DNA from: an uncultured Chlamydiae bacterium
GTDB taxonomy: Bacteria; Chlamydiota; Chlamydiia; Chlamydiales; Parachlamydiaceae
Reading direction: 5' to 3'
DNA length: 64,000 nt
Assembly: GCA_963754655.1 (NCBI GenBank)
Contig: CAVWGN010000001.1
Coordinates: 2,080,001 to 2,144,000, forward strand
Shown here: positions 1 through 64,000 of the stretch, one piece after another
Position numbering within the stretch: position 1 is the first letter of the stretch
Layout of the letters: every line of letters starts with the position of its first letter
The notes under the pieces: generated by a model
Databases searched by the model: none
Seen by the model: only the letters and a program-made list of their open reading frames with translations
What the model was told of the DNA's origin: nothing
Made by a program: the position numbers and the translations under genes

Positions 1-36
1 CATCATTGGTTGCATTGAACTGACGGCGGTATTCAT
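1..36 (-). CDS. 5' end of a third F-box/LRR paralog (runs off the window edge)
   Basis: Reverse strand reads MNTAVSSMQPMM, versus MNTSISSIQPMI in the two full paralogs. The upstream sequence (gatagtctgctcctaaaaatgtagg) is the same as at 1976. Confidence 0.8.
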   Translation of the reverse strand, partial: MNTAVSSMQPMM

Positions 37-371
37 GATAGTCTGCTCCTAAAAATGTAGGGAAAGGGTTTTATTCATTTTATTCTTTTTGAATTGACGA
101 CATATCAACAATAAAAATTATGTTAATATTTTTTTAATTTTTGAAAGTCAATTAGTTTTAAACCTTATATAATATGATTCGATTTTTTTTGCAATATTTA
201 ATTAAATATTCACTAAAAAAGTTTATAAAATGCAAATTTTATTAAAAACATTTAAATAAATTTTATTCGAGCATGAATAATTTTTAATAATTTTCAAAAA
301 AATGAGGGCTGAAATAAAGATTTCATAGATACAGATAATGGCAAAGCAAAAAACCTAAGTCCTCTTTGACA

Positions 372-488
372 CTAACTTTTGCCTATTAGAACAGGTTTAA
401 AATCCCTATGCGTTAAGTTAAAACCATCCTAATAGGCAAAAGCTAAAGTAATTGAGTAATCATGTTAGTATTTTGCAAACATGCTCCT
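372..488. repeat. Small palindromic insert plus 'C' end module in the LRR intergenic spacer
   Basis: IR ttttgcctattag...ctaataggcaaaa, followed by gttagtattttgcaaacatgctcc (similar to 15931 and 48922). Absent from the homologous spacer at ~2305-2330. Confidence 0.6.
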
Positions 489-595
489 ATCCAAACACAC
501 GGGCGTAAAAACTTGGTTTAAGGAAGGGAAATGAAAGAGCTTTTAGTCAATTTCATTCATGCAATAATAAATTCTCCTTTATTCCTTATTAAAGT

Positions 596-1975
596 TTAGA
601 TAGGTCTGTAATAAATCTGTAAACTATTTAACCAGCTATTTATGTGATTTTTGATAAGGTAATCTATACCAATTGCGTCGATTTTCTGACATTTTTTAAC
701 CAACAACCCCTGTAGATTTTGCATCTTTTCAAGATATTGAATGCCTTGATTGTCAATATTAGGAAGAGAACTTAGAGCTAATTCGCTAAGAGTAGGATGT
801 TGAGCAATAATCTGCAAGGCTGTATTATTTAGCCTTTCTACTTTGTCTAGATCTAACCTTTCTAAATTTAAATTGACCAAAATGTTCCTGAGATCTACAT
901 CGGTTATTAACGGGCAATTAGTGAGGCGTAAAGATGTTAATTTCAGATGGCTCATTTTTTTTAAAAACTCTCCAGTTATTCGGTCTCGAGGCGTGGAGGC
1001 AATCGCAAGGTGCCGCAGCTTTGGTTGAGTTAAAGTAGAGGCACATTCATCGTCTATGCAACCACTAAGATGTAAGGAAGTTAAATTAGTCAAAGTCTTC
1101 AATCTGGCCACCTCTTGAACAGGGATACTTTGACTAAAAATACCCAGGTGTTGTAATCCAGTCAATTGAGCAATAGGCTGAAAGCTATCTAGTGTTGGCG
1201 TTGTACAATTACCTAAGATGAGCTCCTGCAGTCCAGTTTGTTTGGATAGGTAAGCAAAATCAGTAGTCGGAATTGGCCTATCCGCTGTCCAAAGTCCTAG
1301 CCGTTTTAGAGAGGTTGTAGCCACAGAAGATATCAACTGGTCGTTTTCTCCCATATTGATGCCCCGTATGCGTAAAGTTTGCAACTTGGTAAGGGACTGG
1401 AGCACGGGTTTTAAGGCCGAGCCATCTACGTTGCAGTAAGCTATCTCAAAGTGCTCAAGCTTTTGCAAGGCAGTAAAGCGTAAGAAGCTGTCAGAACTCA
1501 AATTTGTCACTTGTTCACCCAATAAAAGCGTGTTGAGATTGGGTAACTGAATCAGTGAGCTCAGAGTTTCGTCATTAAATAAATTGCGAGACTGGTCACC
1601 ATTAGGGGGTTTAATCTCTACAACTCTCAGGTCTTTGCAAGAGTGCTTAGACATCTCATTAAGCATAGCTTGTAGATAAAACATCTCCCTTGATTTCTTG
1701 ATGATAATTTTATCAATATATGTAAAAACTAAAGAATACAACTTTTTGCTGGAACATAAAAGGCCCTGCAACTGAACAAGGTCTGTTTGCTGGATGATAG
1801 TCATCAAGATATCGGTCGGTAAACTAATAAAGAGTCCTTCTTCTTGAAGGTCTGTTATTTGATTAGCCTCAGAGCTAATACTTTCTCTCCTTCTTTTTAT
1901 GCCTCCTGATGATCTCTCTTCTAGAGAATTACTGTAAGTTATCATTGGTTGAATTGAGCTGATGGATGTATTCAT
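596..1975 (-). CDS. F-box-like + leucine-rich-repeat protein (FBXL-like putative effector), paralog 1
   Basis: 459 aa. F-box-like LPTDILMTIIQQTDLVQLQGLLCSSKKLY is followed by many LxxLxLxxC-type repeats. Ser-rich N-terminus with a basic KRRR motif. Confidence 0.85.
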   Translation of the reverse strand: MNTSISSIQPMITYSNSLEERSSGGIKRRRESISSEANQITDLQEEGLFISLPTDILMTIIQQTDLVQLQGLLCSSKKLYSLVFTYIDKIIIKKSREMFYLQAMLNEMSKHSCKDLRVVEIKPPNGDQSRNLFNDETLSSLIQLPNLNTLLLGEQVTNLSSDSFLRFTALQKLEHFEIAYCNVDGSALKPVLQSLTKLQTLRIRGINMGENDQLISSVATTSLKRLGLWTADRPIPTTDFAYLSKQTGLQELILGNCTTPTLDSFQPIAQLTGLQHLGIFSQSIPVQEVARLKTLTNLTSLHLSGCIDDECASTLTQPKLRHLAIASTPRDRITGEFLKKMSHLKLTSLRLTNCPLITDVDLRNILVNLNLERLDLDKVERLNNTALQIIAQHPTLSELALSSLPNIDNQGIQYLEKMQNLQGLLVKKCQKIDAIGIDYLIKNHINSWLNSLQIYYRPI

Positions 1976-2425
1976 GATAGTCTGCTCCTAAAAATGTAGG
2001 AAAGGGTTTTATTTATTTTCTTGGCTTTTGAATTGACGACATATCAATAAGAAAAATTTTGTTAATATTTTTAAATTTTAAAATCAATTAATTCCAAAAA
2101 TTAATTTATATAAGTTTAGTCGATTTTTTGCAATATTTAATTAATTAAAAGATTCAAACAGCAAAAAAACTTATAAATTCAAGTTTTCTTAAAATTATTT
2201 AAATAAATTTTATTGAACTATAAATGATTTTTAGGAATTTTTTACACAAAAATGAAGGCTGAAATAAAGATTTTATAAATACAGATAATCTTAAAATAAA
2301 GAACCTAATTAGTTTTGCCACTTTGCACAGGCCGTAAAAACTTAGTTTAAGGAAGGGAAATAAAAGAACTTTGAGTCAATCTCATTCATTGCAATAATAA
2401 ATTTTTCTTTATTCCTTATTAAACT

Positions 2426-3805
2426 TTAGATAGGTCTGTAATAAATTTTTAAACTATTTAACCAGCTATTTATGTGATTTTTGATAAGGTAATCTATACC
2501 AATTGCGTCGATTTTCTGACATTGTTTAACCAGCAACCCCTTTAGATTTAGCATCTTTTCAAGATATTGAATTCCTTGATTGTCAATATTAGGAAGAGAA
2601 ATTAGAGCTAATTCGCTAAGAGTAGGATGCTGAGCAATAATCTGCAAGGCTGTGTTATTTAGCCCTTCTAATCTGTCTAGATCTAACCTTTCTAAATTTA
2701 AATTGACCAAAATGTTCCTGAGATCTACATCCGTTATTAACGGGCAATTAGTGAGGCGTAAAGATGTTAATTTCAGATGGCTCATTTTTTTTAAAAACTC
2801 TCCAGTTATTCGGCCTCGGGGCGTGGAGATAATCACAAGGTGCCGCAGCTTTGGTTGAGTTAAAGTAGAGGCACATTCATCGTCTAGGCAACCACCGAGA
2901 TGTAAGGAAGTTAAATTAGTCAAAGTCTTCAATCTTGCCACCTCTTGAACAGGAATATTTCGACTAAAAAGGCCCAGGTGTTGTAATCCAGTCAACTGAG
3001 CAATAGGCTGAAAGCTGTCTAGTGTTGGCGTTGTACAATTACCTAAGATGAGCTCCTGCAGTCCAGTTTGTCTGATTAGGTAAGCAAAATCACTAGTCGG
3101 AATTGGCCTATCCGCTGTCCAAAGTCCTAGCCGTTTTAGAGAGGTTGTAGCCACAGAAGATATCAACTGGTCGTTTTCTCCCATATTGATGCCCCGTATG
3201 CGTAAAGTTTGCAACTTGGTAAGGGACTGGAGCACGGGTTTTAAGGCCAAGCCACCTACCTTGCAGTAATCTATCTCGAAGTGCTCAAGCTTTTGCAAGG
3301 CAGTAAAGCGTAAGAAGCTCTCAGAACTTAAGTTTGTCACTTGTGCACCCAAGAATAGCGTGTTGAGATTGGGTAACTGAATCAGTGAGTTCAGAGTTTT
3401 GTCATTAAATAAATTGCGAGACTGGTCACCATTAGGGGGTTTAATCTCTACAACTCTTAGGTCTTTGCAAGAGTGCTTAGACATCTCATTAAGCATAGCT
3501 TGTAGATAAAACATCTCCCTTGATTTCTTGATGATAATTTTATCAGTATATGTAAAAACTAAAGAATACAACTTTTTGCTGGAACATAAAAGGCCCTGCA
3601 ACTGAACAAGGTCTGTTTGCTGGATGATAGTCATCAAGATATCGGTCGGTAAACTAATAAAGAGTCCTTCTTCTTGAAGGTCTGTTATTTGATTAGCCTC
3701 AGAGCTAACACTTTCTCTTCTTCTTTTTATGCCTCCTGATGATCTCTCTTCTAGAGAATTACTGTAAGTTATCATTGGTTGAATTGAGCTGATGGATGTA
3801 TTCAT
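2426..3805 (-). CDS. F-box-like + leucine-rich-repeat protein, paralog 2
   Basis: 459 aa, near-identical to 596..1975. Tandem duplication with 1830 bp period. Confidence 0.85.
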   Translation of the reverse strand: MNTSISSIQPMITYSNSLEERSSGGIKRRRESVSSEANQITDLQEEGLFISLPTDILMTIIQQTDLVQLQGLLCSSKKLYSLVFTYTDKIIIKKSREMFYLQAMLNEMSKHSCKDLRVVEIKPPNGDQSRNLFNDKTLNSLIQLPNLNTLFLGAQVTNLSSESFLRFTALQKLEHFEIDYCKVGGLALKPVLQSLTKLQTLRIRGINMGENDQLISSVATTSLKRLGLWTADRPIPTSDFAYLIRQTGLQELILGNCTTPTLDSFQPIAQLTGLQHLGLFSRNIPVQEVARLKTLTNLTSLHLGGCLDDECASTLTQPKLRHLVIISTPRGRITGEFLKKMSHLKLTSLRLTNCPLITDVDLRNILVNLNLERLDLDRLEGLNNTALQIIAQHPTLSELALISLPNIDNQGIQYLEKMLNLKGLLVKQCQKIDAIGIDYLIKNHINSWLNSLKIYYRPI

Positions 3806-4141
3806 GATAGTTTGCTCCTAAAAATGTGTCAAAAATTTAAATTTATTTTACTTGCTGCTGGATTGAAAAAGTGTTAACAAGAAAAATTATATTAACATTT
3901 TTATTAAATTTAATAATAAATTAATCTAAACCCTCAATATACAAACAGATTCCATTTTTTTGCAATTGCTAATTAAAACAGCTAAGAAATACAAAAATAG
4001 CAAAGTTAATTTTTTAATTATTTATTAAATAAAATTTATTAAGTATGAATAACTTTTAGAGCTCTTTTAACAAGCAGAATGAAAATGGAATAAATCTCTC
4101 ATGAATAAGGTAAAGAAAATAAAAAGCTGATCTTAAGGGAT

Positions 4142-4834
4142 TTAGGAATTGGCTTCAATAAGAAAAAGAGTCGGATTTTCTTTAGACCAATGAGTTTTAA
4201 TTGGATCAAAAGAATGACGATGAATGGGACAGGGGCCATACCGTTCAAGTGCCTCCAAATGCTGGGCTGTCCCATATCCCTTATGCTTATCAAAGCCATA
4301 TAGAGGCCATTGGGCATGATAGGCATGCATCAAACGGTCGCGTGTCTCCTTAGCAATAATTGAAGCTGCTGCTATAGATTGCGAAAGCTGATCGCCTTTA
4401 ACAATTTTTTGACAGGGAAGAAGCGGATGGGGTAAACCTAATCCATCCACAAGCAAGCAATCCGGATAAACTGCAAGCTTATCAATCGCTTGCCACATTG
4501 CATGAATTGTTGCCTGATAAATATTTAAACGATCAATTTGTGCAGGTTCAATAATGCCAGTAGCATAGAAAATAGTCGGATCGGTAGTTAAACGCTCAAA
4601 TAGCCGCTTTCTGACTTTTGGTGTTAATTTTTTGCTGTCATTGACATCTGCGATGAGGAGCCCTCTGGGTAGAATGCAAACCGCTGCTACAACAGGACCC
4701 GCTAAAGGACCACGCCCTGCTTCATCCAGGCCTGCTGGGATTTTGTATCCCTGCTGATAAGCCTCTTCTTCATAAATGATCATTTGCTGTAGACGAAGTG
4801 TTTCTTCTTCATCTAATTCGGCTTCCTCCCTCAT
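4142..4834 (-). CDS. rnhB: Ribonuclease HII
   Basis: [34 protein letters not shown] and HKGYGT motifs. Start placed at the ATG at 4834, after a GGAGGGAG RBS. Confidence 0.97.
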
Positions 4835-4993
4835 TCTCCCTCCATCAGTCAGGCGATCCAATTGCTGAGATCAGAAACAAAATATGTCATGCGGATGATG
4901 TCGCGTAGAAATCAACGTTGCATTCAGTCGCGCCACTAAGCCCAAAGGCAGGCACGGGCGACTGAACGCATCGCAGTTTAATTCGTAACATTG

Positions 4994-5428
4994 CTAGCTA
5001 TCAGCAACTTGCGATTCAACAGTTTCTTCTTGAGGCGCTACTTCATCTTTGACTGCCCCAAACCCGCTACGACGAGCACCATAACGACCCTTAACTTTTG
5101 CAGCTTTTCCAGAAGTTCCACGTAAATAGTAGAGCTTACTGCGGCGCACATGCCCTTCTTTAGCGACTTCAATTTTTGCAATGCGAGGACTATGCAACAT
5201 AAACACTCGCTCCATGCCTTCTCCATACGCCACGCGATGGACAGAAAATGTTTCAGAAAGTCCCGATCCCTTACGGGCAATGACAGTTCCTGTAAAAACT
5301 TGAAGTCTTTCCTTATCCCCTTCAATAATGCGCAGATGAACGCGAATGGTATCTCCAACCCGAAACGAAGGGATCGTCTTTTTCATTTGCTGGCTTGCCA
5401 GCTTTTCAATAACAGCCGATCGGCTCAT
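4994..5428 (-). CDS. rplS: 50S ribosomal protein L19
   Basis: [28 protein letters not shown] and [10 protein letters not shown] motifs. Standard operon position. Confidence 0.98.
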
Positions 5429-5517
5429 GATCTATTCTCCTAACAATTTAATCTTTTTCTGCTGAGCAGGAAAGCCAACTTTCCATGTCAAGCAATTCTT
5501 TTATTTTTATCACTCTA

Positions 5518-6183
5518 TCATAAAAGGTCTGGTCGAATGTCTTGTGTCTTTTTTAAAGCTTGTTCTCGACGCCATTTGGCAATTTCTTGGTGATTGCCAC
5601 TTAATAACACACAGGGAACAGCATGCCCTTCAAACATCTCTGGACGAGTATAATGGGGACAATCCAACAATCCTTTTTCAAAAGAGTCTTCCTCAGCAGC
5701 CAACGCATGTCCAAGGACACCCGGGATAAATCGAATGACACTATCTATAATGACAATGGCAGCGAGACATCCATTAGTGAGGACGTAATCCCCTATACTA
5801 ATTTCTTCATCCACTTCATGATCTAATACGCGTTGATCAATTCCTTCATAATGACCGCATAAAAGAATTAACTGAGTCTCGTTTGCCAGTTCTCGGCACT
5901 TGACTGCTGTTAATCGTCTTCCTTGCGGTGTCAAATAAATCACACGGCTTTGGGGAGTCTTCACATGGCGAATGGCTGCCGTCACTGGCTGCGGCATCAT
6001 CACCATTCCTGGTCCCCCGCCATAAGGCCGATCATCCACCCGACGATAGCGATTATCCGCAAAATCCCGAATATCCGTTAAACGAATATTGACTAATCCC
6101 TTTTCCCTAGCCCGTTTGATCATACTTTCATCAAACGGCCCTGTAAAATATCCCGGAAAAAGGGAAAGGATATCAATCAGCAC
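5518..6183 (-). CDS. trmD: tRNA (guanine-N1)-methyltransferase
   Basis: VDDRPYGGGPGMVM, CGHYEGIDQR and SIGDYVLTNG motifs. Confidence 0.98.
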   Translation of the reverse strand: MLIDILSLFPGYFTGPFDESMIKRAREKGLVNIRLTDIRDFADNRYRRVDDRPYGGGPGMVMMPQPVTAAIRHVKTPQSRVIYLTPQGRRLTAVKCRELANETQLILLCGHYEGIDQRVLDHEVDEEISIGDYVLTNGCLAAIVIIDSVIRFIPGVLGHALAAEEDSFEKGLLDCPHYTRPEMFEGHAVPCVLLSGNHQEIAKWRREQALKKTQDIRPDLL

Positions 6184-6184
6184 G

Positions 6185-6517
6185 TTAAGCTTGAACCTTT
6201 TTCTTAGCTTTGCGTTTCATCGCTATTTTAGTACGATGAGCGTGCTTTTTTTCTGTTTGCTCCTGAATAATATGTGGAGCACTCTTACGAATGAGATTCG
6301 CTGCATTGTCAGTTAATTGCGCTCCCACGTTCAGCCAATGCTGAATGCGGTCTGTTTTGATCGCTAATTTCTTGTCATCTGCTTCTTCGATTGGATTATA
6401 CCAACCAAGAGCTTCGACATACTTGCCATCTCTTGGCGAACGTGAATCTGTCACGACCAAGCGGTAGAAAGCTCGATTTGTGCGACCTTGTTGCCGCAAT
6501 CTAATTTTTAACGCCAT
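6185..6517 (-). CDS. rpsP: 30S ribosomal protein S16
   Basis: LKIRLRQQG, FYRLVVTDSRSPRDGKYVEALGWYNP. Confidence 0.98.
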   Translation of the reverse strand: MALKIRLRQQGRTNRAFYRLVVTDSRSPRDGKYVEALGWYNPIEEADDKKLAIKTDRIQHWLNVGAQLTDNAANLIRKSAPHIIQEQTEKKHAHRTKIAMKRKAKKKVQA

Positions 6518-7836
6518 AGGGATCCTCCCAGCATCTTTTCTAATTGTTTCATATTTGGCATGTTTTTAAAAAATTGTTTGGCTTGTTTAAATGATTTAAC
6601 AAGCTTATTCACATCTTCAATTTTTGTTCCACTTCCCTGTGCAATCCGTTTACGCCTTGGTGTTGTGAGTTCACATTTTTCTGTTCGCTCAGCGCGCGTC
6701 ATGGAGAGAATCATGGCTTCAATTTTAAAGAATTCCTTCTCATCAAAATCCATCGTTGGCATTTGTCCCATTCCTGGTAACATTCCCAACAAGCTTTTGA
6801 TCGAACCCATTTTCTTGACCGTCTGAATCTGTTTGAGATAGTCATCATAGGTAAATGTCGCGGTGCGGATCTTTTGTTCTAGCTTTTGAGCTTCCGCCTC
6901 GTCAATATGCTCTTGCGCTTTTTTGACGAGGTTGATGGTATCTCCCATACCTAGAATACGATCTGCCATAGAATTAGGATTGAACATTTGGATATCATCT
7001 ACCCTCTCCCCTATTCCTTCAAACTTCAGCGGCTTGCCTGTCACTTCGCGAATGGAAATGGCTGCTCCCCCACGGGTATTTCCATCCAGCATGGTCAAAA
7101 TTGAACCTGTGACTGCCATGCGCTTATTAAATTCAGTCGCCACATTGACGGCATCTTGCCCCGTTGTTGCATTGGCAACAAATAAAATCTCTTGTGGCTG
7201 CAAGACCTCCTTCATCTTCTCTAATTGAGTCATCAATTCGTCATCAATGTGAAGACGTCCTGCTGTATCAACAATTAAGACATCGTGCTTGCCCTCTTTG
7301 GCCTGCCTGAGTGCTTCTTTGGCCACACGAATAGGATCTTTTTCTCCTAGCAAAGAAAAAACTGGAACTCCAATCTGCTGTCCCAATGTTTTCAATTGAT
7401 CTATCGCTGCTGGCCGCTGCAAATCACAAGCAACGAGCAAGGGATTTTTCGCTTCCCCTTTCTTCTTCAAATATTTGGCCAGTTTAGCACAATGAGTCGT
7501 TTTCCCCGATCCCTGCAAGCCACATAACATCACCACACCTGGTTGGCCTGATAACTGCAATCCCTCTTCGCTACCACCCATTAATGCAACTAATTCATCA
7601 TGCACAATTTTAATGAACTGCTGACCAGGTGTTACCGATTTGAGAACCTGTTCACCTAAAGCCTTTTCTCTTATCTGCTTAACAAGGGTCTTTGTTACAC
7701 TATAATTGACATCAGCTTCCAATAAAGCCAAACGCACATCATTGACAGCCTCAGAAATATTTTCCTCTGTTAACCGTTTTTTTCCTGTCAACGAAGAAAA
7801 GACATTTTGCAACTTTGTTGTCAATGCTCCTAGCAT
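6508..7836 (-). CDS. ffh: Signal recognition particle protein
   Basis: GLQGSGKTT, DTAGR, G.GERVDD and Met-rich C-terminal M domain. Confidence 0.98.
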   Translation of the reverse strand: MLGALTTKLQNVFSSLTGKKRLTEENISEAVNDVRLALLEADVNYSVTKTLVKQIREKALGEQVLKSVTPGQQFIKIVHDELVALMGGSEEGLQLSGQPGVVMLCGLQGSGKTTHCAKLAKYLKKKGEAKNPLLVACDLQRPAAIDQLKTLGQQIGVPVFSLLGEKDPIRVAKEALRQAKEGKHDVLIVDTAGRLHIDDELMTQLEKMKEVLQPQEILFVANATTGQDAVNVATEFNKRMAVTGSILTMLDGNTRGGAAISIREVTGKPLKFEGIGERVDDIQMFNPNSMADRILGMGDTINLVKKAQEHIDEAEAQKLEQKIRTATFTYDDYLKQIQTVKKMGSIKSLLGMLPGMGQMPTMDFDEKEFFKIEAMILSMTRAERTEKCELTTPRRKRIAQGSGTKIEDVNKLVKSFKQAKQFFKNMPNMKQLEKMLGGSLWR

Positions 7837-7897
7837 GTAACACCTTGCCTATCATTTTTTAAAACAATTCATAAATGAAAATAGAATACTTAAAAAA

Positions 7898-8746
7898 TCA
7901 TTCATTTTCAAGGAAAAAGAAGCGATTATGACCAGCCCAGTCATTTTCAATCCAACTCTTTTTCCAAGAAGAGCCTTGAAAAACTCTTTGCACTGCCTCG
8001 CCTTGTCGATAGCCAATCTCTAACCATACTTGTGCCTTAGGAAATAAATAATTGGGCAATTCATGTGCTAAGCGCTCATACATCTCTAATCCCGTCTCTC
8101 CTCCTACGAGGGCTAAACGTGGTTCATAGTCTTTTACCTCTTTATCTAGTATAGCATACTCACTTTCAGAAATATAGGGGGGATTGCATACCAGATAATG
8201 AGCTTTGCTTCCCTTAAAAGGAGCCAAAAGATCTCCTTTTAAACAGATAACATCGACTTCATTTTCTTTGGCATTGCGAGCAGTCAAAGCGATAGCTTCC
8301 TCTGAGCAGTCAGATAAATAAACCGACAGATCAGGAAATTTTTTTTTCAAAGCAATTCCTATACAACCCGATCCGCAGCAGACATCCCAAAGCAGTTTTC
8401 CCTGCAAATTTTGCTGTTTAAGAACCGTCGCTACTTTATCAACTAAAATTTCGGTTTCTGGACGAGGAATTAAAACGGCTGGGCTGACTTCAATTAAACA
8501 TCCATAAAACTGCACTTTACCCGCAAGATAGGCCAAAGGCTCACCTTGCAACCGCCGCTGCATCCAAAATTGAGCTTTCCTTTCCTCTTCTTCACTTAAT
8601 TGCTGTTGCCGGTCAAAATAAAGTTGCGCACGTGTGCAATCGAGCATCTCACAAAGAAGATCTTCTGCCTGGCGTTGGGAATGGGACAATTCATGATAAC
8701 GAAAGACGTTGGCAATCTCTGCCAACACTTCTTTGATTAACTTCAT
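7898..8746 (-). CDS. prmC: Release factor glutamine methyltransferase
   Basis: VLIPRPETE, GSGCI and NPPY motifs. Directly after prfA. Confidence 0.96.
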   Translation of the reverse strand: MKLIKEVLAEIANVFRYHELSHSQRQAEDLLCEMLDCTRAQLYFDRQQQLSEEEERKAQFWMQRRLQGEPLAYLAGKVQFYGCLIEVSPAVLIPRPETEILVDKVATVLKQQNLQGKLLWDVCCGSGCIGIALKKKFPDLSVYLSDCSEEAIALTARNAKENEVDVICLKGDLLAPFKGSKAHYLVCNPPYISESEYAILDKEVKDYEPRLALVGGETGLEMYERLAHELPNYLFPKAQVWLEIGYRQGEAVQRVFQGSSWKKSWIENDWAGHNRFFFLENE

Positions 8747-9823
8747 TCATGCCCCTTCGCTTCCCTTTAACTTTTCTTGGTGATAATAAGCAACAAGAGC
8801 GGACGTGATATCATCTAAATCGCCTTCCATAATTTGATCCAAATTGTATTTGGTCAAATTAATACGATGATCAGTTAAGCGATTTTGCGGAAAATTATAA
8901 GTTCGGATGCGCTCTGAACGATCACCCGATCCTACCTGTAAGGCTCGCGTCGCAGCCAGTTCTTGATGCTGTTTTTGCTCCTCAATTTCTGCCATTTTCG
9001 CCTTCAACAAGCGCATCGCTTTGTCTTTATTCTTGTGCTGACTACGCTCCTCTTGGCAATAAACCACAATTCCAGATGGAAGATGCGTAATGCGGACTGC
9101 ACTATCAGTGGTATTCACATGCTGTCCACCTGCTCCCGATGAACGATAAGTGTCAATACGCAAGTCTTTATCATCCAACCGAATATCTTCATTTTCATCC
9201 GGCTCGGGCAACACGGCCACGGTAATGGCAGAAGTATGAACGCGCCCTTGCGCTTCTGTTTGGGGAATGCGCTGCACACGATGTGTTCCTGCTTCATATT
9301 GCAAGAAACGGTGCACATTGGGACCCGATAAAACCATCACATATTCTTTATAGCCGCCGATCTCTGAAGAAGTACAAGACAACAATTCATAGCGCCAGCC
9401 TTTGCGATCGGCGTAGAGCTTATACATGCGCACGCAGTCGCCCACAAACAAGGCAGCCTCATCTCCCCCCGTGCCCGCCCGCAATTCAATAATTGTGGCG
9501 CGATGGTCATGAGGATTGGGAGGAACAAGCAAATTTTCAACGATCAATTGTAAATCTTGAACGCGCTTCTCTAATTGAATCACATCATCGCGCAAAATTT
9601 CAGCAAATTCAGGATCTTTTTCAGCCTTTAACAGTTCTTGATTATCGGTAATCTGTCTCTCCAACTTTCTTTTTTCTTCCCAAGTTGACTTCAACTCTGT
9701 TAAATAAGAATGTTCTTGAGATAAAGCACGGTACTTTTTTTGATCTTCATAGACATGAGGCTGTCCTAAGACTTCTTCTACTTCTGCTAAACGCTCCAAT
9801 AATTGCTGGACTTTTTTTTCCAT
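8747..9823 (-). CDS. prfA: Peptide chain release factor 1
   Basis: [20 protein letters not shown] (PxT motif) and GAGGQHVN. Confidence 0.98.
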
Positions 9824-9947
9824 GGATTGACTTAATTCTCAATTGTATTAGATAGATACTCCATGGTCAAGTTAACCGAATTTTGGACTGCTAAAAGACG
9901 ATTAACTTGATCACGAAGTGTATAAAGATGGAATTTTTCAGCAACTT

Positions 9948-10364
9948 TTAAGCACGCTTTTTAGCAGTTGTTGCACCTTTTTTTTCGGGTGCTTTTTTTT
10001 CAGGTACCTTTTTTTCAGGCACTTTTTTTTCAGGGACCTTTTTTTCGGGTGCCTTTTTTTCTGCTAGCTGTGGTTGTTGTTGTTCCTTCTCTCCTTGAGA
10101 AGGTTCCTCTTTAGCAACTTCTTGCTTGCGTCCAAAACGCTTCTTAAATTTCTCCACTCTTCCTTCAGCGTCTACAAGCTGTTTACTGCCTGTAAAGAAA
10201 GGATGGGAAGAAGAAGAAATAGATAAATAGCTTACAGGGTAATCAACCCCTTCAAATGTTTCTCTGGCTTCAGGTTGCAAAGTAGATCCACAGATAAAGC
10301 GATGCCCAGAAGCAGAGTCAACAAATAGAACTTTTTGATAACTTGGATGAATATCTTTTTTCAT
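9948..10364 (-). CDS. rpmE: 50S ribosomal protein L31 (type B-like) with a Lys-rich repeat tail
   Basis: MKKDIHPSY...[10 protein letters not shown]...[13 protein letters not shown] with no Zn-ribbon Cys pairs. C-terminal EKK(A/V)P repeats. Confidence 0.93.
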
Positions 10365-10646
10365 ATAAAGGCTCCTCACAAAGAAAAGTTAAATCATTCT
10401 GGTCCTAAGAAAGACTGAAATAAGTTTAAGTCAATCATCAAAGGACCCTCTTAAATAAAAGAGGGAAACAGAAATCCTCTAGGTTAAGGATTTATCTAAA
10501 AAAAAACAACAAGTTTTTTCAAGAATTTCTTTCTTTACACATTCTTTATAATTAGACCGAACTTTATGTTTTCTTTTAAATAAAAATCGCATATAATAAT
10601 ACATAGTATAAAGAATAATTAAATTATATTTTAAAAACTAATTAAT

Positions 10647-12047
10647 ATGAATATATCAAAATCTGACCCTTTACAACCTTATTCTCCACCTGTTTTGTAT
10701 TTGACACAAAAAATTAGCTTGTGGATAGGGCATGTGTGGTCTATTTGTATTTTGCCTTATAAATGGATCAAGCATGTAGTCCAGACAGCTTTAGCATGTT
10801 TTTCAAAAATGCCAGAACAAGCTCCGCCTTTTACTCCACCTGCAACCCACAATTCTAAAATTCCACTAGATACTCCTATTGCTTCCGCCACACAATCTCC
10901 AAAAAAATTTACAAAGCAACAGTTACAGGAAAAGATGACGGAAAATAGAATGAACGCAACAGTCGATCAAGAGGAGCCAGTTCCGGATTTACACGACTTA
11001 TTTTATGGTGATCAAGAAGAAGTTTCAAAAACACCTTTACCTGCAAGTACTCAAAAGTCTGATTTAAAGCTCGAACCCACGAATCCAACAATTTCTTCTC
11101 CTGTCTCGCTACTGAATTCCCAGGCTGCGCCTATTCTTCAAGGAGAGACTCCTCATGATCAACCTGTGGATGCAAAAGTGAAAAATTTACAACTTGCAAA
11201 TGTAAAAGTGACAGAAGAGCCCTCTCTTAAATTTACGAGATCTAGGCGACAGGTTAAAAAACCAGTTCATTTAACACAGCCTGCCTTGCAACCAACTCCT
11301 ATCTCCGTTCATTCCACACTGCCTGCATTGAAGCCTGCTTCTCAGTCAATAGATTCTCAACTCAAGCCCTCTCAGTTGCAGCAAACAGCCCATAAGGCAG
11401 TTGAAGAAACGAAACCAAAATATATTGATGCTGGAGGAGGAGGAAATTGTCAGCTGCTTTCTATTTTGAAAGGCTTAGAGAAGCAATATCCTGAAATACT
11501 CAAACAATATAAAGACCTTCATAAGCAAACGTTAGATGCACAGGTCTTACGCAAAATGGGAGTCGTTTTTATTCGTGAGCAACTTGAAAAACGTGGGCCA
11601 TATGTTGAAGACCTAATAGGGTATTTGGATACTGATCGCAAAGAATATAATCAAGCTATGATTGAGCCAGTAGAACGAAGCCTGAATGAGGAAAAAAATA
11701 AAATAGAAGCAAAGTTTCAAAATAAAACAATTAGCCAAGCCATTTATATCAAAACCAAACAAGCTCATCGCGAAAAATTTATGACAAAAATCACACAATT
11801 GAAAAAAAAATACGTTCGGACTAACAATGATTTTCTTAATCTATTAGAAAAAAATGGTTTTCAATGCTCGACATTGCACTTATTTGCTTTAAGTATTAAA
11901 TTGGAATTACCTATTCACGTGCATGACCAATATGGCGTAGAAAATCACGACATTCAATATTTTAATCCAACAAATTCTACAAAAGACCCCATTCACTTAT
12001 ATCGCAAAGCAAACATGCATTATCAATATATGGAGTTTTCTAAATAG
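10647..12047 (+). CDS. Putative OTU-family cysteine protease/deubiquitinase effector
   Basis: Pro/Ser-rich N-terminal half. Cys box IDAGGGGNCQLLSI (C268), helix HLFALSIKLELPIHV, His box IHLYRKANMHYQ (H458). Confidence 0.65.
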   Translation: MNISKSDPLQPYSPPVLYLTQKISLWIGHVWSICILPYKWIKHVVQTALACFSKMPEQAPPFTPPATHNSKIPLDTPIASATQSPKKFTKQQLQEKMTENRMNATVDQEEPVPDLHDLFYGDQEEVSKTPLPASTQKSDLKLEPTNPTISSPVSLLNSQAAPILQGETPHDQPVDAKVKNLQLANVKVTEEPSLKFTRSRRQVKKPVHLTQPALQPTPISVHSTLPALKPASQSIDSQLKPSQLQQTAHKAVEETKPKYIDAGGGGNCQLLSILKGLEKQYPEILKQYKDLHKQTLDAQVLRKMGVVFIREQLEKRGPYVEDLIGYLDTDRKEYNQAMIEPVERSLNEEKNKIEAKFQNKTISQAIYIKTKQAHREKFMTKITQLKKKYVRTNNDFLNLLEKNGFQCSTLHLFALSIKLELPIHVHDQYGVENHDIQYFNPTNSTKDPIHLYRKANMHYQYMEFSK

Positions 12048-12076
12048 TTAATAAGCAATAAATTAAAGGGATTATT

Positions 12077-13249
12077 ATGACCCATCCTTCTTTAGGTATT
12101 GGCTCTCCACAACAGGTGCCATCGCCAGATCCCACCCCTTCTAGATGGCAGAGCATAAGTGAAACATTAGGCCATGTTTTTAAAAAGATGACTTCGTTTC
12201 CGACTTTTCTCGTGCATTTAGTGGCTAGAATCAGAACCGTGGTAACAGAGTGGTTATTTCAAACACCTCCTTCTAATGCGCAACCTAAGCAAAATCCTCC
12301 TCAACTGTCGCAACTTCCCTCTTCTTCTGCAGCAAAAGAAGTGTTCATTCAAACTCTAGGAAACAAAGAAGAGGTCTTTGAAGAGGATGTTGAACAAGAT
12401 CTTGAACCCCAGCTTGTCCATTCACAGCCGAGCTCGCTTACTCCAACTCCTCAATCTTCTCCTCAACCAACGAAAGTCTCACCTGTGCAACCAGAAATTA
12501 ACGCAGCGAGGATCGAAACGTCTAATGCCACTACTCAGCCAGCTCCTCATGCCATCGACGTTCCGGATGATGGCAATTGTTTACTCTATGCGATTGGCGT
12601 CGGATTGCGTACAAAATATGCTGACTATCCTGAATATCAGAATAAACTCAATTGGAATATCTCCACAGAACAACTAGAAGAAGTATTTACGACCTCTAAG
12701 TTGACAGAGGAGGGAGATCCAAGTAGTAAATTAGAGCGAGAACAAGCGAAAAAGCATCTTGTTAAGTTATTAGAGGTGCCAGGAAAGCAGTTGCGACAGC
12801 AGGCTGCTGACTATCTCAAACAGCATTTAACAGATGATGATGTCTTGCTCGCTTTATTTGATGGTGTTAGAAGCCATATTGACATAACAAAGAAAAAATT
12901 AGATGAAGAAAGATCAATGACTTTGCTTTTAGAAGAGCAAGAGGATTTTGACAACTTAGCCTTAGCGATGCAGTCGATTGAACAGCAAGAGGCCAACATG
13001 CTTCAAGAAGACGATTTAGAAAGTTATATCAAGATGACCGAAAATGATCATGTCTATTGTGGCATTCCCCAACTTTTTGCGTTATGCAAATTCTATGATA
13101 TTCCCATCCGCGTGCTTTATAAGTATGGCAAAGCTGATCAATATGCTGAAACATATAACGAACAGGTCAATGAAGGCAGAGAATCTCGATTGCCCACTCT
13201 CACTGTTGCTCATGTAAACGACAATCACTTTAAGTTTATCAAGGACTAA
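12077..13249 (+). CDS. Putative OTU-family cysteine protease/deubiquitinase effector
   Basis: Cys box IDVPDDGNCLLYAI (C168), QLFALCKFYDIPIRV, His box LTVAHVNDNHF (H384). Pro/Gln-rich N-terminus. Confidence 0.75.
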   Translation: MTHPSLGIGSPQQVPSPDPTPSRWQSISETLGHVFKKMTSFPTFLVHLVARIRTVVTEWLFQTPPSNAQPKQNPPQLSQLPSSSAAKEVFIQTLGNKEEVFEEDVEQDLEPQLVHSQPSSLTPTPQSSPQPTKVSPVQPEINAARIETSNATTQPAPHAIDVPDDGNCLLYAIGVGLRTKYADYPEYQNKLNWNISTEQLEEVFTTSKLTEEGDPSSKLEREQAKKHLVKLLEVPGKQLRQQAADYLKQHLTDDDVLLALFDGVRSHIDITKKKLDEERSMTLLLEEQEDFDNLALAMQSIEQQEANMLQEDDLESYIKMTENDHVYCGIPQLFALCKFYDIPIRVLYKYGKADQYAETYNEQVNEGRESRLPTLTVAHVNDNHFKFIKD

Positions 13250-13285
13250 CAATTTTCTGACTTATTACGATAAAGCTATAAAGTC

Positions 13286-13534
13286 TCAACATTGATCTTT
13301 TTTTAAGGCCCATAACGCCATTTGCACTGTTTGAATCCCTGCAAGAATGCCCTCTTCATATCGAAAATGAGGATTGAATTCTAGCTCCTGATAATCATTT
13401 GGCTGCAGCAAATCTTCTGGAGTTAAGTGAGGAATGATGCGCCGCCCGCATTTAAGCAATTGCGTTTGATAAAATTGGACCAACTTGTTCAGAAGTTGAT
13501 CAATCTCTTCCCACGAAGGATTCGTCTGAGTCAT
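13286..13534 (-). CDS. Small hypothetical protein
   Basis: 82 aa ORF overlapping the 3' end of tadA, operon-like. Confidence 0.7.
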   Translation of the reverse strand: MTQTNPSWEEIDQLLNKLVQFYQTQLLKCGRRIIPHLTPEDLLQPNDYQELEFNPHFRYEEGILAGIQTVQMALWALKKDQC

Positions 13535-14039
13535 CGCCTTCTTGCCTTTTCCCTTTTTTTTGTCGTTGAATTTGAAAAAAATCCTTAAGAATTTGTGTAC
13601 AGTATTCTTGTAAAATTCCTTTTCTTACTTGGATGGTATGAGTAGGATGAACGAGTTGAAAAAGATCAACCCAACTTCCATTAGCTCCATGGCGTAAATC
13701 AGGAGCTCCCCACACAAGAAAAGGAACGCGGGTCAACAACAAGGCACCCGCACACATACTACAAGGTTCAATCGTACAATAAAGGGTCGTGTTGGTTAAT
13801 CTCCAATTATCAAGAGCTGACTCCCCTGCCGTCATGCAAAGCATTTCAGCATGGGCAGTCGCATCCTTTAACATTTCCACTTGGTTATGCCCTCTTGCAA
13901 TCACACGCTTATCTTTTACTAAGACTGCGCCAACCGGAACTTCATCTGCTTTAAATGCTTTCCAAGCCTCTTTTAAAGCTTCAAGCATAAATTGCTCATC
14001 CTCACTTTGAGGGGTAATTCTAAAGGGAAAAGACATCAA
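13500..14039 (-). CDS. tadA: tRNA adenosine(34) deaminase
   Basis: EVPVGAV, AHAE and EPCSMCAG zinc-deaminase motifs. Confidence 0.93.
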   Translation of the reverse strand: MMSFPFRITPQSEDEQFMLEALKEAWKAFKADEVPVGAVLVKDKRVIARGHNQVEMLKDATAHAEMLCMTAGESALDNWRLTNTTLYCTIEPCSMCAGALLLTRVPFLVWGAPDLRHGANGSWVDLFQLVHPTHTIQVRKGILQEYCTQILKDFFQIQRQKKGKRQEGDDSDESFVGRD

Positions 14040-14719
14040 GCGTTTTTCCCTTGCATTTTGCGTTGCAATTGCGCCACTTGTTTTTTTAGATTTTCTACAT
14101 CATGAACATATTTTTTTTGCAATCCAGCCAATCTTTTCTCGTATTTGTCTGTCAAACGAACCATTTCCAACTCAAAATTTTTACGCATTTGATCCACTGT
14201 TAATTGTTCTGTTACCGTGCGTGATTCTTCTTCTTCCCTTTCCTGATGCTGCTGTGCTTGTGTTTTAAGATTGTGAAAGCTTTCTTTTGGAAAAACAACA
14301 GAATTGAGAACCGAAAAGAGATAAGTCTGAGGAGCCCCGAATTGGCGAATAGAGGCATCGATTAAAGCTTGCGCTTGTGCAGGCTGAATTTCCTCTAAAT
14401 TTGTAAAGTCAGGATCAATTTGACTCAATTGTGTTTCGAAAAATTCATAAAGTTCGCTGTTTTGGAGCAGCCAGCGCGTAGTAATAAATTCAGCAAGCTC
14501 TTCCCCTTGTTCTTCTTGTTGAATGGCTTTTCGATAAGCTTCAGCAAGCTCTTCTGTCGCAATTTTATGAATATTTTTGGAGGAAAGAAATTTTTTTACA
14601 AAATAAATATCTTTTTTAAGATGTTCATTGCGCAAATCTTTTTTTACTGAGTCAACAAGAAAGGGAATCCATTCCTGCAAATCAGCAAATTTCTCTTTAT
14701 AAGTGGCGTTTTTATACAT
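14036..14719 (-). CDS. Hypothetical protein with C-terminal coiled coil
   Basis: 227 aa ORF overlapping the tadA start, with a GAGG RBS. Confidence 0.8.
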   Translation of the reverse strand: MYKNATYKEKFADLQEWIPFLVDSVKKDLRNEHLKKDIYFVKKFLSSKNIHKIATEELAEAYRKAIQQEEQGEELAEFITTRWLLQNSELYEFFETQLSQIDPDFTNLEEIQPAQAQALIDASIRQFGAPQTYLFSVLNSVVFPKESFHNLKTQAQQHQEREEEESRTVTEQLTVDQMRKNFELEMVRLTDKYEKRLAGLQKKYVHDVENLKKQVAQLQRKMQGKNA

Positions 14720-14860
14720 GCTTAATCCTCATTAAGGTTGAATGGAAAGAAGAAAATTAGCAGGTTTGCCAAGAAAAATCAAGAAAGACAAATTTCTTGT
14801 CAAACAAAAGAATTTGATTAAAAATTATTGTATTTCAAAGCGCGATCAATTTAGGCTTCA

Positions 14861-15121
14861 ATGGCACAACATTCAGAAGATGAACATCCATTTTATGGAA
14901 TTGACATTATTCGTCGTCGAGAACAGGACTATATTCAACACTTATTGAAAAAATACCGCTACGAACCTGTCAATGAGGATTTAAAGGCTAAGATCTGGGA
15001 GGAGCTTCAAATGGAAAAATATAAGGGGCATATCACCATCCCTTTTAAAGTCGTCATGCGCCGCGATGCTCTAAAAAAATATCCTCCTTACATTGAAGTG
15101 ATTCTAGATACAAAAGTTTAA
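14861..15121 (+). CDS. Small hypothetical protein
   Basis: 86 aa ORF with globular composition, divergent from 14719. Confidence 0.65.
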   Translation: MAQHSEDEHPFYGIDIIRRREQDYIQHLLKKYRYEPVNEDLKAKIWEELQMEKYKGHITIPFKVVMRRDALKKYPPYIEVILDTKV

Positions 15122-15279
15122 AACGCTTTTAACCTCTCTTAAAGAATTTTGTGCTGAGAATTTTATTCTTGATTTTAATCTTTTTTTATTACAAAATAAT
15201 TAAAATTTAAGTTAGCTAAACAAATTTTTTAAATTTTTATAGTATTAAATTTTTTATTAAATTTTAAATAGGTTTATTT

Positions 15280-15903
15280 ATGCAAATAATCAATCAAGAA
15301 ATTCCTTGTAGTAATATCGCTAATCTTAATCAAGATGCCTTGCATCTCATATTTAATCAGTTAGATTCTAAAGACTTCTGCAGGTTAACACAAGTCTCTC
15401 AATATTTTAAATCGATAATGAATACGATTTGGGGAAAGGAACAATATAATACAGTAAACAACCGTCAATTATTGGCGAAGGCTTATGTAAAACAATGTGT
15501 TCAAGTTCAAGAAACATCACTTATGATACAAAATACGATAAAGCATAGTTTTTTAGTGAACCTAAAAGCACAACGCTTAGATTTGAATGACGTAGATGAA
15601 CGCTTGCGTAATGGATTAGATCAAGTAATAAAAACAGCGGTAGATAATAAAATCACCTCAATCATATCTAAAATGAAAGTCTTGATGAATCAAAGAGTCG
15701 TAACGCTCTTTTCTTTGACAGAAATTAAGAGATTAATAGAAGTGTATCAAGATCCGGTAATGGTATCATTATTCAAAAAAATACCTCAAATGACACAATT
15801 ACAAGGAACCGAGGAGTTAGACGAAGAACTAGGTGAAGAATTAGCACATCAGATCACCTTACTCTTAAATCCAGAAAGGGATGCAGCAGCACCTAACCAA
15901 TAG
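15280..15903 (+). CDS. F-box-like domain protein (putative effector)
   Basis: N-terminal LNQDALHLIFNQLDSKDFCRLTQVSQYFKSI fits the F-box pattern. Confidence 0.7.
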   Translation: MQIINQEIPCSNIANLNQDALHLIFNQLDSKDFCRLTQVSQYFKSIMNTIWGKEQYNTVNNRQLLAKAYVKQCVQVQETSLMIQNTIKHSFLVNLKAQRLDLNDVDERLRNGLDQVIKTAVDNKITSIISKMKVLMNQRVVTLFSLTEIKRLIEVYQDPVMVSLFKKIPQMTQLQGTEELDEELGEELAHQITLLLNPERDAAAPNQ

Positions 15904-15930
15904 CATGAATAATCTTAACACGAATGCATG

Positions 15931-16655
15931 GGGCATGTTTGCAAAATGCTAACCTCCTATTCCTGTAGTCTGAAGGACTACAAGATTCTAAAAAACATGA
16001 AATTGCGTTCGATGAAAATATGTTTGGAATAGATGATTCTCTTGTAGTCCTTCAGACTACATGACAAGGGCTAATCTAACCCAAGGCTAGGGTGTTCATT
16101 TTGTGCAAAAAATGAGCTTTATTTTTCACAATAATTGGCATAGTTAAATTGAAGGTCAGATGTTTATGCCGTCCTTTCAGGACTCGATGTCTTTGATAGA
16201 AACCCAGGCCTCCGCTTCGCTGCGACCTGGGCTGTAACATGACGGCCCTTCAGGCCTTAACAAGATGTTTAAGTCCCTCTTCTATAGTCCCTAAATCATC
16301 TTTTTGTTAAGGCCTGAAGGGCCGTCATGTTACAGCCCAGGTCGCAGCGAAGCGGAGGCCTGGGTTTCTATCAAAGACATCGAGTCCTGAAAGGACGGCA
16401 TAAACATCTGACCTTCAATTTAACTATGCCAATTATTGTGAAAAATAAAGCTCATTTTTTGCACAAAATGAACACCCTAACCCAGGGCGATGCCATGGGC
16501 TATTTTATTTGAAGCCTTTCAGGCGCTGAACATTGGATATTTTTGTTAACCACCCCTAAAAGGATTGTGGAGCATGTACTATTTAATAGGAACAGCCCTA
16601 CAATCGTTATAGAAGGAGGCCTTCCAAAAATGTCCAATGTTCAGAGCCTTTCAGA
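15931..16655. repeat. Composite fold-back cluster containing element A (16088-16479)
   Basis: 176-bp arms 16088-16263 and 16304-16479 around a 40-bp spacer, flanked by acccaaggc/acccagggc. Extra IRs at 15964-15985/16040-16061 and 16526-16545/16625-16644. C end module at 15931. Confidence 0.92.
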
Positions 16656-16884
16656 CTATTAAAAAAATCAAGTTATTTGGGAATGGTTCAAAAAGAGTAA
16701 ATTTTGGGTAACATGTTTATACCCAAAGCAAGGCTAAAGAGACAGTAATTCTTATATTTTTTTTAAATAAAAATTGTTAACAAAAATTAAATTAAATAAA
16801 TATTTTTATAAACTAAATTATATGTTATAATTTTAATTAATAAAAATTGTTAACAATAATTAAAACAAATGATTAAATTAAAGG

Positions 16885-17841
16885 ATGATTATGCAAATTA
16901 CTAACTTTCATTCACAAACAAGTCAAAGCACTTCAGAGGAATTCGAATTATTTTCAAATATAATACCTAATGATACATTGGAAATTATTTTTGATCAGAT
17001 TGTCAATCAACAAAGACAGCCTTTACGCGATATTTCTTCTATTTTACTTACCTGTAAAAAATGGGAAGAGGTTCTTAAAGCAAAGCCTTGCATCTCATTA
17101 TTGCAGACTTTTTTTAAAATGACACACAGTGATCGATTCACTATTACTCTTCCCCGGGAGTGTATTGTAATAGATGATCAAAAGAGGAATTTTACATCTA
17201 AAGAGCTTAATTTGATTGATGGAGCCGCCTATCAAGAAAGAACATTTGAAAAATTGTTGATGATGGATTCAGAATTATTTCAATCAAAGAGTTTATTTCT
17301 TTCTCTTTTGCATCGCTATCCATGGAACCCTGAAGTTTGCAAATACAGCGCCAATCAACACATCCAGATGATTGCTGAAAATCAATTGTCTATTTTAAAT
17401 TCTCTTATATCAGGAAGTGATGAAGAAAAATTAACCGTTATTAAAAATGACTTTTTCGAAAAATATTATTTTGGCGTGCAACATCAAAAATTAAAGAATG
17501 TACAAGGACCTATCATCTCTACTCTTAAAAAATTTCTCAACCTTAACGATAAAAAAATTTTTATTCAATTTGCTCACCGTTTTGGACCTACTGTTTTTGA
17601 TATAGATGAAAGCTTTAAAAAAGATCGAGAAATTGTCTTAGCTGCCGTTAAGCAAAATGGCTGGGCTCTTATGTATGTAGATGAAAGCTTTAAAAAAGAT
17701 CGAGAGATTGTCTTGGCTGCCGTTAAGCAAAACGGCTTTGCTATTATCTTTGCAGATGAAACCCTTAAAGCAGATAAAACCATTCAAGAGATTGTCTCGG
17801 CCTTCAGGGCAATACCGTGCCCCCTTCAGGGCAATAGCTAA
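16885..17841 (+). CDS. F-box-like protein with C-terminal DUF4116-type repeats
   Basis: IPNDTLEIIFDQI...ILLTCKKWEEV, plus two KKDREIVLAAVKQNG repeats. Confidence 0.75.
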   Translation: MIMQITNFHSQTSQSTSEEFELFSNIIPNDTLEIIFDQIVNQQRQPLRDISSILLTCKKWEEVLKAKPCISLLQTFFKMTHSDRFTITLPRECIVIDDQKRNFTSKELNLIDGAAYQERTFEKLLMMDSELFQSKSLFLSLLHRYPWNPEVCKYSANQHIQMIAENQLSILNSLISGSDEEKLTVIKNDFFEKYYFGVQHQKLKNVQGPIISTLKKFLNLNDKKIFIQFAHRFGPTVFDIDESFKKDREIVLAAVKQNGWALMYVDESFKKDREIVLAAVKQNGFAIIFADETLKADKTIQEIVSAFRAIPCPLQGNS

Positions 17842-18166
17842 GCTTATGATTTTTTACTCCTTTCGGTCTACTGGACTGAAAGGAGAATAGCTCTAAAATC
17901 AACTTCCTAAATTTCTACTGAGTCTTGATTTTTAGCGTTTCTCTTCATGAAGCCTGATTTCTTATCAATCCCTCTCTCTTTGTATGTCGTTTTTTCTTTA
18001 AATTTTTTTATTATTCCAGGATTTAAATAATTAACGGAAATTGCGCTGAAGAGAACTTTTCCTTGTAATTAAAAGCGATTTTCAGTATGATTATACCAGT
18101 CATTTATATTAATCAAGTTCCAACACCTAGCCACTCTTTCGGCTTATAACTTATGGGAGATTTCTG

Positions 18167-18436
18167 ATGTCTCTAGACAAAGGTACCAAAGAAGAAATTA
18201 CAAAAAAGTTTCAGCTTCATGAGAAAGATACCGGTTCAGCCGACGTTCAAATTGCCATTTTAACAGAGCGCATTACCGAGCTTACAGATCATTTGAAACG
18301 AGCACCTAAAGATCACGGTTCTCGCTTAGCTCTGCTCAAATTGGTTGGCCAACGCCGTCGTTTGCTCGATTATCTTAATTCAACAGATACTAAGCGTTAT
18401 CAAACGCTGATCAATAAACTAAAGCTCAGACGTTGA
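18167..18436 (+). CDS. rpsO: 30S ribosomal protein S15
   Basis: [37 protein letters not shown]. Confidence 0.98.
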
Positions 18437-18455
18437 TTCGACTTTAAAACAAACA

Positions 18456-18487
18456 AGAAAAGGGCAGCTAAGCTGCCCTTTTCTCTT
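18456..18487 (+). terminator. Intrinsic terminator after rpsO
   Basis: agaaaagggcagc-taa-gctgcccttttct. Confidence 0.75.
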
Positions 18488-18796
18488 AGACCAGAAGAAA
18501 TGATTCCAGACATGAAAGGATATAGAACTCAGAAAACTCCCTTTAAAAAAATTGAAGCGTGTTTTCTGATTTCTATTCGCCCCTTTCAAATTGGATAACT
18601 TTTCTCTTTTTTCCTTCAAAGTCAATGCATGGTCAGTCGCAGAGAAGGAAAAGAAAAGGCATAGCCTTATGCTATCTAAAGATTCTTCCACTCGCTTGCT
18701 TATAATCATTTAAAATTTAGGCATTCTTAAGCTAACAGCAGGGATCGAAGATAGAAATTATCAAGTCATATTTTTACTTTATGGAGAAATGAATTC

Positions 18797-20887
18797 ATGC
18801 AACGCGACATCCTTTCTGTCAACATCAATGGACAGGAAATTATTTTTGAAACAGGTAAAATTGCTCGTCAAGCTGGCGGAGCGGTTATCGTTCGCTGTGG
18901 GGAAACCATTGTGTTTTCGACGGCCTGCGCAGCCCCCAATCCAGATCCTAAAGCAGATTTTTTGCCTTTACGCATCGATTATCAGGAAAAATTTTCCTCT
19001 GCTGGCAAAACGGTCAGCGGTTTTATTAAAAGAGAAGGGCGCCCTGCTGAGCGCGAAATCCTTGTTTCACGTCTGATTGACCGTCCTCTCCGCCCTTTAT
19101 TTGAAAAAGGATACTATAACGAAGTTCAAGTCCTTTCTTATGTGTGGTCTTATGATGGCGTCCACTCGCCTGATCCTTTAGCTATTTGCAGCGCTTCGGC
19201 AGCTTTGGTCATTTCCGATATCCCTTTGAGCAAACCTGTGGGAGCCGTCAGAGTAGGCTATTTGAATGGACAATTTATCGTCAATCCCACAATCGAACAG
19301 CAACGCCAATCCAAGCTTGATTTGATGCTGGCTGGAACAGAAGATGCCGTTTTGATGATTGAAGGATTTTGCGATTTCTTGACAGAAGAGCAGGTGTTGG
19401 AGGCTATCGCCGTAGGCCATCAGAGTATTAAGATCATTTGTCAAGCTTTAATTCAATGGCAAGCACGCGTCGGAAAGCCTAAAAATCATGACAATTTGCG
19501 TCTTATTCCAAAGGAACTCTATCAAGAAGTGGAATCAATTGCCAATCCACTTTTAGAAAAAGCGCTGCGCATTAGCGAGAAGAAAAAGCGGGAATCGGAA
19601 TTGAGCACTGTCAATCAAACAGTCAATGAAGCCCTTTTTCCAAAGAATGCTGAACCGAAATATTCCGCACAAGATGTCAATTACGTCATTAAGGATGTTT
19701 CCTCTAAAATGATGCGTCGCATGATTTTAAATGAAAATCTACGCTCGGATGGACGTCAATCTACTGAGATTCGCCCTATTGACATTGAGCAAGGTATGCT
19801 TCCCCGCGCCCATGGAAGTTCTCTATTTACAAGAGGAGAGACGCAAGCCTTAGCAGTTTGTACACTGGGTGGTGAAGGAATGGCACAACGTTACGAAAAT
19901 TTAGAAGAAGAAGGCAGCCAACGTTTTTATCTTCAGTATTTTTTTCCTCCTTTTTCTGTTGGCGAAGTGGGTCGTATAGGTGCGCCAGGCAGAAGGGAAA
20001 TCGGACATGGAAAGTTAGCCGAGCGCGGACTACTGGCTTTACTTCCAACTAAAGAACAATTTCCTTATACGATTCGAGTCGAATCTAATATCACTGAATC
20101 CAATGGATCTTCCTCCATGGCAACTGTTTGCGGCGCCTGCTTAGCTCTCATGGATGCTGGAGTCCCCATCAAGCGTCCCATTGCGGGAATTGCCATGGGA
20201 CTCATTCTCGAAGACGAACGCTTCATGATTTTGTCAGACATTTTGGGAATTGAAGATGCTTTAGGCGATATGGACTTCAAAATAACTGGAGACCAAGAAG
20301 GCATTACCGCTTTCCAAATGGATATTAAAGTAGAGGGAATCACTTTTGAGATCATGCGCGCTGCCTTGCAACAAGCAAAAGCAGGACGCATTCACATTCT
20401 CAACAAGATGCTGGAAGTCAGTCCGACCTATAAAAAGCAAATGTCGCGTTATGCTCCACGCATTGAAACAATTCAAATTAAGCCCAGCAAAATTGCCACG
20501 GTCATTGGCCCAGGCGGCAAGCAAATTCGTGCCATTATTGAACAAACCGGTGTTCAAATTGACATTAACGATGATGGCTTAGTCAGTATTGCAGCTGCCG
20601 ACCTCGAAAGCATTGAAAAAGCGAAAGTCATCATTCAGGGTTTAACAGCTGAAGTTGAAATTGGCAGAATTTATGCAGGAAAAGCCACTTCCATTGCTCC
20701 TTTTGGAGTATTTGTCGAAATTCTTCCTGGTAAAGAAGGGCTTTGCCACATTTCTGAATTCGATACAAGCCGCATTGCCGATTTAGCTGATTTTGTCAAA
20801 GTAGGTGATAAATTGAGCGTGAAGGTCTTAGACATTAACGAAAGAGGACAAATCAAGTTGAGTCGTAAAGCGACTTTAACAGGATAA
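18797..20887 (+). CDS. pnp: Polyribonucleotide nucleotidyltransferase
   Basis: RNase PH domains (RREIGHG, SNGSSSMA, GDMDFK) plus KH and S1 domains. Confidence 0.98.
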   Translation: MQRDILSVNINGQEIIFETGKIARQAGGAVIVRCGETIVFSTACAAPNPDPKADFLPLRIDYQEKFSSAGKTVSGFIKREGRPAEREILVSRLIDRPLRPLFEKGYYNEVQVLSYVWSYDGVHSPDPLAICSASAALVISDIPLSKPVGAVRVGYLNGQFIVNPTIEQQRQSKLDLMLAGTEDAVLMIEGFCDFLTEEQVLEAIAVGHQSIKIICQALIQWQARVGKPKNHDNLRLIPKELYQEVESIANPLLEKALRISEKKKRESELSTVNQTVNEALFPKNAEPKYSAQDVNYVIKDVSSKMMRRMILNENLRSDGRQSTEIRPIDIEQGMLPRAHGSSLFTRGETQALAVCTLGGEGMAQRYENLEEEGSQRFYLQYFFPPFSVGEVGRIGAPGRREIGHGKLAERGLLALLPTKEQFPYTIRVESNITESNGSSSMATVCGACLALMDAGVPIKRPIAGIAMGLILEDERFMILSDILGIEDALGDMDFKITGDQEGITAFQMDIKVEGITFEIMRAALQQAKAGRIHILNKMLEVSPTYKKQMSRYAPRIETIQIKPSKIATVIGPGGKQIRAIIEQTGVQIDINDDGLVSIAAADLESIEKAKVIIQGLTAEVEIGRIYAGKATSIAPFGVFVEILPGKEGLCHISEFDTSRIADLADFVKVGDKLSVKVLDINERGQIKLSRKATLTG

Positions 20888-20897
20888 CAAGAAAAAC

Positions 20898-20935
20898 AAA
20901 CTCAGCCGTATTGCATTCAATAGGGCTGAGTTTTT
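20898..20935. terminator. Terminator hairpin between pnp and the convergent ORF
   Basis: aaactcagcc...ggctgagttttt. Confidence 0.7.
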
Positions 20936-20946
20936 GCCTCTTTTTT

Positions 20947-21522
20947 TTATCTTTCTGCAAACCTTTTCAATGGATTGGATTGGACATGTTTAGCTTTGCT
21001 ATGAATCTGTTCCATGACTCTTTCTACTTCTCGTTCAATACCCCAATATTGCTCCGCCACCATTTCAACAGGCGCTCTGCTAGGCAATTTAGCAGGCAAT
21101 CTTCTTAATAAGTATTGTTCAGTCTGATTAATCAAACCTAATTGGTGTTGAAGGCCAGGCATAGCGCGAGCAGAAGCAGCGGCGCGCTTAATACGCTCCT
21201 TGGCCATTTTCCGAATAATTTGACTACTGAAAATATTCAACATCGTTGTCTCATATAGCAGCCAAACCACTAATTGATAATCATTTTTGATAGCCGGCTG
21301 GTCATGAATCACACTCGCCATTTTATTGATTTGTTTATTCACATCGATATTCATTTCATTCGCTTTTTGAATCCATTGGCGAAATGTGAGCGTTAGATCC
21401 TGTTGTTTCCACACTAAATCAGCAAAAGCTTCTTTTTGCAGATTTTGTTTAGAATGAGAAACATCTTGAGAGCTTGAAATCACTGGAATAGCACTAGATC
21501 CGAGGGAGGATTGAACAAACAT
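20947..21522 (-). CDS. Hypothetical helical protein with Ser-rich N-terminus
   Basis: ATG at 21522 preceded by GGAGG. No recognisable domain. Confidence 0.65.
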   Translation of the reverse strand: MFVQSSLGSSAIPVISSSQDVSHSKQNLQKEAFADLVWKQQDLTLTFRQWIQKANEMNIDVNKQINKMASVIHDQPAIKNDYQLVVWLLYETTMLNIFSSQIIRKMAKERIKRAAASARAMPGLQHQLGLINQTEQYLLRRLPAKLPSRAPVEMVAEQYWGIEREVERVMEQIHSKAKHVQSNPLKRFAER

Positions 21523-21731
21523 AAAGCCTCCTAAGTAGGGATGAAAAAGCAACCTCAACTTTACAAAAATCGGTTCTTAAACAAAAAAACCTTTTATAAA
21601 GTTGCGTTGCATTAATCTACACATAGCTCAAAGTTTCTTTTATGAAAATAAGCTCAGCAAAAAAATAAACAATTAATTTCTTGACTTCTTTAAAAAAAAA
21701 GCAAATTTGATTTTGATGAATAAAGACAATC

Positions 21732-21757
21732 AAAAAAAATGGCTCTTAGGAGCCATT
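21732..21757 (-). terminator. Terminator after ftsH
   Basis: atggctc-ctaa-gagccat followed by a T-run on the minus strand. Confidence 0.6.
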
Positions 21758-21801
21758 CATTTTTCTATTCATCGCACCTGCAGTGCGATGAATAGGTGAC
21801 G

Positions 21802-24567
21802 TTAGGAAGAAAGTCCGAGAGAGCTAGATAAAGGACCTTGAGTCGATAATCCAACCTCTTTAGGAGGAGGGGGAGGCGGCGTTCCGGGCGGCTCTTTTTT
21901 ATAAAGATCGGCTGCACGTTTGAGTCTGTCTTTTTTGCGATTAATGTCCCAATTTTTCTTAATGACAATTTCTTGCACATCTTCGCTATCCAAAGTTTCA
22001 AATTCCATGAGCATTTGAGTCATGAGTTCGACTTGAATGCGATATTCAAGAATAATTGCACGTGCTGTTTCATGGGCGTCATCCAAAATTTTTCGTACTT
22101 CGACATCAATAGCTTTAGCCGTTTCATCCGAATAAGGTTTTTCATGATATTCTCCAAAGCTATATCCACCATAGCCCCCATTGTCAGATCGCTCATCGTA
22201 TGCAACAGCACCGAGCTTATCGCTCATCCCCCACTTACAAACCATATTACGAGCTAACTGCGTTGCACGTTCAATGTCTTGTTGAGCTCCACTTGAGACA
22301 TCTTGAACAAAAATCTCTTCAGCAACTCGTCCACCCATCAAGACGGCTAATTGATCATGCAGTTCGTGCTTCCAATAGCTCACGCGATTCTTTTTAGGCA
22401 AAAACATGGTTGCACCAAGTGAAATTCCTCGCGGAATAATGGTGACTTTGTCAATAGGATCCCCACTCTTGACGACAAGACCCACCACAGCATGACCGGA
22501 CTCATGATAAGCGGTTGTTCGCTTTTCATTTTCATCCATTTCCAAGCTGCGTCGCTCTTTTCCATAAAGCACTTTATCGCGTGCTTCAATTGTTTCTTGA
22601 GCTGTTACTGCACTTCTTCCCTTACGGGCTGCCAATAAAGCCGCCTCATTGAGAATATTGGCTAAATCAGCGCCTGATGAACCTGGCGTACTGCGAGCAA
22701 TTGTCATTAAATCAACAGAAGGATCCATTTTAATTTTTCTAGCATGGACTTTAAGAATATCGTAGCGCCCCTTGATATCAGGAAGGCCAATCACGACACG
22801 GCGATCAAAACGTCCAGGCCGCAATAAGGCTTTATCCAAAACATCCGGACGATTAGTGGCAGCCATCAAGATGACTCCCTCATTAGTATCAAATCCATCC
22901 ATTTCAACAAGAAGCTGATTGAGAGTTTGTTCGCGTTCATCATGTCCGCCTCCAATTCCTACACCGCGATGACGACCGACTGCATCGATTTCATCCATAA
23001 AGATAATGCAAGGTGCTGCCTTTTTGGCTTGATCGAATAAGTCGCGAATACGGCTTGCTCCGACACCAACAAACATTTCAACAAAATCTGAACCTGAAAT
23101 AGAGAAGAAAGGACGATCTGCTTCTCCTGCCACTGCTTTTGCAATGAGCGTTTTTCCTGTTCCTGGAGGTCCAATGCAAAGAACACCTTTGGGAATGCGA
23201 CCACCTAGAGTCGTGAATTTTTGAGGACTTTTTAAGAACTCCACAATCTCTTGTAACTCTTCTAAAGCCTCATCCACGCCAGCCACATCCTTGAACGTGA
23301 CTTTATTATCACCTTTATTGAGTAAACGAGCTGGCGACTTGCCAAAATTCATTGCTGTATTGCCCATCCCCTTCATCTGCCGTGCAAAAATGAGATAAAG
23401 AACAAGGATGACGAGCAAGACAGGTATCATCGTGAAAAGGTAGCTAAAATAGTTTGGCGACGTCTCTTCGCTCTTAAATGTCTTTTCTAAAACCTTATTG
23501 AGAGGTTGACCAGGAGCTCTAAAAATCCCGCCTCGGTTGTGATTAAAATTCGTCCACTCCTCTTTTGCTTTGGCAAACCACTGACCATAAACCTCAGGAT
23601 CTTGTTTTTCCAGGGCCCGCGTGGTCAGTTCTTGGTTGTTGAAATACCAAATGACATTGGCAACGGATTGACGGGCTTTATCCAACTGAATTTGATTGTC
23701 TTCAAGACGCGAATGAATTTGGCTATATTCATCTAATGTTTCTTTATAGCTACGAACACTGCGCAATTTACCTAAGCGTACGTGATCCTCTTCCTGATTC
23801 ACCTCTTCGACAACACCCTGAAGGGCATCTAATGCTTTGCCATAAGTGGATAAACGCTGACCTGAGGACACTTGTTGTACGTTGGCCTCTGAAACATCTT
23901 TATCGATAGTTTTTAAATTTTGTTTAATTGTTTCAGAGCCAATTCCTAATGCTGGAGAACGAAAATTCCTCAATAACTCACTTATTCCATTGCCTAAATT
24001 TTTCAAAGCGGTAGGGGAAGGCTCAAGCTGAGCTTGCGTATATTCACGTTGGAGATCAGTTAAACTCTCATGATTGCTTTTTGGAAGAGTTTTGATCACC
24101 ACACTGTTATCTTCATCTAGAGTATTGTAAAAATCATCGACAACAACATAGCCCCCTTTAGACAATTGAATGCCACTGAGCTGTAAAAAGAGCATAGCTG
24201 AATCATAAATTTTTGATTTAAGATTTTTCAATTCAGTCTTGACACGTGTCTGATCTGACTTAAGCTCATGATTCGTATTGAGAAGTTCGAGGTACTTATA
24301 ACGCGTTTTCCCTTCTTCAATGAGTCGATCTTTAAATTTTCCACTAAATGTCACTAAATTGTCATTTAAAGCAATTTTGTGGCTTTCCTCTGGCTGCAGA
24401 AGCTGCAAGTTGACAAGATGTTCCAATTGGTAACTAAATGAAACCTTGGCAAATTTTGTGTCGATAAAGTTTTGCACCATAAGGGCAAACAAAAAAGCGG
24501 CCATTAGGAACCAAACAAAGCTGTTTGACATTCCCTTCTTAAAGTCTTGTTTATTGTCGTCTGGCAT
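21802..24567 (-). CDS. ftsH: ATP-dependent zinc metalloprotease FtsH (long periplasmic domain)
   Basis: [22 protein letters not shown] and HESGH motifs. Two TM segments. Confidence 0.98.
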
Positions 24568-24896
24568 ATATTCCTAAAATTCGATTTAACAAATTTCTCT
24601 ATCCATTAAATATAAGACCATAGAGAAAGAAAGTCTCTTGTACTCTGTCAAATTAGTTTTTTGCCTATGAGACTGAATACTAGCGGAGAAAATAATCTCA
24701 AAGTTAGTCCATTAAAATAGTGGAATAGGTTCAATATTGATTGATTGATTCTATCACACAGAATATTCATTTTCAACTATTACTCCGCTTCATTCTTAAA
24801 TTTGAGCTTAAAATGATTGATAAGGTATAAAATCTTTAATTTAGCAAACTTTACATTCTTAGTAAAATATATTTTGATTTTTTTTAAATTTTTCCT

Positions 24897-26228
24897 TCAA
24901 AAATAAGTCAGCTCAATTTTCCAACATGGACTCCCTTCAGTCCAAGCAATTAAAGGCCTACCTGTCAAGAATTCATGATAAATTTTGTTTTCCTCTCTAA
25001 CCAAAGGAAAATGCTCATAGAGAAAAGCGGGCACTTTGGCTTGGCTCCAACGTTTTTTTATTCCAGCATTCAAAGCAGATGGATAGGAGAAATCGATGAA
25101 ATAATTTCCAATAGGTAAGTAAGCCGTTATCCTTCCTGTCCATCCTTCTTTCCAAGAAGTTGCACAACAGCTAGAATCATAAATATCTTGAGAGACATTG
25201 ATCTTCCAAGGGCCTAGTAACTCCCGACCTAAATCAATTTTCAAAGAATGTTTCTCTTTAACCTTAGAGGACAAATGAGTCATAAAAATGCGTTGCCGAT
25301 CAATCCAAACTTGATTGGATCCCATTGCAAACAATTGATTAGCTGTACCGGATTGTAAAGCTTCTGCTGCTTGCTCAATGATGGGACGTGAAAGGAACAA
25401 GCCTTGCTTTTGGCATAAAAGGCGGATCAGATATTTTACCTCCAACCGACTAGCAGGCATCAAATTTTGTAAATCGAGGCACATTCCCCAAGGACCTTGA
25501 ATGATACCTTCAAAAAGGTAAGAGAGCCTTGCTTCGAAGTAAGTGACTAATTCTTGCGCTTCTTTTCCCACTTCAATGAGACTTTTTTGTACCTGCTTGC
25601 CAAATTCTCGATTCAAACGGGGAAAGATTGTCTCACGCAAACGAGCGCGCAAAAATTGAACATTTTGATTGGTCGGATCTTCAAAAGCCTGGACACCTGC
25701 TTGGGTTAAGCTCTCTTGAATTTCCTTTTTAGCGACGCCTAGCAAGGGACGTAAAATACGTGTCTCTTCTATCAAGGTTTCTGCCTTGAGGCCTATCCAA
25801 CGAGACCAATGAGCACCTTCTAATAGGCGCTTGAAAATTGTTTCGGCTTGATCGTCTTGATGATGACCCGTCAAAACAGCTTGAAAAGAGAATTGTTGAC
25901 AAAGGAGAGCAAAAAAAGCATAACGTTCGTGCCGACATGCTTCTTCCAGATTACCTTTAAGATAAGTAGGATCTAAAATTTTTAAATGAAAAGAAACTTG
26001 ATGCTGCAAAGCGAGTTGCTGCAAAATTTGAGCCTCTAAATCACTCTCCGGTCTCCACCTATGATTGACATGTGCAACGTGAAATGGCGTTCCATGACGT
26101 TCTCGAAAGGCAAGAAGAGCATAAAATAAACATAATGAATCAGGCCCTCCTGATAAAGCTAATAAAAATGGAGAAGAGGTCGGGCAAAGTGTTAACAAAA
26201 AGGCTTCGACACGCTTAAAAATTGTCAT
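24897..26228 (-). CDS. tilS: tRNA(Ile)-lysidine synthase
   Basis: SGGPDS PP-loop, HHQDDQAET and RPLL motifs. Upstream of ftsH. Confidence 0.95.
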   Translation of the reverse strand: MTIFKRVEAFLLTLCPTSSPFLLALSGGPDSLCLFYALLAFRERHGTPFHVAHVNHRWRPESDLEAQILQQLALQHQVSFHLKILDPTYLKGNLEEACRHERYAFFALLCQQFSFQAVLTGHHQDDQAETIFKRLLEGAHWSRWIGLKAETLIEETRILRPLLGVAKKEIQESLTQAGVQAFEDPTNQNVQFLRARLRETIFPRLNREFGKQVQKSLIEVGKEAQELVTYFEARLSYLFEGIIQGPWGMCLDLQNLMPASRLEVKYLIRLLCQKQGLFLSRPIIEQAAEALQSGTANQLFAMGSNQVWIDRQRIFMTHLSSKVKEKHSLKIDLGRELLGPWKINVSQDIYDSSCCATSWKEGWTGRITAYLPIGNYFIDFSYPSALNAGIKKRWSQAKVPAFLYEHFPLVREENKIYHEFLTGRPLIAWTEGSPCWKIELTYF

Positions 26229-26230
26229 GA

Positions 26231-26626
26231 TTAAAAATTATAATAAAACTGATAAAATGTGTATAAAATGACAAATAATAATACCAAAAACCATAGGAGA
26301 AATTGATAAGGAAAAGGATCTTGCTGCAATGTCAATATTGCTTGAGTTGGCCGATTCACCTCACTTTCTAATTTTTTGCCTTTTTCTGGATCATGAAGAG
26401 CTTTTGGCTCTGGCTCATCTTTGAAAATGTCTTGCATTTCGGGCACAAAGCGAGCTTTTACCCATTCTTGGAAACCTTTTTTCCAAACAAGACTATCGGG
26501 ATTAAATTGCGGATTGCGTTTAAGTTCTGCTAAACTATAGGGACCTACTTGCTGATGCTCAACAATGATAAACCATTCCTGAACATTTTCCCTACCGATG
26601 TTTTTTTCCGTTTTGGATTGAGACAT
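26231..26626 (-). CDS. GYF_2/DUF4339-like membrane-anchored protein
   Basis: WF....QQVGPYSLAEL.....DSLVWKKGFQEW, plus a C-terminal TM helix. Confidence 0.75.
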   Translation of the reverse strand: MSQSKTEKNIGRENVQEWFIIVEHQQVGPYSLAELKRNPQFNPDSLVWKKGFQEWVKARFVPEMQDIFKDEPEPKALHDPEKGKKLESEVNRPTQAILTLQQDPFPYQFLLWFLVLLFVILYTFYQFYYNF

Positions 26627-26769
26627 GCATGTATCCTGGTAGAAAGGTCATCTATCATTTTTCATTTAAAAAATTAATGTTGATTGTATCAAATTCAACC
26701 ATTATTTACTCTATATTATCCTACATTAAAGATTTTAATTTATCACTTCTCTTTTTAGATGCAGGTCAT

Positions 26770-27918
26770 ATGCCAATCTTATGGCGCTATCTCATGAACT
26801 ATTTTCTTAAAATTGTCATGGCCTGTGTGGTGGCTTTTGTAGCTATTTTGCTTACCATGCGTCTTGATGAAATTGCGCATTTTGCTACACTAGGAGCTCC
26901 CTTAACCTATCTTTTAATCTTTACGCTTCATCAGATTCCTTATATCCTGCCTATCGCTCTTCCCCTTTCCTGCTTAATAGCCTCAATGCTTCTTATTCAG
27001 CGTTTGTCGAATGCGCAGGAACTCACAGCATTGAGAGCGAGCGGATTTTCCCTTTTCAATATTTTGGCCCCTATTTGGATAACCGCTGCTTTCTTATCAG
27101 TTGGAAATTTTTTAATCACATCAGAAATTGCGACGCAATCTCATTTTCAAACCAACCTCTTGAAGAGCGAGCTTCGATCCATTAATCCTCTTTTGCTTCT
27201 TCATAATAAACACTTAATGCGTTTAAAGGGGTTTTACTTTGAAGCGTTAGGAGCTTCTCGCGTAGGTGAATCGGGCTCGGATGTCGTCTTAGCTCTTCCT
27301 AATCGGCATCATCAGAGACTGAATTTAATGATTGCACAACATTTGAAAGCAACTCCAACGCTTTTTATTGGAAATGGAGTCACGCTGGTGACAAGCTTGG
27401 CTAGCGAACAAGAAGAGGATTTTGATCAATTATTAATTGAGAATATGAAGCAATCTCTGACTGAAGTGAAAGATTTTTCTAATTTTTTACAAAAAAAAGT
27501 GTGGGTCATTAATAATGATTATCTCCAAATCCCTCTGCTGCTGGCTCGTATTCAAGAACAGCGTCAACTTTTACAACAGGCTGAGTTCAAAGAAGAAAAT
27601 AAAAGCGAAATCAAGTCCTTAAAAACCCAACTTAATCGCAGTTTATCGGAAATCACGAAGCGTTTTTCTATCGCTATTGCCGTTTTTAGTTTTACTTTAA
27701 TGGGAACAGCTTTTGGCATTAATATTAGTCGCAAGCGGCATTATTATTCCCTTTATTTAGCCATTGCTCTGACGACTGTTTATTTGATTGCATTTTTTGT
27801 CGCCCGAGGGATAGACCATCAATGGTGGCTTGCCGCCGCTCTCTATCTCACTCCGCACCTCTTTATCATGTGTGCTTCCATTATCGTTCTAGGACGTATT
27901 GCAAAAGGAATTGAATGA
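26770..27918 (+). CDS. lptF: LptF/LptG-family permease
   Basis: MPILWRYL start, ELTALRASGFS motif, multiple TMs. Paired with the next gene. Confidence 0.8.
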   Translation: MPILWRYLMNYFLKIVMACVVAFVAILLTMRLDEIAHFATLGAPLTYLLIFTLHQIPYILPIALPLSCLIASMLLIQRLSNAQELTALRASGFSLFNILAPIWITAAFLSVGNFLITSEIATQSHFQTNLLKSELRSINPLLLLHNKHLMRLKGFYFEALGASRVGESGSDVVLALPNRHHQRLNLMIAQHLKATPTLFIGNGVTLVTSLASEQEEDFDQLLIENMKQSLTEVKDFSNFLQKKVWVINNDYLQIPLLLARIQEQRQLLQQAEFKEENKSEIKSLKTQLNRSLSEITKRFSIAIAVFSFTLMGTAFGINISRKRHYYSLYLAIALTTVYLIAFFVARGIDHQWWLAAALYLTPHLFIMCASIIVLGRIAKGIE

Positions 27919-29006
27919 TGTTTATGACGATCTGGGAGCGTTATTTTTTGCGGCAATTTATTCGCATGTTTTTCCTTTTTCTTTTTGGTTTCTACGGCCT
28001 TTATGTGTTAATTGACTATGCTAGCCACACAAGCACTTTTGCCCACCACCACATTCAAATCCAATGGCAAGAAATGGCGCGTTATTATTTCTTTGTTTTT
28101 GCCAGCCGAGCAGAAATTTTGCTGCCGCTAGCCTTATTGATTGCATTTGTTCATACTTGTTGTACGCTTAATTCCCATCAAGAACTGGTGGCTTTTATGG
28201 CAAGCGGATTTTCGCTTAAAGTCTTGATGAGGCCCTTTATGATACTAGGATTGCTATGCGTATTGCTCATGTATGCAAATGAACAATTGATCTTACCCAA
28301 AGCCCTTCAAAAATTAAGGCATATGGAAGATGCCACTAAACATAAGAAAAACCGCAATACCTCTTTACTGACTGCTCATCATCTCATTTTAGAAGATCGT
28401 TCTTTATTGATTTTTCAAGATTATGATACAACCACAGAACGCTTTTTTGATGTCTATTGGATTCAATCCATTGATAGCATTTATCGCATTAAATATCTTT
28501 CCCCTGTTATCCCAAATCCCATTGGGTATTTTGTCGATCACATGGTGCGGCAAAAAAACGGGGAACTTTTGCAAGCCGCTGCCTATCCAGAATTAAGTTT
28601 TCCTAACATGGAATTTAATTCAGATCTTCTTCAATCTACCATTATGGATCCTGATATTTTTTCTTTATCAGAGCTCGCTGCTCAAGGGCTTGAAGTCTCA
28701 TCCAATTTAAGTGAGAAAGAGAGCAAAATCCTCACAGCGTTTTATTGGAAGCTCATGATGCCTTGGCTCTGCTTATTAGCCATTATTGCTCCTGCTCCAT
28801 TTTGTGTCAGATTCTCTAGGCAGCCTCCCCTTTTCCTTATTTACGTATGCAGTTTATTCGGATTAATTGCCTTTTATATGTTCATGGATGCCGCTCAAGT
28901 AGTGGCTAAACGACAAGTCATTCCTTCCCTTTGGGCGATTTGCGGCCCCTTTTTGATAACATTTGCCTATTTTGGCTGGCGTTTTAAAAGAATGAAATCT
29001 GCTTAA
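27915..29006 (+). CDS. lptG: LptF/LptG-family permease
   Basis: IWERYFLR start, ELVAFMASGFS motif, multiple TMs. Confidence 0.78.
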   Translation: MMFMTIWERYFLRQFIRMFFLFLFGFYGLYVLIDYASHTSTFAHHHIQIQWQEMARYYFFVFASRAEILLPLALLIAFVHTCCTLNSHQELVAFMASGFSLKVLMRPFMILGLLCVLLMYANEQLILPKALQKLRHMEDATKHKKNRNTSLLTAHHLILEDRSLLIFQDYDTTTERFFDVYWIQSIDSIYRIKYLSPVIPNPIGYFVDHMVRQKNGELLQAAAYPELSFPNMEFNSDLLQSTIMDPDIFSLSELAAQGLEVSSNLSEKESKILTAFYWKLMMPWLCLLAIIAPAPFCVRFSRQPPLFLIYVCSLFGLIAFYMFMDAAQVVAKRQVIPSLWAICGPFLITFAYFGWRFKRMKSA

Positions 29007-29098
29007 TTTTTTAACTAATAAAAGCTGTCAATAGCCAAATGATTCATACCTGAAAAGCTTTAGCAACTCAAAATCAATCAAGTATTCCAGCGCCATTT

Positions 29099-29419
29099 AG
29101 GGTGATTAAATCTGGGAGTTTATATTTTTTAGCAGATCGATACGAAATGGTAGGGCGGCGGTAGCCGCTTTCAGTGGGAAGCCCCGTATGAAGCGAGCTT
29201 GCGAGTGGAATGCGGGATGAGCATCAATAAAATATAAACCGCGGAAGCGGTGTGAGTGATCTTACGCTGCTTCCGCAGCTCAATGCTATCTTGCCTACAC
29301 CCCGCATTCCACTCGCAAGCTCGCTTCATACGGGGCTTCCCACTGAAAGCGGCTACCGCCGCCCTACCATTTCGTATCGATCTGCTAAAAATATAAACTC
29401 CCAGAGTTAATTACACCCG
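29099..29419. mobile_element. Non-autonomous fold-back element B, copy 1, with 8-bp flanking direct repeat cgccattt
   Basis: Arms 29111-29216 and 29301-29405 with an inner hairpin. cgccattt at 29091-29098 and 29420-29427. Second copy at 44419. Confidence 0.85.
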
Positions 29420-29524
29420 CGCCATTTTGCTACATCAGATTTAGGTAGACAAAATATAAAAATTACTTTAATTAAGACAACCAATGATTTGAATTCCTTA
29501 ATTTATAAGAGAGAGGACTAATTT

Positions 29525-30574
29525 ATGAGCAAAATGTTCTTCATGGGCAAAATGTTATTGTCATTGCATATTTTGATGCTGCCTATACTTCTAACAGCCG
29601 TTCCAGAAATGAATGGTAGTGAAGGCAAAGTTCATCCGGAGCTTTTAACAGAAAATGTGAAAATTAACAATAGAGACCCATTGTCTGATGCTTTGATAAC
29701 TGGCTGTAAAGCTCCAAAACTGTGTCGTCGCGGGGCAACAGGAGCCACAGGAGCTACAGGTGCAACAGGAGCTACAGGATCAACAGGATCAACAGGAGCT
29801 ACAGGATCAACAGGATCAACAGGAGCAACAGGTGCAACAGGATCAACAGGGCCAACAGGTAGTTGCAGTGGTTGCAATAGTGGATGCCTTGTAGGGGAAG
29901 TAACGACCTTTTTTAGCCCCTCTGGAGCTACTGGCTGCATTGGAACGACTGAAACTTTCGGAGTGTCCCCCTCCGTAGCAGTAACAGCCTATAACAAACC
30001 CAGTCTTAGTCAGCCTTCTGGTGGACTTTTGAATTTATATAACAAGAATGACATGTTTGGAGAACAAGGAGTTGGCATTTGTGGTAGTGGTCCTGACAAT
30101 GAGATTAGCGCATTTAATTTCATCCAAATCGATCTCTCAAACCTTCAGACAATGACACCTCCTCCCAGTATGATTGATCTCACGATCCAAAGTATTCAAA
30201 ATAATGAGGGATTTGCTGTCTATAGTACCAATACAGCAGGCCAGTTGGGTACAACGCTAGTTGCCCAAGGTGCGAATCCACCTGGCGCTGTCGTTCAAAC
30301 GGTTCCCATCTCATTTGTTAATGCATCAGGTAATATCGTGATTCCGAATTACCTCAGCGTTACTGCGAATGCGGGAGACGTTTTATTGAGCAGCGTATCA
30401 ATCCCTAAGTGCGATACAATCAATGCACCTCTTATACTTGTTGTCCCCAGTAATATCGGCATGACTTCTAATATTGCTGGTAGCTTTATCGGACAAATTG
30501 CCTTCTTCCAAAATCCTGGCCTAATAGGGTTATGGGTTTGGAATGGATCGCAATGGCTGCAGGCGACTCCTTAA
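29525..30574 (+). CDS. Secreted collagen-like (G-X-T repeat) protein
   Basis: Signal-peptide-like N-terminus. 14 G(A/S/P)T triplets at 29732-29857, flanked by Cys clusters. Beta-rich C-terminal domain. Confidence 0.85.
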
Positions 30575-30654
30575 TGATGCTGTTTTCTGAGGATCTGCGA
30601 CAGCTTAATGGGACATTCGCTGTCTTTTCAAACTTTTGATGACGGATTGTCTCT

Positions 30655-31322
30655 CTAGTCCAAGATGTCAATTCAATTGATATCTTGGACTAGTACTCAA
30701 CCACATTAGTTTTGCGTATTGGGATTGCTTCAAAGCCCGAGGTTGGGATGAGATGATTCTCTTGTAGTCCTTCAGACTACATGACGAGGGCTAATCTAAC
30801 CCAGAGCTAGGGTGTTCATTTTGTGCAAAAAATGAGCTTTATTTTTCACAATAATTGGCATAGTTGAATTGAAGGTCGCATGTTTATGCCGTCCTTTCAG
30901 GACTCGATGTCTTTTTGATAGAACCCAGGCCTCCGCTTCGCTGCGACCTGGGCTGTAACATGACGGCCCTTCAGGCCTTAACAAAAAGATGATTTAGGGA
31001 GATTATAGAAGAGGGACTTAAACATCTCTTGTTAAGGCCTGAAGGGCCGTCATGTTACAGCCCAGGTCGCAGCGAAGCGGAGGCCTGGGTTCTATCAAAA
31101 AGACATCGAGTCCTGAAAAGACGGCATAAACATGCGACCTTCAATTCAACTATGCCAATTATTGTGAAAAATAAAGCTCATTTTTTGCACAAAATGAACA
31201 CCCTAGCTCTGGGTTAGATTAGCCCTCGTCATGTAGTCTGAAGGACTACAAGAGAATCATCTCATCCCAACCTCGGGCTTTAGCGGTTCCAATGGGCTAA
31301 AACTAATATGGTTGAGTACTAG
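30655..31322. repeat. Nested ~630-bp palindrome containing element A
   Basis: 253-bp arms 30732-30984 and 31029-31281 (one mismatch seen), 44-bp spacer. Outer imperfect arms ctagtactcaacca.../...tggttgagtactag (30690-31322). Adjacent IR at 30655-30693. Confidence 0.95.
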
Positions 31323-31361
31323 GATAAAATCCATTAGGCAAGCGCAATGCCTGCCATAGAA

Positions 31362-32729
31362 TTAATGAAGCTCAACTAAAGAAGCATTTTTCTCCCAAGC
31401 CCTACTATAGAATCGCCAAGTATAAAGGACAGCAGCAAGTAAGGTATACAGGGAGCATATTCCAAGCGCCGTTTCAATTGAACCTTCTTGCCGTACAACA
31501 ACGATATAAACCGGAATAACCATAAACAACCAAATTGAGCAGCTGCCGCCAATTAAAAGAAAAAGGGTATCAGCTGCTGCATTTAAAGCTCCACTGATCA
31601 CAAGGCGAATTCCCTCAAAATATTTATAAATGACAGCATTTCCTAATCCAAAGATGAGAGAGGAAACGAGAAGAGCTTGCTCAGATGCGGTTGCAGAATC
31701 GAGAAACCAATCAATGATGAATTGATGCATCCCCCACAATAAAAGTGCGAAACAAACAGCAAAGCAAGTCATCAAAATAAAACCTGAACGGACCAATTTA
31801 AACAGAACGTCAGGACGTTTGCCTCCTAACGCATTGCCCGCAAGTGTTGCAATAGCCCGTGAAAGTCCCTCACCAAAAAAGTTGAATAAAATGAGAATAT
31901 TTTGAACAATTCCCGCAACCGTTAAATGATTTTTACCCAAGGTAGCCATCATTTTGTAGAAGATAGCCCAGCCTGCAACCTCTAAGAGACTAAAAAAGGC
32001 ACTTGGCAAACCGACCCGAATGCATTTTTTTAAAAGCGCTGGATTCCATTTCCATTCACTTGTCCCGAATGCTTCGCGATTCGAGCGTTTAAAGAAAGCA
32101 CAAGATAAAATGAGGACTTGCCCAATGACCGCAGTATTAGTTGCAATGGCTGCTCCTGTCACTCCCCATGCTGGAAAAACCCCTTCCCATCCAAATACAA
32201 AAAGATAACATAAAATACTATTGATGATGTTTCCTATCACCACTGCAACGGTTGTAATGATTGTTTTTCCTTGTCCAATGAAAAAGCCACATAAAGCGGT
32301 GAATAAGCCATGGCTAGGCCCAAACAGTAGCATCCAGAAAAAATAGGCGCGCTGCATTTCGAAAGATTCATCTGTTCCAAAAAAAATCGTGGGTCCCCAT
32401 AAGGCAATTGGACAAAAAATTAAAACAGACAAGAGGCCTAACCATATCATTTGCCAGACAGGATGCCCTAAAAGATGCCGCTGCCCTGCACCATTATTTT
32501 GCGCAACAAAGATTTGCGTCACACTAGCTAAGGAACTCCAGCCAACCAGAAAGACCCAGCCTAAATTGGTGGCTTCTACAGCTGCGTTATGTGCCTCTAA
32601 GGTAAAACGCGCTAAAACCAAGCGGTCAACAAATAACATGGCCATGCCAGAAAGCGAACTCATAATCAATGGAAGTGCAATTATCCATAACTGCCGTACA
32701 CTTCCTTCAGCATAACGATTCAATGTCAT
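31362..32729 (-). CDS. MATE-family efflux transporter
   Basis: About 12 TMs. LWIIALPLI..., VAQNNGA and GVTGAAIAT motifs. Confidence 0.9.
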   Translation of the reverse strand: MTLNRYAEGSVRQLWIIALPLIMSSLSGMAMLFVDRLVLARFTLEAHNAAVEATNLGWVFLVGWSSLASVTQIFVAQNNGAGQRHLLGHPVWQMIWLGLLSVLIFCPIALWGPTIFFGTDESFEMQRAYFFWMLLFGPSHGLFTALCGFFIGQGKTIITTVAVVIGNIINSILCYLFVFGWEGVFPAWGVTGAAIATNTAVIGQVLILSCAFFKRSNREAFGTSEWKWNPALLKKCIRVGLPSAFFSLLEVAGWAIFYKMMATLGKNHLTVAGIVQNILILFNFFGEGLSRAIATLAGNALGGKRPDVLFKLVRSGFILMTCFAVCFALLLWGMHQFIIDWFLDSATASEQALLVSSLIFGLGNAVIYKYFEGIRLVISGALNAAADTLFLLIGGSCSIWLFMVIPVYIVVVRQEGSIETALGICSLYTLLAAVLYTWRFYSRAWEKNASLVELH

Positions 32730-32861
32730 TTTAACCCCATTTAATATAGTTATTAATATTAATTTCCTATGCTAATTTTATTATATTTTATTATTAAAAT
32801 CAATAAATTATTTAACAAATATGTTACACCTAGATAAAATCAAAATTAGAAATATTGGCTT

Positions 32862-34163
32862 TCACTTCAGGATAAGTTTATTTCTTATAAGTTCTTTATC
32901 TGATAACCCACTTAATAATCGGATTAAGATAGGCGCAGCAATTAAAGCATTGATAATAGAGAAGGCAACAAGGGTGAAAAAGAGCTGGTTGCCAATTAAT
33001 CCAACTTTATAAGCAATAGATGTCATTAAAATCTCCATAGACCCCCGAGTATTTAATCCATTAGCGATGATAAAAGATTGCCGGAGCGAGTATCCGCTGA
33101 TTAAAGCCCCTAGGGAAGCGCCTATTAGTTTAATTAAGGAGCCAAAGATGAAGATGGCGATAACCATTAGAATATTTAGCTCTTGCATTAGATTAATTTT
33201 TAACCCAATGGAAATAAAAAAGAAAGGAGCAAAAAAATTCATAATAAATAATTCTAATTGATCAAGAATTTGGCTTTGCTCACCGATGATTCTTTTACAA
33301 AAAATTCCAGCAGAAAAAGCTCCTAGGCTGGGATGAATATGAATTGCATTTGTAAATGCAGCACAAAGCAAGCAAACACCGAATAAGGAGGAAATATCAT
33401 ATGAAATCTTATGCTTAGAGCTATTTGACTGAGCAAATAGTTTTCCTAGCCATTTTTTATTGTTTGAAATCAAAAATATCACAATAAAGAAAAAGATAAG
33501 ATAAACAATTGTATAGAGAATTTGCATGCTTTCAATAGCTGTATTTGCATAGATTAATATAGAAGAGAAGGCTAACCATCCTACAATATCTGTTACCATA
33601 GCTGTGCCAATAATTGTAGTCCCTAGTTTCGTATCTAATATGTTGTTATCCATTAAGATTCTGACAATGATTGTGAGTGCTGAAATGGAAATAATCAGGC
33701 CGAAAGTTAAAGGAAAAACGAGCGGTGCACTAGGGTATTCAATTCCATGAAGAAAATCAAAAAACTGCCAGGCAAACCAAAACCCTGCTACGAAAGGAAA
33801 TAAAATTGCGAAAATGCTGGTAATAAAAATTGAAGCTTTTTCTTTCATAAGTAAATTCAGATTCGTCTTCATTCCAGCTAAAAAAAGCAACATGACGACT
33901 GAAAGCTGAAAAAGTGTCTCATAAGCATTTAACAATTCGCTATCCTTAGGAAAAAAAACAGCATGTAGCTGAGGGATTGCGAACCCTAAAACTGAAGGAC
34001 CTAATAAGATTCCTGCCACTATTTCACAAATTAGAATTGGAATATGATGATGTCTTCCAAACTTCGATAGCAAGCGCGCTAATATTAACATGAAGCCGAT
34101 AACAGTAAGAAAAACTGTAATATCTTGAGAAGATAAGGGATACATTATACCTAATTTAGTCAT
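32862..34163 (-). CDS. Cation:proton antiporter (CPA2/Kef-type membrane domain)
   Basis: EIVAGILLGPSVLG, LGAFSAG, FFAPFFFISIG and LNTRG motifs. Confidence 0.88.
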   Translation of the reverse strand: MTKLGIMYPLSSQDITVFLTVIGFMLILARLLSKFGRHHHIPILICEIVAGILLGPSVLGFAIPQLHAVFFPKDSELLNAYETLFQLSVVMLLFLAGMKTNLNLLMKEKASIFITSIFAILFPFVAGFWFAWQFFDFLHGIEYPSAPLVFPLTFGLIISISALTIIVRILMDNNILDTKLGTTIIGTAMVTDIVGWLAFSSILIYANTAIESMQILYTIVYLIFFFIVIFLISNNKKWLGKLFAQSNSSKHKISYDISSLFGVCLLCAAFTNAIHIHPSLGAFSAGIFCKRIIGEQSQILDQLELFIMNFFAPFFFISIGLKINLMQELNILMVIAIFIFGSLIKLIGASLGALISGYSLRQSFIIANGLNTRGSMEILMTSIAYKVGLIGNQLFFTLVAFSIINALIAAPILIRLLSGLSDKELIRNKLILK

Positions 34164-34410
34164 TAATAAGTTCGTGAAAAGACAGTTATTTTCACCTTAA
34201 ATTTTTTAATCAAAAAAATCACTTTAAATTAAATCTTGCGTCATTAACAGCCGTCCAGATTTGAGTTGTCAACTGGAATTTCTTCGCACCTATTGTTTAA
34301 TTACCGTATATTTTTGGTAGGACGCTGGCATTTTTAAGACACGCCCAGTACGCTGTCACATGAGTTTACAATCAGATGAATTTTAGGAAAAAGAAGAAGG
34401 AAGGATCAAA

Positions 34411-36930
34411 ATGGATGCTTTTGATTTAAGACAATGGGATGGATTTGCCGGTGCCGGTGGATCCTTAATAGAACCTGCAATCATTGATCAAATTGTCATT
34501 GATTCTCGACGCATTGATTCTCCTCACGCTGTTTTTGTTGCATTGAAAGGGGCAAAAGAAGATGGACATGCGTATGTGGAACAGGCAGCTCAAGCTGGAG
34601 CCAAATTTGCACTAGTCTCGCAAGAATGGCAATCTCCTTCAAGATTGCCTGAATTAACTTTATTGCGTGTCCCAGATCCTCTTCAGTCCTTTCAAGCAAT
34701 TGTCAAAACATATCGCCTACAGCTTCCAACTAAAATTATTGGTGTTACAGGATCATTCGGCAAGACAATGGTCAAAGATTTACTTTATGCATTATTGGGA
34801 ACAGAGAAGCGTATTGCCGCTTCGCCCGAAAGCTTTAATAGCCAAATAGGAGTCGCCCTTAGCTTGCTAACTTTACACCGACAACATGAGATTGCCATCA
34901 TTGAAGCAGCCATTTCACATCGAAATGAAATGGATGCTCTTGTCGATATGATTCAACCGACTTATACTTTATTGACGCCTATAGGCAAGAAGCATCTTGC
35001 TACACTACAAGATCTTTCTATACTTTCTGAAGAAATCATGAAACTCATCAAGTCAACTCCTTCGCAAGGTTGGGCACTGTTATCGCGTGATATAGAGGTA
35101 GAAAAGCATTTAACTCAACTGAATTGTCCCTTTTTCTTTTGGAATGACACCTACCAACAATTACCGCATGCAGCCGCTTTATCCACAGCTCCATTGTCTC
35201 AATATCAAATTTCTTTTCCCGATTCTACCACGTATCAAGATGAAATGAACATAGGACAAGCCTATTTTATCAATTTGGTCAACATGGCAACTAAGGCTGC
35301 TTGGCTCATGGGCATTTCTTCTTCTCATATTCTTTCAGTGCTCCAAGCGTATCAACCAGAGCCTATGCGCACTGAAATTTGGAAATCGCCAGTTGGAACA
35401 ATTTTCATTAATGATACTTATTGTTCAGATCCTCAATCAGTCGACCATACTTTAAAACTTTTTGAATTTGCCTCAAATGAAAACCGGAAGATTTTCGTTT
35501 TTGGCGGCATGCGCGGCCAGCTTTTATCATCGACTACAGATTACAAAAGAATCGGCAAAGCCCTTGCAAAATCACATATCAATCATTTATTTTTAGTCGG
35601 ACAAAAGCCTTTTAAACCACTCATTGAAGAAATTCAACATTTATCTCCTGAAACTGAAATTTTAGCTTTTGATGATTATGAAGAAAATTTTGCTTACTTA
35701 CAACAGCATTTAAAAGCACAAGATCTCGTCATTTTTAAAGGCGAAAACAAATTACCTTTAGACAAGCTAACGGAAATATTTAATGACAGCTTATCCAATA
35801 ATCAATGTATGATCAATTTAGCTGCCATTCAAACAAACTTGGCTTTGATTCGCAATTGTCTTCCAAAAGACAGTCGAATGATGATCATGGTGAAAGCGTT
35901 GGCTTATGGAACAGATGATGTACGGGTATCGAAATTTTTGGCAAAGAACGGAATCGATATTCTTGGAGTCTCCTATGTAGATGAAGGAATCGCTCTGAAA
36001 AGAGCCGGAGTCCATCAGGCTATTTTTTCAATTAATGTTGCTCCTTATGAAGTGGCTAAAGTCGTTAAATGGGAATTGGAGGTCGGTGTTAGCAATCACA
36101 CCTTAATTAAGGCCCTAGCGCAAGAAGCGAGCCATCATCAGAAAGTCATTAAAGTCCATTTGCATATTAATACAGGCATGGGAAGATTTGGATGTCGTCC
36201 AGAAGAAGCTATTGAATTAGCACGCCAAATTCAATCTCTTCCTTCTATTGAGTTAGAGGGAGTCATGACTCATTTTGCCTGTTCAGAAGATCCTCAAGAA
36301 GATGCTTTTACATTGCATCAAATTGAGCTGTTTGATCGAATAATAAAAGAAATGGAGCAAGAAGGGATTTCTGCTAAATGGAAACATGCCGCCAATTCAA
36401 GTGGTTCATTGCGTTTTCACTTACCTCAATATAATATGGTTCGTTTGGGACTTGCCGTATATGGTCTTTATGGATCAGAAGCGGTAAGAAAAACGCTCGA
36501 TCTTAAATTAGCTATTTCTTTAACCTCACGCATTGTGGGCATCAATATTTGTAAGCAAGGGGAAACCATTAGTTACGGGCGCAAATACCAAGTTAAACGA
36601 GAAACTCAAAAAATTGCTGTCCTTCCTATTGGTTATTTTGACGGACTTCACCGCCATTACAGTGGAAAAGCACACGTTCTCATTCGAGGTCAGAAAGCTC
36701 CTATGGTAGGCAATATCTGTATGGATAATATGATGGTGGATATCACAGATATTCCGAATGTTGAAGTAGGAGATAAGGTTCTCATTTTTGGAGAAGATGA
36801 ATATGGTTATTATCTTTCACCTGAAGAATTAGCCATGAGTGGAGATTCCATCGTTCATGAACTCATGACTTGCTTAGGTCCTCGCATTCCACGCATTTTT
36901 ATCTATGAAGAAGGAAAGCAAATTCGTTAA
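34411..36930 (+). CDS. alr: Bifunctional MurF-like ligase / alanine racemase fusion
   Basis: N-terminal DSR..., DGHAY, GVTGSFGKTMVK, SFNSQIG (MurF). C-terminal VKALAYG, NTGMGRFG, ISYG, VGNICMD (Alr). Confidence 0.92.
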   Translation: MDAFDLRQWDGFAGAGGSLIEPAIIDQIVIDSRRIDSPHAVFVALKGAKEDGHAYVEQAAQAGAKFALVSQEWQSPSRLPELTLLRVPDPLQSFQAIVKTYRLQLPTKIIGVTGSFGKTMVKDLLYALLGTEKRIAASPESFNSQIGVALSLLTLHRQHEIAIIEAAISHRNEMDALVDMIQPTYTLLTPIGKKHLATLQDLSILSEEIMKLIKSTPSQGWALLSRDIEVEKHLTQLNCPFFFWNDTYQQLPHAAALSTAPLSQYQISFPDSTTYQDEMNIGQAYFINLVNMATKAAWLMGISSSHILSVLQAYQPEPMRTEIWKSPVGTIFINDTYCSDPQSVDHTLKLFEFASNENRKIFVFGGMRGQLLSSTTDYKRIGKALAKSHINHLFLVGQKPFKPLIEEIQHLSPETEILAFDDYEENFAYLQQHLKAQDLVIFKGENKLPLDKLTEIFNDSLSNNQCMINLAAIQTNLALIRNCLPKDSRMMIMVKALAYGTDDVRVSKFLAKNGIDILGVSYVDEGIALKRAGVHQAIFSINVAPYEVAKVVKWELEVGVSNHTLIKALAQEASHHQKVIKVHLHINTGMGRFGCRPEEAIELARQIQSLPSIELEGVMTHFACSEDPQEDAFTLHQIELFDRIIKEMEQEGISAKWKHAANSSGSLRFHLPQYNMVRLGLAVYGLYGSEAVRKTLDLKLAISLTSRIVGINICKQGETISYGRKYQVKRETQKIAVLPIGYFDGLHRHYSGKAHVLIRGQKAPMVGNICMDNMMVDITDIPNVEVGDKVLIFGEDEYGYYLSPEELAMSGDSIVHELMTCLGPRIPRIFIYEEGKQIR

Positions 36931-36943
36931 CTAAGGATATTCA

Positions 36944-38470
36944 ATGAAAATAATAGAAAAAGACTATCAAAAAGTTTTTGAACTCTCTAAACATGCGCGC
37001 ATTTTGCAAGGCATTGTTTCAATTTTAGATTGGGATCAGGAGACTTATATGCCCTCAGGCAGCGCAGGCATTCGAGCTGAGCAGCTTGAAACAATGGCCG
37101 GTATCATTCATCGTGAAAAAACAAGCCGCAAATTTGCAAATGCTTTATCCAAGCTGATTGATATTCAAACAGGAAAAATTAAAACCAACACCCTTTCTTC
37201 TCAACAAATGGCCTCTCTTAGAGAATGGAGGCGCGACTATCTGCATGATACAGCCCTGCCGTCAAAATTTGTCGAAGAATTGGCTAAGGTGACATCTCAA
37301 GCGATCATAGCCTGGCGTACAGCTAAAAAAGATAACGCCTTTCAACAATTTGCTCCCTACCTCGATCGCATTGTACAATTGAACCGTAAAAAGGCCGACC
37401 TATTAGGTTATCAAGATCATCCCTATGATGCTTTGCTCGATCAGTATGAACCCGATGTTAAAACACATGAAGTCAGCGCTCTTTTCTTAAAACTCCGTAC
37501 ACAATTAACACCTCTAATCCAAAAAATGGCTCAACAGCCAGTCGACGATCAATTTTTATATGGCAATTGGGATCAAGCTAAGCAAATGGCCTTTAGCCAA
37601 AAACTTTTAGCCACCATGGGCTACGATAACAATAAAGGAAGGGTGGATTTTTCAGCTCATCCCTTTTCTTCTGCTAGTCATCCAACAGACAGCCGTATCA
37701 CAACACGGATTCATCCAGAATCATTGATGAGCAATATTTTTGCCATTCTTCACGAAGCCGGGCATGCTCTGTATGAAATGGGATTGCCGCAAAATGACTA
37801 TGGATCACCCTTAGGAGATTCTCGCTCGCTTGGCGTGCATGAAAGTCAATCACGTTGGTGGGAAACACGCATTGGCTTAAGCAAACCATTTTGGCAATAT
37901 TTCTTTCCGTTGCTCAAAGAAACTTTTAGAGGCCAATTGGATCAGATTACATTAGACGTTTTTTATCGCGCCATCAATAAAGTCGAGCCCTCTTTTATTC
38001 GCATTGAAGCAGATGAAGTCACTTATCCTTTGCATATCATTTTGCGCTTTGAATTGGAAAAAGGACTTATAGAAGGATCTTTGAACGTGCGCGATATACC
38101 CGAGGCTTGGAATGCCAAAATGAAAGAATACTTGGGACTGATTCCAAGCACTAATGCAGAGGGATGTTTACAAGATATTCATTGGTCTATGGGAGCGTTT
38201 GGATATTTCCCCACTTATACTTTGGGAAACTTATATGCCGCTCACCTTTTTGAAGCCTTTGTCAAAGATCATCCTGATTGGGAAAAACAAGTTGCAGCAG
38301 GTCAGTTGGGATTCATTAAACTTTGGTTGCATGAAAAAATTTATCAACATGGAAAGCACTATACGACTCAAGAATTGCTTACCCAGGCTACTGGCAAGAA
38401 TTTTTCTGCCGATCCTTATTTGCATTATCTAAAAAAGAAATATTCTTCGTTATATGAATTCACAATGTGA
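36944..38470 (+). CDS. M32-family carboxypeptidase
   Basis: HPF, HEAGHALYE, HESQS, IRIEADE and GYFPTYTLG motifs. Confidence 0.95.
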   Translation: MKIIEKDYQKVFELSKHARILQGIVSILDWDQETYMPSGSAGIRAEQLETMAGIIHREKTSRKFANALSKLIDIQTGKIKTNTLSSQQMASLREWRRDYLHDTALPSKFVEELAKVTSQAIIAWRTAKKDNAFQQFAPYLDRIVQLNRKKADLLGYQDHPYDALLDQYEPDVKTHEVSALFLKLRTQLTPLIQKMAQQPVDDQFLYGNWDQAKQMAFSQKLLATMGYDNNKGRVDFSAHPFSSASHPTDSRITTRIHPESLMSNIFAILHEAGHALYEMGLPQNDYGSPLGDSRSLGVHESQSRWWETRIGLSKPFWQYFFPLLKETFRGQLDQITLDVFYRAINKVEPSFIRIEADEVTYPLHIILRFELEKGLIEGSLNVRDIPEAWNAKMKEYLGLIPSTNAEGCLQDIHWSMGAFGYFPTYTLGNLYAAHLFEAFVKDHPDWEKQVAAGQLGFIKLWLHEKIYQHGKHYTTQELLTQATGKNFSADPYLHYLKKKYSSLYEFTM

Positions 38471-38491
38471 GTCCTATGAAGGAAGAAGAAC

Positions 38492-38532
38492 AAGACCCGG
38501 CCCCGAATCGCAGGTACCGGGTCTTTGTTTTT
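38492..38532. terminator. Terminator hairpin between convergent genes
   Basis: aagacccgg...ccgggtctt followed by a T-tract. Confidence 0.6.
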
Positions 38533-38544
38533 TAAATTCAGATT

Positions 38545-40761
38545 TTATCGAGGAAGAAGAATTTGAGATTGCAAAATAGAGGTTTTAAAGAGGTTAATAA
38601 ATCCTTCTCTTATAATCTTTGTCAGGTTCTCCGCTCCAAATTCATAACGTGCATTCTCGATGACTTTCAAAGCGCTAAGCATGCGGTTAAAACGCTCTGG
38701 CAACATAACGCGCTCTCTGATCAATAAGGCAGGGGCATATAGGATGAAATTGAAGTGTAGCCAATCTGTGTTGCTCCACTCGCTATTATTGATTAACTTC
38801 ATGAAAGCAAATATTCCTGCGCTATAAGCTTCACCAATATCAATGCTGTCTTTGCAAGTCAAGCTAACGCTATCACACTTTGTCCACTCAATTAATTTTA
38901 ACTGAAGAAACCAATAGAAAATTTCTATAAAATCCAAGCGGCTTTCTCTCATTATGACATTCTTCGAAGAGAAAAAGATTCGATGAATGGCTTCAAAAGC
39001 TCCATCAATAAATGTGGACAAATCCTTTCTTTTAATAGCAGGAGGAAAAAAATAACCTGCATTCTCATCTAATAGCAATTCTTTGAATTGCTCCTTAAAA
39101 AGGTGCGCATGGTTGACTTGATGATAAGGGATTAACTGATGATAGAAATCGGTATCTGTTGCCAAGGTCACCACATTGATGGCGTTCTCTATTTCAATCT
39201 GTTGCTGTAGCTCTTCAAGCACAGCACAGCGAATATGTTCGCGCCAAGCAGTGCGGTCTTGCAAATTGATCAATAAGTGTTTGCGTGGAACAGTGCCTTT
39301 GGCGTAAGAGTGTAGAAATGCCTTAAATTCATTATTAACAACCGCTTTGTTAATAAACTCCTGGTAAATAGGTGTGGGCATACGTAAAAAGGCATAATGC
39401 TTATCCTGAGCATAAATGTCATATAATTGATTGGGAATATTGTGCTGCAAAATAGGATCAAAAACGTAATAGGTATCTTCTTCCAATATTTCGAGTACTT
39501 TAAAAAGTGGACCATTAGGATGATGCGTAAGCAATGTGGACATAGCAGCATACTCTTCAGCTATTTTACTCCCTATTTTTTTAGAAGCTTGTATCTCTTC
39601 TATATGCTTGCGAGAAACCAAAGACATAGACTGTTGTATTAAGTCATTGACAATGGATGTCATGTCCTGTAAGCCCTTGAGATGCGAATATAAGGCTCGA
39701 CAAATAGTATGAATAATATCCATTAAATCAATAGCCAATTGATTACCTTCTTTAGGAGGATAAGCCATCCATTTCTGATAAATACTTGTTTGAAAAGCCT
39801 CCCGCAAAAATCCTTGAAAATCCTCAAAATATTCAGTACAAGTTTTGACAGGGTGATGACGCAAAAGATTTTGAGCATGCGAGCTCAACATTAAAGCCAA
39901 CAAAGCTTTATTGATTAACTTAACTAATTCATGATCTTTAAATTTACGGGTTTCATTAAGAAACTTATCTAAACTTGATCCTAGAGCCTTAATAATTTCT
40001 CTGGCACTCGTGTGAATTGTGCGATCATACCATTGCTTAATATTTTCTAAAGGATCAAGCTCCTTTCTCTCTCCAAAATAGCTACCAAAGTCGCAAACTA
40101 ACTTAATATTGCGTAACAAGCGAGGGCTGAAGAAACGAGATCCATCTTCTTTGCGAATAAAGAACAGCTCATACTCGATATCTTTTTTAACCGTTTCAAG
40201 ATCAATAAATACATGCTTTGTATTTGTCAATTTATCAGTCTTCTGGGTCGCAGCTTTAAATGTAATTTCTTGCCCCGCTCTTTCTTTGCCTAAAGTCAAT
40301 CCTAAAATCCATTTATTAATGACCCCTTCTTCAACTTTACGTGCAATTTTGGTGTGATAAAATTCTTGCAATTGCTTGTATTCTTTTAAATCAGTTACGC
40401 TTTGCGTTTGATGAAAAATTTGCGTATATTTATCAAGCTTTTTAGCTGCTTCTCCAACCAAAACCATGATCGTCTTGATGCCTTCAAGAGTTTTTGTGTC
40501 GGTGACTTGCCCATATTCTTTTCTATAAAATTGCCTAAGGTAATGTAAAATGACTCGAAATGTTTCACGAACTAAACTGACAGTTGACACTGCATCTTTT
40601 TGGTGCAACCAATGAACGGTTCGATAAGCAATTTTTTCATTGCTAAGAACAATTTCATGCTTCTGCGCAATGCCAATTTCACGATCAAACTCTAAATCAG
40701 CAATGCTAGATAATGTTTCAACTGCTTCAACAATAGATAAAGTCTGAGATCGGGCAGCCAT
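38545..40761 (-). CDS. Large helical hypothetical protein
   Basis: About 740 aa intact ORF. ATG at 40761 after an AGGGG RBS. No motif recognised. Confidence 0.8.
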   Translation of the reverse strand: MAARSQTLSIVEAVETLSSIADLEFDREIGIAQKHEIVLSNEKIAYRTVHWLHQKDAVSTVSLVRETFRVILHYLRQFYRKEYGQVTDTKTLEGIKTIMVLVGEAAKKLDKYTQIFHQTQSVTDLKEYKQLQEFYHTKIARKVEEGVINKWILGLTLGKERAGQEITFKAATQKTDKLTNTKHVFIDLETVKKDIEYELFFIRKEDGSRFFSPRLLRNIKLVCDFGSYFGERKELDPLENIKQWYDRTIHTSAREIIKALGSSLDKFLNETRKFKDHELVKLINKALLALMLSSHAQNLLRHHPVKTCTEYFEDFQGFLREAFQTSIYQKWMAYPPKEGNQLAIDLMDIIHTICRALYSHLKGLQDMTSIVNDLIQQSMSLVSRKHIEEIQASKKIGSKIAEEYAAMSTLLTHHPNGPLFKVLEILEEDTYYVFDPILQHNIPNQLYDIYAQDKHYAFLRMPTPIYQEFINKAVVNNEFKAFLHSYAKGTVPRKHLLINLQDRTAWREHIRCAVLEELQQQIEIENAINVVTLATDTDFYHQLIPYHQVNHAHLFKEQFKELLLDENAGYFFPPAIKRKDLSTFIDGAFEAIHRIFFSSKNVIMRESRLDFIEIFYWFLQLKLIEWTKCDSVSLTCKDSIDIGEAYSAGIFAFMKLINNSEWSNTDWLHFNFILYAPALLIRERVMLPERFNRMLSALKVIENARYEFGAENLTKIIREGFINLFKTSILQSQILLPR

Positions 40762-40958
40762 AAATGGACCCCCTATTAAATTCGAATAAGTTTCTAACTT
40801 AATTATGACATAATTCAATTTTTAATTAAATTATAAATTAAGCTATTCTCATAAACCACTCTAATTTAAATACAAATAAAAAATTTAAAAAAAATAATTT
40901 TAACATAAAAGATTATTTTTAAGTTGAAAGAGATCATGAAATCAAAGGATTTTTAAAG

Positions 40959-41506
40959 CAGGGTGTTTCGACTAAAAAAAAATTGACACTTGCAGCCCTT
41001 TAGGCTGCTGCATGACACAACTCATTCAACCCCAGGGCGTTGCTCCATACGCATCAAGCTAAGAGAAAAGCGTAGGCTACGCGACGCCTTCAGTCGCCGC
41101 GCCGCTTCGCTCTGGGCTCTTAGGTAAGAGGGGGGGTGAGGACCACCGTTCGGTCGCCCTCCGGGCTCGGTCACGGTGGGCTATTACCAGTCGTCCTACG
41201 GACTCTAGCGGCAATATAGAAGCCATTGAATGCTATTTAAGGCGTTCTGCTAATGCCGCTAGAGTCTGTAGAACGACTGGTAATAGCCCACCGTGACCGA
41301 GCCCGGAGGGCGACCGAACGGTGGTCCTCACCCCCCCCCTCTTACCTAAGAGCCCAGAGCGAAGCGGCGCGGCGACTGAAGGCGTCGCGTAGCCTACGCT
41401 CTTCTCTTAGCTTAATGCGTATGGATCAACGCCCTGGGGTTGAGTAGGTTGTGTCATGCAGCCTGAAGGACCACAAGTGTCAAATTTTTTTAGTCAAAAC
41501 ACTTTG
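40959..41506. mobile_element. GC-rich fold-back element D (~550 bp)
   Basis: Long imperfect IR cagggtgtttcgactaaaa...ctagcggca / tgccgctag...ttttagtcaaaacactttg. Flanks atttttaaag (40949-40958) and atttttaagg (41507-41516). Confidence 0.88.
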
Positions 41507-41573
41507 ATTTTTAAGGTTAGGTTGTAGATATATTCTTAAGGTTTAAAAAAAATTCATCGGTCTAATAAAGCTA

Positions 41574-41603
41574 TTGACCTAATTAAGAGAAATGACGTAT
41601 AAC
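41574..41603 (+). promoter_or_regulatory. Candidate sigma70/66 promoter of tRNA-Ser
   Basis: TTGACC-N18-TATAAC upstream of the tRNA. Confidence 0.55.
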
Positions 41604-41649
41604 TCATCTTACTTTTACATCTTATTGGTGTTTTCCATTAAGATGATGT

Positions 41650-41735
41650 GGAAGAGTGGCAGAGTGGCCGAATGCGTCTGTCTTGAAAACAGAAGTCCCC
41701 TCCGGGGACCGTGGGTTCGAATCCTACCTCTTCCG
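41650..41735 (+). tRNA. tRNA-Ser(TGA)
   Basis: Acceptor stem ggaagag/ctcttcc, anticodon arm tctgt-ct-TGA-aa-acaga, long variable arm, GGTTCGAATCC. Confidence 0.97.
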
Positions 41736-41966
41736 ACACTTGGGATGATCTGACACTGCAACAAGCTTATCAAACGGCTCACGCAGTGTTATGATCGCCT
41801 TTTTATCCTTCATTTCTAAGTTCGAAAATAAGAAATTCAGGATTTGCCGTTTTTCGTCTACTTTCGAACTTTCATAGATTTTCTTAGCTCGCTTAGCTAA
41901 ATCAAGTACAGTTTTGACTGTAATTAGGCTTGCTTTATCAGCATCTACATGAGTAGTAGCCATCAA
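41724..41966 (-). pseudogene. C-terminal remnant of a large serine recombinase-like integrase
   Basis: LAKRAKKIYESSKVDEKRQILNFLFSNLEM..K...TLREPF resembles the LSR C-terminal pattern. The stop codon lies inside the tRNA 3' end. Confidence 0.7.
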
Positions 41967-42225
41967 AGAAATTATTTCTTGCTGTCGCTTCGATTTTGCT
42001 GGACAAAACAGCTTTAAGAGCGATAAATGGTCTTATCAGAAGATGAGGATTTGGCAATTTGCTCCCTTCCCTAGCTAATTTACCTAATAAAAAATCAGCT
42101 CGTGATAAAGCATTTACTAATTGAGTATTCCAGTTAATCTTAGGTGGCAAGGGATTAGGCATAAAAGCCGTATATCGACTTGGAGATTTTATGATTTGTC
42201 CAGCAGGTGATTTTATAATGTCCAT
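41938..42225 (-). pseudogene. N-terminal fragment of a Fic/DOC-family protein
   Basis: AFMPNPLPP...LSRADFLLGKL....LPNPHLLIRPF...AVLSSKIE. Truncated before the Fic HPF motif. Confidence 0.75.
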
Positions 42226-42399
42226 CTTTTCCTAGTATAGCAATATCTTACTGCCTATTATCGAAATTGTCAATTTTCGATAATAAAGAAGGTTTCTATC
42301 ACCATCTCTGCAAATAAGAACGCACATTATTTATCGAATTTACTTGTCATCGATAATAAGACAACTTCTTAGCATCAACCATGAGAATAAGACCAGAAT

Positions 42400-42536
42400 T
42401 AAGCTGCATTTTCTTTATATTGCTTGACGGCGTGCCTAAATGATAGATTAAGCCATTAGTCTCCTAACATTAGCCCAATCCAGACGTGTGTATCGAATAA
42501 TAATTTATGTTTTTTCAAGCTTTTATAGACAGGCAT
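42400..42536 (-). pseudogene. Truncated PIN/VapC toxin
   Basis: MPVYKSLKKHKLLFDTHVWIGLMLGD* resembles the LLDTH PIN N-terminus. It overlaps the antitoxin stop and has a premature TAA. Confidence 0.65.
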
Positions 42537-42755
42537 CCCATTTTTCTCCAATCGGCTGAATTAAGTCGCCTTTAATATGAGCTGTGCCTTTCATTTTTCC
42601 AAATAATAAAGAACTATTTTCTTCTTCAAGGGGAACCACTTTAGCAATTGGTTTATTTCGTTTTGTTATGATTATGCTATATTTTTTGCTTGGACATCAT
42701 CCATGATTTTAAGACATTCAGCTTTAAATTTACCTAATTGAATCATCCGTTTCAT
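42523..42755 (-). pseudogene. Frameshifted Phd/YefM-family antitoxin
   Basis: MKRMIQLGKFKAECLKIMDDVQAK / YSIIITKRNKPIAKVVP...KWDACL*. One A is missing in the A6 run at 42682-42687. Confidence 0.8.
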
Positions 42756-42868
42756 CTTTTTCACCTTTTATGTTGTACATAGTCATTTTTACCATGGTTA
42801 TGATTTTATTAGTAATTGACGGAGAATACTGACACACAATTGACCTCTTCTTAAGATGCAAAATTTTC

Positions 42869-43339
42869 TCAAAATTTGATTGAACCATTCATCAGTTTAT
42901 TAAGAGAATCGGTAAATTGCTTCACATTTTTTGGTCCAAACGGGGGTTGACCCCCTGTAATTGACCCGGCATCATAAAATTCTTTCATAAAATCGCGCAT
43001 CGATAAAATCGAACCAATTGTATTTTCAGTATAAATTTCCCCGCGCGGGTTGAGAGCAATAGCCTTTTTTTTCAAAACTTTTGCTGCTAAAGGAATATCT
43101 GACGTAATCACAATATCATGAATTTCGACTTGTTCCTCAATCAGTTGATCAGCGGCATCGAACTCTTTTTGTACAATTATTAACTGTACAAGATCTTGAC
43201 AAGGAATATTTTGATAACTATTTGCAACAAGTATGACCTTTATATTCAAACGTTGACTGACTTTATAAACGATTTCTTTAATGATTTTAGGGCATGCATC
43301 GGCATCAATCCAAATTTTATTAGGCCTAAATTTAGGCAT
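42869..43339 (-). CDS. YaiI/YqxD (DUF188) family protein
   Basis: IWIDADACP, DAAD, ITSDIPLA and LNPRG motifs. Confidence 0.9.
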   Translation of the reverse strand: MPKFRPNKIWIDADACPKIIKEIVYKVSQRLNIKVILVANSYQNIPCQDLVQLIIVQKEFDAADQLIEEQVEIHDIVITSDIPLAAKVLKKKAIALNPRGEIYTENTIGSILSMRDFMKEFYDAGSITGGQPPFGPKNVKQFTDSLNKLMNGSIKF

Positions 43340-43430
43340 TTTTCTTATTCCTTTAATTGTTCAATCTTAACAAATTAAATCCGAGATTATTCAGGTTAAA
43401 ATCAATTTATCTGCCAATACTAACTGAGTA

Positions 43431-44336
43431 TTATACCAAAAGAGACTCAATTTCTTGAATCATGGATTGAGAGAGGTTAAAATTAAAAATATCTAAATCT
43501 TGTTTCATATGGACTTCAGAGCAAGCACCAATTAAGGGAATAATTCCTATTTGAGTAAGAAATCGAAAAAAAATTTGGGCTTCAGTTTTTTTAAATTCAT
43601 GCGCAATCCTTCTCAATAGCTTATGGGCGAGGAGATCGGGATTTGCTGTCAACGTCCAAAAACTTTGGTAGATAATATTCTTGTCGTGGCACCACTTGCG
43701 TAGCATTCTATCATAATTGGTTTGTCTATAAAAGCGATTTTGTACGACAGCCGGTTTAACAAAAGCATTTTTATATAATATTTTCAAAACTTCAAGATCA
43801 TAACAATTGCTAATCCCAAGTAGCTTTGTTTCTTGCTGCTTATAAATATATTCCATAGCTTGCCAAACAACCATTAATTTTTCGATATTGTCCAAAGGAG
43901 AATGCAAGACCAAAGAGTCCACATAACTTACCTTCAGGTTTTTCTTAGAAACTTCAAACGATTGAATCACTTGTTCAGCAAGAGAAGCATTTTTATCATA
44001 AGGGATAGAAAGTGGGTCTTGACCGCTTAGAGGAGTAAATTTAGTTTGTATAAATAAATTTTCGCGTTGGATTCCATCCTCTGCGAGTGCATAAAGTGCT
44101 TCTCCCACGCCTGCTTCATTGTAGTGCTTTGGTTGACAAGCAGTGTCAATTCCTCTAAAGCCATGCTTGATTGCTTGAGTAACTAAAGCAGCAGTTCTCT
44201 CTCCTTTCCATGCTGTTCCATAAATCATATATGGCATACTAACGCCCGATAGGATTGTGGCATTTTCCAATCTAAACCTCTCAATTAAGAATAAAGGAAT
44301 ATGTGTAAAAGTATAAAAATGCAATCCAACAAACAT
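43431..44336 (-). CDS. Aldo/keto reductase (true start may be downstream)
   Basis: YGTAWK, GFRGIDTA..HYNE, FIQTKF, DSLVLHSP and LGISN motifs. Confidence 0.9.
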   Translation of the reverse strand: MFVGLHFYTFTHIPLFLIERFRLENATILSGVSMPYMIYGTAWKGERTAALVTQAIKHGFRGIDTACQPKHYNEAGVGEALYALAEDGIQRENLFIQTKFTPLSGQDPLSIPYDKNASLAEQVIQSFEVSKKNLKVSYVDSLVLHSPLDNIEKLMVVWQAMEYIYKQQETKLLGISNCYDLEVLKILYKNAFVKPAVVQNRFYRQTNYDRMLRKWCHDKNIIYQSFWTLTANPDLLAHKLLRRIAHEFKKTEAQIFFRFLTQIGIIPLIGACSEVHMKQDLDIFNFNLSQSMIQEIESLLV

Positions 44337-44418
44337 TAGATTAAAGAATACGAAATTGCAATTGAAAATAATGAGTTGCTTTTTTCCTTCAAGAAAAATT
44401 TTACTAAATATGTTAAGG

Positions 44419-44741
44419 GGTGTGTGATTAAATCTGGGAGTTTATATTTGTAAGCAGATCCATACGAAATGGTAGAGCGGCGGTAGCCGCTTTCAGTGGG
44501 AAGCCCCGTATGAAGCGAGCTTGCGAGTGGAATGCGGGGTGTAGGCAAGATAGCATTGAGCTGCGGAAGCAGCGTAAGATCACTCACACCGCTTCCGCGG
44601 TTTATATTTTATTGATGCCCACCCCGCATTCCGCTCGCAAGCTCGCTTCATACGGGGCTTCCCACTGAAAGCGGCTACCGCCGCTCTACCCTTTCGTATC
44701 GATCTGCTAAAAATATAAACGCCCAGATTTAATCACACCCG
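44419..44741. mobile_element. Fold-back element B, copy 2 (centre inverted relative to copy 1), with 8-bp direct repeat tgttaagg
   Basis: Same arms as 29099-29419. tgttaagg at 44411-44418 and 44742-44749. Confidence 0.88.
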
Positions 44742-44916
44742 TGTTAAGGATTTCAATTAATATTTCTTGACGAGATTAACTCCATAGTGAAATGTAAGGA
44801 AAAGAATCAGCTGAGTTTTGGATGAGTAGTTAAACTACTACTATTCGTTTACATGAGTTATTGCCTACTGGGAGTACTACGCGTTAATTTTCGAACAGAC
44901 AAAGGGAGGAAAAAAG

Positions 44917-45072
44917 ATGTTAAGCACTATTTTAATCATTATTTTGATTTTAATTCTGGTAGGAGCGCTTCCTCGTTGGGGACATAGTGCTCATTGGGGA
45001 TATGGCCCTAGTGGAGTTGTGGGACTGATTTTAATTATTCTCATCATTTTAGTGTTATTAGGAAGAATTTAA
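44917..45072 (+). CDS. Small membrane protein, DUF3309-like (not in the ORF track)
   Basis: MLSTILIIILILILVGALPRWGHSAHWGYGPSGVVGLILIILIILVLLGRI*, with a GGAGG RBS. Confidence 0.85.
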   Translation: MLSTILIIILILILVGALPRWGHSAHWGYGPSGVVGLILIILIILVLLGRI

Positions 45073-45125
45073 TAGTCTCGCTTTAATTTGTGTCCGATGC
45101 CTTTAGAAAATGCAAGGGAGTAAGG

Positions 45126-46796
45126 ATGGGGCCTGAAAATCATAAGCTTACTATTGGCCAATATTTATTAGATCGGCTTTATGCTTATGGAATCAGGCAC
45201 ATTTTTGGGGTGCCCGGAGATTACGTCCTTCGCTTCGACAAGCTAATTGAAGAGCATCCTCATATTCAATTTATTAACACTATAAGGGAAGATACTGCTG
45301 GTTATGCAGCGGATGCTTATGCGCGCCTGCGGGGATTAGGTGCTGCTTGTATCACGTATGGTGTAGGAATGAATATCACCAATTCCCTTGCTCAAGCTTA
45401 TGTCGAGAGCTCTCCCCTTGTTGTGATTTCCGGTGCAGTGGGAATTGAAGAATTTAAGAAACATTCTACTATGCATCATTTAATTAATAAATCAATGACC
45501 GCTCATGGAGATCGCACTCAACTTGAAATTTTCAAAAATGTGACCATCGAGCAAGGAATATTGGACTCCCCTCATACAGCGGCTGAAATAATTGATCGTG
45601 TTCTCAATGCTTGCTTGCTGCATAAAAAACCTGTTTATTTAGAAATTCCACGCGATCGAGTTGATCAAGTTCTTCCTTCTATCCCCACTTCTTCTCCTTT
45701 TCACACTTTCTCAACTGATTCTAACACATTAAAAGAAGCTTTAAGAGAAACACAAGATATTTTATCCAAATGCCGCTATCCACTCATTTGGGCTGGCCAT
45801 GAAATTCTGCGTTTTGGCTTGAGTCAAGATCTTTTACAATTTGCAGAACAACATCATATTCCAATTGTTTCTTCAAGATTAGGTAAAACAGTTGTTGATG
45901 AGCATCATCCTCTCTTTGTAGGTGTTTATCAAGGTGAAATGAGTCTTGCTGAAGTGTCAAATGTGGTGCATAAATGTGATTGTTTGATTGCAACAGGCAT
46001 TATTTTGAATGATCTTGATACAGGAATCTTTACAGCCAAGTTAGATCAAGAGCATTTCATCTTAGCTAATCAAGATTTATTAACTATTGATTGCCATCAC
46101 TATCACAAGATGAGTTTGAACGATTATATCAAAGGCTTAAATACGCTTCATTTACCTCAAACCTTTTATTCTTATGATATCCCCCAAAAGCGTTTGCCTA
46201 AAAAGTTTGAAGCTATTCCAGAAGCAAAAACGACGACCAAGCGTGTTTTCGAATGTCTTCAAACTTATTTCACTTCCGATCACATCATGATCTCTGATGT
46301 GGGAGACTGTCTGTTCGCTAGTTCTGATTTTGTTTTACATCATAACTCTTTTATTGCTTGTGCTTACTTCGCTAGCTTAGGATTTGGCATTCCTGCTGCC
46401 ATTGGAGCACAGTTAGCCGATCCCAATCGACGCGTCATTGCCCTTATTGGAGATGGTGGATTTCAAATGACAGCCATGGAGTTATCTGCAGCTATTCGCT
46501 ATCACTTGGATCCCATTGTAATTGTCTTAAACAACCATGGATATGGAACGGAAAGAGTCCTTCTCGACGGCAGTTACAATGATATTGTGAATTGGAACTA
46601 TACAGAAATTCCTAAAGTCTTAGGTGGAGGCATTGGAATCAAAGCAACAACTGAGCAAGCATTTGATGAGGCTCTTAATCAAGCCTTTATCAGCCGCGGA
46701 GCCTTTTACGTTATTGAGGTTGAATTGGAAAAACAAGATTTTTCTCCAGCCTTAAATCGCTTAGGAGAATTATTAGGTAAGATTGTCAAATCTTAA
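45126..46796 (+). CDS. TPP-dependent alpha-keto acid decarboxylase (pyruvate/indolepyruvate decarboxylase family)
   Basis: FGVPGDY, YAADAYAR, HH motif and GDGGFQMT...NNHGY TPP-binding motif. Confidence 0.92.
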   Translation: MGPENHKLTIGQYLLDRLYAYGIRHIFGVPGDYVLRFDKLIEEHPHIQFINTIREDTAGYAADAYARLRGLGAACITYGVGMNITNSLAQAYVESSPLVVISGAVGIEEFKKHSTMHHLINKSMTAHGDRTQLEIFKNVTIEQGILDSPHTAAEIIDRVLNACLLHKKPVYLEIPRDRVDQVLPSIPTSSPFHTFSTDSNTLKEALRETQDILSKCRYPLIWAGHEILRFGLSQDLLQFAEQHHIPIVSSRLGKTVVDEHHPLFVGVYQGEMSLAEVSNVVHKCDCLIATGIILNDLDTGIFTAKLDQEHFILANQDLLTIDCHHYHKMSLNDYIKGLNTLHLPQTFYSYDIPQKRLPKKFEAIPEAKTTTKRVFECLQTYFTSDHIMISDVGDCLFASSDFVLHHNSFIACAYFASLGFGIPAAIGAQLADPNRRVIALIGDGGFQMTAMELSAAIRYHLDPIVIVLNNHGYGTERVLLDGSYNDIVNWNYTEIPKVLGGGIGIKATTEQAFDEALNQAFISRGAFYVIEVELEKQDFSPALNRLGELLGKIVKS

Positions 46797-46974
46797 AACC
46801 CTGGTTCTCAGAATCTTCAAAATTTTTAATCTTATTGATAACATCATTGTTGGATAAACTTTAATTAAATTCCATTGAAATTAAAATATTTAAATTACAA
46901 CTACTTAATTATTTTTGATATAATTATATATAGTTATATAGATAGTTCATTTTTCATTTATTAAAGAGGAAACT

Positions 46975-48045
46975 ATGAGAAATTTATCATTAATTCTTCG
47001 TGAAATCCAAATAGAAGGCTATGAACAGGTTGTTGAAATTAAAAAAGAGGAAGTAGGTTTGCATGGCATTATCGCGATTCACAGTACTCGCTTAGGTCCA
47101 GCTTGCGGTGGCATTCGCGCTTATCCCTACTCTTCATTTGAACAGGCTTTGACAGATGTGTTGCGTCTAGCAAAGGGAATGACGTATAAATCAGCTATTG
47201 CACAAACAAAAACAGGAGGAGCAAAAAGCATCTTAATATTAGATAAAGCACATCCAAAATCAAAAGAAATGCTATTTGCTTTCGGTGAAGCGATGAACTA
47301 TTTTCAAGGCAGGTATTTTGGAGGTGAAGATATGGGCATTACCTCAGCCGACCTCGCTATTCTGCGCCAAGCAACTCCTTATGTCGTTGGATTAGAAATG
47401 CCTGGAAGTAGTGGTGATCCCTCTTTTTTTACTGCGTGGGGCGGATTTAGAGGCATTCAGGCAGTGTGTCAAAAATTATGGGGAAGTCCTTCAGTTCAAG
47501 GTAAAACAATTGCCGTGCAAGGACTAGGAGCTGTAGGCATGAAACTTATTCAACATCTTTTTTGGGAAGGGGCTAAGTTGATTGTGACTGATATTAATTC
47601 ACTTTTAGTTGAAGAGGCTGTGCATCACTGGGGGGCTAAAAAAGTTTCCGCAGACCAGATTTATCAAGTGAATTGTGATATTTTTTCTCCTTGTGCAATT
47701 GGAGGCATACTGAATTCAGAAACAATTCCACAATTGAAATGTCGCGCTATTGCTGGCATTGCAAACAATCAACTTGTGACAGATGAAGATGGAGAGAGAT
47801 TGATCAATAGAAAGATTTTATATGCTCCTGACTTTGTCATTAATGCTGGAGGGTTAATTAACATTTCAAGTGAAATTGGAAGGCAAAAATATGATCCTAA
47901 ACTTGCGCGTGATCGTATTGATCATCTCTATGAACTTTTACTTTCTATTTTTGATCAAGCCGACAAAGATAGAAAGTCCCCTCATCGTGTGGCTGTTGAA
48001 ATGGCAGAGTATTACTTGAAAGAACCTATAAGAAAAACTGGTTAA
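46975..48045 (+). CDS. Leu/Phe/Val dehydrogenase
   Basis: GPACGGIR, RLAKGMTYK, GGAK, EDMG, QGLGAVG and PDFVINAGG motifs. Confidence 0.93.
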   Translation: MRNLSLILREIQIEGYEQVVEIKKEEVGLHGIIAIHSTRLGPACGGIRAYPYSSFEQALTDVLRLAKGMTYKSAIAQTKTGGAKSILILDKAHPKSKEMLFAFGEAMNYFQGRYFGGEDMGITSADLAILRQATPYVVGLEMPGSSGDPSFFTAWGGFRGIQAVCQKLWGSPSVQGKTIAVQGLGAVGMKLIQHLFWEGAKLIVTDINSLLVEEAVHHWGAKKVSADQIYQVNCDIFSPCAIGGILNSETIPQLKCRAIAGIANNQLVTDEDGERLINRKILYAPDFVINAGGLINISSEIGRQKYDPKLARDRIDHLYELLLSIFDQADKDRKSPHRVAVEMAEYYLKEPIRKTG

Positions 48046-48208
48046 CTTTACCTATTATTTGCTCTATTTATTTTAATTAATTAAATTTATAAATTTTTTG
48101 ATAAAATGGGTTTTTTATAAAAAACTAGATTTTAAACTAATTAATTTAGTAGAATATATAATTAAATCTTAACAGCAATATTTTTTTTAATCATATTTAA
48201 GGAATGCA

Positions 48209-48754
48209 ATGCAAAATAAGACATTGTTTAATGGTTGTTCTATTTCTTATTCACAGTTTTTACAATCTAAAGAGCAAGCTATCCATAGCTTAAGGTTGAC
48301 AGAAGCCAAGAATTTCTTGATAGATATTGAATTTTTTAGGCGGTCCATTTCTGTGCCTGATCAAAACCTATATGCAAAAAAAAAGCGGCAAAACAAGGCT
48401 TATCGCAGCACTTTCTTTGGCTTCAGTTTGATATTTTTAATTTTGAGTATCATCATTTTTTATAAAACAGCCAATTTTACTTGCGGATATTACTTTAAAA
48501 ATTGTTTGATTATCAAAAACTGCATTAATTGTATTAGCCTTTTGCTGGCAGGAGGAGCTTTTGCCCTGGGATATAAGATTTATCCTAAGAAGGAGATTGT
48601 TCATGATTTAATTGGTAAAGGAGAAAAAGAACTTACCTTTCCAGCTAAGCAGTGGCAAATTGAATTTAATGCCATCATTGCCCATTTATCTAAAGAATGG
48701 ATAACTCCTCACAAACGCTTTGGATTAATAAAACGCTTAGATAAAGTCATCTAA
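48209..48754 (+). CDS. Hypothetical two-TM membrane protein
   Basis: 181 aa with two hydrophobic segments and an AAGGA RBS. Confidence 0.6.
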   Translation: MQNKTLFNGCSISYSQFLQSKEQAIHSLRLTEAKNFLIDIEFFRRSISVPDQNLYAKKKRQNKAYRSTFFGFSLIFLILSIIIFYKTANFTCGYYFKNCLIIKNCINCISLLLAGGAFALGYKIYPKKEIVHDLIGKGEKELTFPAKQWQIEFNAIIAHLSKEWITPHKRFGLIKRLDKVI

Positions 48755-48769
48755 AAAAACAGAAAAAAC

Positions 48770-48952
48770 TAGCGGCGGTTACCCGTGCTAATAATAACCA
48801 TGGGTACAGGCAAGGCCGGAACCCATGGTTGAGTATCAACCTTCTTTTAATCCAAAGAGTTGCGTAGGAAGGGCTTCCTATGCCCAGTTCATACCAGCTA
48901 ACCCTCTTAGAAAGAGGATGCTAGGACGCTAGCATTTTGCAAACACGCCCTA
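48770..48952. repeat. Multi-hairpin intergenic segment ending in the C module
   Basis: aaccatgggt...acccatggtt and gcgtaggaag/cttcctatgc hairpins, then taggacgctagcattttgcaaacacgccc. Confidence 0.5.
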
Positions 48953-48977
48953 CGCACTCCAAGAACATGAGAAACGA

Positions 48978-49511
48978 TTATGTTGCTGTCGCTTCACTCG
49001 CGCCCTTTTCAGAAGCTGTTGCTGCTTGTTTGAGAGCAGCACTTGCCGTGCGCCGACGAGTAGGTAATTTTTTCTTGGCAGCCACTTTATGGGGCTTATG
49101 TTCTTCTGTTTTTGCAGTTACCTTGCGAGAAGCAGCACCTTTAGTAGAGCGCTCACCCTTTTTACGCGAAACAGATTGACGAGCTGCAGTCTTGCGAGAA
49201 GCTGAGCGTTTTCCATGCTCTCCCTGATTTGAAAAAGGATGAGAGAGATCTTTAATAAGCTCGGCTCCGGATTTGGGAGCAAGCAACAAGGCTGCTGCTG
49301 CACCTATCAATCCACCAGCGACTCCTCCTAATACCATCTTCTTATTCATGATTTCCCCCTTTTCGAGCACTTGCTGCGCAACATCCTTTGCTTGATCTGT
49401 CCATCCTTGGACTGTACGACTAGAGTGCCTGAGAGCTGATAAAGTTCCTAAAATACCCGCTACTACAGCCGCACCAATGTATAGTCCTGGATTGTGATTT
49501 TCCTTTGTCAT
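48978..49511 (-). CDS. YtxH-domain protein with basic Lys/Arg/Ala-rich tail
   Basis: GGLIGAAAALLLAPKSGAEL motif, histone-like C-terminus. Confidence 0.8.
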   Translation of the reverse strand: MTKENHNPGLYIGAAVVAGILGTLSALRHSSRTVQGWTDQAKDVAQQVLEKGEIMNKKMVLGGVAGGLIGAAAALLLAPKSGAELIKDLSHPFSNQGEHGKRSASRKTAARQSVSRKKGERSTKGAASRKVTAKTEEHKPHKVAAKKKLPTRRRTASAALKQAATASEKGASEATAT

Positions 49512-49537
49512 AGAAGTTCTCCTATTTTCTATCATCC

Positions 49538-50215
49538 TTATCGTCTAGATTGAATGCCCCGCCACAAGCGATAACCCAACTGAGCCCAATCCATCATCTC
49601 ATTCGCACGCTTATTTTTTACTAAGCCTTTGGCTTGTTCAATCCAATCCTCGCCCTTTTCCTGCGCTCCATCTGTCAAATCATCGATAATATCTTGGGCA
49701 AGTGACAGCCATTTATTGGCTTTTGAACTCGCTGCTTTCGCAAATGATTTTCCTTTCTGGGTCACATCATCTGCAAAATCTTGCGTTCTGTCACTCATAT
49801 CCTCATAAGTATCCGCAAGATCCTGGCGTAGTTCTTCTCCTGATTTAGGAGCGAGTAGAAGACCTACAGCTGCTCCTACGATTCCTCCAACTAGACCTCC
49901 TATGAGTAAATCGCTAGTCGTTTCTTCCTCATCTTCTGATGTCCAGCTTTTAACCGTTTTTTTTGCACCGTCCACCGCAGATTTTGCTTTATTGGTCCAA
50001 TCGCATGTTTGGCAACCAAAGCTTTTAGCTAAAGATTTGCCTCTACTAGCTAAATCTTGTGTTTTATCAGTTAAACAATTATAGGCATCACAAATTTCCT
50101 CACGAAGCTTTTTTCCAGCTTTGGGAGCAATGAGCAAAGCGGCCACACTTCCTAACAAACTTCCTACTGCTGCACCAATAACAAATTCTTTGGTATGCAA
50201 ATGATATTGTCTCAT
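49538..50215 (-). CDS. Tandem YtxH-domain protein
   Basis: Two GxxxGxxxALLxAPKxGxxLR motifs. Confidence 0.85.
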   Translation of the reverse strand: MRQYHLHTKEFVIGAAVGSLLGSVAALLIAPKAGKKLREEICDAYNCLTDKTQDLASRGKSLAKSFGCQTCDWTNKAKSAVDGAKKTVKSWTSEDEEETTSDLLIGGLVGGIVGAAVGLLLAPKSGEELRQDLADTYEDMSDRTQDFADDVTQKGKSFAKAASSKANKWLSLAQDIIDDLTDGAQEKGEDWIEQAKGLVKNKRANEMMDWAQLGYRLWRGIQSRR

Positions 50216-50218
50216 GAT

Positions 50219-50668
50219 TTATCTCCTTTTCTTAGTTTTTTGCCATAAACGGAGGCCTATGCTGGCTAATTCGAGTATAGCTGCAACTGTTATCAATCCC
50301 CTTTCAGAGATCTTTTTTTTTTCTTCAGACTCAACGCTTGAGAGATGACTCTCTTCAGGCATAGAAGCAAATGCTTCTTTTTTAAGAGTTAATGATTTGT
50401 GTTCTAAAATCTCCCCTACATGGGATACTGCATTGAAAATGGGAGTCAAAGCAGCAACTTTTTGCTTAAAATCGACACTCAGTTGATTCGTATGTTCAAC
50501 AGCTTTTTGTGCCTGCTCCCCCACTTCACTAAGCTGTTTGCGTGTCTCCACAAGGGTTTGATTGACCTGACCCATTGTCATTCGTAATGCTTTTATCAGG
50601 GTAATGAAATACAGGACAAGAACAACAAAAGCAATTGCAATCACAGCTACACTTATATCAATAATCAT
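50219..50668 (-). CDS. DUF948 (YtxG/YoxC-like) protein
   Basis: N-terminal TM (ISVAVIAIAFVVLV) plus coiled coil. Adjacent to ytxH-like genes. Confidence 0.8.
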   Translation of the reverse strand: MIIDISVAVIAIAFVVLVLYFITLIKALRMTMGQVNQTLVETRKQLSEVGEQAQKAVEHTNQLSVDFKQKVAALTPIFNAVSHVGEILEHKSLTLKKEAFASMPEESHLSSVESEEKKKISERGLITVAAILELASIGLRLWQKTKKRR

Positions 50669-51021
50669 GCCATCCCCCCTTTTAGCTCTTAGAAGTTAGT
50701 AACAAAGACAAAATGGCTTTGTTTATTCCTCAAGCTGATTTGACACCACCTGACTTTTCAATCATTTTCCTTTATCACTAGGAATGAATTGCCAATGCAA
50801 ACTAACAAAATGAAATTTTATGGGCTATCTTTATTATAAAGACAATTTAACATTAAATTCAAACGAGAGCAATTTAAAATGAAGGAATTACCAATGCACG
50901 CTCTGTTTTTTTATAAAATCTAACTTCAATGAAATTTTGAAACTGTCTTAAAATAAGTAACATATAGCAATCAAAAAACAGAAAAGAGACCAAAAACAGT
51001 TGTTTTGCTAAATTTCAAAAA

Positions 51022-51465
51022 CTATTTAATTTTGACATAAACTAATTGCGAATCTTGTTCAGATTGACGCCAAGCATAGCATAAGCATGCCATCATGCAA
51101 ACACATGCACAAGCGGAGAGCATGGGAAGAGTAATGGGTCCCATTCCAATATTCATGTTCTCAAGGCAGCTAGGACCGGTTTGACAAAACGCAATGACTT
51201 CCAAAGCGGGATTTGCTTGTATAGCAACTTGATAGACAGCCAAGAGGCAACCTAAACAAATCTGAGGAAGGACATAAGGAATCACGGTGTAACAATTAGT
51301 CCAAATTGCCATCCCAAGGATTAACACAAGGGGATATAGGCAAACACGTTGCAACCAACAAAGATTGCAAGTTTCAACATTAAATCCTTCAGTTAAGTAA
51401 AGGCTACCAAATGTACTTAGGCAAGCCACCAGCCAAGCTGCACATAATCCACAGAATTCTTTCAT
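51022..51465 (-). CDS. dsbB: Disulfide bond formation protein (DsbB/BdbC family)
   Basis: CNLCWLQRVCLYPL, second Cys pair C.TGPSC and ITLPML motifs. Confidence 0.88.
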   Translation of the reverse strand: MKEFCGLCAAWLVACLSTFGSLYLTEGFNVETCNLCWLQRVCLYPLVLILGMAIWTNCYTVIPYVLPQICLGCLLAVYQVAIQANPALEVIAFCQTGPSCLENMNIGMGPITLPMLSACACVCMMACLCYAWRQSEQDSQLVYVKIK

Positions 51466-51584
51466 TTTTTGCTCCTTTAAAAGATATTAATATCTACATC
51501 TTATATTTCTTCTATATCTCATATTCTTCTATGCACGTAAATAAAAATTTAATAAACTTAGGCATCAAGCTAAGAGAAGCCAAT

Positions 51585-52277
51585 ATGACAATCGATACTC
51601 CCTCAAAATGGCTTTATCCTTCCTCGTTGAAAGAAGCCGAACAGGTTCAGCATGAAATAGCTGAGCGTATTATTTTAACGGATGATTTTTCTCTTTCTCA
51701 CTTCATTGGCGGCATGGATGTCAGTAATAATTTATATGATACAAACATTTATGCTTCAGCGGTTGTATTGGATAAGCAAACATTGCAATTAACAAATGAG
51801 GCAGCAGTTGCTCAATCGCAATCCTTTCCCTATATTCCAGGATTTTTGGGATTTCGAGAAGCGCCTGCTTTAGTCACAGCTTTTAAACAATTGACCCAGC
51901 AACCAGAAATCATTCTGGTAGATGGACATGGAATTAGTCATCCAAGGCGATTAGGAATTGCTACTCATTTAGGGGTTTTATTGGACATTCCGACAATTGG
52001 TGTTGCTAAATCTGTGTTAGTTGGCCATCCTGCGGGTCCATTAGGAAATGCAAAAGGAGATACAGTTCCCCTTGTATGGAAAGGGGAGCAAATTGGAATT
52101 TTCTTACGAACTAAAGTACGTTGCAATCCAGTCATTATTTCTACAGGTCATCGGGTTTCTTTGCAAAGCGCCTTAGAAATTGTTTTGAAATGTTTGACAC
52201 GTTATCGTCTGCCTGAACCCACCCGACAAGCTCATTTGGCTGCAAACCATTGCCGCAGGGAAGCTAAATCATCATAA
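51585..52277 (+). CDS. nfi: Endonuclease V
   Basis: FPYIPGFLGFRE, LVDGHGISHPRRLGIA, TIGVAKS and RLPEPTR motifs. Confidence 0.96.
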   Translation: MTIDTPSKWLYPSSLKEAEQVQHEIAERIILTDDFSLSHFIGGMDVSNNLYDTNIYASAVVLDKQTLQLTNEAAVAQSQSFPYIPGFLGFREAPALVTAFKQLTQQPEIILVDGHGISHPRRLGIATHLGVLLDIPTIGVAKSVLVGHPAGPLGNAKGDTVPLVWKGEQIGIFLRTKVRCNPVIISTGHRVSLQSALEIVLKCLTRYRLPEPTRQAHLAANHCRREAKSS

Positions 52278-52282
52278 GCATG

Positions 52283-53638
52283 TCAAGATTGAGCAGCTTC
52301 GAATTCAATCTTTTTTAAGAAGAACTTTCGGCTTTCTCCAATCACTTCTTTGGACAATCCAAGGATACCTATGAGATTGGTCATGAGCATCAAAGAAATA
52401 GAAATATCAGCAAGACGCCAAACTAAATCGACATGCATGACGGCGCCCACTGGGATCAATGCAACATAAAAGAATTTAAATCGATCTGCTTGTCGCGTTC
52501 CATATAAAAATCCAATCGCTTTTTCAGCACAACAAGCCCAAGCAAGAATTGTTGTATAAGCAAACATCACTAAAGCCACAACGACAATATAAGCTCCAAT
52601 AGAATGTCCTAATCCTTGCTGAAAGGCTTGGGTGACCATGTTTGTGCTCTGTAAACCAGATTCTTGCCAAACTCCTGTTACAAGCAACACAAGACCTGTT
52701 GTGGTGCACACAATCATGACAAGAAAGGGCGCTACCAAAGTGACAATGCCATCAATAACAGGATTGACTGTGCGGGCGCTAGCTTGCAGAATAGGCACAA
52801 TGCCTGTTCCTGCATCCGTCGCAAAGAGTCCCCGATCAAAACCAGAGGATAGGGCTTTCAACGTGCTGAAACCCAAAACTCCACCTAAAGTTGATTTCGA
52901 ATCAAAAGCAGCGTTTAACATCAGCTTCAATGCAGGCATCACTTTGTCAGCATTTAATCCTAAAATAATAAGCGCGGTACCCAAATAAAGAAAGGCCTTA
53001 AGAGGAACGACAAAAGAAGCAAGCTTGGCGACTCGTTGAATTCCGCCAAGCAAAACAATTCCTACTAAAACGGCAATGACTATTCCACAAAAAAGAGGGT
53101 TAAATCCCATCTTTTGTAAAGGTAATGTGACCGAATTCACCTGAGCAAAATTTCCAACCGTCAAAGCTCCAACGATAGTAAATGAAGCAAATAATGCCGC
53201 AAGTTTTTTAAATCCAAGCCCATCGCGCAAGTAATACATGGGCCCTCCACTATATTCTCCTTCAGCATTCAGCTTGCGGTATTTGACTCCTAAAACGCAA
53301 CTCGCATATTGAATGGAAGCTCCCAAAAAGGCCATAACCCACATCCATACCAAAGCACCTGGTCCGCCTGTTGTGAGTGCAACAGCCATTCCGGAAATAT
53401 TTCCTGTTCCAAAATTACCAGCTAAAACCGATGAAATCGCTTGGTAGTGGCTGATATTTCCTTGGCTTTGACTTTCTTTTTTTAAAAGATAAGAAAAGCT
53501 CATTTTCAATTTTGAAATTTGCACACATCTCAATTTGACTGTGAGGTATAATCCTAAAAGGACAATTGCAGGAAATACAAAGAAAAAAGTAAAGGTTTCA
53601 TTAAAATCAATCAAAAGTGTTTTAAAGCTTATATCCAT
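52283..53638 (-). CDS. Sodium:alanine/glycine symporter (AGCS, AlsT/DagA family)
   Basis: GTGNISG, GGPGALVWMW and GGPMYY motifs. Confidence 0.93.
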   Translation of the reverse strand: MDISFKTLLIDFNETFTFFFVFPAIVLLGLYLTVKLRCVQISKLKMSFSYLLKKESQSQGNISHYQAISSVLAGNFGTGNISGMAVALTTGGPGALVWMWVMAFLGASIQYASCVLGVKYRKLNAEGEYSGGPMYYLRDGLGFKKLAALFASFTIVGALTVGNFAQVNSVTLPLQKMGFNPLFCGIVIAVLVGIVLLGGIQRVAKLASFVVPLKAFLYLGTALIILGLNADKVMPALKLMLNAAFDSKSTLGGVLGFSTLKALSSGFDRGLFATDAGTGIVPILQASARTVNPVIDGIVTLVAPFLVMIVCTTTGLVLLVTGVWQESGLQSTNMVTQAFQQGLGHSIGAYIVVVALVMFAYTTILAWACCAEKAIGFLYGTRQADRFKFFYVALIPVGAVMHVDLVWRLADISISLMLMTNLIGILGLSKEVIGESRKFFLKKIEFEAAQS

Positions 53639-53944
53639 GTCGTTGCTCCTATCATGTCTATCATCACATTGTCATTACACTTTAAAGTGTATCGATCTTT
53701 CGGTTTATGCCCCTTCTGGCTTTAAGAAGGTTTAATTAAAATGGAAAATTCAAAATGGGGAGAAAAGATGATGCACCCTAAGGTGCGGAACGGGAAGACT
53801 GACCGGAAGAAAGCAAGAAATCTTTAAAAATCATAGCTTTACAATTAATTACTTTTAATAAATCTATGATATCGCATCAATCCTAATGTTTCAATGAAAA
53901 TTGACTTTCAATTATGATTTTTATCCATCTGGTCGAGTTAACCA

Positions 53945-54946
53945 TTGAGGATGCGTGAGTTTATGATGATAAATTCTTTGGAATTTTCTACCACACTTAA
54001 CTTTCATTTTCTCAACACACAATCCCCTCAAATGAGGAGAAAAACAAGTTACACGTGGGTCATTTCCGCTCTTTCTTATTTTGATGAACTTCTTATTTCT
54101 TGGAATGCAGCTCGCCCTTTGCAAGGCCATTATGTGATTTTAAGCCGTGTCTTGATTCAGGATCAATGGTCGCCTTGGCTCTTGTATGCTGTATGGGGGG
54201 CGCAATGCCAATATAGCTTTCATGACACAACTTCAAAAGCACCTGTTCATTCTTTTCAAGATCAAATAGAATTGTTAGATGAACAAGTTGCAACAGGTTT
54301 TTGCATTCGAATTGAAGCTTGTGCCGGTGCTACACTAGAAAACTTTTATACCCTATACGCTTGTACTTCTAGAATCAAAGCTCCTAAACCAACTTGGGCT
54401 TCCCCTTCATGCTCTTTTCATCCTTTATCCGTCCCCAAAATTTCCCAGCTTTGTTTAAACCATCCTCGTTCTCATAGCTTCTGCTCTCCTACATCCACAA
54501 CAGCTGTTGTTCAATACCTTCATTCTCACCAGCACTTGAGCCCGTTGCAATTTGCAAAACAAGTCTACGATGCAAGCTTTGATATTTATGGCAATTGGCC
54601 CTTCAACACTGCTCAGGCTTTTGTCGAATTGGGTCCTCAATGGCAATGCTTTTGCGCCCGTATGGCAAAAATAGAATGGCTTTGGCAAAGTCTGCAACAC
54701 GGATTGCCCGTTGTGATTAGCATCAAAGGGACGTTGCCTGGTAGTCTTCTTCCCTATTCCAACGGTCATTTAATGGTTATTAAAGGATATGATGCAACGT
54801 CTCAACAATTCTTGTGTATGGATCCTGCTTTTGCCTCAGATGAACAAACAGAGATAGCTTATCCTTGGCATACACTGATGCACGCCTGGGAAAAACGGCA
54901 CTATTTGGCTTATTTTTTTGCCAAAAGTTTAACGAAGTCAATCTGA
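53945..54946 (+). CDS. Peptidase C39-like family protein
   Basis: CSPTSTTAV, YGNWPFN and GHLMVIKG...DPA motifs. Start uncertain. Confidence 0.75.
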   Translation: MRMREFMMINSLEFSTTLNFHFLNTQSPQMRRKTSYTWVISALSYFDELLISWNAARPLQGHYVILSRVLIQDQWSPWLLYAVWGAQCQYSFHDTTSKAPVHSFQDQIELLDEQVATGFCIRIEACAGATLENFYTLYACTSRIKAPKPTWASPSCSFHPLSVPKISQLCLNHPRSHSFCSPTSTTAVVQYLHSHQHLSPLQFAKQVYDASFDIYGNWPFNTAQAFVELGPQWQCFCARMAKIEWLWQSLQHGLPVVISIKGTLPGSLLPYSNGHLMVIKGYDATSQQFLCMDPAFASDEQTEIAYPWHTLMHAWEKRHYLAYFFAKSLTKSI

Positions 54947-54965
54947 TACAGATCAGTATTATTTT

Positions 54966-56648
54966 TTATAAAGGATAACTGTGTCTTTTCCGTGTGACTT
55001 CAACTACAGTTCTATTAAATGCTTTACTAATTTCTTCATCTTCACAAACAACAATGATGCCCATTTTCTTTAAAATATTTTCCTCTTCCAAATTTTTTGC
55101 ATGCGCAATGATTGTAATGTCTGGATGAACCTCATGTGCATATCGAATAATATCAAGAGTTGTTGCAAGATCAGAGCCAGTCAGGATTAAAAGACTAGCT
55201 GAGGTAATTTGAGCCATTTCTAGCATATTGGGAAAAGCAGCCTCGCCATAAACCGCTTCGCGCTTTTGTTCAATCAATTTTGCAACTGTATCCACATTGC
55301 GATCTATAATAACAGAACGGTACCCTAATTTTTCTAAAGTATTCACAACGCTTTGTCCAATGATTTCAAAGCCAACAATTAAAGCTTTAAGTTCGCGTTG
55401 AGACACTTGTTTTAAGTGTTGCTGTGTGAATAAAAGGTTTGATTCTAATCCCTCCAATTGAGGCTTTAAATAGTTCAGAATTTTAAAAAACAAAGGATTC
55501 ACTGCAATGGAAATCAATGCACACGCTACAATGATATCATAAGCCTCATCAGGGAAAATATGAAATTTAGCAGCTTCTTCTGCTAAGATAAAAGAAAACT
55601 CTCCAATTTGAGCAAGAGCTAAGGCCACACTTAAGGCAACTGAAACAGGATAACGCATTAAGACTACAATTAAAAAAGCTGTTAAAGGTTTGACTACAAG
55701 AATAATGATCAAAATGCCTAAGAAAAGAGGAAAATGTTCAATAATGGCCATTGGATTAAAAAGCATGCCAACGGAAAGAAAAAAAATGACAACAAAAGCA
55801 TCTTTCATAGGAGAGGCATAAGCAGAGGCTTGATGGCGCACATCAGTTTGCCCGATCACCATTCCTGCGATGAAAGCGCCTAAAGCAATGGAAGTACCAA
55901 ATACAACAGCTGATCCTGTAGCTATTAAAAAAGTCAGGGCCAAAACAGTTAAAGTAAATAGCTCAGGAGAACGCGTGCGTGCTATTTTAAAAAGCGCATA
56001 AGAGACAAATTTATGCCCCAAAGTAAACATAATGGCAGCCAGCACAATAAACTTAACCACAACAAGAGCCATAGAAGTTAAAATTTCTTGCATCGAAATA
56101 GTGGCTCCAGTCAAAAGAGCAACAATAGTAGGAAGCAAAATAAGCACTGCAACAGTTAGAATATCTTCGACTATCAACCATCCTACCGCAATATATCCTT
56201 GCAAAGTCTCTAAAAGATTGTGATCAGCAAGAACTCGGACCAATACGACAGTACTGGCAACACCTATTGCCAAACCAATCAAAACACCTGCTTCCCATCC
56301 ACCCCACATGTAATGAACAAATAAGGTTGCAGCAGCTGTGGCAACTAACGTTTGTATAATTGCTCCTGGAATGGCGATATTTTTAACATTGACTAAATCT
56401 TGCCATTTAAAATGAAGACCGACCCCAAACATCATTAACATGACGCCTACTTCTGCCAGTTGCTCTGCAAGCTGAAGATTCGCAACGTATCCCGGAAAGT
56501 AGGGCCCAATAACATAACCCGCCAACAAGTACCCCAAAATAGGGGAGAGTTTTATCTGCTGGGTCAAATATCCTAAAAGACTAGCTAAAGTAAAGCCTAT
56601 CGTCAAAATAATAACGATATTGAGATTGAGATTAATCGACTCTTCCAT
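54966..56648 (-). CDS. CPA2 cation:proton antiporter with TrkA-N domain (YbaL/RosB-like)
   Basis: GYLLAGYVIGP, LMFGVGLHF and LAQIGEFSFILA motifs, C-terminal RCK domain. Confidence 0.92.
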   Translation of the reverse strand: MEESINLNLNIVIILTIGFTLASLLGYLTQQIKLSPILGYLLAGYVIGPYFPGYVANLQLAEQLAEVGVMLMMFGVGLHFKWQDLVNVKNIAIPGAIIQTLVATAAATLFVHYMWGGWEAGVLIGLAIGVASTVVLVRVLADHNLLETLQGYIAVGWLIVEDILTVAVLILLPTIVALLTGATISMQEILTSMALVVVKFIVLAAIMFTLGHKFVSYALFKIARTRSPELFTLTVLALTFLIATGSAVVFGTSIALGAFIAGMVIGQTDVRHQASAYASPMKDAFVVIFFLSVGMLFNPMAIIEHFPLFLGILIIILVVKPLTAFLIVVLMRYPVSVALSVALALAQIGEFSFILAEEAAKFHIFPDEAYDIIVACALISIAVNPLFFKILNYLKPQLEGLESNLLFTQQHLKQVSQRELKALIVGFEIIGQSVVNTLEKLGYRSVIIDRNVDTVAKLIEQKREAVYGEAAFPNMLEMAQITSASLLILTGSDLATTLDIIRYAHEVHPDITIIAHAKNLEEENILKKMGIIVVCEDEEISKAFNRTVVEVTRKRHSYPL

Positions 56649-56966
56649 AGAATATCCTTTGAGCCTCAAATAAGTGATTGGATAGCGATGACAAAATTTA
56701 ATTTTAATATAGGCAATATTCTTTTATCTGGAAATAGACTAAAATCCAATCTTAATCAGGTTTTTAAATAGAGGAATCTTGGAATAACAGTCTGTTTTTG
56801 ATTCCTAACAATTTACGAAAATATCGTTTTTTATTAAAATTACCCTTTCTAAAATATTCCCTAACATCCTAAAGAAATGATGAAAATACGATTGAAACCT
56901 TTTTTATTAGAACAAATATTAACTGTAATTTTTTATTTATCATCCATCCAATTAGAGGCAAATACA

Positions 56967-58004
56967 ATGTTATGGAAAGGCTTTGCTAGCGATAACTATG
57001 CGGGTGTTCATCCCACAATTTTAAAAGCTATTCAAGAAGCTAATCAAGGTCATAGCAGAGCCTATGGAGATGATACATATACCAAAGAAGCTGTCGCTTT
57101 ATTTAAACGCTATTTTGGCGATGACATTGATGTTTATTTTGTTTGCAATGGAACAGCAGCCAACGTCCTTGGTTTGACTACATTGCTTAAATCCTACCAA
57201 GCTATCATTTGCGCAGAATCAGCCCATATCAACGTGGACGAGTGCGGTGCTCCTGAAAAATACATCGGCTGTAAACTGTTGACGGTCGCTACAAAGGATG
57301 GAAAATTGACCATCGAAAATATTAAAAGTTTTTTAAATGCTTATGGAGATCAACATAAAGTTCAACCGAAAATCATCTCAATTGCCCAAAGCACGGAATT
57401 AGCCACTATTTATACACCTCAAGAGATCAAAAAAATCAGTGATTTTGCCCATGCCAATGGGCTTTTAGTGCATATGGATGGAGCCCGTTTGAGTAATGCT
57501 GTAGCCAGTTTAAATGTCTCTTTATCTGCAGTGACAAAAGATGTAGGAATTGATGTATTGAGCTTTGGTGGGACTAAAGATGGAATGATGTTCGGTGATG
57601 CGGTGATTTTCTTTAATAAAGATTTTTCAAAAGATTTTCCTTATATTCGCAAACAAGGGATGCAGCTGATTTCTAAGATGCGCTTTATTTCAGCGCAGTT
57701 TATCGCTCTTTTAACCGATAATCTTTGGCTTAAAAATGCGCAACATGCAAATGAAATGGCACAGTTTCTGGCAGAAGAGATTAAAAAAATCCCCGAAATC
57801 ACCATCAGCAAAAATGTTCAAGCTAATGCTGTATTTGCTTATGTCGATCCCACAATTATTTCCAAATTACAAGAAAAATACTTTTTTTATGTTTGGGATG
57901 AAGCGACTTCAGAAGTACGTTGGATGACCTCTTGGGATACAACTAAGGAGGATATTCAAAATTTTGTAACCTTCATCAGGCAAACATTAGCAAATCGGGT
58001 TTAA
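56967..58004 (+). CDS. ltaE: Low-specificity L-threonine aldolase
   Basis: FASDNY, GTAAN, HMDGARL and SFGGTK motifs. Confidence 0.9.
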   Translation: MLWKGFASDNYAGVHPTILKAIQEANQGHSRAYGDDTYTKEAVALFKRYFGDDIDVYFVCNGTAANVLGLTTLLKSYQAIICAESAHINVDECGAPEKYIGCKLLTVATKDGKLTIENIKSFLNAYGDQHKVQPKIISIAQSTELATIYTPQEIKKISDFAHANGLLVHMDGARLSNAVASLNVSLSAVTKDVGIDVLSFGGTKDGMMFGDAVIFFNKDFSKDFPYIRKQGMQLISKMRFISAQFIALLTDNLWLKNAQHANEMAQFLAEEIKKIPEITISKNVQANAVFAYVDPTIISKLQEKYFFYVWDEATSEVRWMTSWDTTKEDIQNFVTFIRQTLANRV

Positions 58005-58039
58005 TCTTGCTTAAATGATTGGAGCGGATCAACTCTTAT

Positions 58040-58087
58040 AAATGATAAAGAACACTTCCCTTGCGGGAAAGTGTCCAGGGATGTGCC
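58040..58087 (+). repeat. 48-bp direct repeat of the recombinase-tail/tRNA-Leu 3' junction (att-like)
   Basis: 44/48 identical to 63144-63191. Confidence 0.75.
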
Positions 58088-58429
58088 ATCCCAGAATAGC
58101 TTTAGCACTTTAAAGACTTTGATTAGAGCTTAATCAATTCGAATATGTTGGCCTAGTACTCAACCACATTAGTTTTGTGTATTTAGACTGCTTCAAAGCC
58201 CCGGGGTTGAATTGGCGTAAGTGGGTCAATATTAGCAATATTGACCCACTTACGTCAATTCAACCCCGGGGTTAGGGTGTTCATTTTGTGCAAAAAATGA
58301 GCTTTATTTTTCACAATAATTGGCATAGTTAAATTGAAAGTCGCATGTTTATGCCGTCCTTTCAGGACTCGATGTCTTTTTGATAGAACCCAGGCCTCCG
58401 CTTCGCTGCGACCTGGGCTGTAACATGAC

Positions 58430-58838
58430 GGCCCTTCAGGCCTTAACAAAAAGATGATTTAGGGACTATAGAAGAGGGACTTAAACATCTCTTGTTAAGC
58501 CTGAAGGGCCGGCCCTTTAAGCCTTAACAAAAGGACTATTTATGGACTATAGAAGAGGGACTTAAATCTCTTTTGTTAAGGCCTGAAGGGCCGGCCCTTT
58601 AAGCCTTAACAAAAGGACTATTTATGGACTATAGAAGAGGGACTTAAATCTCTTTTGTTAAGGCCTGAAGGGCCGGCCCTTTAAGCCTTAACAAAAGGAC
58701 TATTTATGGACTATAGAAGAGGGACTTAAACATCTCTTGTTAAGGCCTGAAGGGCCGGCCCTTTAAGCCTTAACAAAAGGACTATTTATGGACTATAGAA
58801 GAGGGACTTAAATCTCTTTTGTTAAGGCCTGAAGGGCC
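58430..58838. repeat. Five tandem ~82-bp hairpin units (amplified centre of element A)
   Basis: ggactatagaag recurs at 58463, 58544, 58626, 58708 and 58790. Confidence 0.95.
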
Positions 58839-58948
58839 GTCATGTGGTCCGATCTAGGGACATGGGTAACACTTTATCTAAGGACATAGGTGACATTATC
58901 CAAGGACATGGGTAACACTCCGGTTGATTAACAACTGGAGGTAAACCC

Positions 58949-60103
58949 ATGCCTTGGAGGATTATGTCGACTACAGAGGAACGTAAAAAATTCATAGATC
59001 AAGCTTTACGCACTGATCGCCGCCATGTAGCTTTTGCAGATTTATGTGAAAGTTACAATATTAGTACTAAAACAGGATATAAATGGTTAAATAGATTTAA
59101 AAAAAACGGAGAAAAGGGCCTTGAAGACCTTTCTCGGGCTCCCTTTTCCCACCCTAATCAAATTTCAAAAGAAGTTGAATTAGCAACTGTCAGTATTCGC
59201 AAGCAATTTCCTAACTGGGGCCCTAAAAAAATACGAGCCGAGCTTGTAAATCACTATCGTGAATTATTAGTGCCTTCTGAAGCCAGTATCGGTAATATTT
59301 TAAAGAGAAATAATTTGTCCAATCAACGAATCCACAGGAGACATGTTACTCAAACAGCTCCATTGGGCGATTGCAACGCTTCAAATGATACCTGGATGTA
59401 TGATTTTAAAGGGTGGTTTCGAACAGGTGATAATCAAATATGCGAACCTTTAACAGTTACAGATGGCTTTTCTCGCTATCTTCTTCATTGTCAACATATG
59501 CCAAGGAAACGGGGATGTGATGTTTGGAAGGAATTAGAACAACTTTTTTATGTGTACGGATTACCAAAGAAATTGCGAAGTGATAATGGTCCCCCTTTTG
59601 CTTCTTTGGCTGTAGGTCGATTATCTAGCATTGCAATTAAATTAATCAAAATTGGCGTTACTCCAGAATGGATCGATCCTGGATGTCCTGAACAAAACGG
59701 TAGGCATGAGAGGTTTCATTTAACTCTAAAAAATGAGACAGCAAATCCCCCAGCCTTGACGTTATCTCTTCAACAGGAAAAATTTCTTCAATTCAAAAAA
59801 TATTACAATAACAGACGTTACCACGAAGCATTAGGCCAGCAAACACCAGCTTCCGTGTATAAACCTTCTCGACCTATTTGGGATGGTAAATTCAAACCCA
59901 TTGAATACCCCAGTTACTATGAAGTCAGAAAAGTTTGCGCAGGAGGATTGATTTCTTGGAAGGGCACCTATTTCTTCATTAGTGAAATGCTACGAGGGGA
60001 ATATGTAGGACTCAGAGAAATTGAAGTAGGGATAATGGGGATTTATTTCGGCCCAATTCTCCTAGGAAAAATTAACATGGCCAGAGGGTTTAAGAGATTA
60101 TGA
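58949..60103 (+). CDS. IS481-family DDE transposase
   Basis: MPW start, HTH (ISTKTGYKWLNRF), WMYDFKG, RSDNGPPF, QNGRHERFH and YNNRRYHEAL motifs. Confidence 0.95.
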   Translation: MPWRIMSTTEERKKFIDQALRTDRRHVAFADLCESYNISTKTGYKWLNRFKKNGEKGLEDLSRAPFSHPNQISKEVELATVSIRKQFPNWGPKKIRAELVNHYRELLVPSEASIGNILKRNNLSNQRIHRRHVTQTAPLGDCNASNDTWMYDFKGWFRTGDNQICEPLTVTDGFSRYLLHCQHMPRKRGCDVWKELEQLFYVYGLPKKLRSDNGPPFASLAVGRLSSIAIKLIKIGVTPEWIDPGCPEQNGRHERFHLTLKNETANPPALTLSLQQEKFLQFKKYYNNRRYHEALGQQTPASVYKPSRPIWDGKFKPIEYPSYYEVRKVCAGGLISWKGTYFFISEMLRGEYVGLREIEVGIMGIYFGPILLGKINMARGFKRL

Positions 60104-60547
60104 AGGAAAACACAAATTTTCTACCAAAAAGTTTAAACTTACAGATGAGCAAATTAGGATATACGTATGGTTGAAAGAGCAAGAAATAAATACAGATGAT
60201 GGAACTCTTTGCTATTGGGTAAAAACATACCCTTCAAAAAGGCTAAAAGAAGTTGTTGAGTTTGCAAATGTAAGAATGACTTCAGGGCAGAAAATCCTGA
60301 ATACTGGGGGATTTATTCGTAATCTCCTTCAAAATGGAAGTACAGTTGTTAACGATACATGTCAATTCAATCGAGAATATGCATTAGAATTGCTATGACA
60401 AAAAAGTGGAGTGATTTGAAAATTTACGAAAAATATGTTAAGGACAGTGTAACAGGAGATGACCTCCCTTTAACTATAGTAATAAGTGAGTTTAAGCTGG
60501 CTCTTGAAAGGCTGTACCAAAAAAGTTGTCTTTATAGATGGGCCTAA
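60102..60547 (+). pseudogene. Start-less, frameshifted passenger gene fragment inside the IS
   Basis: Frame EGKHKFSTKKFKLTDEQIRIYVWLKEQEINTDDGTLCYW...ALEL continues in another frame as AMTKKWSDLK...RWA*. Confidence 0.55.
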
Positions 60548-61171
60548 AAAGGACATTGCCTTATTATATAAGTGTTTTATTTTAATTAAAACCGTTACCC
60601 ATGTGCTTAGATAGAGTTACCTATGTCCTTGGATAATGTGTTACCTATGTGCTTGATCGGACAATGTTACAGCCCAGGTCGCAGCGAAGCGGAGGCCTGG
60701 GTTCTATCAAAAAGACATCGAGTCCTGAAAGGACGGCATAAACATGCGACCTTCTATTCAACTATGCCAATTATTGTGAAAAATAAAGCTCATTTTTTGC
60801 ACAAAATGAACACCCTAGATCAGGGCCGGGACTTAACAAAGAACTGTTTTTGGGCTTGATATTCGTCGAGTCAATTTAACAATACCCCGCCTGTAACAGG
60901 CTTTAGAGGCATATTTCCCGAAAATGACGCGAAAAATATCAAGTCCAAAACAGTTCTTTGTCAAGTCCCGGACCAAGGCAACACCCTGGGTATAAGTGTG
61001 TTGTGTTATGCAGCCTGAAGGGCTGCATGTGTCAAATATTTTAGTAAAACACCCGTTATGAGTTAGAAAAAATATATAGCGGAGTGGTTATAATTGCGTG
61101 TATTATCATTTATATCACTTTTTGGTAATGTTTTTCAGACACGCCCTAGCATAGTACGAATCTTTTATCTC

Positions 61172-61525
61172 TTACTTATCTGATAAACCTTTAGAGTCAT
61201 AAAAAAGCTCAATCTTTGCAATAAGCCCATCTTGAAAACTCAAAAGAGAAGCTGCCTGAAATTTTTTAGGAAGGCCGGGAATTTCTACTTCATAGACAAT
61301 CATCGCTTGATCTTCTGAACCAAATTTTGCATGAATTGTTAGAGATTTAAAAATACCTGTAAATCCTTCCGCTGCTTTAAGGACTGCTTCTCTGCCAATG
61401 ACTTTTTCTTGTGGATCGGTAAATTGAATATCAGGATGCAAATATTTTTTCACCGCTTCCATGTTTTTCTCTCCAAGAGCTGTATAATAAGCTACTCCTA
61501 TAGCCTGTGTATCCGTCTTCATCAT
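61172..61525 (-). CDS. SnoaL/NTF2-like protein
   Basis: YYTAL...LHPDIQF.DP....GREAV...FQDGLIAKIE. Confidence 0.85.
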   Translation of the reverse strand: MMKTDTQAIGVAYYTALGEKNMEAVKKYLHPDIQFTDPQEKVIGREAVLKAAEGFTGIFKSLTIHAKFGSEDQAMIVYEVEIPGLPKKFQAASLLSFQDGLIAKIELFYDSKGLSDK

Positions 61526-61567
61526 TTCTCCTTTTGAATTTTTGACAAACATAATTGATTATATTAA

Positions 61568-61599
61568 ACTATATTCATTATATCAATATTAAATATAGT
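61568..61599. promoter_or_regulatory. Candidate TetR operator
   Basis: IR actatatt-N16-aatatagt between the divergent SnoaL and tetR genes. Confidence 0.4.
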
Positions 61600-61613
61600 A
61601 ACCTATATCCAAT

Positions 61614-62255
61614 ATGTCAGAAGGCAAAAAAAGACCTTACAAGTCAGTAGCTAGAAACACACAAGCAGCTCGAACAAGAGCTCGTATTCTCGACTCTGCA
61701 AAAAATCTTTTTGAAACAGAAGGATTCGAATATGTGACGATTGAAAAAATTGCCCAAGCGGCAAACGTTGCCATTCCCACCATTTATTCGCTCTTTCAAT
61801 CTAAGCTTGGGGTGCTTCGAGCTTTAATGGATGAGGCTCTTCCTTCAGATCAATTCAATACTCTTGTAGAAAAGAGCATAGATGAGAAATCACCTAAAGA
61901 ACGCCTCAGTATTTCTGCTAAAATCGCTCGTCAGATGTACGATGCAGAGAGCGCAAGAATAAGTATTTTTCGAGGTGCTGCTGTCTTAGCACCTGAGTTC
62001 AGAGAGCTCGAAAAAGAAAGAGAAATGCGTCGTTACACACGACAGGGTGTGACTATAAAAGCAATGGTGAAGGAGAAATCCCTTATAGAGGGTCTTAGCG
62101 CAGCCAAAGCACGGGATATTCTCTGGGCTTTGACTGGCCGTGATATGTATCGTATGTTTGTCGTAGAGCAGGGATGGACATCAGATGAGTATGAAAAATG
62201 GTTAACTCAGCTGCTCATAATTACTTTGATAGGTGATAAAAAAGAATTGAAATAG
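61614..62255 (+). CDS. TetR/AcrR-family transcriptional regulator
   Basis: TRARILDSAKNLF...GFEYVTIEKIAQAANVAIPTIYSLFQSK. Confidence 0.93.
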   Translation: MSEGKKRPYKSVARNTQAARTRARILDSAKNLFETEGFEYVTIEKIAQAANVAIPTIYSLFQSKLGVLRALMDEALPSDQFNTLVEKSIDEKSPKERLSISAKIARQMYDAESARISIFRGAAVLAPEFRELEKEREMRRYTRQGVTIKAMVKEKSLIEGLSAAKARDILWALTGRDMYRMFVVEQGWTSDEYEKWLTQLLIITLIGDKKELK

Positions 62256-62287
62256 ATCTTTATCCAGTTATTTTTACCACATGCGCC

Positions 62288-62327
62288 TTGACATCCTCCT
62301 CCACATTTATGCGGAGGAGGATGTCAA
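62288..62327. terminator. Hairpin between convergent genes
   Basis: ttgacatcctcctcc...ggaggaggatgtcaa. Confidence 0.65.
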
Positions 62328-62334
62328 CTAGGAA

Positions 62335-62787
62335 TTATTGAAACCGATTAAAGAAGCTTAGAGCAAAAGAGTTAACCTGTCTTGCATTTGCCGCTACGGG
62401 TGTATTTTGATAAAGATTGAGGTGGCTTACTCTTCTCGTGCCTATAATGTTTTGCCGAATAACAAATAAAATGCCTGCAACATCTTCTTCGGCATCAACA
62501 GGTTGATGATCTGGAACAGCTAGAATTTCTTGAGGCGACATTTCAGGGAGACGAGCTTCAGGAGTATCGACTCTAACTACCGTTCTGCAAAGAGGACAAG
62601 TATGTCTTTGTACTAGCCATGAACCAATACATTCTCTATGGAATATATGACTACAATCTAAAGTTCTTGGTTTTTCTCCTTCGCAAGGAGCTTGATCTTC
62701 TGCAACTATTTTTTCTAAGCAGATTGTGCAATTAGTGTCTACCACGGATGAAACACCCGGTGATTTTAGGTTAGGATCCCAGCTCAT
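62335..62787 (-). CDS. Eukaryote-like RING-H2 finger protein (putative E3 ligase effector)
   Basis: CTICLE...C-S-H-IF-H-RE-C-IGSWL....CPLCR, the C3H2C3 pattern. Confidence 0.88.
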   Translation of the reverse strand: MSWDPNLKSPGVSSVVDTNCTICLEKIVAEDQAPCEGEKPRTLDCSHIFHRECIGSWLVQRHTCPLCRTVVRVDTPEARLPEMSPQEILAVPDHQPVDAEEDVAGILFVIRQNIIGTRRVSHLNLYQNTPVAANARQVNSFALSFFNRFQ

Positions 62788-63041
62788 ATTACCTCTTATG
62801 ATTTAATGAATTTTATATTAAAAACGCAATTAATTTGCTTATTAAAAATATTTTAACACACTTTTTTTTAATATTCAATAATATTATTACTCATTTTGTT
62901 AGCCATTAAGCAAAGAGATGTTTATAAAAATCAACGAAAACGGTGTGGCCTTGCTCTCCTTTAGAGAGACCTTATAAAGAGGCGGATTAGAAAAAATTGG
63001 GTCGAATGTCTATGTCGGTAGAATTTTCATAAAATCTATGG

Positions 63042-63187
63042 ATTTCTGAAGTGGATGAAAAACGGCAACTCTTAAATTTTATATTTCAGAACTTGGAGTT
63101 AAAAGATAAAAAGCTCTCCATAACACACTACCTCAGCCCTTTAAAATGATAAAGGACACTTCCCTTGCGGAAAAGTGTCCTAGGATG

Positions 63188-63199
<12 letters not shown>
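63042..63199 (+). pseudogene. Second large serine recombinase C-terminal remnant
   Basis: SEVDEKRQLLNFIFQNLELKDKKLSIT / LPQPFKMIKDTSLAEKCPRMCPG*, homologous to 41724-41966. Ends inside the tRNA-Leu 3' end. Confidence 0.7.
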
Positions 63200-63269
<70 letters not shown>

Positions 63270-63282
63270 AGAAAACATGTAC

Positions 63283-63311
63283 AAGATATCTTAATTGAAG
63301 CTTTTTGTCAA
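63283..63311 (-). promoter_or_regulatory. Candidate promoter of tRNA-Leu
   Basis: TTGACA-N17-TATCTT on the minus strand. Confidence 0.6.
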
Positions 63312-63481
63312 TTCTATTATCCTTGATTTCTCATTTAAGTGATTTCAATCTATAAATATTCAATTTTGCAAAAAAATTCATCTTTATTACATATGCAACT
63401 TTTATAAAAAGCTGGATATGGTGTAATCTTTGCATTTTATTAATATCTTTTTGCTATTTTGTCTAAAAAGTTATAACATTC

Positions 63482-64000
63482 ATGTCATTATTCTTTATGT
63501 CTATGAACATATTTTGCTTTTATTTTCTTCTTAGTGCTTTTTTTCTTTCTTACCCCATGTATTCAATAGGGTCAGAAAATTATCCACAAGCATTGTCAAT
63601 CAGTCAAATGACTGAGGTGACATTAAAAAATGGGCTTCGCGTTTGCCTTCAAAAATCAGATTTAGAGCCTAAAGAATTTGACTTTCAACTTTTTTCAGTG
63701 GGCGGTTTAGCAAGTTTGCCTATTATGGATCAACCCTCAGCTTGGTTAGCAGCAGAAATTGCATGGGAGTCTGGTTTAGATCAATTAACAGGTGACGAAT
63801 TAGCGTGCGCCCTAGATAATCATTCAGTAGAAATGAAGATTAAACTCGGTCTCTTTGATCGGCAAATTGCAGCTACAGGACCGACAACAGAACTTGCCTA
63901 TTGTTTGCGATTAACACAATTGCTTTTTACCCATCCGCAGTTCACAGAAAATGGAATAAAAGAAGCGTTGACCCATGCCCGTCAATGTCTCCAAAAAAAA
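63482..64000 (+). CDS. M16-family (PqqL/insulinase-like) peptidase, 5' part (runs off the window)
   Basis: Open frame from 63482: signal-like N-terminus, then VTLKNGLRVCLQKSD...FSVGG...ESGL...LLFTHP. Confidence 0.7.
   Translation, partial: MSLFFMSMNIFCFYFLLSAFFLSYPMYSIGSENYPQALSISQMTEVTLKNGLRVCLQKSDLEPKEFDFQLFSVGGLASLPIMDQPSAWLAAEIAWESGLDQLTGDELACALDNHSVEMKIKLGLFDRQIAATGPTTELAYCLRLTQLLFTHPQFTENGIKEALTHARQCLQKK

Follow-up and report, generated by a model that had tools for sequence, protein, structure and literature searches.

The long palindromes of this chlamydia-like genome are genuine layered mobile DNA, and we consider it likely that they form a layered system built by several mobile elements and not by one family. 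The core hairpins appear to derive from the ends of little-studied single-strand transposase genes, and one core type seems to correspond to an "orphan RNA" motif. The outer shells and inserts, judged by their ends, would derive from ordinary insertion sequences (IS) that repeatedly land on the hairpins. The window is the whole stretch of 64,000 nucleotides that was analysed in the present study.

Results

The self-BLAST and inverted-repeat search proposed with the original prediction recovered five long non-coding fold-backs. At least six such palindromes of 300-630 bp had been claimed, and five of them stand (16088-16479, 29100-29418, 30690-31322, 40959-41505 and 44420-44740), but 58152-61055 is 2.9 kb long, contains an IS481-type element and is only partly palindromic. 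The five have a GC content of 43-56% against 38.5% in the window, in agreement with the GC-rich cores described before, and in predicted DNA folding 87-95% of their bases are paired. The arms of element C (30732-30984 and 31029-31281) show one difference in 253 positions. The features are as follows.

15965..16032, plus strand: S-type Y1 element remnant, one upstream hairpin fused directly to the last ~16 decayed transposase codons
16033..16087, plus strand: first half of an S-type three-hairpin arm, terminating in the 9-bp target where M inserted
16088..16479, unstranded: element A, an M shell around an N shell (16137-16430) around an inverted A-arm pair (16165-16262 and 16305-16402) with spacer
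16480..16670, plus strand: target copy, S-arm remainder (hairpins 2 and 3), K spacer and partial mirror arm
29100..29418, unstranded: element B, a MITE shell (ISKra4-type ends; direct target duplication of 9 bp) enclosing inverted B arms (29153-29222 and 29298-29364) and an asymmetric core
30690..31322, unstranded: element C, a G MITE around mirror-image half S arms (30746-30806 and 31207-31267) around an M/N shell (30808-31205) around an A-arm pair (30885-30983 and 31030-31128)
40959..41505, unstranded: element D, mirror-image J modules around inverted D arms (41036-41215 and 41254-41433)
44420..44740, unstranded: second copy of element B, with the core reversed in orientation and an 8-9 bp target duplication
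58152..58845, plus strand: left part of locus E, with the G left end and its central hairpin (58152-58270), an M/N end, an A arm (58350-58448) and five 82-bp spacer units in tandem
58846..60663, plus strand: IS481-type insertion sequence, transposase at 58949-60103
60664..61060, plus strand: right part of locus E, with the A-arm remainder, an M/N end to 60817, an H module (60823-60974) and half a J module

The end of a decayed Y1 transposase gene at 15986-16032 had been overlooked before. A gapped alignment to the intact gene (C1:2544233-2544685) places an internal deletion of ~400 bp in this remnant, and 15965-16087 is an S-type Y1 element minus most of its gene. The G MITE of element C has CTAG ends and an unfilled length of 168 bp. 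The arms of element D correspond to the flanking sequence of a fifth Y1 gene, and the target duplication of this element is a by-eye observation only. At locus E the left and right outer shells are unrelated; because the right flanks do not match the left side, the locus is probably a recombinant junction.

Modules are re-used as had been noticed, but as near-copies rather than identical ones, since 3 of 57 positions differ between 16031-16087 and 30751-30807, and 4 of 48 between 58153-58200 (given before as 58152-58200) and 30690-30737. The reported likeness of 60979-61055 to the right D arm was recovered by self-BLAST (60979-61052 vs 41427-41502, 81.6% match), and module A is indeed enclosed by differing outer shells at its three loci in the window. 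In the whole-genome count, window modules cover 421 loci, or 4.1% of the chromosome, nearly all of them intergenic, with just 122 of 127,879 module bases in ORFs of at least 200 aa. About 290 A arms occur across the genome, far more than expected by chance. The proposal that newer modules insert into, and are copied with, older ones agrees with 212 architectures, and its suggestion of recent activity with identical IS copies in the genome. The nearest available genomes are ~70% identical to this one.

Five IS200-like Y1 genes (types A, S, B, F and D) are present in the genome, all outside the window, and each core arm type matches the flank of one of them, so that the predicted co-occurrence of REP-like cores and Y1 (HUH) genes was found. 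The cores are inverted pairs of three-hairpin arms of ~95 nt. Arms lie on both sides of the A, S and B genes and on the downstream side only of the F and D genes; the downstream flanks of the five types match 157, 91, 34, 35 and 72 loci, and doublets of the cognate repeats are dispersed in this genome and in relatives. Among 25 matches that span a gene end and an arm, 23 are remnants like the one at 15965-16032 and two are intact genes. Synteny with a same-genus genome was seen for one of the five types (77% identity; 80% for the neighbour) and for none of the others among 28 loci.

The Y1 proteins have a core of 148-150 aa (one with a longer possible start) and are divergent paralogues, at 37-49% to the first sequence. 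DH[IV]H is found in four of five (DHLH in the other), WQ in all five, and Y---Q--HH in four, with one ending in YH. Four types are single-copy, and the S type has two full and two partial copies. By motifs, length, tail and copy number, the five genes appear to fall within the sequence definition of TnpA-Y1 subclass 1.2. The profile check suggested earlier for RAYT or Y1 genes beside the modules succeeded for Y1, all proteins exceeding the cut-off of the NCBIfam IS200 model, but failed for RAYT: model NF047646 gave 22.6-25.3 bits in four proteins and no match in the fifth, against a cut-off of 80. A canonical RAYT identity was rejected on these scores.

The association of gene and arms extends to other genomes. 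Inverted arms flank 80 of 104 homologous loci, two of them this genome's own, and 0 of 83 far-flank controls; the cross-phylum part of this set was retrieved by the subclass motif and comprises the best 80 of 592. Genes of this kind with arms were found in chlamydia-like genomes, Planctomycetota, Verrucomicrobiota and Acidobacteriota. A model built from 43 arms detected arms at 44 of 45 held-out loci and none at an IS605-type gene (L001). It gave weak matches to the B, D and F arms at their cognate genes (E 0.001-0.007) and zero matches to the B, D and J modules of the window. Among 40 relatives, 16 had gene and arms, 18 neither, one the gene only and five the arms only, four of these five being genomes 68-81% complete. 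Protein type and arm type were concordant in 13 of the 15 relatives' loci with a scorable flank and in merely 4 of 7 scorable loci beyond the chlamydiae. The consensus of the 43 arms has no GTAG/GTGG foot; its conserved unpaired feature is a CT immediately 3' of hairpin 2. In these arms, 150 two-sided changes were counted against 6 of G-U type in 772 cells; therefore, hairpins formed in DNA or on both strands fit better than RNA.

In the A arm, hairpins 2 and 3 give a match to Rfam RF01687 (Acido-Lenti-1) at 36.4-38.7 bits, around its gathering threshold of 37. Of the 83 matches scored in this genome, 11 lie above that threshold; the most frequent A arm has 36.4 bits, none of the window's A-arm copies reaches the threshold, and the B, D, F and S arms fall below the model. 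Of 20 distant Y1 genes, 14 have an Acido-Lenti-1 match within ~150 nt, nine of these matches being over the cut-off. Amplification is uneven, at least 1 to 37 matches per genome in five distant genomes. A generic hairpin pattern also matched in two of five other genomes.

By their ends, the shells appear to be MITE ends from DDE insertion sequences. In element A, the ends of the M shell resemble those of an unclassified T419-family IS and the N shell has MITE ends; across the genome, 228 of 260 A arms are enclosed in an N/M shell. In another genus, M-type ends enclose a transposase of the T419 family (32% identity); in three genera they also delimit a 151-bp MITE that lacks A. Ends of the B type delimit an ISKra4-type IS in other genera. 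N and B shells with unrelated cargo likewise occur in other genera. The G shell is bounded by CTAG. Direct target duplications were found in 14 of 22 B copies (control 0/462) and in 7 of 19 N copies, with two more ambiguous (control 2/342). The M duplication is exact in three of four 151-bp copies from relatives and in 1 of 49 short elements of this genome, 13 of which have exact inverted 9-bp flanks; exact direct 9-bp repeats flank nine of ten T419 copies. The T419 family here has 10 near-identical copies and two distant relatives, with ends that differ from M. None of the modules N, G, H and J could be matched to a parent IS, a search of this genome for transposases whose ends are of type M, N or B was negative (ISKra4 and IS1595 queries gave no hit), and no target duplications were demonstrated for J, K or Q-type derivatives. 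Y1 chemistry (IS200/IS605) makes no direct target duplications. Since the shells look like DDE IS ends, several with 8-9 bp target duplications, dispersal here would be mostly not of RAYT type.

Autonomous IS are concentrated at the modules. For seven IS families a module adjoins 43 of 44 copies (background ~0.25), and for IS607 it adjoins 0 of 11 and 1 of 3; selection for harmless sites could account for part of the enrichment. The element at 58846-60663 is 1818 bp long, has imperfect 70-bp ends and encodes a transposase of 384 aa with rve and LZ_Tnp_IS481 domains, for which the IS481 model is the best model at 190.8 bits, below its cut-off of 224. Its five identical copies each lie at one shared 4-bp A-arm site, duplicated in 5/5. 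With a DDE transposase, terminal inverted repeats and a short duplication, it can be assigned to the IS481 family on its sequence features.

The arms are homogenised in part. Mirrored substitutions exceeded the re-pairing controls in A (30; controls mean 2.6, max 12), M (54; mean 12.1, max 19), inner D (55; mean 15.4, max 30) and the B shell (11; mean 1.1, max 6), and did not in the B arms (5; max 6) or the S arms (6; max 6). In A, unmirrored substitutions (74) outnumber the mirrored ones, and the own two arms of a locus outscore every other locus in just 49 of 80 cases.

Discussion

In the mechanism that we favour, each of the five subclass 1.2 HUH-Y1 genes bears its own version of the ~95-nt three-hairpin arm. 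Internal deletion would yield gene-less derivatives, as would the formation of inverted arm pairs, which correspond to REPINs. The enzyme most likely binds and nicks the arm hairpins when the DNA is single-stranded, in the manner of IS200 TnpA and of RAYTs. MITE shells from DDE insertion sequences may then have come to enclose the arm pairs, with T419-family ends as the putative source of M, ISKra4-type ends as that of B, and the source of N and G unassigned. DDE transposases acting in trans would have copied the composites as units, which would explain the near-clonal copies and the target duplications. As an observed pattern, fixed sites in the hairpins receive further MITEs and autonomous IS from at least seven families, and each insertion would bring or duplicate new targets, giving Russian-doll architectures. 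Template switching between the arms may copy one onto the other across module borders, whereby direct target duplications would become inverted flanks and mirror-image chimeras such as element C would arise; occasional recombination between copies would exchange outer flanks, as at locus E.

A wider joint reading is put forward tentatively, as possible rather than probable. It holds that subclass 1.2 Y1 genes with three-hairpin arms would be an unrecognised cross-phylum REPtron class close to IS200, with Acido-Lenti-1 as its DNA recognition structure and not an RNA. Here DDE MITE shells would have captured doublets, fold-back copying would build symmetric composites from unrelated parts, and extruded or Y1-nicked hairpins would be the shared landing pad for many transposases. 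With five enzyme-arm pairs, one genome offers a ready-made matrix of specificities, on the IS200 side of the divide from RAYTs, for asking how REPs are recognised and spread by Y1 enzymes. In chlamydial terms, more than 4% of a genome is nested mobile palindromes steering IS insertions into intergenic space, and such palindromes can serve as recombination points. Nesting and IS targeting by themselves are rich examples of already known habits.

The original prediction had a single RAYT-like Y1 activity making and spreading all nested elements, the shells being older REP modules. Cognate Y1 genes are indeed present, most sampled arm pairs in relatives (20 regions, five genomes) have no obvious shell or target duplication, and Q-type A derivatives show a sharp end and duplication in only one of five. 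However, the ends of the shells match those of DDE-type IS from other genera and have 8-9 bp direct duplications, most A arms lie within shells, and N and B shells hold unrelated cargo elsewhere, so that we regard this explanation as unlikely; RAYT-mobilised REPINs as the mode of dispersal are disfavoured, most units being bounded by DDE-type IS ends and the arms having no conserved GTAG foot. Its counter-case, that the modules are the ends of a single known IS, proved half right: the IS ends matched by several shells belong to different families, and the cores match none. A broader form, in which all modules are DDE insertion sequence ends in plain MITE families and the Y1 genes merely sit in repeat-rich regions, draws on those shells and on the many IS within repeats. 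It is contradicted by shell-less arms flanking Y1 homologues in many phyla, unless retrieval was biased (best 80 of 592), and by type-specific pairing of protein and arm and gene remnants inside repeats, and is highly improbable.

The arms might instead be primarily functional RNA (Acido-Lenti-1 RNA, terminators or mRNA stabilisers), with regulatory Y1 adjacency and passive spread by MITE hitch-hiking only. Rfam lists the motif as an sRNA, Table 1 of PMC2864571 has it as "probably" RNA, and elements are present in 56 of the 173 intergenic gaps between convergent genes and in 40 of the 277 between divergent ones; yet the arms are inverted on both gene sides, vary with the protein and enclose gene remnants, and the excess of two-sided over G-U type changes also speaks against RNA, which makes this account quite improbable. 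An assembly, amplification or fold-back read artefact could draw on assembly indel noise (99.67% and 12 gaps where contigs C1 and C2 overlap) and on possible over-polishing of perfect arms. We give it a very small chance: the modules avoid long ORFs, target duplications and asymmetric cores are present, and independent assemblies contain similar arm pairs. In addition, near-identical DNA in a public run, which may be the source sample, has a depth of ~3 that reaches 443 over the A arm, and an exact-match contig from that run (40773-41118) crosses the left junction of element D.

The literature search found no published account of the link between subclass 1.2 and Acido-Lenti-1, nor of nesting and symmetry in this genome. 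The nearest known systems are REPtrons and REPINs, where RAYT/TnpA-REP is class 2 of Quentin et al. 2018 (PMC6006769, PMC8266576, PMC3337134). Shared features are a Y1 HUH gene of low copy number between inverted hairpin repeats, multiple gene-repeat pairs in a genome with an own repeat each, dispersed inverted doublets, and repeats that are IS targets. In contrast, the proteins here have class 1 motifs (Y---Q--HH, not Y---NP) and failed the RAYT model, the unit is the three-hairpin arm without a conserved GTAG foot, and most doublets are near-clonal and sit inside DDE MITE shells; in P. fluorescens, by contrast, the REPIN spacers all differ. TnpA-Y1 subclass 1.2, published as "REP: no" and mostly from Cyanobacteria and Bacteroidetes (PMC6006769), shares DH[IV]H, WQ, Y---Q--HH, ~150 aa, a ~30-aa tail, low copy number and divergent paralogues, but the genes here are flanked by conserved arms with hundreds of amplified copies. 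The absence of REP-like flanks, which belongs to the published description of the subclass and not to its sequence-based definition, is contradicted by the arms at 80 of 104 loci (the cross-phylum part being the best 80 of 592) and 44 of 45 held-out loci. The Rfam entry for Acido-Lenti-1 (RF01687; Weinberg et al. 2010, PMC2864571) includes two of the three hairpins, as RNA, whereas here the motif would act as the end structure of a DNA element.

TIRtrons/TIRYTs (Di Nocera et al. 2013, PMC3733652), whose 26 examples Quentin et al. assign to class 2 subclasses, likewise have Y1 genes with long inverted repeats unlike GTAG REPs, some amplified as dimers and clusters. Their GGGGWSAS motif is absent from the arm consensus here. 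IS1397 and IS621 are REP-targeting insertion sequences. ISPpu9 is another, according to the available part of its description (PMC8450116); with such elements and bacterial MITEs the present system shares site-specific insertion in palindromic repeats and non-autonomous IS ends with target duplications, but here at least seven unrelated IS families share one repeat system and MITE shells captured repeat doublets. Quasipalindrome correction by template switching, as set out in the accessible portions of PMC8604942, PMC13100816 and PMC5941160, has arm homogenisation and symmetry extended into flanks in common with this system; compared with what those portions describe, the arms here are 100-250 bp and cross the borders of unrelated mobile modules.

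Results

The repeats of the window are a real, layered mobile system, in which MITE shells and REP-targeting insertion sequences (IS) carry and add to a REPtron-like core. By self-BLAST and an inverted-repeat search, the five shorter palindromes of the original prediction were found in their predicted places, while the stretch 58152-61055, listed there among the non-coding palindromes, is a 2.9-kb composite enclosing an IS481-type element. The lettered elements are as follows (window positions).

16088-16479, palindromic element A
29100-29418, palindromic element B
30690-31322, palindromic element C
40959-41505, palindromic element D
58152-61060, composite locus E

The proposed re-use of modules between loci was also seen, although the shared modules are near-copies rather than identical. 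When 18 modules, drawn from the window and from two Y1 flanks, were used as a library, the repeats made up 127,879 bp (4.1%) of contig C1 and 14% of its DNA outside open reading frames (ORFs) of 200 aa or more, with 122 bp of module falling inside such ORFs. They were arranged as 421 loci in 212 architectures on this contig. No clear replication-strand bias of the modules was found, a search of the window against Rfam at the gathering threshold gave two tRNAs and nothing else, and contigs from public runs contained no junction skipping an element; none of the public runs listed for this DNA was an RNA data set. The absence of elements in relatives was visible at gene scale alone and in one genome, the relatives being too distant for a finer view. 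In this same-genus genome, the lptG and matE matches lie about 140 bp apart, and in the window they are separated by elements B and C with a collagen-like gene (29525-30574) between these two (29099-31322); this gene may have come in together with the elements or between them.

A search of the host genome with the Y1_Tnp profile gave seven full and three partial matches. One full match is an IS605-type TnpA, and the other six genes belong to five types (A, S, B, F and D). The original prediction likened the cores to REP sequences mobilised by RAYT transposases; the proteins of these Y1 genes fail the RAYT model and pass the IS200 model. They have the motifs of subclass 1.2, a TnpA-Y1 group, as defined by Quentin et al 2018. 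Table 1 of that paper (PMC6006769) lists the subclass as 'REP: no', and the matches listed by a term search of its supplements held no subclass 1.2 rows. For the A-type protein, the nearest solved structures by sequence search were IS200/IS605 TnpA, and its structure model had a pLDDT of 81.

The downstream flank of each Y1 type is its own repeat family, matched at 157 (A), 91 (S), 34 (B), 35 (F) and 72 (D) loci. The A arm, a three-hairpin sequence, forms the core of elements A, C and E in the window; the S, B and D families correspond to the S flanks of these elements and to the cores of B and D. Aligned to the S element, window 15965-16087 consists of one upstream hairpin, a deletion of ~400 bp, the last ~16 codons and the downstream arm. 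The genome contains 23 S-type gene-end remnants of this kind, and about eight A-type derivatives also retain Y1 gene fragments. A symmetric 420-bp A-type derivative with Y1 gene pieces was seen at C1:233968-234387, 960406-960825, 972915-973334 and elsewhere; four of five copies had sharp ends without target duplication, and these ends may be the true Y1 cleavage point. In addition, two full and one partial S-type genes lie within ~6 kb at C1:2539400-2548300, one of them adjoining an IS481 copy that sits inside an A element.

The link between arm and Y1 gene extends beyond the host genome. For the cross-phylum set, we took the best 80 of 592 homologous GTDB loci, picked with the subclass motif, so that the motif count of 78/80 in these loci is circular. 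A search of relatives added 30 loci (two being the host genome's own), giving 110 in total and 104 with both flanks. An inverted match between the upstream and downstream flanks (score 30 or more) was present at 80 of the 104 loci and at none of 83 far-flank controls. Of 76 automatically delimited downstream arms, 43 chosen by eye were aligned; the three helices were paired in 96% of 772 cells. Two-sided changes occurred at 17 of 18 pairs and G-U type pairs in 6 cells, the structure having been read from these same sequences, which favours it over the controls.

The model built from these arms found arms in 44 of 45 GTDB loci left out of training and gave the window A arms scores of 55-61 bits; arms of types B, D and F were matched weakly, at their genes alone. 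Among 40 closer relatives, which are non-independent kin and of which eight supplied training arms, the model matched in 21; gene and arms were both present in 16, both absent in 18 and discordant in 6. Where the flank could be scored, protein type predicted arm type at 13 of 15 chlamydial and 4 of 7 distant loci. Acido-Lenti-1 (Rfam RF01687), a motif listed as RNA, aligns with hairpins 2-3 in the A arm directly beside the A gene at 36.4 bits, slightly under the cut-off. It adjoins 14 of the 20 distant Y1 genes scanned from the set of 80, at 13 of them oriented as inverted ends, and in a broad phylum sample the Rfam model matched in 1 of 60 other genomes.

In the host genome, 228 of 260 A arms lie within an N or M shell, while in 20 regions from five relatives most arm pairs, judged by eye, had no shell. 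M-type ends in another genus enclose a transposase 32% identical to that of the unclassified host IS T419, and in three genera also a 151-bp MITE with 9-bp duplications and without the A core. B-type ends elsewhere enclose a 1432-bp ISKra4-type IS. The host B elements have 9-bp direct duplications in 14 of 22 cases; among N shells, 7 of 19 carry 8-bp duplications, and 6 are inverted because those shells sit in another palindrome. The inner ends of C, which might mimic the T419 ends, have 10 bp in common with them, but an exact 9-bp direct duplication was found in 0 of 22 such elements. Unfilled, G is a 168-bp element bounded by CTAG; a hairpin tried as a separate module 'P' is its native centre, and the 'K' insertion belongs to the S element as its spacer. 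The host assembly yielded no transposase with ends of the M, N or B type. Among candidate shell parents, IS1595 had no match in the genome, and ISAs1, an early guess, was dropped once the M ends matched T419-family IS.

The third layer is made of IS copies, for which the background rate of an adjoining module is ~0.25. A module adjoined 9/10 copies of T419, 10/10 of an IS5/IS1182-like element, 8/8 of IS256, 6/6 of a second IS5, 5/5 and 3/3 of two IS481 types, 2/2 of IS4 and 14/23 of a CTAG-targeting IS5; for IS607 elements the counts were 0/11 and 1/3, and for IS630 0/2. Several IS families insert at one exact site. T419 (C1:69957-71802 and nine more) is 1846 bp long and matches nothing in Pfam or NCBIfam; it inserts at CCCWGGG-like stems with exact 9-bp duplications. 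Distant relatives lie at two places, C1:427158 and 2744303. The IS481-type element has ~500 bp 3' of its transposase (window 60104-60600), apparently with a short ORF.

Discussion

IS200/IS605-type enzymes are known to make no target duplication, and for this reason the dispersed composites of the host genome were most likely moved by DDE enzymes. In other genera (L223, L225, L230, L237), N and B shells enclose unrelated palindromic cargo; the comparison suggests that the same shells captured REP-like cores repeatedly.

In a symmetry test based on substitutions only, changes common to both arms of one copy exceeded re-paired controls for A, M, D and the B shell, and marginally for G; mirrored substitutions in B arms and S arms showed no excess over these controls. 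Relative to T419, the M-element flanks have shifted from direct to inverted repeats, and on both sides of element C lies the left half of an S arm, including a private variant that is mirrored. We infer that template switching explains the mirrored arms and flanks economically. Assembly polishing may be the source of single mirrored variants, but the duplications, the gene remnants and the pattern in relatives are not explicable by it. Template switching was also likely, on a local scale, at window 16647-16660, where a hairpin loop has the opposite orientation to that in six of the element's seven other copies.

The core works like that of the REPtron and REPIN systems, although the host system is no canonical member. 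Targeting of REP sequences by IS is likewise a known habit, and here its breadth is unusual. The host genome adds five pairs of enzyme and arm, remnants of genes by which the repeats are tied to those genes, and doublets captured by DDE shells. The comparison drew on parts of Di Nocera 2013 (PMC3733652), Weinberg 2010 (PMC2864571), PMC8266576, PMC3337134, PMC8450116, PMC8604942, PMC13100816 and PMC5941160, and of the preprints bioRxiv 10.1101/2021.07.10.451892, 10.64898/2026.10.21.760802 and 10.64898/2026.02.09.704811. In the literature searched, which lay outside most subscription journals and Additional files 1, 3 and 7 of Weinberg 2010, we found no paper that connects subclass 1.2 with repeats or Acido-Lenti-1 with transposases, and none that links such elements with chlamydiae.

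The window also carries tandem LRR/F-box genes (596-3805) and genes of the OTU-like (10647-13249), F-box (15280-15903) and RING (62335-62787) kinds; their products are eukaryote-like proteins typical of environmental chlamydiae and suggest such an organism as the host. Finally, C2:25940-35310 overlaps C1:1-9380, the start of the large contig, at 99.67%, and the small contig C2 is probably a chromosomal overlap or alternative haplotype rather than a plasmid.

Follow-up and report, generated by a model that had tools for sequence, protein, structure and literature searches.

When changes in a hairpin stem are paired, this is usually regarded as proof that an RNA structure is under selection. In E. 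coli, template switching makes quasipalindromes more perfect, as described in PMC7202029. In the large palindromes of sex chromosomes, gene conversion acts from arm to arm, and in E. coli without SbcCD and RecA a hairpin can mirror the flank of a palindrome, an event described as palindrome-centred inverted duplication (PMC3315005). Among small mobile repeats, the MITE-like bcr1 of Bacillus carries paired stem changes that are read in PMC3184786 as conservation of RNA structure. The palindromic repeats of the Parachlamydiaceae genome considered here resemble each of these systems in part, and their arms share variants far above chance.

The window, a stretch of 64,000 nucleotides from this genome, holds six palindrome copies, all located between ORFs. 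The first is a long-form palindrome of family A (16080..16487), whose arms (16080-16263 and 16304-16487) enclose an asymmetric loop and which, as single-stranded DNA, is predicted to form a single extended hairpin (-237.6 kcal/mol, z -44). To its left lies a small hairpin repeat (15956..16069), a module with 76 genome hits that is also found on both sides of the A copy at 30 kb. Family B is represented by copy 1 (29102..29419; arms 29126-29219 and 29298-29391, 78-nt loop) and copy 2 (44424..44741), the latter with arms that are 95% complementary and several differences in one arm. Between these lie a composite palindrome (30732..31281), in which a family A copy of the consensus haplotype (30795-31218) is enclosed by the two arms (30732-30794 and 31219-31281) of a different multi-copy repeat with outer ends TGGGATGAGA, and a palindrome of an older family, C (41007..41462, arms 95-96% complementary). 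The last is an A copy split by an insertion sequence, directly preceded by a palindromic repeat with 35-nt arms bounded by CCCCGGGG (58199..58271). Its left arm (58273..58426) is followed by an expanded central array (58427..58846) of 82-bp units, each combining the loop with the inner extremities of the arms, then by the 1817-bp insertion sequence (58847..60663, + strand, transposase ORF 58949-60103), whose insertion site is ACATG within the right arm (60664..60817).

These palindromes are MITE-like mobile repeats whose insertion produces target duplications of 8-10 bp. The families examined are short, non-coding and present in many copies, and their terminal inverted repeats comprise the entire arms (94-253 nt, 95-100% complementary). 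Family A yields 368 arm hits and 115 paired copies genome-wide, with spacer classes of 42, 124, 206 and 288. In the short form, duplications of 8-10 bp were found at five of six copies of an asymmetric subfamily and at one symmetric copy. Among 58 long-form copies, just 3 have a matching paralogous empty site, and these fit a 9-bp duplication of GCCCWGGGY. An IS at G000:C1:1781566-1783428 has the same target and duplication length as family A; its ends read TGGGATGAGAAAAC, versus TAGGGTGTTCATTT for A. A regex search for "empty" palindromic host sites joined at CTAG placed none of its 15 hits inside a repeat module.

The sequence-only reading of this window quoted short strings as copy-specific mutations mirrored in both arms, and each string is present where it was placed. 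The 16-kb A copy has ggtcaga/tctgacc, tctttgatagaaacc and tagttaaatt in both arms, and the 30-kb copy has ggtcgca, tctttttgatagaacc and tagttgaatt in both. The B copies differ from each other (ggtagggc vs ggtagagc), and the arms of the split copy read tagttaaattgaaag and tagttgaatagaagg, with three differences. Only tctttgatagaaacc, however, is private among the quoted strings, its 21-mers occurring once per strand in the whole genome; the others are mostly shared alleles or consensus. The states of the 30-kb copy are those of the family A majority. The G>A change in tagttAaatt is found in 29 of 98 A copies (both arms in 18, one arm in 11), the CAG allele of ggtcaga in 4 copies, and ggtagAgc in 18 of 31 B copies (both arms in 8, one arm in 10), which is barely above independence.

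Mirroring of states between arms is real, and across the genome permutations put it far beyond chance in each of the three families. In family A, 372 non-majority states are present in both arms versus 252 in one (94 copies, 15,861 compared site pairs). The distance between own partners lies below that between re-paired arms throughout (2.08% vs 3.99% in A, 3.48% vs 4.95% in B, 4.22% vs 12.48% in C), and none of 2000 re-pairing permutations reached the observed distance in any of the three families. Trees agree with the prediction that the arms of one copy cluster together: own-arm sister pairs among cherries number 19/48 in A, 6/17 in B and 18/25 in C, far above chance (0.25-0.37). In family C, 18 of 34 copies have their own arms as supported sisters, and in some the arms are 0.5% apart with the nearest other arm 6.7% away. 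Left arms do not group with left arms, as same-side and opposite-side distances between different copies are 3.55% and 3.56%.

Variants that are private to one copy and mirrored in its two arms exist in all three families. They comprise 20 columns (~14 events) in A, 11 in B and 23 in C, versus 71, 57 and 78 private one-arm variants, a 3-5 fold excess of the latter that indicates slow correction. The 21-mers are unique to the copy in 18 of the 20 family A columns, and chance coincidences in A are expected at about 0.03 (estimated by us from 71 one-arm variants over 2 x 15,861 sites). In A, B and C alike, the partner arm carries the reverse complement of a change private to that locus, as is characteristic of template switching. 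The 16-kb copy (16080..16487), which carries the private mirrored tctttgatagaaacc, has in both arms a two-base change and a pair of indels separated by 8 nt, a single example that other routes predict as well.

With moderate confidence, we read these data as occasional templated correction from arm to arm, in place, on top of inherited and recombined alleles. Most mirrored states would be subfamily alleles, passed on by faithful copying of both arms at mobilisation and reshuffled by recombination between copies. A minority of changes would arise in one copy and then be written onto the partner arm in situ, perhaps by intramolecular template switching on a replication hairpin, by mismatch correction in the hairpin or by RecA-mediated arm-to-arm conversion; in the opposite outcome, the change would be erased. 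We infer the in-place site of copying and its enzymatic route from the sequences. The earlier proposal of arm homogenisation by hairpin-templated repair or conversion keeps its core, as some process does mirror changes and leaves private mirrored variants in A, B and C, but loses its two extensions, synthesis of one arm during mobilisation and outward growth. MutS (971.7 bits) and RecA (532.9 bits) are both encoded in the genome. Counting against this reading, 68/98 A and 25/31 B copies have a closer match in some other copy's arm than in the partner. Furthermore, the alleles in 188 of the 252 one-arm differences of A also occur elsewhere, indicating exchange between copies.

The dependence on spacer length that a hairpin route leads one to expect is seen only marginally, which also weighs against in-place correction. 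In family A, arm divergence is 1.48% (n=72), 1.86% (n=27) and 2.67% (n=16) with increasing spacer (Spearman 0.18, p 0.056). The predicted rise with spacer length reduces to a weak trend in A and no trend in B or C; the IS splits are recent. The split copy had been singled out as an exception that reveals hairpin dependence. Judging by its identities, it is a hybrid of two common haplotypes: its left arm is identical over 154/154 positions to arms at G000:C1:925514, 2078018 and 2229982, and its right arm over 154/154 to arms at G000:C1:1409543, 1806733, 3015950 and others. Its arm differences are therefore pre-existing rather than new mutations. The element that splits it encodes a DDE integrase-core transposase with an N-terminal helix-turn-helix (Pfam rve, rve_3, HTH_32 and HTH_28), has terminal inverted repeats of 57 nt (86%) and a short target duplication, and, judging by this domain set, is presumably of the IS481 family. 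Its five copies in the genome are 100% identical and all occupy the same arm site with ACATG duplicated (5/5), indicating that the split is very recent.

The strongest competitor, though still quite unlikely, ties mirroring to mobilisation itself: each copy would be rebuilt from one arm, or through a repaired folded single strand, and would be born perfect and then decay. Consistent with this idea, the consensus of family A forms a palindrome without mismatches, many arms have an exact match among the arms of other copies (median nearest-other distance 0), and seven two-carrier variants occupy both arms in one copy and one arm in another. Such rebuilding is hard to reconcile with the asymmetric short subfamily, which keeps a 9-nt arm difference and three point differences on the same loop side at six loci, five of them with distinct 8-10 bp target duplications of their own. 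Mobilisation thus copies both arms as they stand, and the suggestion that one arm is synthesised from the other at that step is not supported. A second asymmetric haplotype pair, common to two copies, speaks against rebuilding as well, as do the private mirrored variants, which lack a one-arm "parent" anywhere in the genome; moreover, the target duplications point to a cut-or-copy route of the DDE type and not to a single-strand one.

Somewhat less probable is the view that no mirroring occurs at present, and that subfamily inheritance, whole-element replacement and recombination suffice, with the "private" mirrored variants as relics of lost sources. A private mirrored variant could indeed derive from a lost source copy, alleles do recur across many backgrounds, known alleles account for 75% of the one-arm differences, and the split copy is a clean hybrid. 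Even so, every subfamily allele had to become mirrored once, and the 18 of 34 family C copies with supported own-arm sisters would require equally many lost sources. Relatives with the same core module show the outcome without mirroring, as their arms are about 81-87% alike. The partner arm is closest in 4/8 copies in G016, 1/8 in G017 and 0/9 in G015, indicating that mirroring is not a general property of the core module; a two-cluster cut gave no clean left/right split in these relatives (0/8, 1/8 and 3/9 copies split). A search of three same-genus genomes turned up none of families A, B and C, and a 39-nt exact arm pattern had 0 hits in metagenome contigs. Two soil-metagenome runs (0.07-0.08 of words) on 15700-16900 yielded the repeat only, as short contigs with consensus alleles, the unique flanks being uncovered. 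A search for segmental duplications as time-stamped copy pairs returned no clean pair, the flanks being mostly IS copies.

Selection for pairing, in which independent compensatory mutations are fixed in a functional long hairpin of RNA or DNA, is doubtful. Compensatory changes in bcr1 have been read in this manner (PMC3184786), and the inner 55 nt of each arm of the 30-kb A copy resemble the Acido-Lenti-1 RNA (Rfam RF01687; 30924-30978 on the + strand and 31035-31089 on the - strand, 36.4 bits each, E 4.8e-6), below the gathering score of 37, with no match at the gathering threshold anywhere in the window. There is also a slight excess of transitions that give G-U on one strand (64 vs 42, p 0.04), from counts that are non-independent. 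However, one mismatch in a 176-bp stem of -237.6 kcal/mol is nearly free, so that per-site selection would be negligible, and mirrored indels and two-base changes would arise only if both arms were hit independently in exactly the same way. Of 213 tolerated arm-versus-arm mismatches, transversions (58) and indels (49) make up half, which is not an RNA-pairing pattern. An assembly or polishing artefact, in which reads from one arm are placed on the other and one-arm variants written onto both, is very improbable: near-identical arms 42 nt apart could mislead short reads, but 252 one-arm differences remain in the assembly, mid-arm ones included, the two-contig genome despite hundreds of repeats suggests reads that span the 420-bp element, and the signal peaks in family C, where divergence between copies is too great for reads of one to be placed on another.

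Mirrored flanks would form a further layer of the in-place correction reading, arising by nesting inside other palindromic repeats with a shared GCCCWGGGC target. The left flank of the A copy at 30.7 kb is indeed inverted on the right, with arms of 253 nt that run 63 nt past family A's own end. The proposed outward growth of palindromes is not supported: all 22 mirrored flanks (22/22) are other multi-copy repeats and none (0/22) is unique DNA, in keeping with nesting, and nothing indicates that palindromes have extended into unique DNA. SbcCD was not detected in the genome, SbcD not being found and SbcC giving only 22-bit fragments. Long palindromic repeats might, in the lack of SbcCD, undergo frequent hairpin-templated re-copying that would also carry inserted elements across arms, leading to symmetric nested growth, an idea we regard as unlikely, if less so than the rival explanations above. 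A candidate trace of such a transfer is the A copy at G000:C1:1783431, where mirrored 145-bp elements differ by 1 nt and the next best of ~130 copies by 4-5 nt. In addition, the 9-mer target copy is mirrored in 5/5 strictly scorable copies with symmetric flanks and direct in 5/5 scorable direct cases with asymmetric flanks, a division that we count in support of symmetric nested growth. Comparing flanks with their own partners and with other copies (n=18) gave 8 in which the own partner was strictly best, 3 ties and 7 in which another was better, these counts being approximate.

It appears that in these approximately 250 natural palindromes pairing is kept mainly by inheritance and arm-to-arm DNA copying, and covariation-based RNA calls in repeat-rich genomes can consequently mislead. 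The genome also lends itself to estimating, from natural sequences, how fast quasipalindromes are corrected in a host without detectable SbcCD.

Among known systems, the quasipalindrome template-switch mutations described for E. coli lacZ reporters (PMC7202029, PMC8794818) are similar in that one arm templates the other and an imperfect inverted repeat is perfected, in that nearby changes can move together, and in acting at the DNA level with no need for selection. Unlike those reporters, the case made here rests on natural palindromes with arms of 100-250 nt and not on observed events, one-arm changes outnumber mirrored ones, and dependence on arm proximity is marginal (A, p 0.056). As in the palindromes of sex chromosomes, own arms are closer than related copies and no side-specific lineage exists, but those palindromes have kilobase to megabase arms versus ~0.2 kb here, depend on eukaryotic recombination and are not mobile multi-copy elements. 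The bcr1 repeat, as described in PMC3184786, is likewise small and non-autonomous, with target duplications and paired stem changes; in this genome the stems are much longer, and both the spectrum of mismatches and the indels favour DNA-level copying over RNA conservation. The E. coli of PMC3315005 shares with this genome the lack of SbcCD, undetected here, but RecA is present here, no mirrored flank lies in unique DNA, and the mirrored 145-bp pair is the sole candidate for such an event. The re-copying of arms in this genome most likely reflects a copying error that is already known, rather than a new system or mechanism.

Six long palindromes, all intergenic, lie in the window and represent three families of MITE-like repeats: family A at 16080-16487, 30795-31218 and 58273-60817, family B at 29102-29419 and 44424-44741, and a single family C palindrome at 41007-41462. 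In the whole genome (a 3.12-Mb contig, C1, of which the window covers 2080001-2144000, and a 35-kb contig), a family A arm used as query gives 368 matches, 185 and 183 per strand, and in 115 copies each arm reaches 90 nt or more. The commonest spacer (93 of 145 adjacent arm pairs) is an asymmetric 42-nt loop, by which each family A copy can be assigned an orientation. Further spacer classes of 124, 206 and 288 nt are due to an expandable 82-bp central unit; at 58427-58846 the centre grows by 82-bp steps, the unit comprising the loop and the fused innermost arm ends. As one DNA strand, the 16-kb copy is predicted to fold into a single hairpin (-237.6 kcal/mol, z -44), and the inner 55 nt of each family A arm score 36.4 bits against Rfam RF01687, narrowly below the gathering score of 37. 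Two 38-nt mini-palindromes (C1:1366219-1366258 and about 1334325-1334376) hold family A outer ends only (TTAGGGTGCTCATTTTTTGC...) with the usual CCCCGGGG flanking, and resemble what a deletion would leave of a full copy.

As for the neighbouring genes, the 16-kb copy sits between those for an F-box protein (15280-15903) and a DUF4116-repeat protein (16885-17841), and a plus-strand ORF (29525-30574) with a B copy on one side and the 30-kb A copy on the other carries collagen-like 9-bp repeats, 12 units of them at 29714-29875. The window also contains an 839-aa ORF (34411-36930, plus strand) in which Mur ligase domains (Pfam Mur_ligase_M/C) are joined to a complete alanine racemase (Ala_racemase_N/C). 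Two tandem 459-aa ORFs on the minus strand (596-1975 and 2426-3805) share 300-nt stretches of 95% identity, have repeated upstream regions and represent a local gene duplication.

The sequence-only reading held that the two arms of a copy are homogenised, except in the copy split by an IS. Mirroring, the presence of a change in both arms of one copy, clearly exceeds chance and is a real pattern, though too much was read into it. In family A, 372 non-majority states occur in both arms and 252 in one (94 copies, 15,861 site pairs). The mean distance of an arm from its own partner, compared with random re-pairing, is 2.08% vs 3.99% in family A, 3.48% vs 4.95% in family B and 4.22% vs 12.48% in family C, the observed value being reached in 0 of 2000 permutations each time. 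As had been anticipated, arms of one copy cluster together: in maximum-likelihood trees of all arms, own-arm cherries number 19 of 48 in family A (98 copies), 6 of 17 in family B (31 copies) and 18 of 25 in family C (34 copies), where chance predicts 0.25-0.37. The opposing pattern, left arms grouping with left arms across copies, is absent in family A, in which arms of different copies differ by 3.55% on the same side and 3.56% on opposite sides. Two results speak against a strong reading: an arm elsewhere is nearer than the partner for 68 of 98 family A and 25 of 31 family B copies, and family B has 126 one-arm vs 41 two-arm states.

Every string on which that reading rested is present where it was reported, but the changes are mostly shared alleles and not mutations of a single copy. 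The 30-kb copy has the majority state at all the quoted sites. The A allele of tagttAaatt occurs in 29 of the 98 analysed family A copies (both arms in 18, one in 11), the CAG form of ggtcaga in four, and the A allele of ggtagAgc in 18 of 31 family B copies (both arms in 8, one in 10), near the expectation for independence. Only tctttgatagaaacc is private among the quoted strings, its 21-mers being found once per strand genome-wide. When the count is restricted to variants confined to one copy, mirrored and one-arm variants number 20 (columns, about 14 events) vs 71 in family A, 11 vs 57 in family B and 23 vs 78 in family C. For 18 of the 20 family A columns the 21-mers are unique to their own copy, and 8 of the roughly 14 events fall within a 20-nt stretch around a T-run. 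Chance coincidences estimated from the one-arm rate come to about 0.03 for family A; private mirrored variants thus lie far above chance, indicating that a mirroring process is needed. Inheritance alone merely shifts the origin of the mirroring to the source copy.

The IS-split copy at 58-60 kb, put forward as the telling exception, proves to be a hybrid. Arms identical to its left arm (154/154) occur at three further loci, and at two of these both arms are of that type; its right arm has identical counterparts (154/154) at many others. The three differences between its arms are therefore those between two common haplotypes, and no private change was found in either arm on comparison with arms across the genome. 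The splitting element, an 1817-bp IS481-type element (Pfam rve, rve_3, HTH_32) at 58847-60663, has five 100% identical copies in the genome (the others at C1:679530, 1042822, 2368887 and 2539759), indicating that the split is too recent for arm divergence. The insertion point, ACATG within a family A arm, is common to all five, which suggests that the element targets the palindrome. The hybrid could readily have arisen by recombination, involving either identical IS copies or A copies. The expected rise of arm divergence with spacer length is seen as a marginal trend in family A (pooled difference 1.48% at 47 nt or less, n=72; 1.86%, n=27; 2.67% above 400 nt, n=16; Spearman 0.18, p 0.056), but not among the genome-wide copies of families B and C.

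Outward growth of the palindromes had been raised as a possibility. Palindromic flanks of at least 20 nt adjoin 22 of 115 family A copies (at least 40 nt in 18; longest ungapped, 118 nt), and all 22 are multi-copy repeats with 9-89 genome matches each; none is unique DNA. Long family A copies end in TA-GGGTG...CACCC-TA at a site (G/A)CCCWGGG(C/T), and for three of them a paralogous empty site exists that fits a duplication of 9 bp. An IS adjoining an A copy ends in TGGGATGAGAAAAC and has the same target, and the mirrored flank of the 30-kb copy terminates in the same TGGGATGAGA. Nesting of elements with one common palindromic target explains the mirrored flanks, and nothing in the analysis pointed to palindromes extending into unique DNA. 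Two observations leave room for a bolder reading. Around the A copy at C1:1783431, two 145-bp TIR elements with asymmetric interiors are mirrored (C1:1781421-1781565 and 1783835-1783977). Only 1 nt separates them, against 4-5 nt for the next closest of some 130 copies, and the pair could reflect mirrored copying or a local hop. Among A copies that could be scored strictly, 5 have the central W of the 9-mer in direct form, all with asymmetric flanks, and 7 have it inverted, with symmetric flanks in 5 and asymmetric in 2.

Synthesis of one arm from the other at mobilisation had also been suggested. A subfamily of the short form of family A, whose 5' arm (in loop orientation) differs from the 3' arm by a 9-nt difference and three point differences, argues against this: it occupies six loci, with the same side affected each time, and five of these lie in unique DNA between direct target duplications (8-10 bp) of their own. 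Two family A copies share a second asymmetric haplotype pair. Arm asymmetry is thus kept at several loci, indicating that mobilisation carries over both arms unchanged. One copy has the 9-nt form in both arms, together with a private mirrored change of its own.

Inverted pairs of the family A arm core are also present in four other genera. The partner arm is nearest in 4 of 8 copies in one relative (G016), 1 of 8 in a second (G017) and 0 of 9 in a third (G015), with partner-arm identity of about 81-87% in the latter two; no clean left/right split was found among the relatives' copies. Mirroring is thus tied to the near-perfect palindromes of the studied genome and not to the module itself. In a more distant genome (G027), the core modules run minus then plus, 14 nt apart, and in the other genomes plus then minus. 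Two soil-metagenome runs of one study, X1 and X2, yield short family A contigs with the usual neighbour repeats, so a carrier of the repeat family is present there; over positions 15700-16900, the unique flanks of the 16-kb copy are absent from these contigs.

Occasional arm-to-arm copying in place is the simplest account: one arm would now and then be re-copied from the other where the copy sits, and we infer both the location and the enzymatic route. The 213 arm-vs-arm mismatches include 58 transversions and 49 indels, not the spectrum that RNA-level tolerance would suggest. Genes for MutS and RecA are present. SbcCD is described as attacking long palindromes in E. coli (PMC3315005); in the studied genome, rated 96.7% complete, SbcD was not matched and the SbcC matches were limited to 22-bit fragments, whereas the search controls matched in 13 of 14 and 14 of 14 genomes. 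Quasipalindromes of E. coli are reported to grow more perfect via intramolecular template switching (PMC7202029), an established mechanism that has also been proposed to maintain stem pairing (PMC8794818). What is left once the over-reading is removed is arm-to-arm correction of this known kind, here in a large and clear natural example.
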